From a virus (lineage: Duplodnaviria; Caudoviricetes), in the IMG/VR virus record IMGVR_UViG_3300033121_002239, positions 1-64,000 of that record: a stretch of 64,000 nucleotides of DNA; one strand, 5' to 3'. The notes below the pieces were generated by a model, which saw only the letters and a program-made list of their open reading frames with translations, was not told where the DNA came from and made no database searches. Shown here piece by piece: positions 1 to 64,000 of this stretch (position 1 is its first letter; each line of letters begins with the position of its first letter). The position numbers and the translations under genes are program-made.

Positions 1-290
1 TCCTGCCCCGACGCGACCCCCGTCGTGTTGCCGTCGGTGTCCGTGCCGAGGTTCACCGTGACGTTCGCCGGGACGTTGATCCGCCGACCGAGCGCGTCGT
101 ACGCCACGCCCGCTGCGAGCTGGAGCGTGAGGTTCGGCGAAGACTGCTCCGTGAGCGTGAGACCCGCGGCGAGGCCGTAGCCGAGGAGGTCGGAGACGAT
201 CGCGCGGTCGGCGTTCTCGGCGTTCGATTGCCACGCCGCAACGTCGGTGTGCTCGATTACAAAGTCCCGATGATACGCCTTGAGGTCCAT
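1..290 (-). CDS. Tail fibre / baseplate-attached fibre protein, N-terminal part (runs off left edge)
   Basis: Not in ORF track. ATG at 290 opens MDLKAYHRDFVIEHTDVAAWQSNAENADRAIVSDLLGYGLAAGLTLTEQSSPNLTLQLAAGVAYDALGRRINVP, open to position 1. 'L..AAGVAYDALGRRI.V' is typical of fibre N-termini; directly follows the gpI-like gene and has the late box upstream. Confidence 0.65.
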   Translation of the reverse strand, partial: MDLKAYHRDFVIEHTDVAAWQSNAENADRAIVSDLLGYGLAAGLTLTEQSSPNLTLQLAAGVAYDALGRRINVPANVTVNLGTDTDGNTTGVASGQ

Positions 291-305
291 CGCCCCTCGC
301 GGGCG

Positions 306-313
306 GTCACCCG
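306..313 (-). promoter_or_regulatory. Late box CGGGTGAC
   Basis: 15 nt before ATG 290; overlaps the upstream stop. Confidence 0.55.
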
Positions 314-1350
314 AGGGCGGTGTTGCGACCGAGGCGCGAGCGGCCAAGCACCCACGACGGGTGCCGCGCGTGCGCGTAGTCTAGCGAGACCGTCATCAGG
401 GACGGGCGCATGACCTCGATCACCTGCACGAGGGCGCGGCGCTCGTCGCCCGTGAGCGCGCGCGGCAGGACGAGCGTGAGCGTGAACGCGTCGTCGGCGG
501 GCGTCGCGCCGCGCGCGGATGCGGCGAGTCGCGTGGTGAAGACCTCGGTCGTCGCAAGTTCGAGGCGGTCGCCCGCGGTGAGCGCCTCGCGGCCCTCCCG
601 CCGCCACACCCGCACCACGTCCCCGCGCGTGAGGGCGAAGGCGAGGGTGAGGCTCGTCGTCGAGGTCTCGGACCACTCCGGCGCGTCCGTGCGCAGCCGA
701 TCGACCGACACCACCAGCGTCCCGATCCCCATCGTGTACGAGAAGGGGAGGGAGATCACCGACTCGCCGCCGTAGGCGGTGTATTCGTGGCCGCGCGTGA
801 GGAGCTCGACCTTGCGCGGCTCGACCGCGAGGAAGGCCGTCCGGTCGAGCTCGACGCCGTTGCGCCAGGCCCGCAAGGTCCCCACGTGGGGCGTCGCGAT
901 CCAGCGCGTGTCGGTGACCTCGATGGACGTCTCGCCCCCCGTCGCCGTGTAGCGGAAGGTGAAGCCGCCGAGGTGCGACCGGCCGAGGCGCCACGCCTGC
1001 CCCCGCGTGCCGCGCAGGAACGCCTCCTCGCCGAGGAAGAGGCGCACGGCGTCGAGGAGCCCCGGCACGGTGCCCTTCTCGCGGTAGAGCGGCACGAGGA
1101 GCGCCACGATCTTGCGCTGGAGCGCGACGGGGAGGGTCGTGTCGAGCGTCCAGCCCTTCGCCCGCGCGAGCTCGGGGAGCCACCGCGCCTCGCAGGTGAG
1201 CGGGTTCTGGAGCGTGAGGAGCTTCCCGATGTCGTCGTAGCGGTCGCCGAGCGCGTCGTCGGAGAGGCGCACGAGGGACGCGAGGGGTTCGGTCGGGGCC
1301 TCGCGTCGCCAGAACCGGGGGAGGGCGTCCCAGAGCGTCGGTCGGGCCAT
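307..1350 (-). CDS. Baseplate wedge / phage tail protein (P2 gpI-like)
   Basis: MARPTLWDALPRFWR...WLPELARAKGWTLDTTLPVALQRKIVALLVPLYREKGTVPGL is the gpI/Tail_P2_I pattern; start overlaps the J stop. Confidence 0.75.
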   Translation of the reverse strand: MARPTLWDALPRFWRREAPTEPLASLVRLSDDALGDRYDDIGKLLTLQNPLTCEARWLPELARAKGWTLDTTLPVALQRKIVALLVPLYREKGTVPGLLDAVRLFLGEEAFLRGTRGQAWRLGRSHLGGFTFRYTATGGETSIEVTDTRWIATPHVGTLRAWRNGVELDRTAFLAVEPRKVELLTRGHEYTAYGGESVISLPFSYTMGIGTLVVSVDRLRTDAPEWSETSTTSLTLAFALTRGDVVRVWRREGREALTAGDRLELATTEVFTTRLAASARGATPADDAFTLTLVLPRALTGDERRALVQVIEVMRPSLMTVSLDYAHARHPSWVLGRSRLGRNTALG

Positions 1351-2804
1351 CAGGTCGTCTCCTGCACCACGGTCACGGCGGGCGCCGACGCGAGCGCCGC
1401 GAACTGCGCGACCGTGAAGGACGGGTCGCTCGCGGGCGACGTGACCTCGACGCGCGTCACGCCCGCGAGGGACTGGCACGCGTCGAACATCCGCGAGCGC
1501 GGCACGGGGTAGCCGAAGCGCAGCACGTAGTAGCCCTCCTCGTCGCGCGCCCCGGGCGTCCAGAGCGCGGCGAGGGCGGCCTGCGCGGCGGTCTGGAGGG
1601 CCGCCGCGTCCACGCCCGCGCGGCAGTAGATCGTCACCGCGACCGACTGCGCGACGTACACGGCGCTCACGACGGACACTTCGAGCCCCGCCATGCAGGG
1701 CTTCGTCTCGGTCACGTACGTGTGCACGGCGTCGAGGCGCGTCGCATCGGGCGAGCCGCCCGCCGTCGGGACGACGTAGAGCCGGTGCTGGAGGTGGCCG
1801 AGCGTGCTGTCCTCGCGGCGCGTGTGGCAGAGGGCGCGCGCGACCCCCGGCACCTCGACCGCGTGGAGTTCGAAGTCCTCGCGGCTCACCGTCCGGTCGG
1901 TCGCGCGGAGCGAGTCGGGCGCGGCGTAGCGCGCGTGCTCGAGCGCCTCGCGGTCGGTGCCGCCCGAGGAGTCCCCGGCGTTCGTGGCCGAGACCTCGAC
2001 GGGCAGGCCCGCGGCGGTCGTGAAGGAGCCGCGCAGGCGCCGGAGCGTCCCGCGCCGCACGCGCCCGGCCGTGCCGAGCGTGGTGCGGTACGTGACGGTG
2101 AGGGTCGCGCCCTCGGCGGGTCGCTTGCCGTTCACCCCGTCGCCGAAGACGACCGTGGCGCGCTCGTCGGCGTCACGCTCGACCACGTAATGCTGCGAGG
2201 CGGAGGTGCTGGAGAGGAAGTTGTTGACGCGCGACCACGTGACGCCGCCCACGGTCACGGCCTCGCTCGCGCGGACGAAGGGCGTCTCGGTGAGCGTCAC
2301 GCGCTGGCCCGAGGGCCACGCGCCCGCCGCGTCGCCGACGAAGCTCTGCGTCTGCGCGCGCCCCTCGGTGCAGGCCACCGTGCGCGACGTCTGCCCCGGC
2401 GCGAAGGTCACCGCGGCGTCGGTCGTGTAGACCACCGTGCCGTCCTCCGTGTAGACCTCGGTCCCTGCGGCGATCGGCACCGCGTCCGACTGCGACGGGA
2501 TCGTGAGCGCGACCGTGACCGTCGGGGGCGTCGGCGACGCGAACTCGTACGCGAGGCCCCGCGCGTGGTCGATCACGCTCTGGCGGAGCCGCGCGCGGTG
2601 GATGAACGCCTCGTTGAGGCCGCGGTTCTGGTAGTACGTGAGCTTCGCGCCCACGGTCGCGACGGCCACGAACCAGCGGCGGTCGGGCGAGCCTTCCGAG
2701 AGGTCGAGGCCCGCGAGCGAGGGCTCCCCCGCGGCGTTCGTCGTGAGCTCCGCGAGGATGCCCTCGAAGTCGAGCACGGTGTATTGCAGCGCACGAGGAG
2801 CCAT
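1350..2804 (-). CDS. Baseplate J/gp47-family protein
   Basis: DFEGILAEL...ARLRQSVIDHARGLAY...VVFGDGVNGKRP...GGTDREALEHARYAAPDSLRATDRTVSREDFE..A..VPGVARA; standard position. Confidence 0.9.
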   Translation of the reverse strand: MAPRALQYTVLDFEGILAELTTNAAGEPSLAGLDLSEGSPDRRWFVAVATVGAKLTYYQNRGLNEAFIHRARLRQSVIDHARGLAYEFASPTPPTVTVALTIPSQSDAVPIAAGTEVYTEDGTVVYTTDAAVTFAPGQTSRTVACTEGRAQTQSFVGDAAGAWPSGQRVTLTETPFVRASEAVTVGGVTWSRVNNFLSSTSASQHYVVERDADERATVVFGDGVNGKRPAEGATLTVTYRTTLGTAGRVRRGTLRRLRGSFTTAAGLPVEVSATNAGDSSGGTDREALEHARYAAPDSLRATDRTVSREDFELHAVEVPGVARALCHTRREDSTLGHLQHRLYVVPTAGGSPDATRLDAVHTYVTETKPCMAGLEVSVVSAVYVAQSVAVTIYCRAGVDAAALQTAAQAALAALWTPGARDEEGYYVLRFGYPVPRSRMFDACQSLAGVTRVEVTSPASDPSFTVAQFAALASAPAVTVVQETT

Positions 2805-2807
2805 CGC
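2742..2807. repeat. Native 5' end of baseplate J gene, duplicated at 4019-4084
   Basis: 62/66 nt identical to 4019-4084; three of the four differences are synonymous. Confidence 0.9.
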
Positions 2808-2904
2808 CCTTGATCATCGTGTGAACCTCACGAGGTCGAATGTGGCCGGATTCCAACCGTATCGGCGCAAGATGCGGCCCATCCTGTGCAGCACGCAGGC
2901 CGGT

Positions 2905-3945
2905 ATGATCGGGCTCGCGCATGCAGACGGGAAGGAGTACCCAAACCTCGCGCTCGCATCTCTCGCGGCGTACTTCAAAGCGGGCGGCGAAGCCGTGCGG
3001 CTCATTCGCCCCGATGATCGACCGGACCTCTTTCGAGGCGGCTTCCCGAAGCGCATCTACGGTTCCTCGATCTTCACCGGCTCCACCACGGAGCGGGACG
3101 ACATTGAACAGCATTGGGGAGACGTCTCGTGGGGTGGCACGGGAGTGCGCGTCGATTCCTCGCTCACGGAGATTGATGCGTCGGTGGATTGGGACGCGAT
3201 CCGCCCTGACTTCTCGATCTATCCTGAGTTCACGGCGTCCATGGGGTTTCTCACGAGGGGGTGCCGACTGCGTTGCGGTTTCTGCGTGGTGCCGGAGAAA
3301 GAAGGGCGGCCACGTGTTGTATCGGACGTGCATCGACTGTGGCGCGGCAAGGGACACCCGCGCCACCTGCACCTTCTCGACAACGACGCCTATGCGAAAC
3401 CTCTGCGAGACTTCTGGCGTGACGCGGTTGATGAGTTTCGTAAGGGCCGATTCCGCGTGTGCTTCACGCAGGGTATTAACGTCCGGCTGATCGACGACGA
3501 GGCCGCCGCACTCATCGCGCGCACGCCGTACTACGGCAACGACTTCGAAAAACGCATCCTCTACACGGCCTGGGACAACCTGCGCGACGAGAGCATCTTC
3601 AAGGCTGGCGTTGAACGTCTGCGCATCGCTGGCGTGCCGCCGCATCGTCTCCGCGTGTTCATGCTCGTGGGATATCGTGAAGGCGAAACGTGGGAGGAGA
3701 TGTTCTACCGCTTCGCGGAGATCGCCGCCTTGCGGGCCGAACCTTACGTGATGGTGTACGGCCCCGAGGGTGCGCGCCCAGAACTCGACGCATTCCAACG
3801 TTGGTCAAACCGTTGGTTCTTCCGCTCGATCGCGTGGCCGGACTACGCGCGTGATGGGAAGTGGGACACGCGTATTTATGGCGAAGCGCGCGCGGACTCA
3901 GACGCCGCGTGGAACCGAGTGGTAGCGCGAATGCTCACCCGTTGA
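2905..3945 (+). CDS. Radical SAM protein (phage family, CxxxCxxC), accessory gene antisense to the tail operon
   Basis: MIGLAHADGKEYPNLAL...GFLTRGCRLRCGFCVVPEKEG...LLDND...FTQGIN.RLI; visibly lower GC than flanks. Start chosen by family pattern. Confidence 0.75.
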   Translation: MIGLAHADGKEYPNLALASLAAYFKAGGEAVRLIRPDDRPDLFRGGFPKRIYGSSIFTGSTTERDDIEQHWGDVSWGGTGVRVDSSLTEIDASVDWDAIRPDFSIYPEFTASMGFLTRGCRLRCGFCVVPEKEGRPRVVSDVHRLWRGKGHPRHLHLLDNDAYAKPLRDFWRDAVDEFRKGRFRVCFTQGINVRLIDDEAAALIARTPYYGNDFEKRILYTAWDNLRDESIFKAGVERLRIAGVPPHRLRVFMLVGYREGETWEEMFYRFAEIAALRAEPYVMVYGPEGARPELDAFQRWSNRWFFRSIAWPDYARDGKWDTRIYGEARADSDAAWNRVVARMLTR

Positions 3946-4081
3946 CTTCCACGACCCGCGACTCCCCCGTCCCGCGCGGGCGGAGGGTGATCGCGGCCGT
4001 CGTGCTCCGCTCCCCCTGCGTGATCTCCGCGAGGATGCCCTCGAAGTCGAGCACGGTGTATTGCAGGGCGCGAGGGGCCAT
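3935..4081 (-). pseudogene. Chimeric 48-aa mini-ORF: baseplate J N-terminus fused in frame to gp25 C-terminus
   Basis: MAPRALQYTVLDFEGILAEIT (J) + QGERSTTAAITLRPRGTGESRVVEVNG* (gp25 ends AEITQAGRSTTAAITLRPRGTGEARVVEVNSASG). Confidence 0.85.
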
Positions 4082-4096
4082 CGCACCTTGCGGGTG

Positions 4097-4104
4097 GTCA
4101 CCCC
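4097..4104 (-). promoter_or_regulatory. Late box GGGGTGAC
   Basis: 15 nt before the ATG of the J remnant (4081). Confidence 0.6.
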
Positions 4105-4144
4105 GTCACGATGGCACGTAACGCGCAACGCGCGGCGAAGGAGT

Positions 4145-4161
4145 TGACGCACAACGCGTCA
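4145..4161. promoter_or_regulatory. Palindromic operator-like site overlapping a TTGACG -35 box
   Basis: TGACGC-ACAAC-GCGTCA upstream of ORF 4196; no clear -10 found. Confidence 0.4.
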
Positions 4162-4195
4162 CCACGCTTCAACCGCAGACCCAGAAAGGAACGCC

Positions 4196-4795
4196 ATGGA
4201 CCTCTTCGACGCCTTCGACGAACTGACCGTGATGCGCACGATGGCAGGGCAGACGGTCGAGCGCGGCTCGCTCGACGGGAGCCTCGCGCTGCTGACCTCC
4301 TACGACGTGAGCCTCGTGCATCATCCGCCTGCCGAGGTGATGCGCGAGGTGCCGCCGATCTCCTCGCACAACGCGGACGTCGTACGCCAGTACCTCGACG
4401 CGCTGACGCTGGCCGAGATGGACGCGCACGCATTCGCCGCGTGGGTCGATGCGTCTGTCCCCGATCCGCCCGCCGAGGATTGCCCCCACTGCGGGGGAGA
4501 CGGCTGTGCAGTCACGTCGGGCAACCCCGAGGGGTGCGCGTGGACGCGGTATCGCGCCCCGCGGCCCGTCTCGGTCTACGGGACGGTCGTGAATGCGGGA
4601 TGCCTGCACGCGGCCACGGCCTTCCTCGACCTCGGGGGGCGGGTGCGGGCGGGCGTCTGGGACCTGACCCTGATCCTCCGGGGCGAGGGGTGGACCTACG
4701 TCCTCCGCGGGATGCGCCAGGGCGTGACGCCGATGCGGTTCTGGCCCGAGGCCGAAGACGCGACCGCGAGGCTGCGCGCGACGGTGCTCTCGTGA
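4196..4795 (+). CDS. Hypothetical accessory protein with CxxCxGxG zinc-finger-like motif
   Basis: RBS GAAAGGA before ATG; CPHCGGDGC motif; antisense insertion between gp25 and J. Confidence 0.6.
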   Translation: MDLFDAFDELTVMRTMAGQTVERGSLDGSLALLTSYDVSLVHHPPAEVMREVPPISSHNADVVRQYLDALTLAEMDAHAFAAWVDASVPDPPAEDCPHCGGDGCAVTSGNPEGCAWTRYRAPRPVSVYGTVVNAGCLHAATAFLDLGGRVRAGVWDLTLILRGEGWTYVLRGMRQGVTPMRFWPEAEDATARLRATVLS

Positions 4796-4816
4796 CGGAG
4801 CGGGCGTCCGCGACGC

Positions 4817-5182
4817 TCACCCCGACGCCGAGTTCACCTCGACGACGCGCGCCTCCCCCGTCCCGCGCGGGCGGAGGGTGATCGCGGCCGTCGTGCTCCG
4901 CCCGGCCTGGGTGATCTCCGCACGCTCGACCCTGAGCCGCTTCTCCCACCGACCGAGCGCGTCGGACGTCGACGCCTTCATCTCCAGCGCGAGCGCCGCG
5001 TCGTTCGGGTCGTGCAGGAGCTGGCGCACGCGCGACCCGAACTCGGGCTGGAACTCGATGTCGCCCGGGGTCGTGTCGAGGATCGTGCGCGCCGCGACGA
5101 GGGCCGTCTCGACGCCCGTCACGGTTGCGAGGTAGCCGCGGGCGCCGAGGTGCAGCGGGCGGTCGTAGCCGAAGGTCGTCAC
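4817..5182 (-). CDS. Baseplate wedge gp25/GpW-like protein
   Basis: ILDTTPGDIEFQPEFGSRVRQLLHDPND...ALGRWEKRLRVERAEI is the gp25 signature; GTG start overlaps the upstream stop. Confidence 0.9.
   Translation of the reverse strand: MTTFGYDRPLHLGARGYLATVTGVETALVAARTILDTTPGDIEFQPEFGSRVRQLLHDPNDAALALEMKASTSDALGRWEKRLRVERAEITQAGRSTTAAITLRPRGTGEARVVEVNSASG
4832..4921. repeat. 3' end of gp25 gene, duplicated at 3941-4030
   Basis: About 81/90 nt identical with a 49-bp perfect core (4853-4901 = 3962-4010). Confidence 0.9.
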
Positions 5183-5481
5183 GGGAGGATCTCCACCTGC
5201 ACGCGCGTGAGCGAGGGGACGCGAAGCTCCCCGCTCGTCGGGAAGTTGAAGGGGTCGATGAGGTCGTTCGCGTCGGCGATCACCCACCAGAGATGCGGCG
5301 TGCCGTAGAACTCCTGCGACAAGAGGCCGAGCTTCGTCGCGGCCGTGGCGGGCACGCGCACGTCGGGGTCGCGCGCGTCCTCGGGCAAAAGCGCCGGGGC
5401 ACGGGGGCCATGAAAGGTCTCGCCGCGCACGAGGTCGTGGTAGTGGGGTTCGCGCGCGAAGGGGTTGTAGACCGAGCTCAT
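5179..5481 (-). CDS. Baseplate LysM/gp53-like protein
   Basis: KLGLLSQEFYGTPHLWWVIADANDLIDPF...LRVPS pattern. Confidence 0.8.
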   Translation of the reverse strand: MSSVYNPFAREPHYHDLVRGETFHGPRAPALLPEDARDPDVRVPATAATKLGLLSQEFYGTPHLWWVIADANDLIDPFNFPTSGELRVPSLTRVQVEILP

Positions 5482-5485
5482 CGGA

Positions 5486-5965
5486 TCACCTTCCGGCCAG
5501 GACGTCGTCGCGGGAGAGGTCGCCGTTCACCGGGACGTTCTTCCATTCGAGCGTGGCCCGCAGCTCCCCGGGCGTCGTGGTGTCGGGGTCGAACCAGGGC
5601 CCGCTCTTGAGCTCCACGCTCGTGATGATCACGCGCAGCGTTCGGTGGCCGCCGAAGACGAGGAGCACCGGGTGAGGGCCTTGCCGCAGGCGCCCCGACC
5701 CGTCGTAGTCTGGGAGCGGGAGCGCTTCCAACTGGCGCCGGATGCGCTCGATGTCCGCCGCGTCGAGCTCCTGGCGGATGAACACGAGGTCGATCTTGCC
5801 CTCGCGCCCTTTGCCCCCCGTGTAGTGCTGGCGCGGGAAGGAGCCGCCGCGGACCTGCTTCTCCGACCAGTTCGCGCCGACGGTGACCGGGAGGTCCTCG
5901 GGGTTGAACTGCCAGTCGAGGCGCGTCCCATCGATGAGATCGCGCAGGTAGCCCGTGGTCGCCAC
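5486..5965 (-). CDS. Tail tube initiator (CIS tube-like protein)
   Basis: LDWQFNPEDL...GANWSE...QHYTGG...PHPVLLVFG...IITSV. Confidence 0.75.
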   Translation of the reverse strand: MATTGYLRDLIDGTRLDWQFNPEDLPVTVGANWSEKQVRGGSFPRQHYTGGKGREGKIDLVFIRQELDAADIERIRRQLEALPLPDYDGSGRLRQGPHPVLLVFGGHRTLRVIITSVELKSGPWFDPDTTTPGELRATLEWKNVPVNGDLSRDDVLAGR

Positions 5966-5979
5966 GCCCTTCGCCGCGG

Positions 5980-5987
5980 GTCACCCG
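5980..5987 (-). promoter_or_regulatory. Late box CGGGTGAC
   Basis: Intergenic, 14 nt before GTG 5965. Confidence 0.65.
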
Positions 5988-5990
5988 CGG

Positions 5991-7436
5991 CTACTCCTCC
6001 AAGTTGATTGTGAGAAGTTGATCCAGAAGCGTTTGCGGAGAGCCGCCTGAGGCGCCGGGGTTTCCTGTCGTTGGCGTCGGCTGCGCAGCTCCAGTGCGGC
6101 GAGGGTTCTGCCGTCCCGCGTTCACGCCGTCCCGTGAAAGCGCGAACTCGGTCTCGTAGCCTTGCGCGCTGATTGTGTGGCGGCAGTTCTTGACGTACCA
6201 GAGCCCCGCGTCGCGAGCCTCGACACCGAGAACCTTGACGATCATCCCGCGCCGCGCGCGCGGCATCCCGATCACTTTGGCCTCCGCAGTGACCTTGCGT
6301 CGCTCGTGGTGCTTGAACCGCGCGTTCGCCAGTCGTTCGAGATGCTGGCGGGCCGCGGGACCGTTCGGTGCGGCGGCCCCCGCCACGTGCGCGCCGGTCT
6401 GCGCGCCACCGTTGGGCGGTGCGGTCGGAGTCGTGCTTTCGCCCGAAAAGAGGTTGGCGAGGTCCGAGAGAATGTCCCCGCTCTCGGTGCTCACCACAAG
6501 AAGACTTGTATCGTCCTCGGTCGGGCTCGTATTCGAACGCCGGGCCGCGTCGCGCGACGCCTGCCACGCAGCGCGTTGCGCTTCGGGCGTCGCGTTCTGG
6601 AGGTCGGGGTGATCTTCGACGAAGGACGCGATCCCGCGATTCTCGGCGGCCTGCGCGCGCCGACGCTCGGCGGCGAGTCGCCGCGCGGCGAGCGTCTGCC
6701 GGGTGGCCGTCGGGTCGCCTACGGCATGACGGAAGACCTGTCCGGTAGCCGGGTCGTGAAAGAGCGCCACGACGCCCTCGTTCTCCGTCTGCCCCTTCTT
6801 CGTGTCCTCCTTGACCTCGAAAGAGAGCACGTTCGCGTTCCGCCACCCGTAGAGGAGCACGAGCGCGGGCGGCTCCCCCACGGGCGGCTCGCGCACGACG
6901 ACGACGTCGCCCTCCATCTCGACCGAGAGCCCCAGCTCCGCGGAGCGGCGCGTGATCCAGCTCCACGCGCTCTCGTTGTCGATCACCTGCCCGTCGAAGC
7001 GGATCGTGTCCTCCGCCTCGAAGCGCACCGAGAGCCCCGCGTGCTGCGCGACCTCCTCGGCGGCCTCGCGGAAGGTGCGGCCCTCGAAGACGTGGCGGAT
7101 CGCGCCGCGCGAGAGCGAGAGCTCCCGCCCGAACGCCTCGACCGTCACGGTCGCGTCGTCGTAGCTCGGTGCGACTTCGTGGACGATTCCTGCGCGCGGC
7201 GAAGACAGCGTGCCTGGGTAGCCCCACCGCACGCCGATCACCGTCCCGTGCGGCAGGAGCTCTCGCAGTGTGTGGTCTTCATCATCGAGCTTGAGCGTGA
7301 TGTGCGCCGCGAGGGCCTTGCCCTTCTTCTCGCCCTCGTCGACCGTGAGCTCCAACACGCGGCGTGTGAGGTCGATCGGAGCGCGTTGGCCGTCGAGCGT
7401 GACAAAGAGGATCGGGACTTGTTCGAGGACGCCCAC
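5991..7436 (-). CDS. Baseplate hub / late control gene D-like protein
   Basis: N-terminal gpD-like fold (LELTVDE...LKLDD...GVRWGY) and C-terminal G.PRARRGMIVKVLGV...GLWYVKNCRHTISAQGYETEF. Start set at GTG 7436 from the late box and purine tract upstream. Confidence 0.8.
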   Translation of the reverse strand: MGVLEQVPILFVTLDGQRAPIDLTRRVLELTVDEGEKKGKALAAHITLKLDDEDHTLRELLPHGTVIGVRWGYPGTLSSPRAGIVHEVAPSYDDATVTVEAFGRELSLSRGAIRHVFEGRTFREAAEEVAQHAGLSVRFEAEDTIRFDGQVIDNESAWSWITRRSAELGLSVEMEGDVVVVREPPVGEPPALVLLYGWRNANVLSFEVKEDTKKGQTENEGVVALFHDPATGQVFRHAVGDPTATRQTLAARRLAAERRRAQAAENRGIASFVEDHPDLQNATPEAQRAAWQASRDAARRSNTSPTEDDTSLLVVSTESGDILSDLANLFSGESTTPTAPPNGGAQTGAHVAGAAAPNGPAARQHLERLANARFKHHERRKVTAEAKVIGMPRARRGMIVKVLGVEARDAGLWYVKNCRHTISAQGYETEFALSRDGVNAGRQNPRRTGAAQPTPTTGNPGASGGSPQTLLDQLLTINLEE

Positions 7437-7451
7437 GCACCTTCGGCGTGA

Positions 7452-7459
7452 GTCATCCA
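7452..7459 (-). promoter_or_regulatory. Late box TGGATGAC
   Basis: 15 nt before GTG 7436. Confidence 0.5.
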
Positions 7460-7465
7460 CGCGTG

Positions 7466-8659
7466 TTACCGCGAAGGCGGTTCGCGGCGTACGGTCGGCG
7501 TGGTCTCCGTCCAGCCCCACACGCGCACTGCGTCAGGGAGCGAGCGGAACGGACCCGCGATGGTTCCAAGCGGGTCGCCAGGGTTCGCTGCACGCCACGC
7601 CGACCACGCGGCCCACTCCGTCCAGCCCCATGCGCGGGCCGCGTCGAGGAGATTGAAGAGGGGCACGATGATCAGTCCGAGCGGGTCAGCACGGCGCCCG
7701 TTTCGCCACTGCGTCCACGCGGTCAGTGCCGCCGATTGCTCGTTCGCTGTGCCGAAGGGGCCGATGGCGGGCGGCAAGTCCCGACCAGGATTCGCGAGGA
7801 CCCACGCGGTACGCAGGTTCGTAGCGCGGGTGATACACGTAGAGAGCCACGAACTCCACGCCGCCGCTTCGTCCGCCGACGACGCGAAGGAACGGGCCGG
7901 GGGAATGGTCGGCGCGAGGAAAGGAGCGATGATCGTTCCGAGTTGATCCCCAGGGTGTGCTGCGGTCCACGACGTCCAGCGCGACCACTCGTCCATGCTC
8001 TCGGTTGCGTCGGTCGGGTAGCTGAAAGGGGGCGGCGGGGAGGGCTCCGAGGGATGTGCTGCGATCCACGCGGCGCGGAACTCAGCCACGCGGAAGCGGC
8101 ACTGTTGGTAGTAGCTCGCCCACGCGGCATCTTCGGACGAGGCGTACAGGAACGGCCCTGCGGGTGGCGTCGGGGGGCTCGCGAGAGCGGCGGCGGTCCA
8201 GGCGTCGCTGAACGTCGCCGCGATCACGCGGTCTCGGAAGAGACGGGCGGGGGCGACCACGACGTCGACCGTCGTCCCGAACGGGCCAAGGACGGGCGGG
8301 GCGGTGGAACCGGGATGCGCGGCGATCCAGTTCGAGCGATGAATCGTGGCGCGCGAAGCGAGATAGGCCGACTCGTCCACGACGGACGAAACGACCTGAC
8401 GCACGACCCCTGCACGCACATCGACGACGTCGTTCAAGGTCGGGGGATTCGGCGGAGTAGCCGGGGGCGTCCCGGTGATGGGGCCGGGTTGGCCGGGCTC
8501 TGGGTAGTGAGTCACATGTCCGGCCGGGTTGGCGTGCGCGGAGGGGCGCCACACGATCCGCTGGCCTGCGACCGGCGCGGTATCGTGCGGACCATCAGGA
8601 ATCCACTCGCGGTCATACTGCGCACGGACGTACGGGGCACCGGGAACGACGGGGTTCAT
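7466..8659 (-). CDS. Pro/Trp/Ala-rich repeat protein (W-x-A-A-[HN]-P-G...G-P-F repeats), probably a late gene
   Basis: About 5 clear and 2 degenerate repeats; RBS GGAGGAG and late box upstream; no recognisable family. Confidence 0.6.
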   Translation of the reverse strand: MNPVVPGAPYVRAQYDREWIPDGPHDTAPVAGQRIVWRPSAHANPAGHVTHYPEPGQPGPITGTPPATPPNPPTLNDVVDVRAGVVRQVVSSVVDESAYLASRATIHRSNWIAAHPGSTAPPVLGPFGTTVDVVVAPARLFRDRVIAATFSDAWTAAALASPPTPPAGPFLYASSEDAAWASYYQQCRFRVAEFRAAWIAAHPSEPSPPPPFSYPTDATESMDEWSRWTSWTAAHPGDQLGTIIAPFLAPTIPPARSFASSADEAAAWSSWLSTCITRATNLRTAWVLANPGRDLPPAIGPFGTANEQSAALTAWTQWRNGRRADPLGLIIVPLFNLLDAARAWGWTEWAAWSAWRAANPGDPLGTIAGPFRSLPDAVRVWGWTETTPTVRREPPSR

Positions 8660-8673
8660 ACTCCTCCGGAGCG

Positions 8674-8681
8674 GTCACCGC
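8674..8681 (-). promoter_or_regulatory. Late box GCGGTGAC
   Basis: 14 nt before ATG 8659. Confidence 0.6.
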
Positions 8682-8703
8682 ACCGGGGGCCTGCGGATCT
8701 TTC

Positions 8704-8738
8704 GTGACCTCACCGGAGCGCGTCCGTACCCTCGCGAC
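8704..8738 (+). promoter_or_regulatory. Putative leaderless promoter of lipoprotein 1
   Basis: GTGACC-N17-TACCCT-N6-ATG; same architecture at 20482 and 51486. Confidence 0.65.
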
Positions 8739-9641
8739 ATGCGTACCCTCCCCCTCACCTTCCTTCTTCTCGTGGCGTGCGGCTCCCAAGAGCCCCCCGG
8801 CGCGGCGCCCTGCGTTGGCGGGATGACCATCGTGTGTCCGTGTCCGAACGGGGCGCAGGGGTCGCAGACGTGCCAGTCCGACGGGCGCTTCTCGACCTGC
8901 CTGTGCGCCGATGGCGGGGGGCTGGACGCAGGCGCGGAGGACATCGGGGTCGACGTCGTGGTGGACCGTCCCCCTCCACCCCCCGACCGCGGGACAGTTG
9001 AGGACGTCGGGGTGGAGATGGGGGCCGACGTCTTCGACGCGGGCACCCACGAGGACCGCCCGCAGGAGATCGACACAGGCCACGACGCCGGGGCGGGTGA
9101 GGACGTGGGGGACGCTCCGACGGACGTCGACGCGGGCGCAGTTCTCGACGTCCGCGGCGACGCCGTCGACGTGCCGGGAGACATCAACGGGATGTCATGC
9201 GCGACAGAGGGGGAGCGGCAGTGCGCGGACCCCCACACGATGCGCCTGTGTCGTGGCGGACGGTGGGCGGCCATCCCGTGCGGGGTCGCCGTGGATGGGT
9301 TGCGGGACGAGTGCGCAGCACCCACGAACGCCTGTACGCGAAACCGACTCGCTTCGGGCTCCTCGTGCTCGAACGACACGCAGTGTAGTGACGGCTACGC
9401 CGTGTGCCTCGAAACGGGCTGCATCTGGGGAGCTCCCCTGAGTTCGTGCTTCGACGACACCGACTGCCGTTCGCGCTTCGGAGCGAGCGCTGTGATTCGG
9501 TGTGCGACCGCGACGATCTACAGCACTGCGGCGAGGGTCTGCGTGGACGTGCGGTACGACGTCCGTCCCTGCGTTCACGACCGCCAGTGCTTCACAGGAT
9601 GGCGGTGTAACTATGCTGTAGGAGTCTGCGTCCCACGGTGA
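8739..9641 (+). CDS. Cys-rich lipoprotein 1 (lipobox LVAC; 6-Cys N-domain, DAG-rich linker, 18-Cys C-domain)
   Basis: MRTLPLTFLLLVAC signal; paralog of 20519-21397 and 51522-52328. Confidence 0.85.
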   Translation: MRTLPLTFLLLVACGSQEPPGAAPCVGGMTIVCPCPNGAQGSQTCQSDGRFSTCLCADGGGLDAGAEDIGVDVVVDRPPPPPDRGTVEDVGVEMGADVFDAGTHEDRPQEIDTGHDAGAGEDVGDAPTDVDAGAVLDVRGDAVDVPGDINGMSCATEGERQCADPHTMRLCRGGRWAAIPCGVAVDGLRDECAAPTNACTRNRLASGSSCSNDTQCSDGYAVCLETGCIWGAPLSSCFDDTDCRSRFGASAVIRCATATIYSTAARVCVDVRYDVRPCVHDRQCFTGWRCNYAVGVCVPR

Positions 9642-9726
9642 CGGCACGCCCGACGCGTCCGCAACCCGCCTGCCCTCGGCGCTCGTAGCGGCCGGGCGGG
9701 GAGGATACGGTATGCTCGCAACGAAC

Positions 9727-9993
9727 ATGGCGACCACGAAGACGAAGAAGCCCACGAAGGCACGGAAACTCACGCTGGCGGAGGTCGGACGAGAGGCTGC
9801 GAAGCGGGCGCAGAGGGATACGCTGCTTGCGGAGCTCCGCGCGCAAGACTGGAACCTCTCGGCGGTGGCTCGGGAGCTCGGACTCAGCAACCCCTCAAAC
9901 GTCTTGCGCTCTATCAAAACCCTCGACCTCGACGCCGAGTACGAGGCCGCGAAGGACGCGGGGAAGATCGTCAAAGGCCCGCGCTCTGAATAA
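9727..9993 (+). CDS. Fis-like HTH DNA-binding protein
   Basis: LLAELRAQDWNLSAVARELGL (HTH_8-like); paralog of 22561-22848. Confidence 0.7.
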   Translation: MATTKTKKPTKARKLTLAEVGREAAKRAQRDTLLAELRAQDWNLSAVARELGLSNPSNVLRSIKTLDLDAEYEAAKDAGKIVKGPRSE

Positions 9994-10018
9994 TAGTCAC
10001 CGAAGACAAGATTCACTG

Positions 10019-10046
10019 TTGACTACTAGTCACGGGTGAGTATAGT
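10019..10046 (+). promoter_or_regulatory. Sigma70-like promoter with a palindromic operator over the -35
   Basis: TTGACT-N16-TATAGT; palindrome TGACTA-C-TAGTCA (10020-10032) in an AT-rich island. Confidence 0.7.
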
Positions 10047-10096
10047 TCTCTCGTCCCTTGCGTGACCCGTTCACGTCGCGCGGGACGGAGGACTTC

Positions 10097-10246
10097 GTGT
10101 GGCCTGACGACCTCGACACGACCGACGATGGCGCGCTCCCGTGGGAGCGTGCGTGGATGCCCGAGGGCAGTGAGTATGAGGGAGGAGACGACCCCGACCT
10201 CGGCGCGCACGAGTGGGTGAGCATGACGGCCGGGAGGGCGGCATGA
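10097..10246 (+). CDS. Small acidic peptide (LPWE-x-A motif)
   Basis: RBS GGAGGA then GTG; similar motif and leader to 22950-23180. Confidence 0.5.
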   Translation: MWPDDLDTTDDGALPWERAWMPEGSEYEGGDDPDLGAHEWVSMTAGRAA

Positions 10247-10584
10247 GCCTCACGGAGCTCTTCGAGCACGTCCGCGCGCACGCGACGACCCACGGCCGCA
10301 AGGCCCTCGCGTTGCGTCTCCTGCACGCGCAGGGCGAGGCGCACGGGGGCATCGCCTTCGCGGAGCTCACGCGCGAACTCGGGCGGGAGGTGGGGCGGGC
10401 GACGGACGTGGTAGTCATGGACGTGCAACAGGGGTGGCAGGACATGAACCCCGACACGCTCACCCGCGACGCCCGACACGCGGTGCATCTCGCCCGCATG
10501 GCCCTCGCGGCGGCGGAAGCGATGGAGCGGGAGGTCGAGGCGCACGCGGCCAAGGTCCGACACCACCGGGGCGAGGGGCTGTGA
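10243..10584 (+). CDS. Hypothetical protein
   Basis: ATGA-coupled to the upstream peptide and GTGA-coupled to tnpB. Confidence 0.55.
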   Translation: MSLTELFEHVRAHATTHGRKALALRLLHAQGEAHGGIAFAELTRELGREVGRATDVVVMDVQQGWQDMNPDTLTRDARHAVHLARMALAAAEAMEREVEAHAAKVRHHRGEGL

Positions 10585-11843
10585 TCGTTCGCCGCGGATA
10601 CCGCTATCGCATCTACCCGACGCCCGAACAGGTGGCGCGGTTGGAGGCGTGGGAGGGGGCGCTGAGGTTCCTGTGGAACGTCGCCCATGAACAGCGCCTC
10701 CACGCCTACAGTCGGTGCAAGGTGGATCGTCGGTATCCGACGGCGTTCGAGCAACGACGCGAATTGACGGAGCTTCGCACGGAGCTCCCATGGTTGGCCG
10801 ATGTGCCGCGACACCTGTGCGATAGCGTGCTTGAGTCGTTGGACTCGGCGTGGGAGCGATGCTTTCAGCGACTCGCACGCGAGCCGCGCTTCAAGAGGAA
10901 GGGGCGAGACCCGTCGATCATACACGAGTCCGACGACAGACTGTTCCGTGTCGAGGGCGACGGTCGTCACGCTTCGGTGATCTTCCCAAAGCTCGGAGCG
11001 ATCCGCGCGGTGGTTCATCGTCCCCTCGTCGGCAAGGCGAAGTCCTGCACGCTCACGCGCGACGGGGATCAATGGTTCGCATCGATCTCGTGTGAGCTCG
11101 ACGCCCCCGACCCCACCCCCTCCACGAAGCCGCCCGTCGCCATTGACCGGGGCGTGGCGGTGCTCCTCGCAGACTCCAACCGGCGCACGGTCGAGAACCC
11201 GCGTGTGCTCGAACACCTGCAACCGCGAATCGCTCGCGCGCAGCGCACCGTTGCGCGGCGGGCGAAGGGATCGAAGAACCAGAAGAAGGCACGGGCCAAG
11301 GTCGCGCGGCTCCAGCGCAAGGCCCGTCGTCAGCGTGAGCATCACCTGCACGTCGAGTCGCATCACTACGCCAAGAACCACGGCGCGGTGATCGTCGAGG
11401 CGTTGAAGGTGCAGAACATGACCCGCAGTGCCCGCGGGACCGTCGAGGCGCCGGGGGTGAACGTCGCACAGAAGGCGGGGCTCAACCGCGCGATTCTTGA
11501 CGCAGGATGGGGACGGTTCGCGTCGATGCTGCGCTACAAGGTCGAGGTGGAGGGAGGGCGGGTGATCGAAGTGCCCGCCGCGTACTCCTCGCAGACGTGT
11601 AGCGCGTGCGGCGTGGTCGATGGGGACTCGCGGCGCGAACAGGATGTGTTCCTGTGCATCCACTGCGGCCACCTCGACAACGCCGACGTGAACGCCGCTC
11701 AGGTATTGCTTGCGCGTGGGCTGCACGCGCTCGCCGTGGAAGCCACGGGGACAGGCTGTGGAGGGCTCGCCACCGGGCGCCCGACGAAGCAGCAACGCCG
11801 CGTCGTGAGACGGGGCACTCGGCGCGTCACCGCGTCGAGGTAG
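10581..11843 (+). mobile_element. tnpB: IS200/IS605-family TnpB RNA-guided endonuclease (no tnpA)
   Basis: GYRYRIYPTPEQ, RuvC-I VAIDRG, RuvC-II VIVEAL, Zn ribbon CSACG/CIHCG, RuvC-III NADVNAA; the three catalytic residues appear intact. Confidence 0.92.
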
Positions 11844-11978
11844 TCTTACGGTGCTCGAACCACGACGGCCCGCCCGGGTGGCGTCGCGGCGGGGAGGCGA
11901 CGGCGCCGAAGCGCACCGGGGCGCTCGGGATCGCGGCCGTCGCGCCGAAGGCCAGGAGCAGGAGTCCGAGCGGGTACC

Positions 11979-12566
11979 TCACCGGAGGTTCGCGCGGTCG
12001 AGCTGGAGGTACGCGACGACCTTCGCCATCGACTCCATGAGGGGCGCGTCGGTCGAGACCTCGACCGAGCGCACGCGCGTGTCGGCGAGCGCCCGGTAGC
12101 GTTCGCGCATCGCGTCGCGCCGGGGGTCTTCGTCGAGCGCGGCGAGCGCCGAGGCGACCCGCGGGCGGCTGCGGAGGCGCGCATTGAGCACCGCATCGGG
12201 CGCGGTGAGGAGGACGAGCACGGGCTCAATCCCCATCTCGGCGAGCGTGATCTCCTCGGCGCGCGCGAGCTCGGCGGCCCACCGCGCGCCCGTCACCGCG
12301 TAGCTCGTCCAGTGCGAGCGGTCGAGGAGATGCACGCCCGGGAAGTCGCGGACGAGGCAGTAGATGTGCGCGCGCTCGTACGCGTACCAGTACGCGCGGC
12401 GCACGTCGTCGGAGAGGTCCTTGGGGTCGTAGGGCGTCGCGTGGACGTGCCGATGCACGTGCGCGCCCTTGCCCGTGAGTTCGCCCGCGACGGCGGAGAG
12501 GATCGTGCCCTTCCCCACCGCGTCGGGACCGTCGATCATGTAGAGCGGTTTCATGCGCGGGCTCAA
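11979..12566 (-). CDS. Thymidylate kinase-like P-loop kinase
   Basis: IDGPDAVGKGT P-loop, LLDRS motif, lid L.A.D.VL..RL..R. Confidence 0.7.
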   Translation of the reverse strand: MSPRMKPLYMIDGPDAVGKGTILSAVAGELTGKGAHVHRHVHATPYDPKDLSDDVRRAYWYAYERAHIYCLVRDFPGVHLLDRSHWTSYAVTGARWAAELARAEEITLAEMGIEPVLVLLTAPDAVLNARLRSRPRVASALAALDEDPRRDAMRERYRALADTRVRSVEVSTDAPLMESMAKVVAYLQLDRANLR

Positions 12567-12588
12567 AGCAGAATCCGTGCACGCGCGA

Positions 12589-13002
12589 TCACTCGTCCTC
12601 CGTCGCGTCGTCGCGCTCGACCTCGGAGGCTTCCTCCGCCTCTTCGCACCAGCGGCAGATGAGCTTTGTGTACCCGGAGCACTCGGCCGTCGCCTGGCAG
12701 GTGAGGCACGCGCCCGTCTTGTCGTCGCGGTAGCGTTCGGCCACCTTCGCGCGCCGCTCCGCCAGCGTGGGGAGAGCCGCTTCGGTCGCCCTGGCCTCGC
12801 CCTCGGCCCTGCGCCGCTCCGCTTCTTCGTGCTGCTGGCGCCGCTCCGCCACCACGCGCTCGATCACCGAGGAGTCGAGCACCATCGGGCTGCGTGCGCC
12901 CTCGCTGCGCGGCACGTAGACGTTCGCCGCGAGGAGCCAGAGCCGGAGCTGTTCGCGCGAGATGTTCAGCCGATCGGCCGCCGCGGAGATCGTCTCCGTC
13001 AC
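12589..13002 (-). CDS. HTH protein with C-terminal Cys4 zinc finger
   Basis: TISAAADRLNISREQLRLWL; CLTC...CRWC. Confidence 0.5.
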   Translation of the reverse strand: MTETISAAADRLNISREQLRLWLLAANVYVPRSEGARSPMVLDSSVIERVVAERRQQHEEAERRRAEGEARATEAALPTLAERRAKVAERYRDDKTGACLTCQATAECSGYTKLICRWCEEAEEASEVERDDATEDE

Positions 13003-13694
13003 GGCGACGCCTCGGGCTTCGAGCGTTCGGCCTGCACCTCCGCCCACCGACGAAGCGCGAGTTCGCGCCGCAGCTCCTCGGCGGCGTAGCGACGCAACCC
13101 ACGGTCAATGTACATCACGGTGAGGAACAGCCACGCGCTGAGCGCGAACCCCGTGATGTACGCGCCCAAGTGCGCGACCCCCACGGCGTCGGCCACCGCG
13201 ACGAAACCCGCGACCGCCGTGATGAAGAGGACGAGTTCGTGCAGGAGCGCGCGCCACATCGGGGGCTGCGGGGTCGTGAGGAGCGTGCCCTCTTCGGGGG
13301 TGAGGTCGCGCGCCGTGACCGCGGCCAACACGCGCATCGTGCTCGGCGTGAAGAAGTCGCCCACGTCGAGGGCCTTCCTGTCCGCCGCCGTGAGTTTGTG
13401 CGTCCACATCTCGATCCCCGCGCCGGGCTTGCTCGTACGGACGAACCCCTCCCCGGGCGACTCGTCCGTCACGAGGTCGCGGCCCGCGTCGGTGATCGTG
13501 TAGCGCCGTACGCGGAGGCCACGCCCGTCACGCGGGATGTCCTCGGACGTGAGGAGACCCTGGCCTTCGAGCGTGGCGAGGTGCACGTACACGGTGCCGC
13601 GCTGGAGCGAGCCCTCGGCGCCGTCGACGAGCTCCTGGCCGGTCTTCGGCCCGGTCGTGAGCTGGTGCAGGATCGTGAGGTGAGTGGCGTTCAT
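12999..13694 (-). CDS. PadR-like winged-helix protein with two C-terminal transmembrane helices
   Basis: ILHQLTTGPKTGQEL...RGTVYVHLATLEGQGLL...RRYTITDAGR, followed by two hydrophobic segments. Confidence 0.65.
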   Translation of the reverse strand: MNATHLTILHQLTTGPKTGQELVDGAEGSLQRGTVYVHLATLEGQGLLTSEDIPRDGRGLRVRRYTITDAGRDLVTDESPGEGFVRTSKPGAGIEMWTHKLTAADRKALDVGDFFTPSTMRVLAAVTARDLTPEEGTLLTTPQPPMWRALLHELVLFITAVAGFVAVADAVGVAHLGAYITGFALSAWLFLTVMYIDRGLRRYAAEELRRELALRRWAEVQAERSKPEASP

Positions 13695-13725
13695 GGTCGT
13701 CGCGGGGTCGCAAACCACAGGCCAC

Positions 13726-13935
13726 TCATCCGATGGTGCGCCCTCGAAGGGTTATGGTGAAAGGCACGAGGACGTGAACGGGGCACGCTTGATTCCGCCG
13801 CCTCTCGGCCGCAAGACCACGCGCCCAGAGATCGGCGATCTCGCGGTACGGCGCGGCCTTCTCCAGTGTGGTTCCGTGAACGATCTCCGTCAGAGGAATC
13901 CCGTTGAGGAGATCGTTGTCGTCGGGGGCACTCAT
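13726..13935 (-). CDS. Hypothetical protein
   Basis: Coupled by ATGA overlap within the operon. Confidence 0.4.
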   Translation of the reverse strand: MSAPDDNDLLNGIPLTEIVHGTTLEKAAPYREIADLWARGLAAERRRNQACPVHVLVPFTITLRGRTIG

Positions 13936-14240
13936 GGTGGCGGCGAGATCGCAAGGCCCACGCCACCCGGGGTACACCCGGCGTTGAGGCGCTCGAGCGT
14001 CGCGCGCTCGCCCGCGGCGAGGGCGGGGAGACGCTGGCAGACGAGGACGAGGACGGCCTGAGTGAGCACGCGCACCGAGGCTCGCGCGCCCGTCCCGCCG
14101 CCCGCGTAGCGCCGCACGGTCGACTCGCTCTCGCCCGCGAACGCCGCGACCTCGGCGAGGTCGAGCTCCGCGAGGAGCGCCGCGAGGAGTCGTTGCGCGT
14201 CCGCGTCGAGGGTCTGAGAGGGCTTCGGGCGACGGGCCAT
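13932..14240 (-). CDS. Putative HTH protein
   Basis: LDLAEVAAFAGESESTVRRYAGG. Confidence 0.5.
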   Translation of the reverse strand: MARRPKPSQTLDADAQRLLAALLAELDLAEVAAFAGESESTVRRYAGGGTGARASVRVLTQAVLVLVCQRLPALAAGERATLERLNAGCTPGGVGLAISPPP

Positions 14241-14280
14241 CACCCGTCCCGTGCGCGTCAACGTGGCGCGTGGTTGGCGT

Positions 14281-14868
14281 TCAGTCGTCCTCCTGCTCCG
14301 CGGCGTCGATCGCGAGCGACTCGAAGAAGTCCACGAGGGCCACGACGAGCTCGTCGAGCGTAGCGCACGCTTCGTACCCCCCTTCCCACGCGTCCTCCCA
14401 GGTGTAGAGGTCCCCTTCGGTGCCGTCCGTCCAGCGCACGCGGAGGTGGTAGGCGGTGAAGCGAAGCTCCGGGGGCACGCCGGGCGGATCGGGCAGGAGC
14501 TCGGTCACGAGGATGCGCGCGATCTCGGCGAGCCGCTTCCAGCCGACGCGCGGCGTCCCCGAGTCGGAGCCCCACACCGCATCGAGGAGCGCCACCGCGT
14601 CGGCGGAGAGGGAGGTGGGGGGCTTCGCGCGCGTCGTGGGGTCGAGGCCCTCCGCGGCCGTCATCTCGCCGTCCGACCAGTACGCCCACCGAGCGGTCGC
14701 GTGCGCGAGGTCGGCGGCGACGGCGCGTGTCTCGACGGTCGAGCGCAACGCCACGTCATGTCCCTTGGCGCGGTCGGCGCCCTCGGCGCGCTGCGCGCGT
14801 TCCTCGACATCGCGCTCGCACAGGCCCTCCCGCGGTAGCTCGAAGGGGTGTACGCTCCGCGCGTGCAT
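14281..14868 (-). CDS. Hypothetical protein
   Basis: Natural amino-acid composition; start uncertain. Confidence 0.5.
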   Translation of the reverse strand: MHARSVHPFELPREGLCERDVEERAQRAEGADRAKGHDVALRSTVETRAVAADLAHATARWAYWSDGEMTAAEGLDPTTRAKPPTSLSADAVALLDAVWGSDSGTPRVGWKRLAEIARILVTELLPDPPGVPPELRFTAYHLRVRWTDGTEGDLYTWEDAWEGGYEACATLDELVVALVDFFESLAIDAAEQEDD

Positions 14869-15015
14869 CCCTACCGCACACCCGCTCCCGTCCCGCGATG
14901 GCGGCTCACGCCCTACCGGGCCATCGTGCTTGTCTCGGGCATCGCGGGCTTCGTGGCCCTCGTGTGGATCGTGCGCGTGCTGGGGCGGGTGTTCGAGGCG
15001 TGGCAGGCCGGGTGA
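14863..15015 (+). CDS. Small single-pass membrane peptide, possibly leaderless
   Basis: Not in ORF track. MHPYRTPAPVPRWRLTPYRAIVLVSGIAGFVALVWIVRVLGRVFEAWQAG; TACGCT-N6-GTG upstream. Confidence 0.45.
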   Translation: MHPYRTPAPVPRWRLTPYRAIVLVSGIAGFVALVWIVRVLGRVFEAWQAG

Positions 15016-15041
15016 GAAATCGACAGCCCTCCGTCGATTGT

Positions 15042-15083
15042 CTCTAGAGTCTACTTGACGCGGTAGGCTCTAGAGTCTATCTA
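15042..15083 (+). promoter_or_regulatory. Promoter flanked by two 12-bp direct repeats
   Basis: CTCTAGAGTCTA at 15042-15053 and 15068-15079 around TTGACG (15055-15060). Confidence 0.6.
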
Positions 15084-15132
15084 TCACCTTGCGAGCGGGC
15101 GATGTGCCCGACGCGCGAAGGAGTAGACGACC

Positions 15133-15375
15133 ATGAACACCGCGACCATCGACCACACCGACACCCGCCTCCCTCTCGACGCTCGCCGCCCCGGGCTCCA
15201 CCTCGTAATCCGCCCGACCGCTGACGCGCCGCGCGGACAGACGCTCCCCGCGGCGTTCGGCATCGTGTCGCAGCACACGACGCGCGCCGCGGCCGAGACC
15301 GCGCTCGACGCGCAGTACGACGGCGCCCGCGCACAGGGCGGCTACTGCCGCGACATGATCGTGGTGACCGAGTAG
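15133..15375 (+). CDS. Hypothetical protein
   Basis: RBS GAAGGAG before ATG. Confidence 0.6.
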   Translation: MNTATIDHTDTRLPLDARRPGLHLVIRPTADAPRGQTLPAAFGIVSQHTTRAAAETALDAQYDGARAQGGYCRDMIVVTE

Positions 15376-15446
15376 CCCACTACCCCGCCCCAACACAGCC
15401 GCGCACCCGTGAGGGCCGCGGCTTGGGGCGTTGAGGAGACACGACC

Positions 15447-16460
15447 ATGCAAATCACCAAAACCCTTCTCTTTTCGCACGGTACGAAGATCACCGCGCAC
15501 ACCGTCGAGCTCGCCGTCACCACGACGGACGCGCAGCCGTGGCCGACCGAGGGCACCGAGTGGACCGTCGCGTCACGATGGACGACGGCCGAAGAGGCCG
15601 AGGATGCCGCGCGCAAGCTGATCGCGGACGAAGCCGACGCGCTGCGCCGGGACGGCCTGACGGCGGTCGTGTCGGAAGACGGTCTCGCGGTCGCGTGGGT
15701 GGACGACGCGATCCCGCATCGTCGCCACGCCGTGCGTGTCCGCGAGACGACCGTACGGGTGCCGACCGGGACGCCCACCACCCGCCTTGCCCGCCTCGCG
15801 ATCGAGCTCTCCGGGCTCACGCCCGACCCGCGCTCTCTCGCCGCGCTCGAAGCCGCGGAGCGCGGGGGCGCGACGGACGACACCTTCGCGAGCGCGAAGG
15901 CCGCGACCGAAGACGCGCGCGGTCGTCGCGCCGAGAACGTCGCGCTCGCGATCGAAGCCGCGGTCGGCGCGCAGGTCTTCCCTGGAGCCGAGACTTTTGC
16001 GACGGCAGCCGCGACCCGCGTGATGGACGCGGTGCGGCTGCGTGCTCACGCCGAGCGTGACGCCCAGGTGCGGGCACTCGTCGGGCCCTGGACCGAGGCG
16101 CACGCCGAGACGGAGCGCGCCCGACTGCGGACGCTCCCCGCCGAGCTCGTCGCTGCGCTCGGTCGCGTGCGCGAGGTTCTCCCGGGCTACGAGCCCGACG
16201 AGGACGCGCGGCGCTGGATCGACCGCCCCGAGGTACGCACCTACGAGGTCGAGGGCGCAGGGGCGGATCAGACGGTCGAGGGCACGTCGTCTGAGGATGC
16301 CGCGCACGAGGCCGCTGCGATCCAGTACGGCGCGCTCGGCGCAGTCACGGTGCGCTTCGTCGATCGCGGCTCGGACTCGGCCACGCTCGGCGTCTACGAG
16401 GTCGAGGTGGACGGCGTGCCGCAAGCGCGGCGACTCGTCGTGCGTGAGGCGTCGCGGTGA
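15447..16460 (+). CDS. Hypothetical protein
   Basis: RBS GAGGAG; 337 aa with GC3-biased codons; no family recognised. Confidence 0.65.
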   Translation: MQITKTLLFSHGTKITAHTVELAVTTTDAQPWPTEGTEWTVASRWTTAEEAEDAARKLIADEADALRRDGLTAVVSEDGLAVAWVDDAIPHRRHAVRVRETTVRVPTGTPTTRLARLAIELSGLTPDPRSLAALEAAERGGATDDTFASAKAATEDARGRRAENVALAIEAAVGAQVFPGAETFATAAATRVMDAVRLRAHAERDAQVRALVGPWTEAHAETERARLRTLPAELVAALGRVREVLPGYEPDEDARRWIDRPEVRTYEVEGAGADQTVEGTSSEDAAHEAAAIQYGALGAVTVRFVDRGSDSATLGVYEVEVDGVPQARRLVVREASR

Positions 16461-16720
16461 GCCGCCCCATCTCGGACTGGCGCACGCTCCTCCCGACGCT
16501 CTGGACGACTCTTCGCGCCGACGCGCCCGCATGGGTGTCCGAAGACACCCGAGCACACGCGCAACGCCTTCTCACGGCCCTCACGGCCGACGTCGAGAGG
16601 GCGATCGAGAAGGCCGGGAGCGCGAAGGCCGCCGCAGCCGTGCTCGGTATTGACGCCAACCTGATCAGCCGGTGGCGTCGGGCGAAGATGCTGGCACGGC
16701 CGGATGATGAAGATGCTTGA
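16457..16720 (+). CDS. Small protein with C-terminal HTH
   Basis: SAKAAAAVLGIDANLISRWRR. Confidence 0.55.
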   Translation: MSRPISDWRTLLPTLWTTLRADAPAWVSEDTRAHAQRLLTALTADVERAIEKAGSAKAAAAVLGIDANLISRWRRAKMLARPDDEDA

Positions 16721-16805
16721 AAGGACGCTCGCGCGCCGAGACCCTCGGCGAGTGCGGTCAGCAGTGATGCCGTAAGGCGCTAACGAACCACTGCCTCGTG
16801 TGCGC

Positions 16806-17756
16806 CTACCACGCGAGGCCGCTCCCGAGGAAGGCGGTGAGGCGCTGCGCGTCGGTCATGACGGCCGTGAGCTCCGCTTCGCGCTGTGCAAGCACGTTCC
16901 GCGGCGACGGCCGCTCCGCCCACGTGCGGTCCACGTCGAGGAGCGTTTCGCGGAGGAGGTCGAGCTCGACCGCACGCAGCGCGCCCTCGCCCACGGGCAG
17001 GGCCGCGAGGCCGAGGAGCCGGTTGCGGATGGCGTCGAGGACACCGCCCGCGCCGTTGCCGAGCGTGAGGGCGCTGCGGATCTCGGGCACGGCGCGCTTC
17101 AGGTGCACGAAGGGGAGCACCAGCAGGCTCTCGTCCTGGGAGCCCGTGCCGCCCTCCGTGGTGAAGTCGAGGTCGTCGTAGACCTCGCTGTAGGAGCCGA
17201 GGCGGAGGATTACCTTGCGGTGCGTGGCGTCGCCGTCCGACGCCGCGTCGACCTCGACACTCACGCGCCCGCCCGCGATGCCGATCTCGCGGGCCTCGAT
17301 GCGCGCGACGGGCGCTCCGCCGCCGTCGAGGATCGTGTCCCAGGCGCGCGCGGGCGCCGGGTCCGTGAAGGGGTCGGGGAAGGGCACCGAGTGCTCGCCG
17401 AGGACGATGGGCCCGCGGGTCGTCTCGGCGATGCGCGGCGTGAGGGTCGTGCCGTAGCTCGACTGGTAGACCACCTGCGCGGCTTCGAGGTAGCGGCAGA
17501 GGTTCGTGGCGCGCGTCCAGACCGGGCCCATCGCCGTCGTCCACGCGGTGAGCGCCTCATTGTAAGCCGTATCATCCGCAACGACCGTCGCGCGGAGGCG
17601 TGCGTTGTCGGCGTCGTACGCCGCGCCGATCGCGTTCAAGCGCGCGAGGAGCCCCTGGCCGTAGAGCTTCGCGGGCGCGTCGGCCGCGAGGGAGAGGTGC
17701 GCGAGGGCCGTCACCAGCGCGTCGCGCGTCGTCGTCCAGACGATGACCGAGGGCAC
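16806..17756 (-). CDS. Hypothetical late protein with a possible sheath-domain-like segment
   Basis: Late box upstream; central ARIEAREIGIAGGRVSVEVDAASDGDATHRKVILRLGSYSEVYDDLD resembles an inserted sheath domain. Confidence 0.55.
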   Translation of the reverse strand: MPSVIVWTTTRDALVTALAHLSLAADAPAKLYGQGLLARLNAIGAAYDADNARLRATVVADDTAYNEALTAWTTAMGPVWTRATNLCRYLEAAQVVYQSSYGTTLTPRIAETTRGPIVLGEHSVPFPDPFTDPAPARAWDTILDGGGAPVARIEAREIGIAGGRVSVEVDAASDGDATHRKVILRLGSYSEVYDDLDFTTEGGTGSQDESLLVLPFVHLKRAVPEIRSALTLGNGAGGVLDAIRNRLLGLAALPVGEGALRAVELDLLRETLLDVDRTWAERPSPRNVLAQREAELTAVMTDAQRLTAFLGSGLAW

Positions 17757-17770
17757 GCTTCTCCCCTCCG

Positions 17771-17786
17771 GTCAACCTCGGATGAC
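17771..17786. promoter_or_regulatory. Back-to-back divergent late boxes (AGGTTGAC on minus, CGGATGAC on plus)
   Basis: 14 nt before GTG 17756 and 17 nt before the tape-measure ATG 17804. Confidence 0.6.
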
Positions 17787-17803
17787 ACGGCGGGAAGGGC
17801 GGC

Positions 17804-17901
17804 ATGTTCGACGACGACGAGCTCGACATCGGGCTGCGGGTGACGCTGAAGGATGCGTTCTCCGTCGCTGCGACGAAGATCGAAGGGGCCTGGAAGGGGC
17901 T
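17804..17901 (+). repeat. Left arm of a 98-bp inverted repeat (tape measure 5' end)
   Basis: 95/98 nt identical to the reverse complement of 23884-23981. Confidence 0.9.
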
Positions 17902-20458
17902 CCAGGCGCGGCTCCGTGGGAACACGCAGGGCCCCACGCTCCTTCAGCGCGGGCTCGACGGGGTGAAGGGCGCCGCCGAGCGCCTGAACCGCGCGCTCTC
18001 GGGCACGAACACGCTCCTCCCGACGTTCGGGACCTTGGTTCGAACGGCCGGGTCGATGCTCCGCGACCTCATCGGCCACGCGATCCGGTCGGGCTCCGAG
18101 ATCGAGAACCTCGAGCTCGCGTTCACGACGATGCTCGGCGGCGCGGACGCGGCGCGCGCCCACCTCGAAGAGCTCCAGCGCTTTGCCCTGGGGAAACCGT
18201 TTGAATTCGCGCAGCTCGCGAGCGCCTCGCGCACGCTCCAGACCTACGGCTTCGCTGCGCGCGACGTGACGGGGCTACTGCGAGATATGGGCGACGCCGC
18301 CTTCACGGCCAACACGGGCTATGTGGGCGTCGAGCGCATGGTGCGTGTCTTCGGGCAGATTCGCGCCACCGGGCAGGCCACGAAGGGGCACCTGAACATG
18401 CTCGTCGCGTCGGGCGTCGACGCGTACGCGATCCTTCGTGAGCAACTTGGATTGACAGGGGAACAGCTCAAGAACATTGCTCGGAGCGGCATCCCCGCCG
18501 AGCGGATCATCACCGCGCTGCGCACTGGGATGCAACAGCGCTACGGCGGCGGCATGGAACGAGCCGCCGCGACCCTGGCCGCGAAGCTCTCGGACTTGCA
18601 GGACCTCGCGGGCCTCTTCTACCGCACGCTCTACCGCGAACTCGGCCCCTACCTCATCTGGTTCATCGACAAGCTCTCGGGCGCGCTCACGGGCAACATG
18701 ACCGGGATCACGCGCACGGTGAAGACCACCGTCGCGACCATCCTCGGCCTCGGTCGCATCCTCGTGGGCGTCCTCGGGGGCGCGTTCTCGGACGTGCGCG
18801 GGCGGTGGGAGCGGGACTCGCGCGGCGCGACGCGCTCGGTGACGCAGACGCTCGAACGCTTCGCGTGGACGATCGAGGGCGTGGCGGCGCTCGTGTCGTC
18901 GGACAACGGCCGTGGCCTCGCGCAGGTGCCCCGCGGCCTCCAGCGCAACCTCGTCGACCGTGGCTTGTGGCCGACGGTCGTCGCGATGGCGCGCGTCTTC
19001 AACCGCCTGCGCGCGCTCGTCGGCGGCTTCGTCGAGGGCCTCGCGCGAGGCTTCAACGATGGCGCGCGCCGCATCCGCGTCGTGACCGACGCGCTCGGCC
19101 TCACGCAGGCGGGCATGACCATGACCCGCGCCGAGGCCACGCGCCTCGGGGAGCGCCTCGGGCGCCTCGTGACGATGCTGGCCCTCGTGAAGGCCGCGAC
19201 GCTCGCCGTCCGCGCCGCGGGCCTGATCACTCTGCCCGTTCTGCGGCTCCTCGGGCCGACGCGCGACCCGATCACGGGGAAGTTCGTCGCGGGCAACGCC
19301 GCGTCGCTCGCGCAGGCCCTCGGCCGCCAGCTCCTCGCCACGGGTCGCGCCCTCCCGGGCGTCCTCGCGCAGACGCGCATCGGGATGGAGCGCCTCGCGG
19401 GCGTGTCGCTGCGCTTCGCGCTCGCGAACCCCGTCCTCACGGCCGTCGCGCTCGCCGTCGTGGCGATCGGCCTGGCCTCGCTCTGGGCCTACCGCCACGC
19501 CGACCAGCTCGCGTCCTCGTCGCCGAAGTGGCGCGCGCTGCGCGTCGCCCTGAACCTCGTCTTCGGTCCCTTCATCGAACTCGCGGTGCTCCTCGGGCGC
19601 ACCGACGGGTCCTTCGAGCGGTTCCGCGGGCGCGTCGTCGCGGGGGCGCAGTCGCTCTGGCGGGCGCTCTATCCGCTGCGCGTGGCCGTCGCCCTGATCG
19701 TGCTCGCGTGGTACGTCGTGCAGGCGCGCGTCGCGATGGCGCTCGCGTGGATGGTCGGCGCCCTCGCGCGGGCGGCGGTGTGGATCGGGGGCATGGTGGG
19801 CCGCGCCGCCCTCGCGATCGGCCGCTACCTCACCGCCCCCTTCGTGGCCCTCTTCGGGTGGATCCGCGCGCACGTCGGGGTCTTCGCGGCCATCGCCCGC
19901 GTCCTCTTCGCGCCGTTTCTCTTCGCCGCGCGGTTCGCGTTCGGGCTCGTCCTCGGCGTGCTGCGGGCCGTCGGGGGCTTTCTTGAGCGCCGGTTCGGGC
20001 TGCACCTCGCCGGGGCGCGGCTCGCCCTCGTGCTCCTCGTGGGCGCGATCCGCACGAGCTTCACGTCGCTCCCGAACCTCCTCCTCGCCCCCTTGCGCCT
20101 CGTGGCGCGCGAGATCGTGTCGATGTACCGCGGTCTCCCGGCGGCCCTTCGCCCCGCGGGCCTGGAGGGCGCGGCGCGGACCCTGGAGACCTTCGCCCAA
20201 GGCCCCGCGACCCCCGCGCAGGCGGGCGCCGTGGTGGACACCCAGGCGGCCGGCGCGGTGACGTCCGCGAACGTCGCCCGCACGACGAGCGTGATGGCCG
20301 CCGCGCAGACCCCGGCCGCGGCCCCGACGGTGGTCGTTCCGCCCCCGCCCCCGGGCACGACCGTCGTGCAGATTGACGGCCGCGAGATCCTGCGCGCGGT
20401 CGATCGGCAGAACACCACCACGGCCCTGCGCGGCGGGCGCGCGGTCGAGACGGAGTAG
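17804..20458 (+). CDS. Tail tape measure protein (inverted relative to the late operon)
   Basis: IENLELAFTTMLGGADAARAHLEELQRFALGKPFEFAQLASASRTLQTYGF...LRDMGDAA is the tape-measure domain; hydrophobic helical C-half; 884 aa. Confidence 0.9.
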   Translation: MFDDDELDIGLRVTLKDAFSVAATKIEGAWKGLQARLRGNTQGPTLLQRGLDGVKGAAERLNRALSGTNTLLPTFGTLVRTAGSMLRDLIGHAIRSGSEIENLELAFTTMLGGADAARAHLEELQRFALGKPFEFAQLASASRTLQTYGFAARDVTGLLRDMGDAAFTANTGYVGVERMVRVFGQIRATGQATKGHLNMLVASGVDAYAILREQLGLTGEQLKNIARSGIPAERIITALRTGMQQRYGGGMERAAATLAAKLSDLQDLAGLFYRTLYRELGPYLIWFIDKLSGALTGNMTGITRTVKTTVATILGLGRILVGVLGGAFSDVRGRWERDSRGATRSVTQTLERFAWTIEGVAALVSSDNGRGLAQVPRGLQRNLVDRGLWPTVVAMARVFNRLRALVGGFVEGLARGFNDGARRIRVVTDALGLTQAGMTMTRAEATRLGERLGRLVTMLALVKAATLAVRAAGLITLPVLRLLGPTRDPITGKFVAGNAASLAQALGRQLLATGRALPGVLAQTRIGMERLAGVSLRFALANPVLTAVALAVVAIGLASLWAYRHADQLASSSPKWRALRVALNLVFGPFIELAVLLGRTDGSFERFRGRVVAGAQSLWRALYPLRVAVALIVLAWYVVQARVAMALAWMVGALARAAVWIGGMVGRAALAIGRYLTAPFVALFGWIRAHVGVFAAIARVLFAPFLFAARFAFGLVLGVLRAVGGFLERRFGLHLAGARLALVLLVGAIRTSFTSLPNLLLAPLRLVAREIVSMYRGLPAALRPAGLEGAARTLETFAQGPATPAQAGAVVDTQAAGAVTSANVARTTSVMAAAQTPAAAPTVVVPPPPPGTTVVQIDGREILRAVDRQNTTTALRGGRAVETE

Positions 20459-20481
20459 CCTGAACGCATGTCCAGGCTACC

Positions 20482-20518
20482 GTGACCTCCGCGGGCTGTG
20501 GTTCCGTACCCTCGCACC
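20482..20518 (+). promoter_or_regulatory. Putative leaderless promoter of lipoprotein 2
   Basis: GTGACC-N19-TACCCT-N6-ATG. Confidence 0.6.
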
Positions 20519-21397
20519 ATGCGCTTCCCCCTCGCCCTTCTCCTGCTCACGCTCGTTGCCTGCGGCTCCTCGAACAACGGCGCGGCGCCCTGCGTCGGCG
20601 GGCAGACCATTGCGTGTCCGTGTGCGGGCGGAGGGATGGGGACGCAGACGTGCCAGAGCGACGGGCGCTACTCGGCGTGCGTCTGTCCCGACGCCGCGAC
20701 TGTGGTCGACGTCGTCGCCCCGGTAGACGCGCCCGCCGACCGGGAGCTCCCGCCACCCGACCGGACACCGAGCGGGGAGGACGTGGCAGAGGCAGGGGGC
20801 GAGACCGGGACGGCCGTCGACGACGTCGCTCTGGTGCTCGACGCGGGCACCCCCGACGACGGCCCGCAGGGGATCGACACGGGGGCGGAGGTGGATGTGC
20901 CCGCCGACCGGGAGAATCCGCCCGATGCCAGGACCACGGTCGACGTCGTCGTAGATCGCCCGTGCGCCGAGGGGACGGTGGAATGCTCCGGGGCCACTAC
21001 GATGAGGGTGTGCCGCGGGGGCGCGTGGACAGAGGTGTCATGCGGGCGCTCGACCGACGACCGCCAGGAAGTCTGCACACCGAGCACGAACGTCTGTTCG
21101 ATCCGTCCGTCCGTGACAGGCTCCTGCACCTCGAACAACCAGTGCGGCTATGGGTACTACGGCTGTGTCGCGGGGTCGTGCGTGTGGCGAGGCGCGGTGG
21201 CTTGCGTCGATGACCTCGGCTGTCGGGACGTCTTCGGCGAGTTCTCGAACTTCCGGTGCGTGCCCGTCACGATCTACGGCCAGACCGCGCGAGCCTGCCA
21301 GGAAGCCGCCTACCCACCGCGGGCGTGCGTGATCGACGCGCAATGCCTCGCCACCTATCGGTGTAACGTGCAGAGCGGGTTCTGCGTCCGGCGCTGA
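20519..21397 (+). CDS. Cys-rich lipoprotein 2
   Basis: MRFPLALLLLTLVAC lipobox; same domain layout and 18 C-terminal Cys as lipoprotein 1. Confidence 0.85.
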   Translation: MRFPLALLLLTLVACGSSNNGAAPCVGGQTIACPCAGGGMGTQTCQSDGRYSACVCPDAATVVDVVAPVDAPADRELPPPDRTPSGEDVAEAGGETGTAVDDVALVLDAGTPDDGPQGIDTGAEVDVPADRENPPDARTTVDVVVDRPCAEGTVECSGATTMRVCRGGAWTEVSCGRSTDDRQEVCTPSTNVCSIRPSVTGSCTSNNQCGYGYYGCVAGSCVWRGAVACVDDLGCRDVFGEFSNFRCVPVTIYGQTARACQEAAYPPRACVIDAQCLATYRCNVQSGFCVRR

Positions 21398-21400
21398 GGG

Positions 21401-22417
21401 TCAGAACTTCGGCTTGGGCGTGCGCTTGCGACGGCGGGTCGGGTCGAACTCGATCACCGACTTGATCTCGGTCTGTTGCCCCTTGCCCTTCTCGCGGGCT
21501 TCGCGGGCCTTGGCCTGCGCCTCACGGATGACCCGGCGCCGGTCCTCATCGACCTCCCGCATGAGGCGCCCGATGAAGCGTTGCGCCCGCGCGAGCTTGA
21601 CCCGCTCCAGCTTCTCCCACCGGGTGTCCTCGCCGTTGAACTCGACCTCATTGCGGAGGCGTTTGTCGTAGCTCATCCGGCGCGACACGTTGAGCTTGCC
21701 GGGGGTGGTCGGGTCGGCAGAGAGGAGCCGCAGCGGGACGAGGATCTCCCGCTCGGCGACCTCCGGCCCGATCACGCCCGAGGCGACGTCGGCCTCGACG
21801 CGACCGACCCGACTCTCCATCGCGTCGAGTCGGTCGTTGGAGGGGACGGCGATCCCGACGGCCTTGAGCACCTCGGGCACGGCCGCACACACGACCTGGG
21901 GGACGATCGACGCGAGGAGCTGCTGAAGGGTCTCCAGGGTGAACGCGGCGGGCGGGGTCGCACCGGGGAGGGTGGCCGTCCCGGTCGCCCTGAGCTGGGG
22001 CAGGACGTGGTCGGCCAGGAGCTTGCGCAGCTTGCGGCCCTTCTCGGTGAGCGAGAGCAGGAGCGCCTTGTCGATGCCACCCGCGGTCAGCACCATGAGG
22101 AACCGCGCTCCGCCACGGCCGCGCGAATGACTACACTCCGAAGTGTAGTCATTCCGAAGCGCTTGAAACTCCGCGAGTTCGGCGTTTGCGAGCATGAGGA
22201 AGTCCGTGCCTTCCTCGAACTCCCCGGACCACCCGCCTCGAATTTGGTCAACGATCTTCCGTCCGCGCTCGTACACGACCTCGCCCACCTGCGCGGCGGG
22301 CCAGACCCAACGGTCGCGGAAGTAGACGGCGGTGATCGTCTTGCCTTCGAACTCGATGATGCGGGTGAGGGTCGTGGGCGCATCGTGCGGTTGCGTTTTT
22401 TGCGTGCTGTCTCTCAT
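21401..22417 (-). CDS. Phage antirepressor-like protein (BRO-N/ORF6N-like N-terminus)
   Basis: IIEFEGKTITAVYFRDRWVWPAAQVG...EFEEGTDF.ML...LMVLTAGGI...KGRKLRKLLADHVLPQLRATG. Confidence 0.7.
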   Translation of the reverse strand: MRDSTQKTQPHDAPTTLTRIIEFEGKTITAVYFRDRWVWPAAQVGEVVYERGRKIVDQIRGGWSGEFEEGTDFLMLANAELAEFQALRNDYTSECSHSRGRGGARFLMVLTAGGIDKALLLSLTEKGRKLRKLLADHVLPQLRATGTATLPGATPPAAFTLETLQQLLASIVPQVVCAAVPEVLKAVGIAVPSNDRLDAMESRVGRVEADVASGVIGPEVAEREILVPLRLLSADPTTPGKLNVSRRMSYDKRLRNEVEFNGEDTRWEKLERVKLARAQRFIGRLMREVDEDRRRVIREAQAKAREAREKGKGQQTEIKSVIEFDPTRRRKRTPKPKF

Positions 22418-22560
22418 GGTGAGAGTGCCTCCTTTGCGGATTTCGCCCATGCAAGATGATCGCCCGATCAGTGCCAACGGCACGGTGGATGCGTCCCGGC
22501 GCAACCCATCCGAGGGGGCGAGGAGTACCCTTCGAAGGAGAGGGGTGATAGGCGATGAGC

Positions 22561-22848
22561 ATGGCGACCACGAAAAAGTCCGCGCAGCCGAAGAAGCCCG
22601 CGGCCAAGACGAGGAAGAAGAGCAAGCTCACAATCGCGGGCGAGGAGGCATCACGGCTCGCGCGAAGGACCATGCTCCAGGCCACCCTCACGGCCTGCGG
22701 CTGGAATCTGTCAAAGGCCGCGGAGCTGCTGGACATGACGAGCGCGTCGGACGTGATCCGAGCGATTGGTGAACTCGACCTGGACAAAGAGCTTCTCGCG
22801 GCTCGTGAACGCGGGGACGTGGCCCGCGGTCGGCGCTGGTTTATTTGA
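22561..22848 (+). CDS. Fis-like HTH DNA-binding protein (paralog of 9727-9993)
   Basis: MATTKK...LTIAGEEA.R.ARRTMLQATLTACGWNLSKAAELL...S.V.R.I..LDLD.E. Confidence 0.7.
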   Translation: MATTKKSAQPKKPAAKTRKKSKLTIAGEEASRLARRTMLQATLTACGWNLSKAAELLDMTSASDVIRAIGELDLDKELLAARERGDVARGRRWFI

Positions 22849-22869
22849 GCCAGTCAGCGTAATTCAATA

Positions 22870-22898
22870 TTGCGAACTCGCACAATTAAGCGTAGCGT
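22870..22898 (+). promoter_or_regulatory. Sigma70-like promoter with a palindrome over the -35
   Basis: TTGCGA-N17-TAGCGT; palindrome TGCGA-AC-TCGCA (22871-22882) in an AT-rich island. Confidence 0.6.
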
Positions 22899-22949
22899 GT
22901 TCTCCGTCTTCGCGCGACCCTAGACCCTCGCGCGCGACGGAGGATCGCC

Positions 22950-23180
22950 ATGAACGCGCCCGTTCAACCGTGCCCTATTGTCTTCGACGCCTTCGAGCAT
23001 CCCCATCACCCCGACTGCCTGTGTGACCTCTGCTACCCCGCCGAGGACGGGGACGTGTGGGACGCGACGCTCGACTTCGAGACGCCCGAACCGCCCCTCC
23101 CGTGGGAGGACGCCTTCGAGCCCGTCTTTCACTCCCTCGCCCCGGAGCGCCCGCTCCCGCATCGCAAGGCGGTCGGATGA
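22950..23180 (+). CDS. Small acidic Cys/His-containing protein (LPWE-x-A motif)
   Basis: RBS GGAGGA; HPHHPDCLCDLC; LPWEDAF. Confidence 0.55.
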   Translation: MNAPVQPCPIVFDAFEHPHHPDCLCDLCYPAEDGDVWDATLDFETPEPPLPWEDAFEPVFHSLAPERPLPHRKAVG

Positions 23181-23875
23181 GCGCCCCTCCCTCGCCGCGC
23201 GTGGAGACGCGCATCGAAACCCTGCGCCGCGTGGTCACGGCCTGCACCGACACGACAACCTGGGAGTTCTCGGTCTGGGAGGACTGGACCGATGGCGAGC
23301 CGCGCATTCGCGACACCGATGCAGCGGAGCGCCTTTCCTTCTCTCGCCCGCGGAAGATCCGTGAACTCATCGAACGGACATGGCCTGCGGACAAACGTCC
23401 GAACTGCCGCCCCACGGCGGGGCGGCAGTCCACCGGCAACGGTGCCGTACGAGAGTACGCCGTCACCGAGTACTGGCTCACCGAGGCCGAACTCCTCAAG
23501 CTCTGCGCGCGTGCTCGCACCGAGGTCGCCGAAGTGATCTTGGACGAGATGATCGCGACCTACATCGCGGTGCGACGCCACCTGCTCACGACGGTCCACG
23601 TCGCCGCACACGACCGGAAGCTCCCCGCGCCGAAGGCTCTCCCGGCGCCCGCACCTATCCCGTTGCCTGCTCCGTCGCCCACTTACGGCGAGGCGCCCAC
23701 CTTCCCGACGCTCGTTCAGATGGCGATGAAGCGCCGTCCCGAGGTCTCCGGGTGGGTGTGGTCGCGCCTCGCAACGCTCCCGCTTCTGCCCCACCTGCCC
23801 CTCACGCTCGCTGCGATCGTTGGACTCGCAGAGCACCTCGAACTCTACGCGATCCCGCCCGACGACACGCACTGA
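23177..23875 (+). CDS. Antirepressor/Rha-like phage regulatory protein
   Basis: EPRIRDTDAAERLSFSRPRKIRELIER...EYWLTEAELLKLCARARTEVAEVILDEMI. Confidence 0.6.
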   Translation: MSAPPSPRVETRIETLRRVVTACTDTTTWEFSVWEDWTDGEPRIRDTDAAERLSFSRPRKIRELIERTWPADKRPNCRPTAGRQSTGNGAVREYAVTEYWLTEAELLKLCARARTEVAEVILDEMIATYIAVRRHLLTTVHVAAHDRKLPAPKALPAPAPIPLPAPSPTYGEAPTFPTLVQMAMKRRPEVSGWVWSRLATLPLLPHLPLTLAAIVGLAEHLELYAIPPDDTH

Positions 23876-23883
23876 CCCTCGAA

Positions 23884-23981
23884 AGCCCCTTCCAGGCCCC
23901 TTCGATCTTCGTCGCGGCGGCGGAGAACGCATCCTTCAGCGTCACCCGCAGCCCGATGTCGAGCTCGTCGTCGTCGAACAC
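23884..23981 (-). pseudogene. Orphan 5' end of the tape measure gene (first 33 codons) at the ancestral position; right arm of the inverted repeat
   Basis: GTG TTC GAC GAC GAC GAG CTC GAC ATC... directly after the tail-chaperone GT stop; identity to the full gene ends abruptly at 23884. Confidence 0.85.
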
Positions 23982-23998
23982 GGCACCCCTTCGGGGGT

Positions 23999-24006
23999 GT
24001 CACCGT
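23999..24006 (-). promoter_or_regulatory. Late box ACGGTGAC
   Basis: 17 nt before the GTG of the tape-measure remnant. Confidence 0.55.
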
Positions 24007-25072
24007 CAGACCTTCGGCGTGGCGTTCTGGATCGCGGCCCGCTCGGCGTCGAGGTCCTTCCGCAGCCGGTCGGCGTAGATCCACCGGAGCGGCGCGGCGA
24101 GGTTCATCACGTCGTCGTAGTTCGTGAAGACGCGCCCCTTCATCAGCAGGTACGCGTCCCCGTCGGGGTTGATCAGTCCAGCGCCGACACAATGTGCTGG
24201 AAGAAAAAATTTGGATCGTCGTGCAGGCTGAAGAAGAAGGGCTTTGAGCACCCGCCGCACGCGATCTGCACGCGCGTCCGCGGCCCGCCCATCGGGAACC
24301 AGAGCTTCTCGGCGCCCTCGTCCTCGTCGTCTGCGGGCTCCTCGCGCTCGATCGTCACGCCGAGCTTGCGCCCGAGGTCGAGGGCCTTCGTGCGCCATGC
24401 GGCCTCGTGGTCAGGGGAGAGGAAGGTCCGGGGCTCGGTGAGCGCGTGCACCTGCCGCAGGGCGTTGAGCACGTCGCCGGGGAGGTCGAGGAGCGCGCGC
24501 GGGCCGACGACCTTGCCGTCGAGCTCCTTGACCAGCGCGAGCGGCCGGTCGATCGGCCCGAGGTGTCCCTGCGTCACGAACTTCTGGAACTGCTCATCGG
24601 TGACGCCCGACTCGACGCCGATCAGGAATCGGTACGCTTTGCCCGCGTGGTCTTGGAGCGTGAGCGTCCACCCGTCGGCGAGGATCGCGGGGTCGTAGGC
24701 GATGTCCTCGATCTCGTCGAGGTGCCAGGTGCGCTCGGCGTCGGTCCCGCAGTGGGGGCACTTCGTCGAGACCCGGCACTCCGACCCGTAGGTGATCGTG
24801 CGTGCGAGCATGAACGCCCGCCGCCGCGAGCCGTCGGGCATCCGGCGCACGAGGTCGCGCAGCCGGTCGCCCGTGTGGCGCTTGCCGTCGAGCGTGAGGA
24901 TCGACCGCGCGAGCGCGTCGGTGATCGCCCCGGGGAGGTCTTCGAACTTCCCGTCGCGGTTCGGGGTGAGTCGCTTCTGCGCGTGGCCGTCGAGGGGCTT
25001 GACGACGATCGACCGGCCGCACGGGAGCACGGTGGCCTTCTGGGGGTCGTACGTGGTGGAGGAGTCGCTCAT
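24006..25072 (-). CDS. Tail assembly chaperone GT (-1 frameshift product)
   Basis: Slippery heptamer A AAT TTT (plus-strand 24206-24212) in the correct phase; the -1 frame continues FLPAHCVGAGLINPDGD...NATPKV to the stop at 24006. Confidence 0.7.
24173..25072 (-). CDS. Tail assembly chaperone G (T4 gp26-like baseplate/chaperone family)
   Basis: TVLPCGRSIVVKPLDG...RRRAFMLARTITYG...CPHCG...CGGC; sits between the tube and tape-measure positions. Confidence 0.7.
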   Translation of the reverse strand: MSDSSTTYDPQKATVLPCGRSIVVKPLDGHAQKRLTPNRDGKFEDLPGAITDALARSILTLDGKRHTGDRLRDLVRRMPDGSRRRAFMLARTITYGSECRVSTKCPHCGTDAERTWHLDEIEDIAYDPAILADGWTLTLQDHAGKAYRFLIGVESGVTDEQFQKFVTQGHLGPIDRPLALVKELDGKVVGPRALLDLPGDVLNALRQVHALTEPRTFLSPDHEAAWRTKALDLGRKLGVTIEREEPADDEDEGAEKLWFPMGGPRTRVQIACGGCSKPFFFSLHDDPNFFFQHIVSALD

Positions 25073-25087
25073 ACGCCTCCGCGCGGC

Positions 25088-25095
25088 GTCAACGT
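25088..25095 (-). promoter_or_regulatory. Late box ACGTTGAC
   Basis: 15 nt before ATG 25072. Confidence 0.5.
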
Positions 25096-25110
25096 GGCGC
25101 CGCGTTGGCG

Positions 25111-25581
25111 TCAGGCGAGTTCGGCCGTGTCGAGCGAGAACTTCATGTCGGGCACGAGCGCGTCTTCCTTGCCCGCTTCGAGCTCGAGCTTCCCGAGGTC
25201 GGTCGGGAAGCACCCACTGAGCTTCCACGTCTCCTTTTCGGTGCCGTCGAGGTCGTAGATCACGACGGAGAGCTCACGCTTCGCGGCCTCGGGCGTCGCC
25301 GAGGTCTTGCCCGTCTGCGCGTTGATGCACTGCCGCCGCCACGCCTGGAGGTACTGGCGCACGGTCCCATCGGCGGCCTCGAACATCGACACTTCGAGTT
25401 CTTCGAGCTCGCCCATGCCCGAAGGGAAGTGGGTCGGCAGGGCGTTGCCCGCGGACTGCACGCTGGTGCGCTTGATCTTGCCGAGGGGGACCGAGACCTT
25501 CTTGCACCAGCCGAGGGGCATCCCCTCGCCGAAGAGCTGGAAACGGCCAGAGACGAGCGGGGGACCGGGGGTAGGGTACAT
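25111..25581 (-). CDS. Tail tube protein (T4 gp19-like)
   Basis: RFQLFGEG...EELEVSM...YLQAWRRQ...KRELSVVIYDLDGTEKETWKLSGCFPTDL..LEL; alternative GTG start at 25596. Confidence 0.88.
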   Translation of the reverse strand: MYPTPGPPLVSGRFQLFGEGMPLGWCKKVSVPLGKIKRTSVQSAGNALPTHFPSGMGELEELEVSMFEAADGTVRQYLQAWRRQCINAQTGKTSATPEAAKRELSVVIYDLDGTEKETWKLSGCFPTDLGKLELEAGKEDALVPDMKFSLDTAELA

Positions 25582-25610
25582 GGTGCGACTCCTCACCTGT
25601 AGGAGCGCGC

Positions 25611-25618
25611 GTCACCCG
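25611..25618 (-). promoter_or_regulatory. Late box CGGGTGAC
   Basis: Intergenic; 29 nt before tube ATG 25581 (14 nt before GTG 25596). Confidence 0.6.
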
Positions 25619-25631
25619 CGGGGGCGGGGGA

Positions 25632-27818
25632 TCAGGCGGTGGCGCCGGGCGGGAGGACGACGATGCCGATCTCCTGCTCTTCGGACGCGCCCTGGGGCAC
25701 GACGAACACGTCGATGTGCGTGCGCTTCGCGGCCCGCTCCTCGGGCGGGTTGTTGCTCGATCCGCACTCGACGCGGAAGCGCGGCACGTCCTGATCGTCG
25801 CGCTCGATCGTCCCGCGCTTCTGCGCGAGGCGCTCCATGAACTTCTCGGTGCGGGCCTTCATCCCGCGCCAGAGGATCGTGTCGTTCGGCTCGTGGCGGT
25901 CGGGGCGGTTGCCCTCGCGCACCTGTTCGCCGATGAAGTCCACGAGGAGGCAGGCGTTCAGGCGGTCGAGCTGCGAGGGGGTGCGCTGGAGCGTGGCCTG
26001 CCCCTCGATCACGAACCCGTCGGAGGGGTCGTTGTAGAAGGGGTTCACGCCCGTGCGCACCATGGCCTCGACGTCGTCGGGCCCCGGGGCGACGCGCAGC
26101 TCGCGCACCTCGATCGAGAGCTTCGCCCGCTTCGAGCCCGCCATCGGGAGCCAGGGACCGGACTCCTTCGTCGCGGCGGCGAGCGCGGCGTAGACCTCGC
26201 CCTCCGACGGAATCCACAGCTCCTCGCGCGTGCGCGGGTCGATCACCCGGTGCCACCCGGCGTAGAGGGCGCCGCAGGCCGAGTCGATCGCCGTCCCCGA
26301 GGCGTAGGGACTCTCGCGGCGGCGGAACGCCTTGGCGTTCGCGACGGTGGTGATGGCGTACGGGATCGTGCCGACGTACCGGACCTCGGTGAGGTTCGCG
26401 GCCCACGCGGTGCCCGCGACGTGCGCGTCGTGGTCGGTGACGCCGGGGCAGGACGCGAGGCGGAAGTGGGCGTCGGGGTCGAAGGCGTGCAGGCCCGTAC
26501 GCGTCGTCGCGTGCCCGATGTAGTCCGTGTAGGCCAGCGAGGCGAGGCCGTCGTCGCCGCCCGAGGGCGTGTACGTGCCCGCGAGCGGGCGGTTGTTCGG
26601 AGCGACCGTCGCGGCGTTCTGGTTCACGACGCGGTAGCGGATCGACTCGTCCCGCAGCACGCTCACGACGTACCGGGGGTCGGTCGAGCTCATCGAGAGC
26701 CGGTCGTGCGTCTCCAGAACGACGCCCGCGGCGGTGGTGATGCGCACCCGGAAGCGCGTCGAGGGCTCGCCGGGGTCGTCGTCGATCACGACCCGCGTCC
26801 CGTGCGCCCACGTGCCGTCCGAGCTCGCGGTGAACGCGAGGGTGTTCACCCCCACGCTCGCGCCCTGCACCTCGGCGTTGCCGAGGCCGAGCTCGTCGTC
26901 GGCCGTCGACGACGCGATCACCTGCACGTAGCTCCCGCTCCCGGTCGTGGTGGACTCGACGTAGGGGTGCCCGTCGGCGTCGGCGCCCGCGGCGGAGCCC
27001 GTGACGGCGCCCTCCACCACGCTCTCGAACTCGGCGGCGGTGACCGCCTCGATGTCGGCGACGTTCGACGACCCGAGGGAGCTCGACGCCTGGCCGCTCG
27101 TGAAGCCGATCGACGCGAGCACGTCCGTGTCGGTCGAGGCGTGGACGGAGAGCGCGGCGCCCGTGCCCTTCTTGTCGGTCGTGACGCGGAGGTTGCCGCT
27201 CGACACGTCGGCGTAGACGCCCGGGATGCCGACGTTGACGGCGGCGGCGAAGAGGTCGGCGCTGTTCTCGCTCCCCGTGAACGCGACCTCGCGCAGCACC
27301 CCGCCCACGCTCAGGACGAGCTTGTGCCCGGCGGTGACGGCCGTGTAGGTGCCGCCCGAGGACGTGAGGCGCCGCGCGTACGCGTTGAAGGTGGCGGTGA
27401 GGTTCGAGCCGCGATCGACGCTCACGATGAACGTGTCGCCGTGGGCGAGGCGCACCGGGAAGGTGGCGGAGCCCGTGACGCGCGCGCGGCCCGCGACGCT
27501 CGATCGGTCGCGCACCGTGACGGACGCGGCGGCGCTCGTCTTCGTGGCGGAGTCGGCGATGTCCGAGTAGTGCACGACGCGCGAGACGCGCAGGGCGCAC
27601 CCCGCGTCGAGCGCGCGTTTTGCACACCGCGTCCCGACGTAGCCGCTCACGTGGTCCCCGTAGAGGGCCTGGAACTCGGGCCACGAGGTGACCTCCCGCG
27701 ACTCGCCGATCGGGCCGCGCTCGGTGACGAGCGCCATCGCGCCGAGGGCCACCGCGTCGGCGGCGATGTACCCGGAGCGATCCTGAATGCTGGTTCTCTG
27801 TCCTACGCTTCGCGCCAT
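25632..27818 (-). CDS. Contractile tail sheath protein
   Basis: ERGPIGESREVTSWPEFQALYG...GALYAGWHRVIDP...GVNPF...GQATL...RLNA.LL.DFI...NDTILW. Confidence 0.92.
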   Translation of the reverse strand: MARSVGQRTSIQDRSGYIAADAVALGAMALVTERGPIGESREVTSWPEFQALYGDHVSGYVGTRCAKRALDAGCALRVSRVVHYSDIADSATKTSAAASVTVRDRSSVAGRARVTGSATFPVRLAHGDTFIVSVDRGSNLTATFNAYARRLTSSGGTYTAVTAGHKLVLSVGGVLREVAFTGSENSADLFAAAVNVGIPGVYADVSSGNLRVTTDKKGTGAALSVHASTDTDVLASIGFTSGQASSSLGSSNVADIEAVTAAEFESVVEGAVTGSAAGADADGHPYVESTTTGSGSYVQVIASSTADDELGLGNAEVQGASVGVNTLAFTASSDGTWAHGTRVVIDDDPGEPSTRFRVRITTAAGVVLETHDRLSMSSTDPRYVVSVLRDESIRYRVVNQNAATVAPNNRPLAGTYTPSGGDDGLASLAYTDYIGHATTRTGLHAFDPDAHFRLASCPGVTDHDAHVAGTAWAANLTEVRYVGTIPYAITTVANAKAFRRRESPYASGTAIDSACGALYAGWHRVIDPRTREELWIPSEGEVYAALAAATKESGPWLPMAGSKRAKLSIEVRELRVAPGPDDVEAMVRTGVNPFYNDPSDGFVIEGQATLQRTPSQLDRLNACLLVDFIGEQVREGNRPDRHEPNDTILWRGMKARTEKFMERLAQKRGTIERDDQDVPRFRVECGSSNNPPEERAAKRTHIDVFVVPQGASEEQEIGIVVLPPGATA

Positions 27819-27848
27819 GGGGGGCTTGTCCTCCGCCCCTCGCCGCGC

Positions 27849-27856
27849 GTCACCCG
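27849..27856 (-). promoter_or_regulatory. Late box CGGGTGAC
   Basis: Intergenic, 30 nt before the sheath ATG. Confidence 0.6.
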
Positions 27857-28465
27857 TCAGGGCAGGACGCGTACGGCGCTCGCGGTCACCACCAGCGTCT
27901 CGGCGGTGTCGACCGTGACGGCCGCCTCGGTGTCCTGCACCCACGCGAGGCGGATCGACCCGCGGGCTTCGAAGATGTCCGCGGCCGTGGGCTTCACGTT
28001 CGGCATCGACCCGAGGGCCTTCGCAGTGAAGAGGGCGGCGCCGTCGACCTTCGGGTGCAACTCACACCAGCGCTCGAAGTGCGAGATCCCCGCGAGGAGC
28101 TGGCGCTCGGCGGACACAGACCCCGTGTTCACGCCGCTGCGCGTCTGCCACACGACGGTGAAGGTGAGTTCGAAGAAGCGCGGCCAGGGCGCCACTTGCA
28201 CCGTGCCCGCGTCGGCGTTGTAGCCCGAGAGCACGCGGGCCTGCGGGGTCGTGTGCTCTTTCATACGCCGGGGGTCGGGGCCGAAGAGGAGGAGGCACGG
28301 CCACGCGACCTTCACCGGGTTCCCGGTGTCGGGGCCCGCGACCTCGACGACGTCGGAGGTGCGGCGGAGGTGGACGCGCGCGCCCCACGGCGCGGCGCCC
28401 GACACGAGCTGGCCCTCGGCGCGCAGGCCGTCGAGGAGCGCCGCGGTCGCGGAGAGGATCGTCAC
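27857..28465 (-). CDS. Putative tail terminator/completion protein
   Basis: Position immediately before the sheath; PRFFELTFTVVWQTRS pattern; late-box variant upstream. Confidence 0.55.
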   Translation of the reverse strand: MTILSATAALLDGLRAEGQLVSGAAPWGARVHLRRTSDVVEVAGPDTGNPVKVAWPCLLLFGPDPRRMKEHTTPQARVLSGYNADAGTVQVAPWPRFFELTFTVVWQTRSGVNTGSVSAERQLLAGISHFERWCELHPKVDGAALFTAKALGSMPNVKPTAADIFEARGSIRLAWVQDTEAAVTVDTAETLVVTASAVRVLP

Positions 28466-28490
28466 GCCCCTCGCCCGCGCGTCTACCCCG

Positions 28491-28631
28491 TCACGGGCGC
28501 AGGATCGCGTCGGAGGGCGCGTACCAGTCCCACCGGAGGCGCGCGGCGTCGTCGCGCCACTGCCGCAGGGCGGAGCCCGCGGCGGCGAGCGCGAGCCAGA
28601 GCGCCGCGACGCCCACGAGGAGGCGGGTCAA
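28491..28631 (-). CDS. Small membrane peptide
   Basis: TTG start overlapping the upstream TGA; LTRLLVGVAALWLALAAAGSALRQWRDD. Confidence 0.4.
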   Translation of the reverse strand: MTRLLVGVAALWLALAAAGSALRQWRDDAARLRWDWYAPSDAILRP

Positions 28632-29263
28632 CGGCGGGTGATCTCCAGCAGCTCGCGCAGGGTCACGTCGGAGAAGCCCGCCCTGCGGCACGCCTCGGCG
28701 AGACGCCCGAGGGCGTGCACCTCCATGCGCGAGACGCCCTGGTGCGTGATGTTCAGAATGTCCGCGATCGTGTAGTGGTCGAGCCCGCCCGGGTGCGCCT
28801 CGACCACGCGCAGCGTGCAGGTTTGGGGGGCCGCCTGGGGCTCCTCGGCGGGTCGGTTGAGGGTGATCCCGCCCGAGGGCGTCACGTCGATCGCGAGGTG
28901 GTAGCGGCAGGAGACGTACGCGCAGGGCGACTCGGCCGTCCCGAGGCCGCGCGCCTGACACTCGCCCCAGGTCCTCGGGCGCGGCGGGAGCGTGCGGTCG
29001 CGGAGCGGGTAGCGCTTCTGCCCGGCGAAGAGATCCTTCTTGCTCGTCCGCTGGAGCTGGAGGGTGAGCTTCGCGTCGTCGCGGGTGGCGCGCCGCGCGC
29101 GCCGCCGCTTGAGGTGGTCGCTCGTCCCCGCGAGAAACTCCTCCCAGAACGGCGCGATCGGCGCGATTTCGTGGACGACCGGAAGGCGTCGGCGCGCGGG
29201 CGGGGCGGGGTCGGTCGCGGGCGGCGCGTCGTCGCGCGGGGCGTCGAAGTCGAGTCGGTCCAT
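28628..29263 (-). CDS. Cys/His metal-binding plus sigma70 region-4 HTH protein (myxobacterial-type family)
   Basis: RPRTWGEC...PCAYVSCRYHLAIDV...GGITLN.P.E...TCTL.V...GG....IADILNITHQGVSRME..AL.RL. Confidence 0.7.
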   Translation of the reverse strand: MDRLDFDAPRDDAPPATDPAPPARRRLPVVHEIAPIAPFWEEFLAGTSDHLKRRRARRATRDDAKLTLQLQRTSKKDLFAGQKRYPLRDRTLPPRPRTWGECQARGLGTAESPCAYVSCRYHLAIDVTPSGGITLNRPAEEPQAAPQTCTLRVVEAHPGGLDHYTIADILNITHQGVSRMEVHALGRLAEACRRAGFSDVTLRELLEITRR

Positions 29264-29292
29264 GGCGCGGGGAGAGAGCAACGCGCGCGCCA

Positions 29293-29793
29293 CTACCGGC
29301 GGCGGAGCGCGTCGCGCACGACCTCGCGGACGGTGCCACGGACGCGGCGCGCGGCGCGGCGGAGGAACGGCCGCGGCGGGATCACGATCGCCTCGGTGTC
29401 CGCGCGCAGGTGCAGGCCCTCGGCGTGGAGGTAGCCGCGCATCCGGTCGGTGACGGCGATCGTGACGCCGTACTCGTGGATGCGCGCGAGCCGCGCGACC
29501 TCGCCCGTGTAGCCCACCCACACCCCGAGGCCCTCGTTTGCGCCGAGCACGCGCGACGTGAGCGCGTCGTCGAAACGGCCGCCGAGCGGCTCGGTCGAGC
29601 CCTTCTGCGCGGACGTGAAGGGGTGCAGGGCGCGCGTCCCGCGCATCTCTGCTTGGATCGACTCGACGAGTCGGATGCGCAACGGGAAGGTCGCACGGAC
29701 GAGGCGCGCGTGGAGGCGTGCGCGGAGTCCGGTGAGGAGCTTGTCGGCCTTCGACCAGTCGCCGAAGGTCGTGATCGACACGTCGCCGCTCAC
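29293..29793 (-). CDS. Neck/tail-completion protein (HK97 gp10/Mu gpG-like)
   Basis: ARIHEYGVTIAVTDRMRGYLHA.GLHL..DT.AIVIPPRPFLR. Confidence 0.75.
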   Translation of the reverse strand: MSGDVSITTFGDWSKADKLLTGLRARLHARLVRATFPLRIRLVESIQAEMRGTRALHPFTSAQKGSTEPLGGRFDDALTSRVLGANEGLGVWVGYTGEVARLARIHEYGVTIAVTDRMRGYLHAEGLHLRADTEAIVIPPRPFLRRAARRVRGTVREVVRDALRRR

Positions 29794-30176
29794 GCCCGGT
29801 CCTCGTCCTCGAAGTACGCCCATCGGTGCCAGTGCCGACCGGCGTAGGTCGCGTGGTCGTCGAGGTGCGTGACGCGGTGGCGGACGGCGCGACCGGCCAC
29901 CGACACGATCACGTCGCCCACGTGCAGCGTGACGCCTGCGGCCGTGAGGGCGTCGATCTCGAAGACGACGTGGCCGTCGCTGTTGGCGATCGGACTCGCG
30001 CCGCCCGAGGTCATGGCGAGCGCCTGATTCCGCCCGGTCTTCACCTGCCCGCGGAGCGTGACGTTCGCACGGACGGGCGTCCCGATCGGCTCCTCGAACG
30101 TCGTGTCGAGCGTCTGCGCGCCGGGGGTCACCTGGGACACGACGATCTCGACGGGGTGGATGAGGCGCGGGCGCAT
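29790..30176 (-). CDS. Head-closure/head-tail adaptor
   Basis: MRPRLIHPVEIVV...D..FEEPI...VTLRGQV...GDVIVSV; position in the neck module. Confidence 0.6.
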   Translation of the reverse strand: MRPRLIHPVEIVVSQVTPGAQTLDTTFEEPIGTPVRANVTLRGQVKTGRNQALAMTSGGASPIANSDGHVVFEIDALTAAGVTLHVGDVIVSVAGRAVRHRVTHLDDHATYAGRHWHRWAYFEDEDRA

Positions 30177-30187
30177 GAGGATCTCCG

Positions 30188-30496
30188 TCAGAGCGAGCGG
30201 AACACGCCGCCCGTGAGGTAGCCGTGCCACCCGCAGCCTTTCGGCGTGCCGGTCGCCGGGTGGTAGATGGACGGCTGGAGCGAGAGCGTCGTCGGGTCGG
30301 TCCAATCGCCCGCGGCGACGCTCCACCCGCGCGACCCGCCCACGGGCAAGACCATCTGCATCGCGCACCCCGGGCAGGCCATGAAGTAGCCGTTGGCGAT
30401 GCGCTCCACGCAGCCGGGTTCGCACTGGCCCGCGGCGTCGATGTCCTCGACGAGTCGCGCGGGGACGGTCCTTCGAACGTCGACGTCGGCCATCAC
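30188..30496 (-). CDS. DUF6527-like small metal-binding protein
   Basis: ACPGC...W...TLSLQPSI...CGWHGYLTGGVF. Confidence 0.6.
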   Translation of the reverse strand: MMADVDVRRTVPARLVEDIDAAGQCEPGCVERIANGYFMACPGCAMQMVLPVGGSRGWSVAAGDWTDPTTLSLQPSIYHPATGTPKGCGWHGYLTGGVFRSL

Positions 30497-31140
30497 ACCC
30501 TCGCACCCTGCGACGGCCTGCGGTAGCTCGCGAGCGTCACGTCGATTTCAGGATCGCCCGTGAGCCCGCCCTGCCGCCACGCCCCGACGGCGCCGGGGAG
30601 GACGCCCGCCAGCTCGTAACTGTGCCCGTCGGTGGTCTCGCGGAAGACGCGCCCGCGCTGGCGTTCGCCCTGCGCCGCGGCGTCGGTGATCAGCCCGAGT
30701 TCGCGGTGCGCGAGCCGCACGCACACGTCGCGGATCTCGGCCGGGGTCGTGCCGTCGGACTCGACGAAGCCGAACGACCCGACGACGCTCACGTTCCTGC
30801 GGCCCTGCGGCCACCGCACCCCGTTCTTGCGCGCGAGGCGTGGTGCGCGAAGGGACTGCCGCGGGGCGGCCGTCGACCCGTAGACGAGCACGTCGCCGAG
30901 CGTGAGGGCGACGCCGTCGATTGACACGCTCGTGAGCGAAACGACCGGCGCGGGGAGCCAGAGGCACTCGGTGCCCTGGCCGTCGAAGGGGAGGGTGAGG
31001 GTGCGGGCCTCGAACCACCAGCCGGTCACGCGGTCGATCCGTCGCGACGCCTCATCGAGGAGCCGCTGGAGGCGCGTGTCGTCGGCCTGGCCGGTGGTGA
31101 TGCCCTGGTCGCGGGCGTAGGAGAGCGAGGCGTAGCTCAC
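30493..31140 (-). CDS. Head-tail connector (gp6-like)
   Basis: DDTRLQRLLDEASRRIDRVTGWWF...WPQGRRNVSVVGSFG...TPAEIRDVCVRL. Confidence 0.75.
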   Translation of the reverse strand: MSYASLSYARDQGITTGQADDTRLQRLLDEASRRIDRVTGWWFEARTLTLPFDGQGTECLWLPAPVVSLTSVSIDGVALTLGDVLVYGSTAAPRQSLRAPRLARKNGVRWPQGRRNVSVVGSFGFVESDGTTPAEIRDVCVRLAHRELGLITDAAAQGERQRGRVFRETTDGHSYELAGVLPGAVGAWRQGGLTGDPEIDVTLASYRRPSQGARV

Positions 31141-31155
31141 GCCTCTTCAGGCGAG

Positions 31156-31163
31156 GTCACCCA
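31156..31163 (-). promoter_or_regulatory. Late box TGGGTGAC
   Basis: 15 nt before GTG 31140; overlaps the upstream stop. Confidence 0.5.
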
Positions 31164-31723
31164 CCCGCGGGCGGGTCGTTGGGGCGGCGGGCGTTGGGGC
31201 GCGTGGGACGGCCGCGCTCCTCGGGCGTCGCGGGGACGGCCGCGGGCGTGCTCGGCGGGGTGGGGACGGCCGCGGGCGTGCTCGGCGGGGTGGGGACGGC
31301 CGCGGGTTCGTCGGTGACGACGTCGGCCTCGCCCGCAGGTTCGTCGGTGACGACGTCGGCCTCGCCCGCAGCCTCGGCGAGCATCGCGTCGGGCGTGTGC
31401 TCGAAGAGGTCGGAGTCGTCCTCGGGCGGCGGGGCGGTCTCGACCTTCGGCGCAGGCCAGGGCGTGCGCGAGATCGCGAAGCGCGGCACCGACCCGCGGC
31501 CCTCGCCCTCGTGGTTGTACTTCGGCACGCGCTCCTCGTGGAGCTTGAGCTTGCGCACGAAGTCCGCGGGGATCGGGTGCGGGCAGACGGGCGAGCTCTC
31601 GGTGAAGTGGACCGTGCCGACGTCGGGGACGTTGTGCAGCACGTACGTCTCGCCTGCGTTGAGCTTGAGGTAGACGTGGCCGGGCTTGGCGGAGGTGGAA
31701 GTGGGAGCGGTGGGGTTTGCCAT
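31157..31723 (-). CDS. Hypothetical capsid-associated protein with a low-complexity tail
   Basis: Follows the major capsid gene; own RBS and late box. Confidence 0.6.
   Translation of the reverse strand: MANPTAPTSTSAKPGHVYLKLNAGETYVLHNVPDVGTVHFTESSPVCPHPIPADFVRKLKLHEERVPKYNHEGEGRGSVPRFAISRTPWPAPKVETAPPPEDDSDLFEHTPDAMLAEAAGEADVVTDEPAGEADVVTDEPAAVPTPPSTPAAVPTPPSTPAAVPATPEERGRPTRPNARRPNDPPAGG
31232..31370. repeat. Intragenic tandem repeats (30-bp x2.5 and 33-bp x2)
   Basis: Encode PAAVPTPPST and EPAGEADVVTD repeats. Confidence 0.85.
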
Positions 31724-31758
31724 CGGGGTGCGAAGGTCCTTTCGACGCTTCGCGGTCG

Positions 31759-31766
31759 GTCAACCC
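31759..31766 (-). promoter_or_regulatory. Late box GGGTTGAC
   Basis: Intergenic, 35 nt before ATG 31723. Confidence 0.5.
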
Positions 31767-31786
31767 GGCGGCGGGATGGGAGGGGA

Positions 31787-32746
31787 TCAGTACGTCTCGC
31801 GCAGGGCCGTGATCTTGGCCGCGGCGCTCTCCTGCTCCACGGCGAAGGCCGCGCGCATGCGGATGTACACGTGCACGCCGCCGTTCCAGGGCTCGTCCAC
31901 GACCTTGATGGTCATCTTCTTGTACCACCCGAGGATGAGGTTCTTCGGGTCGGCGAAGATCGCCGGGGCCACGTCGGGCGTGCCCGCAGTGACGGGCATG
32001 TTGCCCACCTGGATCACCTTCGAGCCGCCGCAGACGGGGAGGTCCACCGATTCGAGCGCGCGGTCGCCCGTGGCCGTGGCGCGGTCGGCGACGATGTTGC
32101 GCCAGCGGTCGCCCGCCTTCTCGGCGACGTAGAACGCGTGGCGGTTCATGCGGCGGAACTTCAGGCGCACCGACGAGCGGGCCTGCTCCAGCAGCTCGCG
32201 CGTGAGGTAGGCGTTCGACGCGTTGACCGTGTTCGAGGTGATGCGCTTGAGCCAGCCGTCCTGCTGGGCCATGCCGTGCGCGACGAGCGTCGAGTCGGTG
32301 ATGTCCGTGTCGCTCATCAGCGCCATCTCTTCGACGTCGACGCCCACCTTCTCGGCGAGGAGGCGGAGGTAGGTCTCCTCGAACATCTCGCCCTCGACGT
32401 TGTCTTCGAGCGCGGTGTAGCCGAGGAAGCCCTCGACCTCGATCACCTTGGCGTTGAGCGTGACCTCGGAGGTGGTGGGGGCGATGCGCTGGCTCGGCCC
32501 GAGCGCGGCGCCGTCGCCGGGGTCGGCGCGGACGACGCGCGAGCTGAAGAGGATCTTGGGGAGCTTCTTCGTCTTCGATTTCATCGGCTCGACGCGGCAG
32601 GCCGACAGGAGGGGCGTCGAGTTCTGCGCGATCTCGATGAACTTGCCCGCGACCTCGACGGGGAGCTCACCGCCCGACGAGAGGGCGGACGCGAGGAAGT
32701 CCGTGCGCTGCTCGGAGGTCATCTGTCGAAGGGACTTGGCGCTCAT
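31787..32746 (-). CDS. Major capsid protein (PBSX XkdG/P2-like HK97 fold)
   Basis: GGELPVEVAGKFIE...LEDNVEGEMFEETYLRLLAEKVGVDVEEMALMSD...DGWLK...ADPKNLILG...R. Confidence 0.9.
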   Translation of the reverse strand: MSAKSLRQMTSEQRTDFLASALSSGGELPVEVAGKFIEIAQNSTPLLSACRVEPMKSKTKKLPKILFSSRVVRADPGDGAALGPSQRIAPTTSEVTLNAKVIEVEGFLGYTALEDNVEGEMFEETYLRLLAEKVGVDVEEMALMSDTDITDSTLVAHGMAQQDGWLKRITSNTVNASNAYLTRELLEQARSSVRLKFRRMNRHAFYVAEKAGDRWRNIVADRATATGDRALESVDLPVCGGSKVIQVGNMPVTAGTPDVAPAIFADPKNLILGWYKKMTIKVVDEPWNGGVHVYIRMRAAFAVEQESAAAKITALRETY

Positions 32747-32768
32747 GGCGTTCTACCTCTTGTGGCGC

Positions 32769-32776
32769 GTCACGCG
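32769..32776 (-). promoter_or_regulatory. Late box CGCGTGAC
   Basis: Intergenic, 22 nt before the capsid ATG. Confidence 0.5.
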
Positions 32777-32802
32777 CGCCGACCGTTGTGAAACGAGAAG
32801 GT

Positions 32803-34455
32803 TCACTCCTCGCCGTCGTCGTCACCCTGCGCGGCATCCACCGCGGGCTTGTCCGTGGCGCGACCGACGAAGCGCGAGAGGCCGAGGACACCCTGGAGCG
32901 GGCTCTTGGTCTCGCGCTTCTCTTCCGCCGGGGGATCGTCGGAGCGCGGGGCGGGCCGGGCGCTTTCGAGGTCCTCGACGCGCTTCTCCGCCGTCTCGAC
33001 GCGCGCGCGGAGGGCCGTCTCTTCGGCGCGCACGGCGACGAGCTCGTTCTCGCGCGTGGCGAGGCTGGCGCGGGCGGCGTCGAGTGCGGCGCGGGCCTCG
33101 GCGAGCTCGCGCGCGCTCTTGGTCTCGCTCTCCGTCTCGCTCTCTTCGGTCTCCTCCCCGAGGAGCCCGTCGAGGTGGCCGCAGCAGTCGCTCGCGCACT
33201 GCTTGGCCTTCTCCAGCGTGTCGCGCGTGGCCTTCGAGATCTTCTTCCCGGCGCGCTGGTGGGCCTCGGCGCCGTCGCCTTCGGTCGCCGCGCTGCGCGT
33301 CGAGACGCCCATCGTGGCGTCGGCCTCGTCGCAGACGCCCTGGACGACGGCGTTGAAGTCCGTGCCGAGCGCGCGGAACTTCTTGACCATCTCCTCGTCG
33401 GTGGGGTTGCCGTAGTACGCGCACTCGTAGAACACCGACTCGGCGGCCATGAGGGCGCGGTTCATCGCGTCGCGCACCTTCCAGCGGTTCGCGCACGCGC
33501 CCCACACGGACGCGAGGCTCGACCAGTCGGTGCTCGCGCGGCTCTCCACCTGGCGCACGAACGCCTCGACCTCTTCTTTGCCGAGGTCCTGCGCGCTGCG
33601 GAAGCCCCCGAGGAGCGCGGCGAAGTTCGCGCGAAGCGCCTCGACCGTGGCGGGCTTGGCGGGCTCCGCAGGCGGGGCCTCGCGCGCCTCGGTCGCGGGG
33701 GTGGGGGTCGGGGCCGCGGCGGGCTCCGAAGGGGTCTGCGCGGCGGCCTGGGGTTCGGTCTTGATGGTCATGTCGCTCCTCCAGAGCGGGGTCACCCCGC
33801 CCGAGTCTTCGCGTGCGCTCCGCTCCTCGACGCCCTCGAAGAAGATCCCGATCGCCGGGGCCTTCACGAGCGAGAGCGTGAGCGGGTAGGGGTCGATGAT
33901 TTCGCCCGTGCGGACCTTCCCGACGCCCGTGACGGTGAGGGTCTTCTCCCGGTACTTCCCGGTAAATTCGATGCTGAAGCCCTTGAGCTTGCCGTCGCGG
34001 AGCTCCTGCCGGGTCGTCTCCTTGAGGACTTTCACCGTGACGACCCACACGAGGGCCGGGTACTGCTCCGACGCCTCGCGCGTGATCCAGCTCTCGACGA
34101 TCGCGCCGACCGTGCCGTGGTCGTGGTGCGAGTCGATGCCCCCCGTGCCGCGTTCGAGAAACTTGTACGCGAACGCGCGCAAGGTCTCGGGGCTCATCCA
34201 CGTGCGGTAGGAGTCGATGCGGAAGGCGTCCTCGCCCGGGACCTCGCCCGACTCGGGCACGTCGAGCGCGGGGTACGCGATCCCTTCGACGAGCGTGTAG
34301 TCCGTCTCCTCGCGCACCGCGCGGATCGCGAAGTCGACGCGGCGACGCGCCGCGACCTCCGTGGGCGCGTCGAGCGACGCATCCAGGGACCGTTGCAGGA
34401 CGGCGCCGAGGGAGGCAGGCCAGAGCGCGACGAGGGAGAGGGCGGAGAGGCTCAC
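32803..34455 (-). CDS. Prohead protease (XkdF-like) fused to a scaffold region
   Basis: LVEGIAY....IDS...MSPETL..FAYKF...IDSHHD...GAIVESWI...WVVTVKV...ELRDGKLKGFSI; coiled-coil C-terminus. Confidence 0.8.
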   Translation of the reverse strand: MSLSALSLVALWPASLGAVLQRSLDASLDAPTEVAARRRVDFAIRAVREETDYTLVEGIAYPALDVPESGEVPGEDAFRIDSYRTWMSPETLRAFAYKFLERGTGGIDSHHDHGTVGAIVESWITREASEQYPALVWVVTVKVLKETTRQELRDGKLKGFSIEFTGKYREKTLTVTGVGKVRTGEIIDPYPLTLSLVKAPAIGIFFEGVEERSAREDSGGVTPLWRSDMTIKTEPQAAAQTPSEPAAAPTPTPATEAREAPPAEPAKPATVEALRANFAALLGGFRSAQDLGKEEVEAFVRQVESRASTDWSSLASVWGACANRWKVRDAMNRALMAAESVFYECAYYGNPTDEEMVKKFRALGTDFNAVVQGVCDEADATMGVSTRSAATEGDGAEAHQRAGKKISKATRDTLEKAKQCASDCCGHLDGLLGEETEESETESETKSARELAEARAALDAARASLATRENELVAVRAEETALRARVETAEKRVEDLESARPAPRSDDPPAEEKRETKSPLQGVLGLSRFVGRATDKPAVDAAQGDDDGEE

Positions 34456-36101
34456 GCCCCTGCGTCGGTGTCACCCGCGGCGGGGGCTTCGGCGCCGTCG
34501 CCTCCACCGCCCTCCGTGGGCGTCGTCGCGCCGTCGCCCGTGTCCGCGCTCGACCCCGCGACCTTCGTCACCGCGCCGAGGGCCTTCGTCACGTCCGCGG
34601 GCAGGAGGAGGTTCTTGGTGAGCGCGTCGAGGAGCACCGCGGGCACCTTGCGCCAGCTCTCGGGCGACGAGAGTTCGACGCCGAGGAGCGGCTCCAGAAG
34701 GTCGGCGACGTTCGCCACCGTGAGGACACCCGCCTTGATGCCGACCTCGATGACCTTCAGGAGCTGCTCCTCCGAGAGGAGCGGCGGACCCTTCGTGATC
34801 ACGCGGCAGTGCCGCGCGCCGAGTTCGGGAAGGACGAAGCTGTTCAAGAGTTCGTCCTCGTCCGCGCGCTCCGGCGCGAACACCTGCTCCTCGGCGACTT
34901 GTCTGGCCGCTTGCGCGGTAGCGAAATTGTACTCCTCGCTGCGGCCCATGAAGATCGGGGGGAGGCGGAAGGCCATCGCCACGTCCTCGACGCAGCGGGT
35001 GCGGTATTCGAGGAACTGCGCGTCGGTCTGCGCGGCCTTGGTGAGGTCCTTGAAGTCGATCCGCGGCACGGCGCCCGGCCGTGCGATCGCCATCGGGTCG
35101 GCGGGGTCGGAGGTCGTGTCGGACTTCGCTTCGAGGATGAGCGGGACGTGGCGGTTCGCGCGCCCCTTCACCGTCGCGAAGTGCTCCTTGAGACGTTCCA
35201 CCACGTCATCGTCGAGCGTCGCGCCCTGCACGAGGATCGCCATCGGGGGGATGGCGTTGTTGTCGAAGATATCGACGTTCACCTCGCCCGCCGCGGCGCG
35301 ACCGGCCGCGCTCGACGCCGCGCCGCGCCAGCATGGCTTTCCGTACACGCTCCCGGGCTCGTACCGGGTGAGGTTCAAGACCTCCGACGCGAGGTCCTGG
35401 GGCGATGCGTTCGGGTCCTCGTCGCCCGTGTCGGCGCGCAACGGCCTCGGGTCGCCCAACTCCTTGAACCACACCGTTCGGCCGTTGACGTACTGCGCGA
35501 AGCGCCGGAAGCGCCGGTACTGCGTGACCTTCTGGAAGGCGCCGTTCGCGTCGCGCACCCACCGCGCGGTCTCGACGATCGCGCGGTCCCACCGGGTCTT
35601 GCGCATCGTGTAGGTGGGGCAGTGGTCGAGCCCCACGAGGCGCCCCTTCGCGTCGCGCAGGACCTCGTAGTAGCCGTCGCCGAACACCGCCAGGTCCTTC
35701 CGCACACGCTTGCGGGCGGCGGTGAAGCTCCCGATCGACGACGCGGCGTCGAACCAGGTCTTGAGCTTCTGGCGCTCCGCCTCGATCGCGTCGCTGAGGT
35801 TCGGGGGCGGCGCGGCGAGAAGGGGCACGAACTGCACGCCGAACGAGCACGTGTTGACGGTCATCGCGTCGACGGCCGACTGGAGCACGTCCGAGTCGTC
35901 ATAGCGGCGCTGCACGACGGCGTAGGGGTAGGGCGGCTCGATGAGTCCGTGAAGGCCGTACTGATCGGCGAAGGGGTCGAGCTGCTTCGACGCGCCCGCC
36001 TTGGCCGCCTCGGGCGTGACGCCGGTCTCCAGGGGGAGGATGCGGACCTTGACGGTGGCGGTGGGCTTCGCGCGCTTCTGCGATCGTCGGGGCTTCGTCA
36101 C
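34452..36101 (-). CDS. Portal protein (PBSX family)
   Basis: GLIEPPYP...FGDGYYEVLRD.KG.L..LDH.P..TMR...F.NNAIPPMAILV.G...FRLPPI..G..E.YN.ATA. Confidence 0.9.
   Translation of the reverse strand: MTKPRRSQKRAKPTATVKVRILPLETGVTPEAAKAGASKQLDPFADQYGLHGLIEPPYPYAVVQRRYDDSDVLQSAVDAMTVNTCSFGVQFVPLLAAPPPNLSDAIEAERQKLKTWFDAASSIGSFTAARKRVRKDLAVFGDGYYEVLRDAKGRLVGLDHCPTYTMRKTRWDRAIVETARWVRDANGAFQKVTQYRRFRRFAQYVNGRTVWFKELGDPRPLRADTGDEDPNASPQDLASEVLNLTRYEPGSVYGKPCWRGAASSAAGRAAAGEVNVDIFDNNAIPPMAILVQGATLDDDVVERLKEHFATVKGRANRHVPLILEAKSDTTSDPADPMAIARPGAVPRIDFKDLTKAAQTDAQFLEYRTRCVEDVAMAFRLPPIFMGRSEEYNFATAQAARQVAEEQVFAPERADEDELLNSFVLPELGARHCRVITKGPPLLSEEQLLKVIEVGIKAGVLTVANVADLLEPLLGVELSSPESWRKVPAVLLDALTKNLLLPADVTKALGAVTKVAGSSADTGDGATTPTEGGGGDGAEAPAAGDTDAGA
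34470..34477 (-). promoter_or_regulatory. Late box CGGGTGAC
   Basis: Inside the portal 3' end, 14 nt before protease GTG 34455. Confidence 0.6.
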
Positions 36102-36115
36102 GCCCCTTCGGGCGA

Positions 36116-36123
36116 GTCACCCG
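36116..36123 (-). promoter_or_regulatory. Late box CGGGTGAC
   Basis: Intergenic, 14 nt before the portal GTG. Confidence 0.65.
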
Positions 36124-36124
36124 A

Positions 36125-36595
36125 TCAGGTGTAGTCCGACGAGACGGTCGTGCGCAGGGTGTAGCCCGCGCGGGTCGTCGCGGCGGCGCGCAGGGCCACC
36201 ACCTCGGTGCGCAGCGCTTCGGCGTAGCTGCGGAGCTGCACGACCTCGAGGCGCAGCGCTTCGAGGTAGTTCCGCGCCTGCACGACCTCGGCGCGCAGGG
36301 CGTTGATCGTGTTGCGGTCGGCGGTGTTCTCGGGGCCTGTCGGCGCGGCGGGGTCGCCGTACGCGGAGAGGGCGCTGTTCAGCGCGGCGTCGATCGTCGG
36401 GACCGTGGTGCCCGCGGGCGAGGTGACGGTCGGGACCGCGACGCCCGCGGGCGAGGTGATCGTCGAGGGGGCGGTGCCCTTCAGTCGGTTCACGTCGTAC
36501 GCGAGGCCGTTGAGGAGCGTCTTGACGTCGGGCGAACCGTGGCCCGGGTTGAGGCCCGCGCCGCCCGTACCGAAGTTCTGGGGGATTGCGACCAT
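36125..36595 (-). CDS. Putative head fibre/decoration protein with a heptad coiled coil
   Basis: ALRAEVVQARNYLE/ALRLEVVQLRSYAE/ALRTEVVALR 14-residue repeat; late box upstream. Confidence 0.5.
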   Translation of the reverse strand: MVAIPQNFGTGGAGLNPGHGSPDVKTLLNGLAYDVNRLKGTAPSTITSPAGVAVPTVTSPAGTTVPTIDAALNSALSAYGDPAAPTGPENTADRNTINALRAEVVQARNYLEALRLEVVQLRSYAEALRTEVVALRAAATTRAGYTLRTTVSSDYT

Positions 36596-36628
36596 GGGGT
36601 GGGGTGATCCTTTCGGACCTTCCGCCCG

Positions 36629-36636
36629 GTCACCCC
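36629..36636 (-). promoter_or_regulatory. Late box GGGGTGAC
   Basis: 33 nt before ATG 36595; overlaps the upstream stop. Confidence 0.5.
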
Positions 36637-37196
36637 CGGAGGCGCGCGGGCCACTTCCCGCCGCGGTGGGACGTCGACGCGAGGAAGCGCCACCAGGGCC
36701 CTGCGCCTCCGCGGGACTCGTAGAAGTCCCGCACGGCCCCCACGACCTCGGTGTAGAGCGCGGCGAACTGCCAGTGGTCGGGCATCGACTGCGCGAGGTC
36801 CTCGGCGTCGTCGAGGCGGAGGAAGAACGCGTGCCAGGGCGCGCAGTGTGGGGGCTTCGCGCGCGTGTCGTCGCGGTCGATCCGCTCGACCTCGATCCCG
36901 AGCTTGCGCTCGCGCGCGACGAGGAGCGCCCGGTCCCAGACGAAGCACCCGCCGTCCGCGAGCCGCCGGTTGAGGATCGCCGCGCGCTGGTGCGCGAGGC
37001 TCGCGGCGTGCTGCGCGATCACGTGCGCGGGCGGCTCCGGGGCGAGGCCCGAGTCGTCGAGGAGGCGCTGTCCGCGCGGGATGCCGTGCGCGCCCTCCCG
37101 GCGGAGCGTGCGGCCGCACGTCTCACAACGACACCGGGACTCGGCGGGCTGCGTGACGAACCGGGCCGTGGTCGGGACGAGGACGAGCGCGCTCAC
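36630..37196 (-). CDS. Hypothetical protein (CxCxxC)
   Basis: GTGA-coupled start; natural composition. Confidence 0.5.
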   Translation of the reverse strand: MSALVLVPTTARFVTQPAESRCRCETCGRTLRREGAHGIPRGQRLLDDSGLAPEPPAHVIAQHAASLAHQRAAILNRRLADGGCFVWDRALLVARERKLGIEVERIDRDDTRAKPPHCAPWHAFFLRLDDAEDLAQSMPDHWQFAALYTEVVGAVRDFYESRGGAGPWWRFLASTSHRGGKWPARLRG

Positions 37197-38152
37197 CAGA
37201 GCCCCTCGCCGTAGGGGTGCGGGACCTCGGGGGCAGGCGAAGTACTCGGCGCGGCCTCGTCCACCGGGGCGACGTGGCCGACGAGCGCACCCTCGGCGGT
37301 GAAGACCTCGACGCGCGCCGTCGGGAGGTGGCGCTGCACCTCGATCGCGTGCTCGACGCGACGCCGCACGACCAGGCCCTCGGCGTCCTCGAAGGGGTCG
37401 CCCGAGGGCGGGATCGGGACGGTCGCGACGATGCGCTCGCCGGTCGTGTCGTGCACCCAGGTGTGGCGCCAGCAGAAGTCCGTCGCGAGCCCCACCCCTC
37501 CGTTGCCCTCGCGGCGCGTGTGGTGGGGCTTCGTCGCGAACTCCACCCCGTTCGCACCGTCGATGTGCCGCTGGCCGCACGCGGGGCAGAGGATGACCTC
37601 CCGCGGCAGGCCATCGGCACACGCGCGCTGAAGGCGGTCCCGCTCGACACGTACCGCGTCGAGGGCCTTCCCTGACACGAGCCGCGTCCCCTCGACCTCG
37701 ATCTCCCGGTCGGCGCTCGCGCACACATACCGCACGGCGTCATCCAGGGCTTCGAGCTCCTGCTTCTTCTTCTGCGCGCGCAGCACGTCGAGGATGAAGG
37801 GATAGTCGCGGGGCTTGGCGGAGTCGCGCACCTCCTCGGCCGTGCCCCACCACGCCTCCGCCGCGTCGTCCCCCGCGACGAGCTCACCGTCGGCGTCGGC
37901 TTCGACGATGTAGAGGGTGTAGGTCGGCTGCTTGTCCACGCCGAGGAGCCGCCCGATGCGGGTCACGGTGAGGCCCGTCTCTTCACGGATCTCGCGGATA
38001 AGGGCTTCGTCCAGGGTCTCGCCCGGTTCGAGCCTGCCGCCCGGGGTGAGCACGTAGCCGTTCTTCTTCGAGCGGATGAGGCACACCTTGCCGTCGCGGA
38101 CGATGATCGCGGCGACGGCCGTGACAGGTGCGTGGGTCGTGGTGTCGTTCAT
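37193..38152 (-). CDS. Nudix hydrolase domain fused to an unknown C-terminal region
   Basis: Nudix box GGRLEPGETLDEALIREIREETG. Confidence 0.85.
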   Translation of the reverse strand: MNDTTTHAPVTAVAAIIVRDGKVCLIRSKKNGYVLTPGGRLEPGETLDEALIREIREETGLTVTRIGRLLGVDKQPTYTLYIVEADADGELVAGDDAAEAWWGTAEEVRDSAKPRDYPFILDVLRAQKKKQELEALDDAVRYVCASADREIEVEGTRLVSGKALDAVRVERDRLQRACADGLPREVILCPACGQRHIDGANGVEFATKPHHTRREGNGGVGLATDFCWRHTWVHDTTGERIVATVPIPPSGDPFEDAEGLVVRRRVEHAIEVQRHLPTARVEVFTAEGALVGHVAPVDEAAPSTSPAPEVPHPYGEGLW

Positions 38153-38427
38153 GGTCGTGGCCCTCCTTGATCGGCCGCGACCGTCGCTTTCAAGACCCGA
38201 TCCACGGCCAGGAACCACTCGTGCGAACCTCGGCTCCCGCTCCGCCGGAGGAGCACACTGTCGAACTCCCAGAGGGCGGCCACGTGGTCGAGCGCGTGCT
38301 CCTCGCAGGCGCCGCACACAGGGAGCGTGACGTTCGTCGCGCCGAGTCGATACGCCTCCACGGCGGGCTGCACCTCGCAGAGCGCGCACCGCTCGCCCGG
38401 GGCCACGGTGAAGCTGTACCCGGCCAT
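38149..38427 (-). CDS. Small CxxC...CxxC protein
   Basis: CALC...CGAC; start uncertain. Confidence 0.45.
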   Translation of the reverse strand: MAGYSFTVAPGERCALCEVQPAVEAYRLGATNVTLPVCGACEEHALDHVAALWEFDSVLLRRSGSRGSHEWFLAVDRVLKATVAADQGGPRP

Positions 38428-38432
38428 GGTGT

Positions 38433-39434
38433 TCAGGGGCGACGTGGGCTCCACCGGAAGCGGCACACGACGAGTTGGGTGTGAAGGTCGCTGAGCTTGC
38501 GCACCACGCCGACCGCCGGGAGGCGCCGGTCGTAGTGGGTCCTCGCACGCTCAAGGAGCGCGGTGAGCGTCGTGGTGTCGTACCCCTCGGCCACGCCCCA
38601 GAAGCCGTCCGCGTCCTCCTGGGTGAGCCGCTCGGTCTCGCCGCGCAGGTAGCGTTGCGCGGCGTCGGTGCGCGAGATCGCGTACACCACACGCGCCTCG
38701 CGATCGGTGAGCGGCCCTCGGTCGATCGGCTGGGCGGGGGCGGGCACGGTCGCAGGCGGAGGGACAGGAGGAGCGCTCTCCACGACGATCCCGCGGGCCT
38801 TGCGGCGCTCGCGGTCCACGTCGATCCCGTAGGACTTCACGAGGCGGTAGATGCTCGAGCGCGAAATATCGAGCTCCTTTGCCGTGCGACGGAGGTTGTA
38901 CCCGGTCTCCACCAGTGTGCGCTCGATCGTGATGCGCTTCTGCATGGCGAGCGAGGTGCCGCCCGAACCCGTCGCGTGTCGCGCGAACGTGCGGAGCCGC
39001 TTCAAGCGGACGCGTCGCAGCCGACGCACGATGCGCTTCCGTCGCGGCGCGGGGGCGGCCTCGGGCGCGTCGGCGACGGGGAGGGCCTGCGCCGCGCCGT
39101 GGCCCTCCGCCGTGAGCCGCAGGCCGCCCTTCTCCCGCGCGAAGTAGCCCTGCCCCACGAGACCCGCCGTACCGCACACGCGCACGCGGATCTTCACGTG
39201 GTCGGGGTGCTCGGGGAAGCCCTGAAGCGCGAAGGCGCTCGGGTAGAGGTGGTGCGCGGCGACCGCGAGGTCTTCGGTCGAGAAGACGGGGAGCCGCGCG
39301 GAGAGCTTCGCCGCGGCGGCGAGGAGCATGGCGGCGTGCGAGTGGGTGGACACGCGGGGTGGGGCGGCGCTCTCTTCGACGCGCTCTCCTTCGTCACCGC
39401 ACGTGCCGCTGTACTCGTTGAGAGCGTCGTGCAT
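38433..39434 (-). CDS. Multidomain protein with a central Fis-type HTH
   Basis: ITIERTLVETGYNLRRTAKELDISRSSIYRLVKSYGI. Confidence 0.65.
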   Translation of the reverse strand: MHDALNEYSGTCGDEGERVEESAAPPRVSTHSHAAMLLAAAAKLSARLPVFSTEDLAVAAHHLYPSAFALQGFPEHPDHVKIRVRVCGTAGLVGQGYFAREKGGLRLTAEGHGAAQALPVADAPEAAPAPRRKRIVRRLRRVRLKRLRTFARHATGSGGTSLAMQKRITIERTLVETGYNLRRTAKELDISRSSIYRLVKSYGIDVDRERRKARGIVVESAPPVPPPATVPAPAQPIDRGPLTDREARVVYAISRTDAAQRYLRGETERLTQEDADGFWGVAEGYDTTTLTALLERARTHYDRRLPAVGVVRKLSDLHTQLVVCRFRWSPRRP

Positions 39435-39436
39435 GG

Positions 39437-39757
39437 TCAAGCCTGCTGGAGCTTCTGGAGGTTGGTGATCGTGGTGGTGAGGAGCGACTCCGCCTTGCGC
39501 AGGAGGACGGGGATCGCCGTCTCGAACGCGGGCGGCGTCGGATTGCGAAACGGCTCGGTGAAGGTGTTCACGCTGACTTGTCCCACGACGCCAGGGGCGT
39601 CGGTGAGGCCACCCAGGACCACCGAGGCGCGCGCCTCGTAGCGATACCCTTGGCGGTCGTCTGCGAATCTCCATGCCTCCAGACGGAGGACGGTGAGCGC
39701 GTGCGGGAAGTGGTTGAGGGCGGAGAGGATCAGTTGCAATCGATCGGCTTCGGTCAT
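39437..39757 (-). CDS. Hypothetical protein
   Basis: ATGA-coupled ORF. Confidence 0.5.
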   Translation of the reverse strand: MTEADRLQLILSALNHFPHALTVLRLEAWRFADDRQGYRYEARASVVLGGLTDAPGVVGQVSVNTFTEPFRNPTPPAFETAIPVLLRKAESLLTTTITNLQKLQQA

Positions 39758-40557
39758 GCCCCGCGCTGTCGCAAAACGCGGTCCATCGCGGGGTAGAGGT
39801 CGCCCGCGAGGACATCGGAGAGCCCCGCGCGCTGGCCGTCGTTGATCTCGATGACGATCCAGTCGCCCGCGGCCGTGCGCGCCACGTCGAGGGCGTAGAA
39901 GCGCAGGCGGGGGTGGACGCGGGCGAGGGCCTCGCGGAGGAAGTCCGCGGGGATCTCCGAGGCGGGCGGCGGGTCGCGCACGGTGCAGTCCTCGGGCGGC
40001 CAGTAGAAGCCCCGGCCGACGACCTCGCGGTCGAGCACGAACACCCGGAACTCCGTCGAGACCGGGCACCCGCCGAAGCCCTCCCCGAGGCGCTCCAGGG
40101 GCACGTAGCGCCGCGCGACGATCGTCTGCGCGCGCATCCCCGTGTCGCGCTGAAGGAGGCTGCGAAGGTCGATCGCGGCGGCCTTCGTCGGCGCGTGCAT
40201 CCGCTCCCAGGACCCTTTGTCCGCGCTCGCCCCCTTCACGATGAAGGCCGTCCCGTCGTCGGGGAGCTGCGCGAAGTCCTCCCAGGTGTCGGGCGTGACG
40301 CCGCGGAGGTCGTCGGCCCACCGGGCGGGGTCGGCGGCGTAGCGGTAGGCCCACCCGTCGTTGAGGAGCCGCGCGCCGAGGCGGGCCACGTCGGCGTCGA
40401 GGCGACGCTCCCACGGCCAGGCGTAGTGTCGGGCGTACACGAGGTCGCCCGCGCGCACGTCGAGGACGGAGGTCACCGGGCGCCACCCGAGGGCCTGCGC
40501 GGCGGCGAGCTCGTCGGGGTCGAGCTGCGAGGGTTCGTGGAGGAAGACGACGTTCAT
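39754..40557 (-). CDS. ATP-grasp protein (R2K clade-like)
   Basis: AFIVKG...ARRYVPL...EFRVFVLD..VV..GFYW...FYALDVA.T..GDWIVIEINDGQ.AGL. Confidence 0.75.
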   Translation of the reverse strand: MNVVFLHEPSQLDPDELAAAQALGWRPVTSVLDVRAGDLVYARHYAWPWERRLDADVARLGARLLNDGWAYRYAADPARWADDLRGVTPDTWEDFAQLPDDGTAFIVKGASADKGSWERMHAPTKAAAIDLRSLLQRDTGMRAQTIVARRYVPLERLGEGFGGCPVSTEFRVFVLDREVVGRGFYWPPEDCTVRDPPPASEIPADFLREALARVHPRLRFYALDVARTAAGDWIVIEINDGQRAGLSDVLAGDLYPAMDRVLRQRGA

Positions 40558-41213
40558 GCCGCCGAGTCTGCAACGTCCTGGCCGAGGAAGGGCCCCGCGC
40601 CCCACGACCACGCGCGGAGGAGTATCCGGTTCGTCTCGTGGGGCGGGGGCGGCGGGCCGTTGCGCCAGCGCTCGATGCGCGCGGCGTGACCGGCCTCGAT
40701 GAGCGAGCGGGCGCGGTGCTGGAGGTTTGCGAGGTCGAAGCCCGCGCGGGTGAGGGCGATCCCGAGGCCGTTCCATTGCCACTCGCGCGGCTTCCCGAGG
40801 AGGTTCCAGAGCTCATACGAGGCGCCCGAGGGCGAGATCCACAGGGGGTGGAGCGGGTCCTCGCGCACGCCCGGCTGCGGCGTCCACTCGTTCTCGCGGA
40901 GCCATGGGGTCCAGGCGTGGCGCCAGAGCGCGCGCCAGTACCCCCCGGCCTGGAACCGCACCTTCTTTTGCCCTCGGAAGACGGCCGTGTGGAGACCAAA
41001 CCGGCCCGTGTAGGGGTTCCGCCGGAACTCGTGCACGAGGGCGTAGCCATGCAGGCGGAGGAAGGTCTCGGGGTCGAGGAGGAGCCGCTCGTCGATCGCG
41101 GCGGCGAGCTGGACGAGCGGGTGCTGCACGGCCTGGTGGTAGACCGTCGGCCACAGGCCGTGCGCGTCGAGGACGGGCACCTCGATCACCTTGCGGGCGG
41201 TCTCATCGCTCAT
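40554..41213 (-). CDS. Hypothetical Trp-rich protein
   Basis: Coupled ORF with natural composition. Confidence 0.55.
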   Translation of the reverse strand: MSDETARKVIEVPVLDAHGLWPTVYHQAVQHPLVQLAAAIDERLLLDPETFLRLHGYALVHEFRRNPYTGRFGLHTAVFRGQKKVRFQAGGYWRALWRHAWTPWLRENEWTPQPGVREDPLHPLWISPSGASYELWNLLGKPREWQWNGLGIALTRAGFDLANLQHRARSLIEAGHAARIERWRNGPPPPPHETNRILLRAWSWGAGPFLGQDVADSAA

Positions 41214-41487
41214 GGGTCTCTCCCTCGGCGTCCTCCTCGTAGGTCGGGGCGTGCAGCGTGACGAGCTCGGCGCCGTCGACGAAGTCGCGGACGAAGGCCG
41301 CGCAGAGGGCGGCGACGAGGAGGTCGTCGTAGCTGTCGAACTCCAGCGGCGTGACGGTCGTGAGGACGCCGCGGAGCATCACCGTGCACCCGTGCGGGGA
41401 GCTCACGGTGTCGATCCAGGCCCACACGTCGCCGAGCTCGGTCGTGATGCGCCACGGGCGCAGGAAGGCGCGGCGGATCGCGCTCAT
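41203..41487 (-). CDS. Hypothetical protein
   Basis: Coupled ORF. Confidence 0.5.
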   Translation of the reverse strand: MSAIRRAFLRPWRITTELGDVWAWIDTVSSPHGCTVMLRGVLTTVTPLEFDSYDDLLVAALCAAFVRDFVDGAELVTLHAPTYEEDAEGETHER

Positions 41488-41927
41488 GGTTGCGTGTTCG
41501 CGCACGCGAAGATGCCGCACAGGTACGCGGTCAGCTCCTCGCGGTTGAGCTCGACCTCGCCCGCCTCGATCCGCCGCACGTGCTCCACGTCCGCGAACCG
41601 GCGCACCTGCGCGAGGGCACCGGGCGAGGCGTGGAAGGTCTCGCGGAGGCAGCGCAGGCTCTCCCCGACCTCCCGGCGCCTCATCCCCGCGCGGGAGGTC
41701 GAGCGCCCAAGAAGGTCGTCGATCGGGCGGCCCGTGACCTTGGAGAGCCGCGTGAGGAGCCCCACCCCGACGCCGCACCGACCGTTGAGCACGTCCGAGA
41801 CGCTCGCCTTCGTCCACCCGATCGCTTGGGCCGTCTTGCGCGTGTGACGGCCGTTCTGTTCGTAGAGCTCGGTGAGCACCCCGCGAAGGTGGGTGAGCTC
41901 CCGCTCGGTGAGGGGCGTGGCTCTCAC
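41484..41927 (-). CDS. XRE-family HTH protein (possibly two HTH domains)
   Basis: TRKTAQAIGWTKASVSDVLNGRCGVGVGLLTRLSKVTGRPIDDLLG. Confidence 0.7.
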   Translation of the reverse strand: MRATPLTERELTHLRGVLTELYEQNGRHTRKTAQAIGWTKASVSDVLNGRCGVGVGLLTRLSKVTGRPIDDLLGRSTSRAGMRRREVGESLRCLRETFHASPGALAQVRRFADVEHVRRIEAGEVELNREELTAYLCGIFACANTQP

Positions 41928-42583
41928 GCGGCCGCACCGACGGGCGTGAGGTGGACGAGGAGGTAGCGCCACACGGAGCTGCGCGTGCCCCGGTAGCGGT
42001 GGTTGCGCGTGAGGTTCACCCAGACGCGGGCGCCGGCGGTGAGCCGCTCGCGGTACTTCTCCTGATCGCAGACGATCCAGAAGCGGCGGACGCGTCGCGT
42101 GCCGTCGATGCCGCGCGCCCGCACGGTGAGGTGGACGACGGGCACCTGCACTTCGAGGTCGCCGTTGCGATCGACGACGGTCTCCTGCCGCACCTCGTCG
42201 AGCGTCCCGACGGCGGTGATCCACCAGCCGTCTTCCGGGGCCGGTGGCGGCGGCGCGGGGGGCGAGGGCGGGACCGCGGCCGGATCGACCCGACCGAGCG
42301 CGCGGAGGAACACCCGGTCGGCTGCGTCGAACGTCGTGCGCAGCGCCTCGGCGAGGTACGACGCGAGGGACTTCTGACACCCCGTCGCGTGGGTGCCGCC
42401 GAGGGCGACGAGACGCTCGCGCCACGCGAGCCAGAGGCGCACGGCGGCGTCGAGCGAGCGCACCTTCGAGGCGTCGGCGTGGAAGGCCAGCACCGCATCG
42501 GGCGGGACGTCAAGGTCGTGGGAAGGGGCGGGGAGAGAGCCCGCGGGCGGGTCGGGGATCGGATCGAAGTCGAGGTCGTTCAT
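41924..42583 (-). CDS. Hypothetical protein
   Basis: 219 aa with a Pro-rich linker and beta-rich C-terminus. Confidence 0.6.
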   Translation of the reverse strand: MNDLDFDPIPDPPAGSLPAPSHDLDVPPDAVLAFHADASKVRSLDAAVRLWLAWRERLVALGGTHATGCQKSLASYLAEALRTTFDAADRVFLRALGRVDPAAVPPSPPAPPPPAPEDGWWITAVGTLDEVRQETVVDRNGDLEVQVPVVHLTVRARGIDGTRRVRRFWIVCDQEKYRERLTAGARVWVNLTRNHRYRGTRSSVWRYLLVHLTPVGAAA

Positions 42584-42628
42584 GCCCCGCGCAGGAGCAC
42601 GGAGCGGGCCACGGTCACCCTCTCACAC

Positions 42629-42696
42629 GCTCCGTTCTTTCGCTTCGTGTGTCCTGAAACGCGTGTTTGAACCCGAGGCTACCGAAAGAACGGAGC
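42629..42696. other. Intergenic 14-bp perfect inverted repeat with a 40-nt loop
   Basis: GCTCCGTTCTTTCG (42629-42642) / CGAAAGAACGGAGC (42683-42696), immediately after the terL stop. Confidence 0.75.
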
Positions 42697-42699
42697 AAT

Positions 42700-44472
42700 C
42701 TAAGGGGGTGATGCGATGCTGATCACCCGACTCCCGCCCTTCTTCGCCGCGAGCTTCCGCTCGGTGAGGAGGATCCACCGACGGACCCACACCTCGGAGA
42801 TCCAGTGGCACATCACGGTGTCGTCGTGGGGCTCCGTCCCGAGGCCGTGAAGCTCCTTCACCAGCTCGTCCACGAGGGCGCGCGCGTCCTCTTCGTCGGC
42901 GCGGAGGTCGGTGGCGCGGCCGTAGGGCAGGACCACCTTCCCGAACTCGTAGAGGCTGCTCATCCCGGGCACGCCCTCGTAGAGGTTGTGCTTCTTCTTG
43001 TCGGTGGTGTGGCCGACGATCGGGAGGTCCTTCGTGCGGCGCAGGCCGATCTCGTAGAGCTTCCCGAAGGCGTTGTTCTCGACGACGATCGCCGCGCGCT
43101 GGGGGAAGCGCGCGGCCTCTTCGAGGATGAGCGCCGTGATCTGCCCGGGGGTCAAGCCACGGCGGCGGACCATGCGCAGGAGCACGCGCTCCTGCGTGCG
43201 CCAACGCAGCCCCCAGGTCATTCCCACGGTGTAGTCCGAGTCCTGCTCCTCGGCCTTCTCCTCGTCATCGACGAGCGAGAAGTCCCACGTCTGCCAAATG
43301 ACCGAGAACTCCTCGGTGAGGGGGTGCGGGCGGTCTGCGTCGAGGTCCCACCCCTCGCGCAAGAACCCGCGCGTCGCGCCGCGGGTCTTCGCCGCCTTGA
43401 GCCAGTCCGCGCGGAAGGCCGCCGCCGAATCGTCGGTGACCTGGTTCTGGTACTCGCGGGCGAAGAGGAAGCTCCCGATCGATCTCCAGACGAGGAGCAT
43501 CTTCTCGATCGGCCACTTCTCGGGCCAGAGGGTCTTGCCCCCGGCGTCGTCGGGGACGTGCGCGCCGCGGACGACCTCCTTGCCCGAGGCGTCGACCGTG
43601 ACGTCCCAGGTGACCTTCGTGAGGTCGGGCCACTCCAGAATGGCCTCGGTCTGGATCGTGGCGAAGGTCGGGTCGTCGAGGAGGTCCTGATAGGTGTCGT
43701 CGGCGTGCTTGCGCGTGCCGATGGCAACGACGCTCCCGCCGTCGTCGAGCATCGGAAGCACGGTGCCCTTCAGCCAGTGCTTCGTCTTCTTCCGGCGGCG
43801 GGCGTTCGCGACCGTCGTCTCGTCGTCGATGTCGTCGAGGATGATCAGGTCGTAGCGGCCGCCCGTGATCGACGACCCGACGCCCACGGCCTTGACGGTG
43901 CCGTCGCGCAGGTTCTTCGAGCGGCGCACGCAGATGGAGGACTTGCCCCAACGCCCCTTCGAGCGCAGCGTCCCGCCCTCCTCGGGCACCTCCCAATCGA
44001 CCTTGATGCGGGGGTTCTCCTCGAGGTCGTGCTTGATCATCGCGAGCGAGTCGCGGGCCGACTCGGCGCTCTTGCAGACGATCAGGATGCGGACGTTGCG
44101 GTTGGTGAGGATGCGGTGCAGGGCGAGGACGCGGGCGACGACGTGCGTCTTGCCGTGCGAGCGCGGGGCGAGGAAGACGATGCGCTTCTCCTCATCGAAG
44201 CGCCGGTACCAGTCGCGGTGACAGTCGGGCGTGGCGAGCCCGAGGTAGTGGAAGGCGAGCCACGTGAGGCCCCGGCCGCCTCGGAGGCGCGTGAGGGCGC
44301 GTCGTCCCTGCGGCGTCTCGATGAGCGTGCGGGCCTGGAGCTCGGCGAGCTCGCGCGCGTTGTCGTTGGCGGAGCGGAGCGGGAGCGGCTGCGCGTCCGC
44401 CGCGCGCCGTCGGGTGCGGGTACGAGGTCGGCGCGTCGGGGCAGGCGAAGTACTCGCCCCCGCGGCGCTCAT
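42700..44472 (-). CDS. terL: Terminase large subunit
   Basis: Walker A LAPRSHGKT, Walker B GGRYDLIILDD, nuclease WDFS...DSDYTVG and HDDTV. Confidence 0.92.
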   Translation of the reverse strand: MSAAGASTSPAPTRRPRTRTRRRAADAQPLPLRSANDNARELAELQARTLIETPQGRRALTRLRGGRGLTWLAFHYLGLATPDCHRDWYRRFDEEKRIVFLAPRSHGKTHVVARVLALHRILTNRNVRILIVCKSAESARDSLAMIKHDLEENPRIKVDWEVPEEGGTLRSKGRWGKSSICVRRSKNLRDGTVKAVGVGSSITGGRYDLIILDDIDDETTVANARRRKKTKHWLKGTVLPMLDDGGSVVAIGTRKHADDTYQDLLDDPTFATIQTEAILEWPDLTKVTWDVTVDASGKEVVRGAHVPDDAGGKTLWPEKWPIEKMLLVWRSIGSFLFAREYQNQVTDDSAAAFRADWLKAAKTRGATRGFLREGWDLDADRPHPLTEEFSVIWQTWDFSLVDDEEKAEEQDSDYTVGMTWGLRWRTQERVLLRMVRRRGLTPGQITALILEEAARFPQRAAIVVENNAFGKLYEIGLRRTKDLPIVGHTTDKKKHNLYEGVPGMSSLYEFGKVVLPYGRATDLRADEEDARALVDELVKELHGLGTEPHDDTVMCHWISEVWVRRWILLTERKLAAKKGGSRVISIASPP

Positions 44473-45188
44473 CCGGCGTCCCGCTTCGGGGCCTTGTTGC
44501 GCTCGGCGATCATGTCCACGACCGCCATCTGCACGTCGAGCGGGACCACGAGGTCGGGGGCGGCAGGCGCGGGCGTCGTGACGGCCGACTCCTCCCGGTT
44601 GTGCGCGCCCGAGCCAGGCGACGCCTGCGCGGCGCTCACACCGAGGACGAGGCGCAAGGTCTCGTAGAGCGTCCGCTGCGCGTTCGACAGCTCCTGTACC
44701 GTGCGCGATGGGATCGGGCGGCGCGGCTTCGGGGCCTTCGGCGCGGCGGGGTCGGGGGCCGCGGGCTCCGTCGGGACGAGCGGCTCACTCACGTCCGCGA
44801 AGAGGCTCTTGTCGGGCGAGGCGGGCAGGAGCTCCCGGTAGCAGCGGGCGGTGTACTCGATCTCCTGAAGGAGGAGCGTGGTGTTCAAAACCACCTGCGC
44901 CGCCTGGGTTCCCAGGATTTCAGAGGCGTTTTCAATGTAGCGCGCGGACTGCGCGTCCACCTCGGTGCGAAGGGTGCGCTTCCACGCCTCGCGCTTCACC
45001 GTCCAGCCGTCGCGTTTGGCGCGGGCGGCGAGGGTGGGGTGAGGGAGCTTGAAGCGGGGGGCGAGGTCGGCGAGGGAGGGCCAGACGCGCTCGGTGACCT
45101 TGGTCGCGTTCGGGGGGATCTCTCCCTGCACGTAGAGGCGCTCCACCTCCTCCCACGGGATATCCTTGCGTCGTACCTGCTTCGCCAC
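44469..45188 (-). CDS. terS: Terminase small subunit
   Basis: WEEVERLYVQG...SLADLA.RF.L...TL..RAKRDGWT HTH; coupled to terL. Confidence 0.75.
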   Translation of the reverse strand: MAKQVRRKDIPWEEVERLYVQGEIPPNATKVTERVWPSLADLAPRFKLPHPTLAARAKRDGWTVKREAWKRTLRTEVDAQSARYIENASEILGTQAAQVVLNTTLLLQEIEYTARCYRELLPASPDKSLFADVSEPLVPTEPAAPDPAAPKAPKPRRPIPSRTVQELSNAQRTLYETLRLVLGVSAAQASPGSGAHNREESAVTTPAPAAPDLVVPLDVQMAVVDMIAERNKAPKRDAG

Positions 45189-45203
45189 GCCCTTCGCGCG
45201 CGC

Positions 45204-45211
45204 GTCAACGC
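45204..45211 (-). promoter_or_regulatory. Late box GCGTTGAC
   Basis: Intergenic, 15 nt before the terS GTG. Confidence 0.55.
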
Positions 45212-45233
45212 GGCACCGGATTGACGGGGAGAC

Positions 45234-45566
45234 TCAGGGGTCGCGGCGGAGGTCTTCGGCGGCGGCGATCCAGGCGTCCTGTGCGGCGAGGGGGAGCGCC
45301 GACCAGGGGAGGGGGGCGGGGGCCTCGGCGCCGTAGGTGCGGGTGATGGCGCGGCTGTAGGCTTCGAAGGCGCGTCGGGCGCGGCGTTCGAGGCGGGTGC
45401 GAGCGCAGCGGAGGGCCGACTCGCGGTCGAGGTGGTGGCAGGCGCAGATCGCCCAACGGTTGCCGTCACGGTCGACGAGGTCGGCACCCCAGGCGGCGCG
45501 ACCGAGCTCCACCGGGACGGGCGTCAGCGAGGGGTCGGGCTGGACGATCGGGGGCGACGGGAGCAC
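45234..45566 (-). CDS. Hypothetical protein
   Basis: CACHH motif; LPWSALP.AAQDAW.AAA. Confidence 0.45.
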   Translation of the reverse strand: MLPSPPIVQPDPSLTPVPVELGRAAWGADLVDRDGNRWAICACHHLDRESALRCARTRLERRARRAFEAYSRAITRTYGAEAPAPLPWSALPLAAQDAWIAAAEDLRRDP

Positions 45567-47205
45567 GGCGCCGAGCGGGGGTCAGGGGACGGCCGGGAAG
45601 AGCATCATGCGGATCGCGAAGGAGCTCGCCGCGCGCACCGAGGGCCAGCCGCAGCGGGCGCCCGCGTAGGTCGGGGTCGCGAGGCGGGGCGTGGGGTTGA
45701 GCGGGGTGTTCGCCGGGATGCGCACGCCCTTGTCGCCCGTGGCCGGGGACGGCTTGAACGTGAGTTCGTACGCCGCCGAGGCGCCCTCGATGAGGAGGGC
45801 GTAGCTCATGCCCTGGAACTCCGCGGGCGGCGTGATCGTCGTCCACGCGGTCGGGTCGGCGTCGGTCGTGACCTCGACGACGAGGGGGTAGGTGGGGGCG
45901 GAGGCTTCGCGGGCGTTGTCCTCGTAGTTCGCCATGGCGCCTCTTCGAGGGGGTCACCCGCGGCGAGTACTTTCGAAGGCCGACGGGATCACCGGAGCGG
46001 TTCGGGCGACGGCTCCGCGTGCACGACCTCGCCGTGCTGGACGTGGTAGACCCACGTCGAGAGGCGCGCACGGCGGGACCGAACAGCTCCAACTGAGGCA
46101 GATGTTCCGCGCGTGACGAACGACGATGCGACGCGCCGCCGGGTGTCGCGCGAGCCATCCCGCGCAGGTGGGTCGCGACCGCGACGCCCATCACCTCCGC
46201 GAGCAGCGGCGGCACCGCGTTGCCGATGAGCGCCGTGATCTCCTCCTGGGTGCCCTTGAACCGGAAGTCGTCCTCGAACGTCTGGAGCCGCGCGCCTTCG
46301 CGCAGCGTGATGTTCCGGTCCTCGGACGGGTGCGCGAACATGCCGCGCGTGAAGCTGTCGAACCGCGCGGTGATCGTCGCGCCGGGCGCGTCGGCGTCCA
46401 GGCGCCCGTAGACGTTGCGGTGTCCAATGCGGTCGGCGCCCTGCTTGTGACACTCGACGCGGAGGTCCACGGGCAGGCTCTCGAACCCCTTGCCCGGCGG
46501 GATCAGGCGCAGGCGCTCCAGGTTCTTCTTGGACAGCCGCATCCGGTAGTGCAGCGGGTCGCTCGCGCTCGCGCGGTCGGGCGCCGGAGGCGGGAGGTCG
46601 CCAATCGCATCCCGAACCGTCCGAAAGGTCCCCTCCTCGTGCGTCGCCGGGGGCGGGTCGAAGGGCGCCACGTCGGCCGTGCGCCAGCCGAAGCACAGCA
46701 CGCGACGGCGCCGCTGCGGCACCCCGTAGTCCGCGGCGTTGATGAGCGCGGCGCGGTAGAGGTAACCGCCGTGAGCCAGCGTCGCGCCGAACCGCTTCAG
46801 CACCTTCCGACCGCGCTGCCCGAGGAGGCCGGGCACGTTCTCCATGATGAACATGCGCGGACGGACCTCGCAGACGAACCGCCCGAAGGCGAAGACCAGA
46901 TCGTTGCGGGGGTCTTCATCCTCCCCGCGACGCTGAATCGAGAACCCCTGACATGGAGGACCGCCCACGATGAGGTCGACGGGGACCGGCTCGTGTCGGA
47001 TGCCCCGCCAGAAGGACTCAGCGGTGAGCGTCCCCACGTCCGCGCGGAGCACGGGGTGCTTGAAATTCAGCTCGTAGTTCTCTACCGCGACCTTCCACGC
47101 GTCCACCGCACCGATCACCTCGAACCCGGCGCGCATCAGGCCCACGGAGAACCCCCCGGCGCCGGAAAACAGGTCGATAGCAGTGAGAGGTGACTTCGGG
47201 TCCAT
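45466..47205 (-). CDS. dcm: DNA cytosine-C5 methyltransferase M1; homology ends near 46070 and the rest is probable read-through
   Basis: IDLFSGAGG, GGPPCQGFS, MENVPG, GVPQRR.R, LREGARLQTF, GNAVPP. After PQLELFG the frame runs over two other genes. Confidence 0.9.
   Translation of the reverse strand: MDPKSPLTAIDLFSGAGGFSVGLMRAGFEVIGAVDAWKVAVENYELNFKHPVLRADVGTLTAESFWRGIRHEPVPVDLIVGGPPCQGFSIQRRGEDEDPRNDLVFAFGRFVCEVRPRMFIMENVPGLLGQRGRKVLKRFGATLAHGGYLYRAALINAADYGVPQRRRRVLCFGWRTADVAPFDPPPATHEEGTFRTVRDAIGDLPPPAPDRASASDPLHYRMRLSKKNLERLRLIPPGKGFESLPVDLRVECHKQGADRIGHRNVYGRLDADAPGATITARFDSFTRGMFAHPSEDRNITLREGARLQTFEDDFRFKGTQEEITALIGNAVPPLLAEVMGVAVATHLRGMARATPGGASHRRSSRAEHLPQLELFGPAVRASRRGSTTSSTARSCTRSRRPNRSGDPVGLRKYSPRVTPSKRRHGELRGQRPRSLRPHLPPRRRGHDRRRPDRVDDDHAARGVPGHELRPPHRGRLGGVRTHVQAVPGHGRQGRAHPGEHPAQPHAPPRDPDLRGRPLRLALGARGELLRDPHDALPGRPLTPARRRAPVAPDRPARPLADARPGGARSRRLGCRPRRP
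45582..45935 (-). CDS. Small late (probably virion) protein
   Basis: Late box and purine tract upstream; beta-rich sequence. Confidence 0.55.
   Translation of the reverse strand: MANYEDNAREASAPTYPLVVEVTTDADPTAWTTITPPAEFQGMSYALLIEGASAAYELTFKPSPATGDKGVRIPANTPLNPTPRLATPTYAGARCGWPSVRAASSFAIRMMLFPAVP
45953..45960 (-). promoter_or_regulatory. Late box CGGGTGAC
   Basis: Intergenic, 17 nt before ATG 45935. Confidence 0.65.
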
Positions 47206-47209
47206 CCGT

Positions 47210-48589
47210 TCAGTCGGACGCTACCACGTCCGGCCACGGCAGTGTCAGCGTCCCGCTGCGCTCGCCCGCCTTGATGCCGGGGATCATCCGGGAGAAGGAG
47301 GTCCCAACGGGCCGCGTGAGCCCTCGGTCGAACGTCTCGGCGGGAGGGGGCGAACTCACCAGCTCACCCGCGACGTGGAGCGCCACGGTGGCCGCGAACA
47401 CTGGCGGCACCGCGTTACCGACCTGTCGAAACTGCTCGTCGAACGACCCGGTGAGCCCGTAGTCCGCCGGGAAGCCCTGGAGCAGCGCCGCTTCGCGCAC
47501 GGTGAGCCCACGGTCCTGTTCGGGGTGCACGAAGCGCCCGCTCGCCGGGTTGCGCGCGTAGGCGGTGATCGTGATGGCCGGGCGATCCCAGCGCAGCCGC
47601 CCGTACACGTCCTCGTAGATGGCCTTGCCCCGGCGTGCGTGCGCCCTGCGGAGGCACTCCGGGCCGATGTTGGCTGGACGATTCCCTCCGTCCTTGGGAA
47701 CGGCGCGGATGACCTCCAGCGTCGAGGCGCGGTGGTCCGCGGAGAAGTGCATGGGGTCGTGCGGGTCGCGCACGCCCGCCGCGACCGGGCGCAGGTCCCC
47801 GATCGCCATACGCACGGTGCGGAAGTCCGAGCGATTCAGGAACCCGCGCGGCGCGCGAAAGGGGTGCGGCATGGCCAGCAGGAGCGCGCGGAACCGCTCT
47901 TGCGGGACGCCGAACTCGGCCGCGTTGTGGACGCCAAGGTAGACGAAGTACCCCGCCTCTTCCAGCATCCGGCGCACCTTGGCGACGAAGGGCCAGTACC
48001 GGTTGGTCAGGAGCTCCGGCACGTTCTCGACGACGATAGCCGCAGGTCGCATCCGTGTGGCGACGCGCGCGAAGTCGAGCAGGAGCACGTTGCGTTCGTC
48101 GCCTTCCCCCGCCTCGTTGCGGTGCGAGGAGAATCCCTGGCAGGGCGCGCACCCGATGAGGACGAACGGATGCTCGGGCCGCAGCGCCGACGCGGCCAGA
48201 TCCCGCGTAAGGGCCGGGCGCTTCGCAAACGCCGTCACGCTCTCGGCGACGGGGACGACCCCAAGGTTGGCGCGGTAGGATTCGTTCGCGACCGTGTCGA
48301 TGTCCACCGCGGCGGCGAGTCGGAACGTCGGCACCAGACCGTTGACCGCGCGGAAGCCGGCCGACATGCCGCCGCAGCCGCTAAACATGTCGATCACGTC
48401 GATGGGGCCTTCGGGGTGCGCCGCCCGCCAATGCGTGTCGAGGCCCGTCGCAAGGGCGACGGCGCCCTGTGCGGCGCCACGACGGACGGTGTTGGCGTCC
48501 GCCGCATCACCGGCGTGCGCAAGGCCCGCCAGCCTCCACCGCAACTCCTCGGCCCACGAGGGGACCGCATTCCGCACAGAATACACCAT
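47210..48589 (-). CDS. dcm: DNA cytosine-C5 methyltransferase M2
   Basis: IDMFSGCGG, GCAPCQGFS, VENVPE, GVPQER.R, TVREAALLQGFP, GNAVPP; RBS AGGAG. Confidence 0.92.
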   Translation of the reverse strand: MVYSVRNAVPSWAEELRWRLAGLAHAGDAADANTVRRGAAQGAVALATGLDTHWRAAHPEGPIDVIDMFSGCGGMSAGFRAVNGLVPTFRLAAAVDIDTVANESYRANLGVVPVAESVTAFAKRPALTRDLAASALRPEHPFVLIGCAPCQGFSSHRNEAGEGDERNVLLLDFARVATRMRPAAIVVENVPELLTNRYWPFVAKVRRMLEEAGYFVYLGVHNAAEFGVPQERFRALLLAMPHPFRAPRGFLNRSDFRTVRMAIGDLRPVAAGVRDPHDPMHFSADHRASTLEVIRAVPKDGGNRPANIGPECLRRAHARRGKAIYEDVYGRLRWDRPAITITAYARNPASGRFVHPEQDRGLTVREAALLQGFPADYGLTGSFDEQFRQVGNAVPPVFAATVALHVAGELVSSPPPAETFDRGLTRPVGTSFSRMIPGIKAGERSGTLTLPWPDVVASD

Positions 48590-48623
48590 GACGACTCCTG
48601 GGGCGTAGCCCGATTCGACGTCC

Positions 48624-48878
48624 TCAACGCCGAGCGCGGGGTGGCTTGGCGCGGGGCGGCTTGGCCCGCGTCGCCGGGGTGCGAGGGGCCGCCTTCGCGC
48701 GGGAAGCGGCAACCTTGGCGACATTCCTCTCCAGGAACTCGCGGATGAGCTTGGCGATCAGGGTGCTCTTCTTGTGGCCCTCCCGCTCGCAGTAGTCCGA
48801 GAGCCGGTCATAGTCCTCGGGGGTGAGGAGGACGTTGACGCGGGGGGCGCGTTCCTTCGTTCGTGTCGCCTTGGCCAT
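48624..48878 (-). CDS. Ribbon-helix-helix (CopG-like) controller of the MTase pair
   Basis: RVNVLLTPEDYDRLSDYCEREGHKKSTLIAKLIREFL; RBS AGGAGG. Confidence 0.75.
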   Translation of the reverse strand: MAKATRTKERAPRVNVLLTPEDYDRLSDYCEREGHKKSTLIAKLIREFLERNVAKVAASRAKAAPRTPATRAKPPRAKPPRARR

Positions 48879-48909
48879 CGGTTCGCTTCCTCCTGAACAT
48901 GCAGCCATT

Positions 48910-48927
48910 GTGTGGACTTGTCCACAC
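48910..48927. promoter_or_regulatory. Perfect palindrome (C-box-like operator) upstream of the RHH gene
   Basis: GTGTGGAC-TT-GTCCACAC. Confidence 0.7.
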
Positions 48928-49111
48928 TAATACGCACTCGTGTAACGCGCGATTGCGCCGTTCACGCCCCGTCTCGCGACCGGCGACGCGCACGCCCGCG
49001 CACCCGCGGCGCCACACGCTCCGGCTCGTGCGGTGCCGGAACGCGACCGTAACAAGTCGCCACACGGCCTCGCCAATTCTCGCCAAAGGTGTGCCCCTCG
49101 AAGGGTCGTGG

Positions 49112-49238
49112 CTACGTGCCGCGCTCCCCGAGGAACTTCCTGAGGCGCTTGCTCAACGCGTCCTCGTCGCGCATTTCGCATGCCCACACGACGAGCGCCG
49201 TCCACCCCGCGGCGGCGAGTGCGGCGAGGTTCTGCGCG
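49112..49238 (-). pseudogene. vsr: 3' remnant of a Vsr very-short-patch endonuclease
   Basis: NLAALAAAGWTALVVWACEM...LSKRLRKFL is the Vsr C-terminus; the N-terminal catalytic part is absent. Confidence 0.7.
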
Positions 49239-49500
49239 CCCTCTACCGCCGCGCGTACGCCTTCCTCGACACCGAGACGGGGGAGGTCACGGTCTCGCCC
49301 GCGGGCCACCGCGCCGCCTCGAACGTGCTCGCGGGCGAGGGCTTCACGAAGCGCACGCGCGGGGGCGTGGCGTACGTGTGGTCGCCCCCGAAGCCCACCC
49401 TCGAAGAGCTCCAGGCCGCCGACGCGAAGTGTGCCGAGCTCCAGGCGTGGCTCCGCGACTATCTCGCCCGCGCGGGGCAGGACGTGCCACGATGAGGCGC

Positions 49501-49773
49501 ATGACGACCTCGAAGAAGGCCCCCGACGTGGCGGAGCGGCTCAAGGCGGCGCGCGAGGGGCGCGGGCTCACCGTCGCCGAGCTCGCGCGGCGCGCGCGGG
49601 TCGAGGGCGAGCCGATCTCCCGGCAGGCCGTGATGAAGATCGAGGCGCGCGACGTGACGAACCCCGGCGTCCTCACCGTCGCGGGCCTCGCCGAAGCGCT
49701 CGAAGTGCCCGCGGCGTGGCTCGCGTACGGCGTCGGCCCCACCCCCGCGGGGTTGACCGCCGCGAAGGCGTGA
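49501..49773 (+). CDS. XRE-family HTH transcriptional regulator
   Basis: AERLKAAREGRGLTVAELARRA...ISRQAVMKIE...NPGV.TV..LAEALEVPAAWLAYG. Confidence 0.85.
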   Translation: MTTSKKAPDVAERLKAAREGRGLTVAELARRARVEGEPISRQAVMKIEARDVTNPGVLTVAGLAEALEVPAAWLAYGVGPTPAGLTAAKA

Positions 49774-49847
49774 CGCGGCGTGGAGCAGGCTGGTAGCTCG
49801 CCGGGCTCATAACCCGAAGGCCGTAGGTTCAAATCCTACCGCCGCGA
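49774..49847 (+). tRNA. tRNA-Met(CAT), initiator-like, with an atypical C1:G72 pair; CCA not encoded
   Basis: Cloverleaf CGCGGCG / GAGC-GCTC D stem / CCGGG-CTCATAA-CCCGA / GTAGG-TTCAAAT-CCTAC / CGCCGCG-A; anticodon at 49808-49810. Confidence 0.92.
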
Positions 49848-50108
49848 CCCAAGCCCCAGGACCGAGCTTCTACCGCACGGGAGCGGCGTGTGAGGACCTG
49901 GGGCTTCTCCCGCTCCTCATCGCCCGACCGGCAAGACGCCTGCACGCAGGCGCTCCCCGCGAACAGGCCGCCCCGACGGCCTGGGGCGCACACGAAAGAA
50001 CCCCCCGCGCGTCGCCCGAGACCCCGAGGTTGCTCATCGAGCATGGGGCCAAGCGGGCGAAGAAGCGCGCGGGGGGATCGGTCCTTTTCCTGCACGCCGT
50101 CGTTCGTC

Positions 50109-50417
50109 ATGGATGATGAATACGACGACCCGTGCCACGACACGGACCACGAAGACGACGGGGGCTACGCGGACGACGCGGACGATGAGGGCCGCGAAGA
50201 GGAGAGGTGCGCGCAGTGCCTCCACTTCGGGGACTACCAGTGCGAAACGCACGGCCCGGCCGCGATCGAGGCGCAACGGCAGTACGCGGAGTTCCACATG
50301 CTGAAGGAGGCGCTCGAAAGCGTGCTCGCGCTCCCCGACGCGTGGTCTTCGCCCGCCGCTGCGCAGCTCCAGAAGGTCGCGCGCGAGGTGCTCACGGAGA
50401 TGGAAAAGGTCGGATGA
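50109..50417 (+). CDS. Acidic hypothetical protein with CxxC...C-x-x-H
   Basis: DDEYDD...; CAQC...CETH; start uncertain. Confidence 0.5.
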   Translation: MDDEYDDPCHDTDHEDDGGYADDADDEGREEERCAQCLHFGDYQCETHGPAAIEAQRQYAEFHMLKEALESVLALPDAWSSPAAAQLQKVAREVLTEMEKVG

Positions 50418-50770
50418 GGCGTTACGACCACGACGAAGCCACGCGCCTCTACACCATTGAGGAGTGGACAACCACGCGGCTCGCGGCGCACTTTCGTGTG
50501 AGCGTCGGTAGCATGAGCGCAATGCTGCGCAGGCGCGGCGTCGCGCTCCGCGGGAACGCTCACCACCTCGACGGCCAGCGCATCGGGCGCCTGGTCGTGC
50601 TCGGGCGCGAGGGGCTCTCGCCGCGCGGGGCTGTCCTTTGGCGGTGTCGGTGCGACTGCGGCGCGGAGGTCGTGGTCTGCACGATGCGGCTCGTGCGCGA
50701 CAAGCATCGCAAGCGCACCTGTGGCGCAATGGTGTGTCGCAAGGCCGAACGTGCGCAGAGGGCGACATGA
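50414..50770 (+). CDS. HTH plus homing-endonuclease-type N-terminal DNA-binding domain (no nuclease domain)
   Basis: LDGQRIGRLVVL...WRCRCDCG.E..V....L......TCG. Confidence 0.6.
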   Translation: MRRYDHDEATRLYTIEEWTTTRLAAHFRVSVGSMSAMLRRRGVALRGNAHHLDGQRIGRLVVLGREGLSPRGAVLWRCRCDCGAEVVVCTMRLVRDKHRKRTCGAMVCRKAERAQRAT

Positions 50771-51489
50771 CCCGTCCAACGCGTGCTCACGAGGACGACC
50801 GCAACCCGGACGTCTACTGGATGGGACCGGGACATCCGCTCGGGTGGGTGCCTGGAACGCCCGCGTACGAGCGCGTGCGCAAGGTGCTGCGTCCGATGTG
50901 GTACGTCGACTTCAAGCTCGACTTGCGTGCACTCCGCGAGGCCGTGCGGCCGAAGTCGCCCGCCGACCGCAAGCCGCTCGTCCTGCTTGATCAGGCCGAG
51001 ACCCCCGATGGACGCTACAACCTGTGCGTCGCGCTCGTCGAGGAAGACGAGGATACGCGCCCAGCCCACGACGCACCCGAGGCGTGGGAACTGGTCTACA
51101 GCCTGTGCGTGGCACGGGAGACGTTGACGCGCGCGCTCGCCGCCCTCCCTGACGTCGATTGCGCCACCGCGCTCGTGCACGGGCCTCGCGCACCGATGGA
51201 GATCCTGGCGGGTGGCATGACGGTGATCGCGTCGACGTGGGCGACGTGCCCGGAGGCGCACCGTCGCGACGGTGGGCGGTATTACGAGAAGGGCGAGGCG
51301 TACGAGTGCCCCGCGCGCGACTGCGCAATGGGGCGTGTGTTCGGGTGGGATTGGACCGAACCTGTTCGGTGGGTGTTCTGCGAAGGGATCGGGGAGCAAG
51401 GGCGCAGCGTGTGGGTGCCGACGCCCAACACCACAAGCGAGAAGGTCGATGGGCTGATCGCGCGTTCAGGTTCGCCCGATCTCCCGTGA
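50767..51489 (+). CDS. Hypothetical protein
   Basis: ATGA-coupled; 240 aa. Confidence 0.55.
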   Translation: MTRPTRAHEDDRNPDVYWMGPGHPLGWVPGTPAYERVRKVLRPMWYVDFKLDLRALREAVRPKSPADRKPLVLLDQAETPDGRYNLCVALVEEDEDTRPAHDAPEAWELVYSLCVARETLTRALAALPDVDCATALVHGPRAPMEILAGGMTVIASTWATCPEAHRRDGGRYYEKGEAYECPARDCAMGRVFGWDWTEPVRWVFCEGIGEQGRSVWVPTPNTTSEKVDGLIARSGSPDLP

Positions 51490-51521
51490 CCCGCCGCGGA
51501 GGGCTCCCGTACCCTCCGGCC
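51486..51521 (+). promoter_or_regulatory. Putative leaderless promoter of lipoprotein 3
   Basis: GTGACC-N18-TACCCT-N6-ATG. Confidence 0.62.
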
Positions 51522-52328
51522 ATGCGGTTGCCGCTCTCCTGCCTCTTCCTCGCCCTCACGCTCGCCGCCTGTTCGTCCGATCACGCCGCGCCCCCGCCAC
51601 CCACCGACGCGGGCCCCGAGGTCGGCGGAGACGTACTGATTCTGCCCGACGTGGGGACGGACACGGGCACGGACACCGGGGCGGACCTCGGCGACGTCGA
51701 CGCGGGCCTCGGGGACGTGGCGACCGATCAGGAGCTCCCGCTCGACGCAGGCCCCGAGACGAGCACCCCCGACGCGGGCGGTGAGGATCGGGTGGACGTC
51801 GGCGGCCCGCTCGACGTGCCCGAGGACCGGCCGCAGCTCCCGACGGACACCGGGTCGGACACGGGCGGGGACGTCGGGGTCGACGTCGTCGCCGATCGAC
51901 CGACGTGCACCGAGGGAACGACCGAGTGTTCGAACGCGACGACGATGCGGGTGTGCCGGGGCGGGAGCTGGACGTCGATCGCGTGCGGGCGCTCGGCGAG
52001 CGGGACGCAGGAGGTGTGCACCGCGAGTTCGCGCGCGTGCGGCCTCGCGTCGCCCCCCTGCACGGCCGACGCGCAGTGCGGCTACGGGTACGTGGCCTGC
52101 GTCGCCGCCGTGTGCCTCTGGCGGGGGACGGTGGCCTGCACCGACGACCTCGCGTGCGAGGACGTGTACGGGGCGGGGGCGCCGTTCCGGTGCGTCGCCG
52201 CGACGTTCCACGGCCAGGCCGTGCGGGTCTGCCAGGAGATGAGCTACGCGCCGCGGCCGTGCGTGCTCGATCGCCAGTGCCCGACCGGCAGGCGGTGCGA
52301 GGTCGCGACGGGCCTGTGCGTGCGGTGA
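51522..52328 (+). CDS. Cys-rich lipoprotein 3 (lacks the N-terminal 6-Cys domain)
   Basis: MRLPLSCLFLALTLAAC lipobox; the 18-Cys C-domain aligns with lipoproteins 1 and 2. Confidence 0.85.
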   Translation: MRLPLSCLFLALTLAACSSDHAAPPPPTDAGPEVGGDVLILPDVGTDTGTDTGADLGDVDAGLGDVATDQELPLDAGPETSTPDAGGEDRVDVGGPLDVPEDRPQLPTDTGSDTGGDVGVDVVADRPTCTEGTTECSNATTMRVCRGGSWTSIACGRSASGTQEVCTASSRACGLASPPCTADAQCGYGYVACVAAVCLWRGTVACTDDLACEDVYGAGAPFRCVAATFHGQAVRVCQEMSYAPRPCVLDRQCPTGRRCEVATGLCVR

Positions 52329-52329
52329 G

Positions 52330-52974
52330 CTACGGCAGGAGGAGGTCGTCGGCGCCCTCGGTGATCGTCCCGTCGCACTGGACGGGCGCGGTCGTGGTGA
52401 GGGTGGCGGGGCTTCCGCCGACGGTGCCCGTGAAGGTGGTGCCGAGGGGGATCGTGACGCGGACGGCGTGACCCTCGCGCGCCGCGCGGTGCGCGCCGCC
52501 CTTGATCGTCACCACCTTTGCGTCGAGCGTGAGGTCGTCGAGGTCGAGCGTGACGGGCTTCTCCGTCGAGACCTCGAGGTCGCCGTGCTCCTTCTCCAGC
52601 ACCTTCACGCTGCGGCCGCGCACGAGGAGACTCTTGGCCGGGTAGCGGTCGCGCGTCGCGCGGGTCGAGGACTTCACGTCGGGATCGACCTCGGCGGCGA
52701 GCATCGGCCCCGCCATCCACACGGGCCGCTCCGGGTCGCCGTCGAGGAACATCACCGCGACCGTCGCGCCGACCTCGGGCACGAGGAAGGTGCCGCGCGC
52801 GACGCGGGCGTCCTTCCCGTACGACTGCCCGATCGCGGGCACCCACGCGGGGAGCGGACGCGTCTGGTGGATCGCCGGGACGAGGATCTTCAGACGCCCG
52901 CGCTGTTCGGGGTCGGCGCGGTCGCGCACCGTCCCGAGCGTCACGCCGAACCGACGGGGGCCTTCTTCACCCAT
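52330..52974 (-). CDS. Baseplate central spike gpV/gp5 (OB-fold)
   Basis: GTVRDRADPEQRGRLKILVP...GTFLVPEVGATVAVMFLDGDPERPVWM; C-terminal AAREGH.V...GTITEG. Confidence 0.88.
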   Translation of the reverse strand: MGEEGPRRFGVTLGTVRDRADPEQRGRLKILVPAIHQTRPLPAWVPAIGQSYGKDARVARGTFLVPEVGATVAVMFLDGDPERPVWMAGPMLAAEVDPDVKSSTRATRDRYPAKSLLVRGRSVKVLEKEHGDLEVSTEKPVTLDLDDLTLDAKVVTIKGGAHRAAREGHAVRVTIPLGTTFTGTVGGSPATLTTTAPVQCDGTITEGADDLLLP

Positions 52975-53737
52975 GGTGTTCGTCCTTCTGCCCCTTCGGA
53001 CGGCCGTCGACCAACCGCACGGGCCCCGGGCGGCCGAGGAGCGGGCGGAGCGTGCGGATCGCGGCCCAGACGACCTTATGGATGGCCTGGCGCGAGACGC
53101 CCCGCCGCTCGCCGATCTCCTTGCGGCTCTTGCCGCTCAGAAACATCTTCAGGACCTCGCGCTGCGGTTCGGTGAGGAGACCCGGCGTCTCGACGAGTGC
53201 GAGGAGCCGCCGGCCGCCGCACGTCTTGAGGAGCGACCGCCACCGATCGTCCGTCTCGGTGCCCGCGAAGGGGTTCTCGGGCTCGTCGGCCCACTCCGCC
53301 GGGATCGTGAGAAACGCCTCGTCGTGCCCGCCGCCGGTCATCAGCGCCGGGGAGGAGACCTCGTTGTAGGCGCGCACCTCTTCGGGCGGCAGGAGCCGCG
53401 TGAGGAGCTGGCACGGCGCGCGGCAGGTGGGGCGCTCACGACACCCCTCGCAGGGCTTCGTCGGGTCGGGGCCGCCACGATCCACGCGCGCGAGCGGGAG
53501 GCGCGGGCGCGTCGGGGGGCGGCGCCACGCGAGGAGGTCGCCCTGTTCGGGGACGCGGTGCGCGTCGAGGTAATCCTTCAGCCACGCACCGAGGCCGAGG
53601 ACGACGACCGTCCGCACGACCTCCCGGCGCTTCGAGCGGCGAAGGGGGCGTGCGGCCGTCTCGACCGCCTCGGGCGCGACGACGAACCACCCGAAGTACG
53701 CCTGACTCGTTGTGGGCGCGCGTCGCATCGGCGTCAT
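52967..53737 (-). CDS. Cys-cluster plus sigma70 region-4/LuxR-type HTH protein; candidate late activator
   Basis: CEGCRERPTCRAPC; LTEPQREVLKMFLSGKSRKEIGERRGVSRQAIHKVV; last regulator of the replication operon. Confidence 0.7.
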   Translation of the reverse strand: MTPMRRAPTTSQAYFGWFVVAPEAVETAARPLRRSKRREVVRTVVVLGLGAWLKDYLDAHRVPEQGDLLAWRRPPTRPRLPLARVDRGGPDPTKPCEGCRERPTCRAPCQLLTRLLPPEEVRAYNEVSSPALMTGGGHDEAFLTIPAEWADEPENPFAGTETDDRWRSLLKTCGGRRLLALVETPGLLTEPQREVLKMFLSGKSRKEIGERRGVSRQAIHKVVWAAIRTLRPLLGRPGPVRLVDGRPKGQKDEHHG

Positions 53738-54459
53738 CTCCCCTCCAGAAACGGCACGAGGTACGAGGGGCCTCGGGCGGGCCACGCGGCGAGCTCCTTC
53801 GGGCCGACCGAAAGAGGACCGCCGCGCACCGAGGTCCAGAGCGTGTCGAGCACCGTCCAGGGGACGGCGAAGCGGAGCGGGCCCGCGGCGCGCTCGAACT
53901 CGACCACCACGAGGACGAGGGCCGCGGCGCACTGCGCGTAGCGCGTGAGCGCGTCGCGTTGGTGGCGCGCGATCCCCGCGCGGTCGATCGTGCCGTCAGG
54001 GCGCTCGCGGTCGCGGTGCAGGCGCCCGGCGCGGTGCTTGGCCTCGATCACGAGCATGCGGTCGCGCGTCGCGCCGAGGTAGTCCGGGGGGGCGGTGCCC
54101 GAGATCGCCGCGAGGAGTCGCCCCCGGCCGTCGAACTGCACGCGCCCGCCCTCAACGTGAGGCTCCGACGGGGCGCCGATCTTCTCGATGACCAGGGCGT
54201 GCCCGTGCTCGATCGCGTACCGATGCTGCGCAGCGCACCACGCCTCGAAGGACTCGCCTGCGGCGTGCGCCGCCGCCCCGTGCGCCGCGTGCTCGGCACG
54301 GGCCGCGAGCGCGCGGTCGAGCGCGGGGAGCTCGGAGGGCGGCACGGCCGCGCGGCGGAGCGTGTCGAGCGGGTTCTCGCGCGCGGGGGCATGCACAAGA
54401 TGGGCGTTGCGCTCGCGGAGGGAGGGCGGCAGGCTTTCGAAGAGCTCCCGCGGCTTCAT
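53734..54459 (-). CDS. RecU-like Holliday junction resolvase (PD-(D/E)xK)
   Basis: GESFE...PDYLG...LVIEAKH...ARHQRDAL. Confidence 0.7.
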   Translation of the reverse strand: MKPRELFESLPPSLRERNAHLVHAPARENPLDTLRRAAVPPSELPALDRALAARAEHAAHGAAAHAAGESFEAWCAAQHRYAIEHGHALVIEKIGAPSEPHVEGGRVQFDGRGRLLAAISGTAPPDYLGATRDRMLVIEAKHRAGRLHRDRERPDGTIDRAGIARHQRDALTRYAQCAAALVLVVVEFERAAGPLRFAVPWTVLDTLWTSVRGGPLSVGPKELAAWPARGPSYLVPFLEGR

Positions 54460-54562
54460 CGGTCACCTCGGGGGGAGGCGACGGCCGGGACGCACGCGCG
54501 GGCGCGCGCAACCGACGCGTGGCGCGCGGGCAGAGAAGGGTAGTGTCGGTCCTCGGGAAGCA

Positions 54563-54778
54563 TCAGGGGAGGGTCTCGGGCACCTCCTTTCGGGCGCGGG
54601 CGACGCGCTCCTCGCGGAGCCGCACGTCGATCGCCGCGCCGTCGTCGATGCGCCGACGCACCTCGACACGGTCGACGCCGAGCGCGCGCGCGAGCTGGCC
54701 CTCGCTCACCGCCGCCACGTCGGTCACGCGGAAGAGGAGCCAGTCCAGGGCCTCGCGCTCGGTGAGGGCGTCGCTCAC
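54563..54778 (-). CDS. Small HTH-like protein
   Basis: VSEGQLARALGVDRVEVRRR; GTGA-coupled. Confidence 0.45.
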   Translation of the reverse strand: MSDALTEREALDWLLFRVTDVAAVSEGQLARALGVDRVEVRRRIDDGAAIDVRLREERVARARKEVPETLP

Positions 54779-55695
54779 GCCGCCGCCTCGCGCTCCGCCT
54801 TCGGCGCCGTGGCCGCCACGCCGAGGAGCGAGAGCTGATTCTTCTGCACCTTGAGCTCGTCGCCGACGTTCCGCGCCGCGGTGAGGTGGTACTCGGGCTT
54901 GAGCTCGGTGCCGACGTACCGCCGACCGCGCTTCGCGCAGACGACGCCGGTCGAGCCGACGCCGCCGAAGGGGTCGAACACGAGGTCGCCGGGGTTCGAC
55001 CAGAGCACCACGCAGCGGTCGATCGCCCAGAGCTGGAGCGGGCAGACGTGCTTCGTGTCGTCGGGCGCGCCCGTGCCGCGCACCTGAAGCACGTCCGTCT
55101 CCGACCCGCGCCACGTCCCGCGCGCCCACTCGATCCACTGCTCCTCGGTGATCTCGCCGCGCTCGAACGACGTGATCGGCGGGCGCTCCCCCTCCTTCTG
55201 GAACACGTAGAGGTAGTCGTTGCGGATCGGGAAGCACGCGCCCGTGTCCGACCGCAACGTCTTGAACTGAATGCTGTGAAGGTTCATGCGCGCGGCGACG
55301 GCCTGCGCGTCCTTCTCGATCGCGATCTTCGCGCGCAGGTGAAACCCGACGGCCTCCATCGCTTCGTGCAGGCGCCCACCGAGGTCCTTCAACCCCATGT
55401 AGCCGTCCTTCACCTGCCACGCGATGAGGTCGGTCCAGTGCAGGACCACCACGCCGCCCGGGGCCATGACGCGGTGGAGCTGCTCACAGAAGAACCGCCA
55501 CGCGAGGTTGAAGCCCTGGGGGCGGTTGTTCCCCATGTCGCCCGCGTCGTTCGAGTAGCAGAAGAACTCATCGAAGGGCGGCGACGTGATCGTCTCGGCG
55601 ATGGAGCCCTCCCCCATCGCGGCCATGGCTTCGATCGTGTCGGCGTGGACGAGCGTGTGGTCGGGGCTCGTCACCGGGTCATGCAGCGCGCTCAC
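54775..55695 (-). CDS. DNA N4-cytosine/N6-adenine methyltransferase (beta class)
   Basis: Catalytic ITSPPF precedes SAM-binding VFDPFGGVGST; HVCPLQL; RBS GGAGG before GTG. Confidence 0.88.
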   Translation of the reverse strand: MSALHDPVTSPDHTLVHADTIEAMAAMGEGSIAETITSPPFDEFFCYSNDAGDMGNNRPQGFNLAWRFFCEQLHRVMAPGGVVVLHWTDLIAWQVKDGYMGLKDLGGRLHEAMEAVGFHLRAKIAIEKDAQAVAARMNLHSIQFKTLRSDTGACFPIRNDYLYVFQKEGERPPITSFERGEITEEQWIEWARGTWRGSETDVLQVRGTGAPDDTKHVCPLQLWAIDRCVVLWSNPGDLVFDPFGGVGSTGVVCAKRGRRYVGTELKPEYHLTAARNVGDELKVQKNQLSLLGVAATAPKAEREAAA

Positions 55696-57433
55696 TCTTT
55701 GCCTCCGTGTCGTTGAAGGGGCGGAGCCGTGCAAGGGCCGTGCGATCGGCCCGCGAGAGCTGGTGCTGGGTGCGGTGCCCGGCCTCGGCGCCGACGCCCC
55801 GCCACGCGTCGAGGTCGGCGGTCATCGCCGCGCGGTACGCATGCTCCATCGCGTCGGCGTCGGTGATCCACGTCGCGCGCTTCTGGCGGACGTTCGCGAG
55901 CGGCGCGGCTTCGAGCGGCGTCACCACGTAGTAGCAGTAGACGGTCTTCTCCTGGCCGTCGCGCCACACGCGGCTGAACGCCTGGTGGTCTTGCTCGAAG
56001 CTGTCGTTGATGCCCGAGAAGACCACGACGTTCGCGCCCTGCAGGTTCACCCCGAACCCGAGCGAGGCGGCCTTCGCGACGAGCGCGTCGATCGACCCGG
56101 CGTTGAGGGCCTCGAGGGCCTCGTACTGCGCGGCCTCGTCCGTGTCGGCGGTGATCTCGGCGACCTTCACGCCCCGCGACCGGAGGGCCTGGGTGAGGAG
56201 CGCCGACTCCTCGTTGTACTCGACCCAGACCACGGCGCGGTCGCCCTGCGCGGCGTGGCGCGCGACGAGTTCGGCCACCGCCTCGGGCTTGCGCGAGGGC
56301 ACGCGCTGCACCGTGCGGACCTTCTTGCCCTTCGGCCCGGTCACGGTCTCGTAGAGGAAGCCGCGGGCGACCTGGGAGAGCTTCGTCTGCGTCGCGACCC
56401 CGACCGAATCGTGGAAGAGCTCGGTCTGCCCGCGCCGCTTCGAGGCCGCGCGGATCTCGCGGGCGATCTTCTCCTGCTCCGGCGTGAGCTGCACCTCCAC
56501 GTCGGCGAACACGGGCGGGGGGATGGGCTTGAGGCGCGGCGCGAACCCGTACACCGACGGGTCGCGGATCCAGATCGACCAGCTCGCCATGAAGGCGTAG
56601 AACGCCTGCTTCGCGTGCGGCCGCAGGACCCAGCCGAGGTCTTCGGCCGAGTCGAAGAAGTCCGCGAAGAACTCCTTGTGGTGGGCGACGGCGCCCACGA
56701 GGAGGGCCTGCGCGGCGTACTCCCGCACCTCGTTCGGGGCAGGCGTGGCGGTGCAGCCGAGGCGGTATTCGAGCGGCTTGAAGGCCGCGAGGACGTGCTT
56801 CCAGAGCGTGCCCCCGGCCTGCTTGATCTTCGAGGACTCGTCGAGCGCGGCGCCCCCGAGCTTCGAAAGGTCCTGGGGCTTGCGGAAGAGGTCGATGTTG
56901 ACGATCCCGAGCGCGGGCGCGTCCGGGTCGTCGATCCAGGCGCGGAGCCCGCCCTTCCAGTCGAGGAGGTTCGCGGGGGCGGGCGCGTCGGGCCAGAACT
57001 TCCGGTACTCCCCGAGGAGCGGGAGGACGACCGACTTCGGCGCGATCACGAGGACCTTCTTCGACGTGCGCTTCGCCACCTGCCGCGCCCACGTCCAGAG
57101 GCAGGGGCTCTTGCCGAACCCACACCGCCCGAAGAGGTCGAAGCAGCGGCGGCGCAGGGCGACGTCGACCACGTAGCGCTGGTCGGGGTAGAGGAAGGGC
57201 GCCTCGTCGTCGTCGAGGCCCCCCGCGAGCGCGCGCACGTCCACGCCGAGGCGGGCGAGGTCGGCGACGTGGCAGGTGAGCGTGCGGGCCTTGGCGTCCA
57301 CCTCGACGCGCGGGAGCGCCGCCTTGACCGCCAGGAAGGTCCGGTAGCTCTCGATCGACCAGTCGGGGAGCGCGAAGGTCGCGCGCGTGTCCGTGATCGT
57401 GAGCGCGGCGTTGCCGAAGGTCGGGAGCGTCAC
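55679..57433 (-). CDS. Superfamily II (SNF2-like) helicase
   Basis: GRCGFGKS, ALDESS, GCTATPAPN, GFGVNLQ, HQAFSRVWRDGQ. Confidence 0.85.
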   Translation of the reverse strand: MTLPTFGNAALTITDTRATFALPDWSIESYRTFLAVKAALPRVEVDAKARTLTCHVADLARLGVDVRALAGGLDDDEAPFLYPDQRYVVDVALRRRCFDLFGRCGFGKSPCLWTWARQVAKRTSKKVLVIAPKSVVLPLLGEYRKFWPDAPAPANLLDWKGGLRAWIDDPDAPALGIVNIDLFRKPQDLSKLGGAALDESSKIKQAGGTLWKHVLAAFKPLEYRLGCTATPAPNEVREYAAQALLVGAVAHHKEFFADFFDSAEDLGWVLRPHAKQAFYAFMASWSIWIRDPSVYGFAPRLKPIPPPVFADVEVQLTPEQEKIAREIRAASKRRGQTELFHDSVGVATQTKLSQVARGFLYETVTGPKGKKVRTVQRVPSRKPEAVAELVARHAAQGDRAVVWVEYNEESALLTQALRSRGVKVAEITADTDEAAQYEALEALNAGSIDALVAKAASLGFGVNLQGANVVVFSGINDSFEQDHQAFSRVWRDGQEKTVYCYYVVTPLEAAPLANVRQKRATWITDADAMEHAYRAAMTADLDAWRGVGAEAGHRTQHQLSRADRTALARLRPFNDTEAKSERAA

Positions 57434-57906
57434 GCCTCACCTCCGGGGGCGGTCGTCGTGGGGGTCGCGACCGAGTGTTCGAACGGCTCCTCCACCAGCA
57501 TCCGGTGATGTGGGATCGGGATGTAGAGCCACACGTGACCGGGCTTCGGAGGGTGCGCGAGCGTCGCCCGCGCTTCCGCGCACTCGGACCCATCGTCGAT
57601 CGCGGCGACCTCTTCGCGCAGCACGAAATCAATGGCGATCACCATCTGATCCGAGCCCGCGGGAATGCGCGGGTTGGGGCAGACGAGGAGCACGTGCGTG
57701 CGGTCGTACCCCTCGGCCGCCATCTTCCGCTTCGCGTCGAGGATCTTCGCGTCGAGCTCGACGCGAAGCGCGCTGAAGATCGCGTACGGGTTCTCGACCG
57801 CGGCGTCGCGGTACGCTTGTTCCTTCGACCGACGCTCGGCGATGCGCGCGCGAAGCGACGCGTGCACGCCGCCACGCCCGCGGATGGGGACCTTGGGGCG
57901 GCTCAC
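57430..57906 (-). CDS. Hypothetical protein
   Basis: GTGA-coupled in the replication operon. Confidence 0.55.
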   Translation of the reverse strand: MSRPKVPIRGRGGVHASLRARIAERRSKEQAYRDAAVENPYAIFSALRVELDAKILDAKRKMAAEGYDRTHVLLVCPNPRIPAGSDQMVIAIDFVLREEVAAIDDGSECAEARATLAHPPKPGHVWLYIPIPHHRMLVEEPFEHSVATPTTTAPGGEA

Positions 57907-58706
57907 GGCAGGCCCTCGAAGGTCTGGAGGTAGCCACGCACCTTTTCTTCGTCGAGCACGTCGCGTCCGGGGACGTGGAAGTCGTGGCTCGCCGGGACGC
58001 GGAGATTCGACTCGGCGTCGAAGGAGAGGCGCGCGAAGACGGCCTCGTCGAGGATGCCGTGGAGCACGCCAAGCACGGGCCGCGCGTCGGGGCCGAGTCC
58101 GCCCGCGACGCCGAGGCCCACGTGGCGCGTGTCCGCCTGAAGCTCGTTCAGGCGGATCTCGTCGGCGGTGTCCTCCACGGGGAAGGGGCGGCCCGTGCCG
58201 CGCGAGAGATCGAGGAGCAGGTGATCGATCGCGCGGCCGTAGTCCGCGAGGACCGCCCACGGGTTCAGGCCCGCGCTCTGGTACTGCGCGCGGGTCTCGC
58301 CCGACACTTGGAGCACGATCTCGACCCACGGGTGCAGCCGCCGGAACTCCTCGACGACCTCGACCGCGGGGCAGATGATGTTGAGCTGGAGCATCCGCAT
58401 CGCCGGGACGTGGTTCGCCAGCGCGACGAGCTCGGCCAGGAGGTCGCCGCCGTTCGTGCGGCTGTTGTAGTGGACGGCCGGGGTCACGATCGACTGCGCG
58501 AGCGCGGCGCAGAGGGCCTGTGCGTCCGCGAGTGAGGGGTAGCGCAGGCTCTCGACGCGCTGGCCGCCGAGCGTCTTCCGGCTCACGAGGACGGCGCCCA
58601 CGAGGCGCCGCGTGAGTACGGGGAACTCCTTGGCGAGGCTCCACAGAAGCGCCACGTCGGCCGTCGACGCGACCCCCGAGACGGCGAGATACGGTCGTCG
58701 TTTCAT
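57903..58706 (-). CDS. TIM-barrel protein (phosphoribosylanthranilate isomerase-like)
   Basis: LLLDLSRGTGRPF...LGVAGGLGPD...SFDAESNLR echoes the TrpF C-terminal strands. Confidence 0.55.
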   Translation of the reverse strand: MKRRPYLAVSGVASTADVALLWSLAKEFPVLTRRLVGAVLVSRKTLGGQRVESLRYPSLADAQALCAALAQSIVTPAVHYNSRTNGGDLLAELVALANHVPAMRMLQLNIICPAVEVVEEFRRLHPWVEIVLQVSGETRAQYQSAGLNPWAVLADYGRAIDHLLLDLSRGTGRPFPVEDTADEIRLNELQADTRHVGLGVAGGLGPDARPVLGVLHGILDEAVFARLSFDAESNLRVPASHDFHVPGRDVLDEEKVRGYLQTFEGLP

Positions 58707-60187
58707 GGGCTGTCCCCCCATTCAGTTTCGATGCCACCCGCGTCTTGCGGCGGCACCTCGGGGAACGCGTCGTCGGCCTCGGTCTCGTCCTCGTCCGTGC
58801 GACCGCCCATCGGGAGCTCGACCGCGAGGTCGGTGAAGCGCGTGTACTGCTTCACGAACGCGAGGCGCACGGTGTCGGTCGGGCCGCTCCGCTGCTTCGC
58901 GACGATGATCTCCGCGATGCCCTTGTCCTCGGTGTCCTTGTTGTAGATCTCGTCGCGGTAGACGAACATCACCACGTCGCTGTCTTGCTCCAGGCTCCCC
59001 GACTCGCGGAGGTCAGCGAGCATGGGGCGCTTGTTCTTCCCGGGCCGCGTCTCGCACCCGCGGTTGAGCTGCGCGAGGGCGAGGAAGGGGCATTTGAACT
59101 CCTTCGCGAAGCTCTTGATGGAGCGCGAGATCTCCGCCACCTCTTGCTCGCGGTTCGACTCCTTGCGGTCGAGCTTCGCGCGCATGAGCTGGAGGTAGTC
59201 GATCACGACCAGGCGCAGGCGCTTGTGCTTGAGGCGCATCCGGTAAAGGAGCGACCTCAGGTCGTGCAGCCACTCCACCTTGTCGTGGACGTAGATCGGG
59301 AGCTGCGCGAGCGCGTTGGCCGACGACGTAACACGGTCCATGACCTCGCTTGAGAGCGAGCGCGGGTGCTTGAGCGCCGACTCGGTGACGCCCGCGAGCT
59401 GCGAGACGGCCTTGCGGTTGATCTCCTTGCGCGGCATCTCGACCGACACGAAGAGGCACACGCCCTCCTCGTCCCGCGCGTGGAGGTCCTGGCCCGCCGC
59501 GACCAGCATCCCGAGGGCGAGGCTGGTCTTCCCCATCCCAGGGCGCGCGGCGATCGTGATCATCTGCCCGTCGCCGAGGCCCCCGAGGAGCTTGTCGAGG
59601 CTCTTCGAACCCGTGGTGCGCCCGGTCGTCTCGAGCGCCGCGTCCTCCCCGAGCGAGTCGGTGAACTCCTCCATGCCCGCGCGCATGGACACCGCCTCTT
59701 CGAGCGTGGCCCGCTCGGTGAGCGCCTTCTCGATCGCCGCGGCCTCCTTCACCACGTCCTCGTAGCTGCCCTGCGCGCTCGCGTAGAGCGTGCGGAGCGC
59801 GGCGCGCTGCACCCGGCGGACGGACGCGGTGCGGAGGAGGTCCTCGACCCACTGCTCCGCCCACACGCCCGTCGCCGCCTTCGCGACGAGTTCGTGGAGG
59901 AACCGCGCGCCCCCGACGGCGCTGTAGGCCCCGGCCTCGCGGAGCGCCGACGACACCGACTCCAGCGTGAGCGTCACGCCCGCCGCGCAGAGCCGCGCCG
60001 AGACCTCCCACACCTTCGCGATGCGCGCGTCGTGAAAGTCCTCGTCGAGGATTCGCCCGACGCACCTCGGCCACACCTCCCCCGGGCGGTCGAGGAGTGA
60101 CCCGGCCAGGGCCTCCTCGACCTCTTGATCCCACCGCGGCGGGATGAGGTCCGCGAGGGCGTCGATGCGATCGACCGACGCGCTCAC
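58703..60187 (-). CDS. dnaB: Replicative DNA helicase DnaB
   Basis: IAARPGMGKT, VVIDYLQL, NREQEVAEISRSIK, LAQLNRG.E.R..KRPMLADLRESGSLEQDSD, IIVAKQRSGP. Confidence 0.96.
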   Translation of the reverse strand: MSASVDRIDALADLIPPRWDQEVEEALAGSLLDRPGEVWPRCVGRILDEDFHDARIAKVWEVSARLCAAGVTLTLESVSSALREAGAYSAVGGARFLHELVAKAATGVWAEQWVEDLLRTASVRRVQRAALRTLYASAQGSYEDVVKEAAAIEKALTERATLEEAVSMRAGMEEFTDSLGEDAALETTGRTTGSKSLDKLLGGLGDGQMITIAARPGMGKTSLALGMLVAAGQDLHARDEEGVCLFVSVEMPRKEINRKAVSQLAGVTESALKHPRSLSSEVMDRVTSSANALAQLPIYVHDKVEWLHDLRSLLYRMRLKHKRLRLVVIDYLQLMRAKLDRKESNREQEVAEISRSIKSFAKEFKCPFLALAQLNRGCETRPGKNKRPMLADLRESGSLEQDSDVVMFVYRDEIYNKDTEDKGIAEIIVAKQRSGPTDTVRLAFVKQYTRFTDLAVELPMGGRTDEDETEADDAFPEVPPQDAGGIETEWGDSP

Positions 60188-61254
60188 GAGGGCACCGCCG
60201 GGGTCTCGCCGCGCAGCCGCGCGCTGGCCTGCTTCATCCTCGCCTTGATCTCCTCGGGCGTGAGCGCGGGGGCCTCCTCGACCGTTGGCGTCTCTTCGGT
60301 CGCGACGCGCGGGGTGACCTTCGTCGCGGCGCGTGCGGCCTTGAACCACTCCATCGCTTCGTCGAAGTGGCGCGCGAGCTTGCCGTCTTCGCAGAGGTAC
60401 GCGAGGTCGGGCTTGCGACGGGTCATCCACGCGAGGCCGCCCTTGCCGCCCGTCTCCCCCGACGCGTCGCCCCGCGCGATCCAGTCCGCGAAGATGCGCC
60501 AGTGCCCGAGGTGCACGTCCTGGCGGTGCTTATGCGACCACGAGATCCCGACGCCCTCGGCGAGCTCGCCGAAGCGCACGAGCGTCCCCGGGTCGAACGT
60601 CGAACGGAACTGCTTCGAGGGCACCTTGCGCAGAAGCTCCGCGATGGACTCGCCGAGTTCGGTCGGGGTCTTCCACCCCTGCCTCGCCTCGACCGGCTTC
60701 GCCCCCTCGTCCTTCCCTCCCTTCGGCGCCTCCCCCCCCTCCGCGGGCGGAGGGGTAGGGGAGGAAGGGTGGTTCTGTTTCTGATTCTGTTTCTGATTCT
60801 GGCTTCGGAGGGGCTCCGAAGGGGCTTCGGAGGGGCTTCCCTCCGGCAGGTGATACGCCTTGCCGTAGCGGGCGAGAAACGCCGCGTGGAGCGCGGTGCC
60901 GCGGTGAAGGTCGAGCTCCTTCACCACGCTCTTCCAGCGGTTGTCCTTCGTCGAGAGCGTCTCGGCCGTCTGCTGGGCCGCCAGCTCCACGACGAAGACC
61001 GTCTCGCTCGTTTCGTCGTACCGGCAGAACTCCGCGCCTTCGAGGTCGCGCAGGACCTCACGGGCCGCGGTGGGCTCGATCCCGAGCTCCCCGGCGAGGA
61101 GCCACAGGGGCATCGAGTAGAGCCCGATGAGGTTCGAGTCGGGGCCCGTGAGGAGGTAGAGCGCGGCGATGCGGTGGGTCTGGCCGAGGCGCTTCAAGCG
61201 CTGGCCCATGACCCCCCTCCAGAAGGTCGGCGGGATCGGGGCGTAGGTCCTCAC
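60184..61254 (-). CDS. Phage replication initiator (winged-helix N-terminus)
   Basis: YAPIPPTFW...ALYLLTGPDSNLIGLY.MP...L..ELG...F..YD...E.VFV; linker SEAPSEPLRSQNQKQNQKQN; followed by DnaB. Confidence 0.75.
   Translation of the reverse strand: MRTYAPIPPTFWRGVMGQRLKRLGQTHRIAALYLLTGPDSNLIGLYSMPLWLLAGELGIEPTAAREVLRDLEGAEFCRYDETSETVFVVELAAQQTAETLSTKDNRWKSVVKELDLHRGTALHAAFLARYGKAYHLPEGSPSEAPSEPLRSQNQKQNQKQNHPSSPTPPPAEGGEAPKGGKDEGAKPVEARQGWKTPTELGESIAELLRKVPSKQFRSTFDPGTLVRFGELAEGVGISWSHKHRQDVHLGHWRIFADWIARGDASGETGGKGGLAWMTRRKPDLAYLCEDGKLARHFDEAMEWFKAARAATKVTPRVATEETPTVEEAPALTPEEIKARMKQASARLRGETPAVPS
60801..60840. repeat. 11-bp iteron-like tandem repeats inside the initiator gene (candidate ori)
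   Basis: GGCTTCGGAGG/GGCTCCGAAGG/GGCTTCGGAGG/GGCTTCC; period 11, not a multiple of 3. Confidence 0.6.
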
Positions 61255-62774
61255 GCGAGGGGGTCTCCTGGCCCCCTTGTGGGGGGCTTGGTAAGGGGGT
61301 CACTGAGGGGCTTGGAAAGGGGGTGGTGAAGGGGCTTCGGAGGGGCTTCGGAAGCCCCTTCGGAGGGGGTCACGGAGGGGCTGTCGAGATCCTCGTCGAC
61401 GTCGGACTCGTCCTCGAACACGCCGTGGAGGAGCTGTTGCACCGACCCGTCGGCCGCGATCTCCTCGAAGGGCTCGTCCGCGGTGGGCTCCGTGCCGTCC
61501 CACTTCTGGGGCATGGTCCCGGCCTCGATGAGCTCCGTGATGCGCAGGGCCTCTTCCGCGTTGAGGATGTCCACGCGCGGGCGACCGAGCGCGTCGGCTG
61601 CGGCGTTCACCTCGGCCTGGATGGCGAGCACGCGCTGAAGGGACCTTCGGCGGCCGTCGAGAGTGATCGGCCCCATGCGGTTCTGGTTCGGGACGAGCGA
61701 CCCGTCCTTGCGCTTCTCCCCGCCTGGCTTGCGGAGGCGGAGCGGCGGCGTGCGCAGCTCCCGGTAGAGGTCGCGCAAGCCCCGGAGCGGCGCGAGGTAG
61801 CACCAGTTGGGGTTCTGGAGGATGCGTTCGAGGGCGCGGTCCTCGGTGGCGAGCGGGCACCCGACGCAGCCCGTCCGCGCGCCCGACTCCTCGGCCTCCT
61901 TGCCGCCATAGGCGTCGGCGAGGAGCGTCGTCGTCCAGTCGCCGTACTCGGGGCGCGGGGCCCACGTGCGGAGCCACTCCCAGACGTGGCACACGCGCCA
62001 GTGGACGATCGGCGCGAGCGTGTCGCACACCGACTGCGGGAGCGTCTCCTGATACCAGCCCTGCCCGCACTCGGCGTCGCCACGCGAGCACGACATCGCG
62101 ATCCGTCCGTCGCGCACGGCCGACTCGCCCTGACGCACGCCCGTGAGGACGAGGATCTTGTTCGGGTTGGGCGCACCCTCGGGGAGGTCCTTCGGGACGA
62201 AGGTTCGGTAGACGCGCTTCCCGGTGACCTTCCCCTTCTTCGTCGTCTGCGCGACGTATTCCCCGAGTCCGAGCGACACGCCGAGCGCTTCGAGCGCGCG
62301 CCGCATCGGCTCGATCTTGATCTTCTCGGTGCACCACCGGAGCGTCCCGTTGTTGGGCGGCGGGACGCCGCGACCGAGCATGTACACGAGGAAGCGCCGG
62401 TCGAGCGGCGCCATCACCGTCTCGACGCGAAGCTCGCACCCGAGCGCGGCGAGGGCCTCGCGCTTGTCCTCGAGTTCGTCGCGGATCGACTGCGCCGAGA
62501 GCCAGAGGGGCGTGAGCTCCATCCGCGTGTCGGCGTAGAGGACCGTGAGCGAGAGCGGCGCCGGGATCAGGCCCGCGAGGATCAGGTACACCACCAGCGT
62601 GAGGAGCGCCGTGGAGTCCTTCCCTCCGCTCCACGCGATCGCCCAATGCGGTCGCGTCGTGGCGTAGGCGGCGAGCGACGCGATCGTGAGTTCGATCGAC
62701 TCGTCCATCTGGAGCCGCGCAGTCTTGAAGGGCAACTGCGGGTGCTTCCGCGCCGGTCCTTTCTTGCGCGTCAT
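61251..62774 (-). CDS. PAPS-reductase family protein, DndC-like
   Basis: IAWSGGKDST, YADTRME, MLGRGVPPP...RWCTEKIKIEP, LTGVRQGES..R, APIVHW...VW.WL, RTGCVGC, GP.TL..R. Confidence 0.75.
   Translation of the reverse strand: MTRKKGPARKHPQLPFKTARLQMDESIELTIASLAAYATTRPHWAIAWSGGKDSTALLTLVVYLILAGLIPAPLSLTVLYADTRMELTPLWLSAQSIRDELEDKREALAALGCELRVETVMAPLDRRFLVYMLGRGVPPPNNGTLRWCTEKIKIEPMRRALEALGVSLGLGEYVAQTTKKGKVTGKRVYRTFVPKDLPEGAPNPNKILVLTGVRQGESAVRDGRIAMSCSRGDAECGQGWYQETLPQSVCDTLAPIVHWRVCHVWEWLRTWAPRPEYGDWTTTLLADAYGGKEAEESGARTGCVGCPLATEDRALERILQNPNWCYLAPLRGLRDLYRELRTPPLRLRKPGGEKRKDGSLVPNQNRMGPITLDGRRRSLQRVLAIQAEVNAAADALGRPRVDILNAEEALRITELIEAGTMPQKWDGTEPTADEPFEEIAADGSVQQLLHGVFEDESDVDEDLDSPSVTPSEGASEAPPKPLHHPLSKPLSDPLTKPPTRGPGDPLA
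61281..61380. repeat. Second iteron-like cluster upstream of the initiator
   Basis: GGCTTCGGAGG, GGCTTCGGAAG, palindrome AGGGGCTTC-G-GAAGCCCCT and 11-12-bp degenerate units. Confidence 0.55.
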
Positions 62775-63733
62775 GCGGCCTCCTGTTGGTCATCGCCCCA
62801 CACACGGGCGCACGTGAGCGTATGGCCCTCCCCCGGCGGCGCGAGGCAGGTGCAGGGCGGGAGGGCGCGGCCCTTGCCGACGACGCGAAACACACACTCA
62901 CACGGCCGCGCGTCGCGGCTGTCTTCGGCGAGCACCGGGAGCGAGCGCACGCGCTTCTTCGCGTCGGCCCAGAACGTTTGTTGGGGGATGCGCTCGGTCG
63001 GCACCACGCCCGCGCGGACCATCTCCGCGAAGATCGGCTCCAGCTCCTCCAACGAGATCCCGTTGAGGATCGTGTACCCGATGTCGGCCTCGGCCTCCTT
63101 CGCGCGCGCCCACACGTCCGGCCGCGTCACGTACACGACGAACCAGTGTTGGCGCCCGGCCTTGAGGCATCCGACGCAGTTGGCGTGTTTGAACGTGCTG
63201 TAGCTGAGCGGCGGTTCGATGCCGAGCTCGCGCGTGCTCTGGATCGTCCGCCGCCACAGCGCGAGCGGGTAGTCCGAGCGCCACCCGTCCGCCCCGAGGA
63301 TGGACGCGCGACGGCGGATGCGGTCGGTCTCGTGCGCGTCGAAGCCGTAGTAGATCGTGGTGACGGCCGGGTCGGCGTTCGCCGCGAGCCACGCGCGAAA
63401 CGGCGCGGTCTTGAGGTAGTGGGTGCAGAGCACGTGGCCGTTCGCGCCCTTGAAGGCCCCCGCGTCGCGCACCACGTCGAACTGGTCCATCGTGTCCCAT
63501 TCGGGGTGATTCGCGTAGGTGATCGGGAGCCCGAGGTGCGCGGCCACGTCGCGCTTGAAGCGCTTCACGTCGGCGTCTTCGGAGCGCTCGTGAATGTCGT
63601 GGTTGAGCAGCACCACGTCGCGTTTGCCGTAGCGACGCACGACCTCGACTGCGACGAGCGCCGAGGAGTGACCGCCTGAGAAGCACACCACGTGGGCGGG
63701 CGCGGCGAGGTTGAAGAGGGTCAGCGGTGTCAC
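62771..63733 (-). CDS. Second PAPS-reductase/PP-loop family protein
   Basis: VVCFSGGHSSA, CTHYLKTAPF, YGFDAHE..R, FKHANCVGCLKAG..W, C-terminal PCEC. Confidence 0.75.
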   Translation of the reverse strand: MTPLTLFNLAAPAHVVCFSGGHSSALVAVEVVRRYGKRDVVLLNHDIHERSEDADVKRFKRDVAAHLGLPITYANHPEWDTMDQFDVVRDAGAFKGANGHVLCTHYLKTAPFRAWLAANADPAVTTIYYGFDAHETDRIRRRASILGADGWRSDYPLALWRRTIQSTRELGIEPPLSYSTFKHANCVGCLKAGRQHWFVVYVTRPDVWARAKEAEADIGYTILNGISLEELEPIFAEMVRAGVVPTERIPQQTFWADAKKRVRSLPVLAEDSRDARPCECVFRVVGKGRALPPCTCLAPPGEGHTLTCARVWGDDQQEAA

Positions 63734-64000
63734 ACGCGCCTCCCCAGGAGTGCGTTCCAGCGCGGCTTCGGCGGCGGCGGGAGCTTCGGGGCCGTCAGGC
63801 AACGGTCGGCGTGGAGGAGGTCCTCGGCGCGCTCCGACCACCGCCCGCAGTCCGCGCAGCGGAAGCCCTCACGGATGCCGCCCTTGTCGCACGGGTTGTC
63901 CGTGACCTCGGCGGCCACGGTCGAGCAGCCAGAGGGGCCGGGGCACGTCTCGCCGCGCGCTTCGTAGAGGCAGTAGTGCCCCCTCGACGGAGTGACCCTC
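63730..64000 (-). CDS. Cys-rich protein, C-terminal part (runs off right edge)
   Basis: Frame open to the edge: HYCLYEARGETCPGPSGC...FRCADCGRW...HADRC. Confidence 0.4.
   Translation of the reverse strand, partial: RVTPSRGHYCLYEARGETCPGPSGCSTVAAEVTDNPCDKGGIREGFRCADCGRWSERAEDLLHADRCLTAPKLPPPPKPRWNALLGRRV

Follow-up and report, generated by a model that had tools for sequence, protein, structure and literature searches.

In an uncultured temperate phage and in its distant relatives, some 20 structural genes and a tRNA gene are directly preceded by a module of about 22 bp, which, from its sequence, is predicted to be most likely a late promoter of an unusual kind, specific to the phage. The window, that is, the whole stretch of 64,000 nt analysed here, had been described in a sequence-only reading as carrying a 'single-element' signal. 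Instead, the module has three conserved parts: the box GGKTGAC, a CGAGG-like purine block (CGAGG or GAAGG) after 6-8 variable bases and, following NG, a pyrimidine-purine (Y|R) step 8 nt further on. The box contains TTGAC or GTGAC and therefore resembles a -35 hexamer (TTGACA in the sigma-70 housekeeping promoter). Motif, site positions, conservation and avoidance within genes are observed; from them, we infer a promoter function, a start point and a reader.

The TGAC box in the window is real and well above chance level. Sixteen copies of GGGTGAC occur on the two strands of the window, and 10 of them lie in sense orientation 8-40 nt upstream of a start, compared with 0.33 expected; seven copies are 14-17 nt before a start, which bears out the suggested association with starts. 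For the looser word G[GT]TGAC, 12 of 80 copies are 13-17 nt before a start. The reverse-complement words GGTCACC and GGGTCAC are never found near starts in the window under the same gene calls, which were self-trained, made without the motif and independent of it. With a weight matrix built from other lineages only, about 15 window sites equal or exceed the second-best score of a reversed-sequence control.

At all 22 coordinates listed by the sequence-only reading, which denote the 3′ C of the box and are on the minus strand except for 17779, a TGAC-type box does stand on the gene strand at the distance claimed. The accompanying consensus was too narrow. As a strict pattern, GG[GTA]TGAC-N6-8-GA[AG]GG gives only 8 matches (6 on the minus and 2 on the plus strand), so that loosened variants are needed to reach about 22 sites: CGGTGAC (8674, 23999), CGTTGAC (25088, 45204), GGTAGAC (28481), GCGTGAC (32769) and GGTCGAC (53006). 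The variants at 53006 and 28481 are present but weak, and the box at 42614 lacks the second block. The capsid site had been misplaced at the weak GCGTGAC of 32769; in fact, the gene is preceded at a distance of 74 nt by the box 32827-32821. Three further sites had been missed (14263-14257; 33797-33791; 49751-49757 on the plus strand). The sites and associated features are as follows.

288..312, minus: GGGTGAC-N15-ATG, short class (PWM score 19.9); the gene runs off the left end of the window, and the TGA within the box ends the preceding gene 307-1350.
4079..4103, minus: GGGTGAC-N15-ATG before a 48-aa ORF, 3935-4081 (PWM 16.3).
5963..5986, minus: GGGTGAC-N14-GTG before 5486-5965 (PWM 16.9).
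7434..7458, minus: variant GGATGAC-N15-GTG before the tail/baseplate gene 5991-7436; strong sites at the G002 and G005 orthologues.
8657..8680, minus: variant CGGTGAC-N14-ATG before the probable gene 7466-8659, a weak gene call.
14241..14263, minus: variant CGTTGAC-N13-GTG before 13932-14243; orthologues score 20.3 and 24.1.
17754..17777, minus: GGTTGAC-N14-GTG before 16806-17756, back to back with the next site.
17780..17806, plus: variant GGATGAC-N17-ATG before the tape-measure gene 17804-20458, within the left arm of an inverted repeat.
23979..24005, minus: variant CGGTGAC-N17-GTG before a 5′ stub of the tape-measure gene, a duplicate lying in the repeat's right arm.
25070..25094, minus: variant CGTTGAC-N15-ATG before 24173-25072 (PWM 14.7); orthologues score 20-22.
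25579..25617, minus: long class, GGGTGAC-N29-ATG with GGTGAGGAG as its SD; the gene that follows, 25111-25581, probably encodes the tail tube (identified by its position after the sheath gene).
27816..27855, minus: long class, GGGTGAC-N7-GAGGGGC-GGAGGA-N10-ATG, before the tail sheath gene (PWM 21.9, the best of the window).
28463..28487, minus: weak variant GGTAGAC-N15-GTG before 27857-28465; doubtful, because the orthologues have no site.
31138..31162, minus: GGGTGAC-N15-GTG before 30493-31140 (PWM scan and orthologue comparison).
31721..31765, minus: long class, GGTTGAC-N7-GAAGCGT-CGAAAGGA-N13-ATG, before 31157-31723 (PWM 21.3).
32744..32827, minus: box 32827-32821, a structured leader of 74 nt and an SD, before the major capsid gene 31787-32746 (PWM 15.6); capsid orthologues have sites scoring about 20, at 29-66 nt.
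33769..33797, minus: box, GGAGGAG and in-frame ATG (33771) inside the protease/scaffold gene, probably a nested scaffold start; equivalent sites in L015, L093 and L095.
34453..34476, minus: GGGTGAC-N14-GTG before the protease gene 32803-34455, within the 3′ end of the portal gene.
36099..36122, minus: GGGTGAC-N14-GTG before the portal gene 34452-36101 (PWM 16.3).
36593..36635, minus: long class, GGGTGAC-N6-GAAGGTC-CGAAAGGA-N12-ATG, before 36125-36595 (PWM scan).
42581..42620, minus: GGGTGAC box 30 nt before 41924-42583, an uncertain member.
45186..45210, minus: variant CGTTGAC-N15-GTG before the terS-like gene 44469-45188 (PWM scan); terL, the next gene, has no box of its own.
45933..45959, minus: GGGTGAC-N17-ATG before 45582-45935 (PWM scan).
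49751..49773, plus: GGTTGAC-N6-GAAGGCG-T|G, ending 2 nt before tRNA-Met (PWM 18.7).
49774..49849, plus: the tRNA-Met (CAT) gene served by the module (tRNA match, 63.3 bits).
52967..53737, minus: candidate reader of 256 aa, containing a 4-Cys motif as well as an HTH that resembles sigma region 4 or LuxR (sequence and model).

The module recurs in five phage lineages that share only 40-50% capsid identity. The box is nearly strand-exclusive there, with counts of 16:1, 12:1, 6:0, 4:0, 16:3, 16:2 and 8:2. Its presence is kept at the orthologous sheath, tube, capsid, protease and portal genes, and its absence is kept at terL and at 29293-30176. Moreover, the heptamer is avoided within genes relative to synonymous-codon shuffles, both in sense (5 observed, 16.6 expected) and in antisense orientation (4 observed, 24.2 expected). 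GTCACCC is the 35th most depleted among 4947 heptamers in genes, and the ratios are near 1 for most of its single-base neighbours; GGCTGAC and GGATGAC are also depleted. This avoidance could also mean a DNA-binding or restriction-type signal.

Several observations suggest that the module is probably a late transcription-start signal, specific to the phage and acting on DNA. In the divergent gap 17757-17803 of the window (47 nt), two boxes stand back to back, 2 nt apart, with no other promoter sign and no room for one. Likewise, back-to-back boxes occupy the 91-nt gap 11655-11745 of G005, at the head of an opposite-strand cassette, and no other promoter is present. No sigma-70-type promoter was found in the 13 kb of late genes at 24000-37000, and no TAnnnT -10 hexamer lies 16-18 bp past the box, where 17 bp on is already at or past the start codon. 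The avoidance of the heptamer on both strands of genes and the position of the Y|R step (below) point the same way. Copies are found ahead of most virion genes or short gene groups, one tRNA gene (box 16 nt ahead) and some inserted cassettes, so that the late region would be read from about 20 close starts and not from one operon promoter. Against the promoter reading, the geometry of the module fits no known bacterial promoter class.

Two start points may be considered. In version (b), which is slightly preferred, the first transcribed base would be the Y|R purine, located 15-16 nt past the box. Short-class mRNAs would then be leaderless, with RNA beginning at ATG or GTG, long-class RNAs would begin at the SD, and about 2 nt of leader would precede the tRNA. 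In version (a), the start would be the G of GAGG, 7-8 nt past the box, leaving leaders of 7-8 nt. The ultra-short leaders proposed earlier thus correspond to one of the two, and late messages are possibly leaderless. The Y|R step coincides with a start codon, an SD or the tRNA end. In the short class of the five lineages, the start codon is 14-15 nt past the box at 32 of 39 sites and is ATG or GTG at all 39. G at -2 (77%) and C at -1 (85%) are more frequent there than in other genes (29% and 57%), and a well-spaced SD-like word (-17 to -5) is rarer (21% versus 47%); several sites of L093 have neither an SD nor the purine block. The short class thus combines ATG or GTG starts with the lack of a functional SD, as leaderless genes do. 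At the equivalent position of 31 non-short sites, a pyrimidine (28/31) is followed by a purine (27/31), irrespective of what comes next, and the SD of long-class sites starts 14-17 nt past the box. Each version has a point against it. Under (b), the -35-like box would span positions of about -22 to -16, and a TA-rich -10 element would be missing. Under (a), the SD of the short class would be only 1-4 nt from the start codon, a closeness of the purine block already pointed out in the sequence-only reading and valid for this class. Leaderless genes of mycobacteria carry a TANNNT -10 hexamer before the start (PMC4633059). Leaderless genes of Actinobacteria likewise use RTG starts only, and in them, as here, an SD and a promoter element immediately before the start codon exclude each other (PMC4633059); in the module, however, that element is GGKTGAC-N7-CGAGG, without a TA-rich hexamer. 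Leaderless translation from GTG is efficient in mycobacteria (PMC4633059) but not in E. coli, a reservation about version (b).

Avoidance on both strands would suit any DNA-binding site, and the phage has an HTH protein available. It is nevertheless rather unlikely that the module is the site of a phage DNA-binding protein, either an activator or an elongation-blocking repressor in lysogeny, with transcription starting elsewhere. Cluster A stoperators are immunity-repressor sites that also serve as operators at early promoters (PMC9283540). In the genomes of these mycobacteriophages, promoters and short intergenic spaces contain over 20 asymmetric 13-mers whose orientation follows transcription (PMC9283540), and the many asymmetric sites of the present phage show the same kind of distribution and orientation. 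However, the boxes of the two divergent gaps stand alone, no sigma-70-type promoter was found in the 13 kb of late genes and, unlike a stoperator, the module keeps a fixed distance (within 1 nt) to a downstream start codon, SD or tRNA end and includes the Y|R step, none of which a roadblock needs. The box was also rejected as an immunity-repressor operator: the divergent control region near 48880-49090 has no box, and the palindromic operator TGTGGACAAGTCCACA lies there instead, upstream of 48624-48878.

Quite unlikely, too, is an RNA-level signal, in which the box and a hairpin in a long late transcript would form an endonuclease processing site or a 5′ stabiliser and so make the mRNA and tRNA 5′ ends. 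A functional element always adjoins the module downstream, the 22 nt past the TGA fold somewhat better than shuffles (-6.6 versus -5.3 kcal/mol, p=5e-4) and the loops are frequently GAAG, GCGA or GCAA. But native 5′ and 3′ arms (-6.6 kcal/mol) fold no better than between-site chimeras (-6.0 kcal/mol, p=0.10), so that site-specific covariation is lacking, and the orthologous change of CTCGCCT to CCGTCCT in G001 is uncompensated. Moreover, some boxes head opposite-strand units without an upstream gene on the same strand, the strong antisense avoidance is unexpected for an mRNA signal and no Rfam family matches. The same lack of covariation weakens the very improbable case that the box is an upstream or split SD brought near the start by a spacer hairpin, or a regulator or coupling site of the SAS type. 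GGGTGA is complementary to the 16S 3′ region (GGGUGA pairs with UCACCU), a linear SD, GAGGTGACCG-ATG, is present at 54459-54468, and coupling is suggested by the box TGA, which at about one third of sites terminates the preceding gene in frame. However, at 34476 the box is within the upstream coding frame, at 5986, 7458 and 36122 it is not the stop, and the dominant form in L093, GGTTGAC, is a poor partner for the anti-SD. The module was discarded as a Shine-Dalgarno or translational operator on account of the tRNA site, the long-leader sites with their own SD (in G002 and G003, the box is 59-90 nt upstream of starts bearing an AAGGAG-type SD) and the failed chimera control. Thus, between the promoter and the translational regulator initially proposed, the promoter is the better supported, and the regulator finds no support because the module also precedes a tRNA gene. 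A precedent for such a regulator is the SAS/ESAS of Cluster K mycobacteriophages, a short asymmetric repeat of putative function, present in 11-19 copies in one orientation directly upstream of start codons, conserved across subclusters and sometimes containing the upstream stop codon (PMC3203893). The module shares these traits of asymmetry, orientation, position, conservation and occasional stop codon. Yet SAS is a 13-bp GGGATAGGAGCCC with an SD core, 3-7 bp from the start of non-structural genes only (PMC3203893); the box is not an SD and lies 13-17 or more than 30 nt from the starts of structural genes and a tRNA gene. The module was therefore rejected as a Cluster K SAS by sequence, distance and gene class.

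For the promoter reading, a reader is needed. Four records, 21-78% complete, yielded neither a sigma region 2 nor an RNA polymerase of the T7 type, and the single-subunit RNA polymerase family PF00940 has no match at E<=1 in G000-G003, although the control genomes have none either. All scanned ORFs of more than 450 aa are other enzymes or virion proteins. The likeliest reader would therefore be the polymerase of the host, with a phage factor redirecting it. As a protein that might bind the -35-like box (TTGAC/GTGAC), the best candidate is encoded at 52967-53737, with a region-4/LuxR-like HTH at residues about 185-235 and a 4-Cys motif. Pfam and the model detect no sigma region 2 in it, and it was rejected as a sigma factor, being an HTH protein only. 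Of the two sigma-4 HTH readers put forward earlier, it alone stands, as Pfam and PHROGs find no HTH or sigma signature in 28628-29263. No homologue was detected in G002 or G005, both incomplete records. Its L095 homologue is just upstream of terS/terL, a position matching that of late regulators of the RinA/Ltr super-family; among these, the Ltr proteins of Gram-positive siphoviruses act as activators of a single promoter ahead of terS (PMC3753634, PMC3152322). In contrast, about 20 sites run through the late region here, and the likeness noted is one of position.

T4-type late promoters consist of TATAAATA, read by gp55 with gp33/gp45. The module resembles them in being short, specific to the phage, devoid of a canonical -35/-10 pair and repeated ahead of many late genes, in the many closely spaced late transcription units and, under version (a) only, in its distance of about 7 nt from the start. 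It differs in its unrelated, GC-rich sequence with the second block CGAGG and the Y|R step; moreover, the four records yielded neither a gp55-like protein nor one with sigma region 2, and the phage is temperate, with a serine recombinase in G001. With T7-like promoters, in which a contiguous conserved block of about 20 bp extends into +1 and the initial sequence is purine-rich, the comparison is mixed: GGTGAC-N6-GAAG resembles the SP6 promoter core, but the spacer is variable and the purine block is missing at several L093 sites. Elsewhere in the phage, a canonical sigma-70 promoter, TTGACT-N16-TATAGT, is present at 10019-10046.

The box observation is confirmed. At all 22 places named in the sequence-only reading, a TGAC-type box is present on the strand of the gene and at the distance claimed; the coordinates refer to the 3′-terminal minus-strand C of each box. 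The literal consensus has only 8 matches, so the list depends on variants. Relative to gene starts called independently of the motif, 10 of the 16 copies of GGGTGAC, a form of the heptamer GGKTGAC, are found in the sense orientation 8-40 nt before a start (0.33 expected), 7 of them at 14-17 nt. The reverse-complement words are never near the same set of starts in the window. Further box sites were also found:

14263, box
32827, the actual site of the capsid gene, which lies 74 nt ahead of it
33797, within the protease/scaffold gene and accompanied by an in-frame ATG (33771)
49751, before tRNA-Met

At the internal site (window 33769-33797, minus strand), the box is combined with GGAGGAG and the in-frame ATG within the 550-aa protease gene, and counterparts are present in the relatives L015, L093 and L095. 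Here the box probably serves as the separate start signal of a nested scaffold protein.

The window comprises the initial 64 kb of a linear IMG/VR virus record of 73 kb (CheckV completeness 68%), with a GC content of about 71% and about 80 genes, mostly on the minus strand, as called by self-trained codon scoring. Products recognized with PHROGs and Pfam include portal, protease, HK97-type capsid, tail sheath, tape measure, terminase large subunit, DnaB helicase and DNA methylases; the close relative G001 additionally encodes a serine recombinase, DnaG primase and DpdA. Judged by this gene content, the phage is a temperate myovirus. Seven relatives were gathered by capsid searches:

G001/L001, capsid identity 94%, a 91.9-kb record
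L091, capsid identity 93%
G002/L003 and G003/L004, capsid identity 49%
L093, capsid identity 50%
L095, capsid identity 47%, within the 449-kb metagenome contig Ga0208628_1000005
G005/L015, capsid identity 40%

No DNA similarity to the nearest cultured phages extends beyond 111 bp, and capsid identity to them is about 30% or below; therefore, the phage has no studied relative. Two scans of genome contigs found no prophage relative.

GGKTGAC is almost strand-exclusive in all seven relatives, with strand counts of 16:1, 12:1, 6:0 and 4:0, compared with 3-6 per strand for the reversed control word, and further counts of 16:3, 16:2 and 8:2. A weight matrix trained solely on G002, G005, L093 and L095 ranks the window sites at the top. 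In most lineages the signal is kept gene by gene, before sheath, tube, the gene after tube, capsid, protease, portal, 30493-31140 and a baseplate gene, and in all lineages it is absent before TerL, 29293-29793 and 29790-30176. The signal is legible from sequence alone and is kept across lineages whose capsids are just 40-50% identical.

The aligned sites share no conserved sequence upstream of the box. Downstream lies a purine block, at +15 to +19 counted from the box start, and alignment on this block gives a module of the form GGKTGAC, N6-7, CGAGGNG, Y, R. What adjoins the module varies. At 39 short-class sites in five lineages it is the start codon, 14-15 nt after the box in 32 of the 39, and the distance from block to start is 8 in 24 of 32 short sites. 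At these sites position -2 is G in 77% and position -1 is C in 85%, the values for other genes being 29% and 57%. In the long class it is the Shine-Dalgarno sequence, which begins 14-17 nt after the box, and in one case it is the 5′ end of a tRNA, 16 nt after the box. In a stretch of G005 (L096, 11619-11654, minus strand), a box heads an inserted cassette, and 15 nt after this box comes a mini-ORF of 11 codons (MNISATGDEDR), the TGA of which overlaps the ATG of the next gene.

Our best reading, which we hold to be rather probable, is that the module is a late transcription-start signal. The heptamer is avoided inside genes on both strands, with 5 copies versus 16.6 expected in sense and 4 versus 24.2 in antisense, relative to synonymous-codon shuffles. 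Among 4947 testable heptamers, GTCACCC ranks 35th and GTCAACC 88th in depletion, while their one-base neighbours are mostly near 1. Antisense avoidance is expected of a promoter and not of an mRNA signal, which points to a start signal at the DNA level. In a divergent gap of 47 nt in the window, a minus-strand box (17777) and a plus-strand box (17780) are separated by 2 nt. In G005 a cassette on the opposite strand interrupts the order portal-protease and opens with a box; the 91-nt divergent gap at its head contains the two outward-facing boxes, GC-rich filler and nothing else. No sigma-70-type promoter was found in the 13-kb head-tail region. A textbook one, TTGACT-N16-TATAGT, is present at 10019-10046 (plus strand of the window), ahead of plus-strand accessory genes; therefore, the host housekeeping consensus is ordinary and the late module is something else.

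A 119-nt inverted repeat, 92% complementary (window 17783-17901 / 23884-24002), surrounds about 6 kb with the tape-measure gene, which lies on the strand opposite to the other late genes. Both arms contain a box, a start codon and identical first codons (MFDDDELDIG...); the segment is therefore either invertible or rearranged. The most depleted heptamer cores versus synonymous shuffles in the coding regions of G000 (apparently the window's own record), G002, G005, L093 and L095 include the restriction-site-like palindromes GCCGGC, CAGCTG, TCCGGA, CTCGAG and GGTACC. GGCTGAC has zero copies in the entire window.

Other readings fit less well. The TGA of the box coincides with an upstream stop codon at only about one third of the sites and is elsewhere intergenic or within the upstream frame, so the box is not a stop-codon artefact. 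A Shine-Dalgarno role is contradicted, as is the translational operator initially proposed as the alternative, by the tRNA site and by sites in G002 and G003 located 59-90 nt upstream of starts that have canonical AAGGAG sequences of their own. A split Shine-Dalgarno bridged by a hairpin cannot account for the tRNA site, the long-leader sites or the GGTTGAC forms, and this idea is rejected. Pairs convincing by eye (CGCCC/GGGCG, CACCCC/GGGGTG, GTGCC/GGCAC) suggested hairpin covariation, and native sites do fold better than shuffles (p=5e-4). However, they do not beat chimeras joining the 5′ half of one site to the 3′ half of another (native -6.6 vs chimera -6.0 kcal/mol, p=0.10); therefore, the module consensus is merely self-complementary. 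The sole Rfam match at a permissive threshold was the tRNA. Among promoter classes, the sigma-54 (GG-N10-GC) and ECF-type (-35/-10, spacer of 16-17) geometries both misfit the spacing of the sites aligned by hand. The incomplete records yielded neither a T7-like phage RNA polymerase nor a sigma region 2; their large ORFs are other enzymes.

If the module is a start signal, transcription could begin either at the G of GAGG, 7-8 nt after the box, or at the R of the Y|R step. The former corresponds to the usual distance between a -10-type element and the start, and the arrangement is reminiscent of the SP6 pattern, GGTGAC-N6-GAAG. We lean to the latter because the Y|R step is conserved even without a start codon after it (Y at 28 and R at 27 of 31 non-short sites, irrespective of what comes next), because several short-class sites of L093 have neither a purine block nor any Shine-Dalgarno, because a usable Shine-Dalgarno is rare in short-class genes (21% vs 47% in other genes), and because short-class genes start with ATG or GTG only. 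As a rule, leaderless translation in mycobacteria likewise uses these two start codons only (PMC4633059). Against a start at the R, a box at about -22 to -16 without a -10 fits no known bacterial promoter class. The tRNA-Met(CAT) (window 49774-49849, plus strand) is much like a bacterial initiator tRNA: it begins with CGCGG and has GGG/CCC beside the anticodon loop. Its positions 1 and 72 are able to pair (C:G), unlike those of E. coli tRNAfMet, which has a C-A mismatch at 1/72. If late mRNAs lack leaders, this tRNA may be of relevance.

Two sigma-4 proteins had been proposed to read the box. A sigma-region-4-like HTH is indeed present in 52967-53737, but 28628-29263 has no such signature. Four cysteines are invariant in the small family of the former (38 representatives), and the C-terminal HTH of this family gives weak but consistent matches to the sigma region 4, GerE and YlxM families. 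The predicted structure of 52967-53737 (mean pLDDT 68.9) is confident only for the 4-Cys motif and the HTH, and Foldseek matches to sigma region 4 and LuxR domains all have E above 0.06. The L095 homologue lies directly upstream of terS/terL, the classical location of late activators (PMC3753634). It is plausible that this region-4-type HTH binds the TTGAC-like box.

The known phage-specific late promoters come from a handful of cultured model phages. In working, the module is closest to T4-type late promoters, which likewise comprise many copies of a short phage-specific element; in distribution, it is closest to Cluster K SAS and Cluster A stoperators (PMC3203893, PMC9283540). However, it fails the defining features of each. 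Within a limited literature search, we found no published description of the module, and the motif strings matched only primers and noise. A more far-reaching possibility, which we regard as doubtful, is an undescribed promoter architecture of a whole uncultured temperate myovirus lineage: GGKTGAC at about -22 to -16, CGAGG at about -8 to -4, Y|R initiation and no -10 hexamer, the host RNA polymerase being reprogrammed by a small 4-Cys/sigma-region-4-like phage protein to give leaderless ATG/GTG mRNAs for most virion proteins and a tRNA almost without 5′ leader. If transcription starts at the start codon, the module would be a compact promoter that makes the expression of essential virion genes leaderless in a GC-rich host, and the question would be by what means RNA polymerase melts DNA that lacks a TA-rich -10. 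For annotation of this uncultured phage group, the module marks exact gene starts and transcription-unit boundaries, and it is a portable 22-bp candidate expression signal.

Several other features of these genomes may be mentioned. DpdA (deazapurine-in-DNA; stretch L013 of G001, 12231-13235, minus strand), a PAPS-reductase-type gene (window 61251-62774, minus strand) and the several DNA methylases suggest that the genome of the phage is heavily modified. In G002, an intein (Hint plus LAGLIDADG homing endonuclease) lies within a 1692-aa DUF6094 methyltransferase-type protein (stretch L010, 2372-7450, plus strand). Stretch L098 of G005 carries two IS605 OrfB/TnpB (Cas12f-like) gene copies with identical Pfam scores, at 1128-2402 (minus strand) and 12490-13773 (plus strand).
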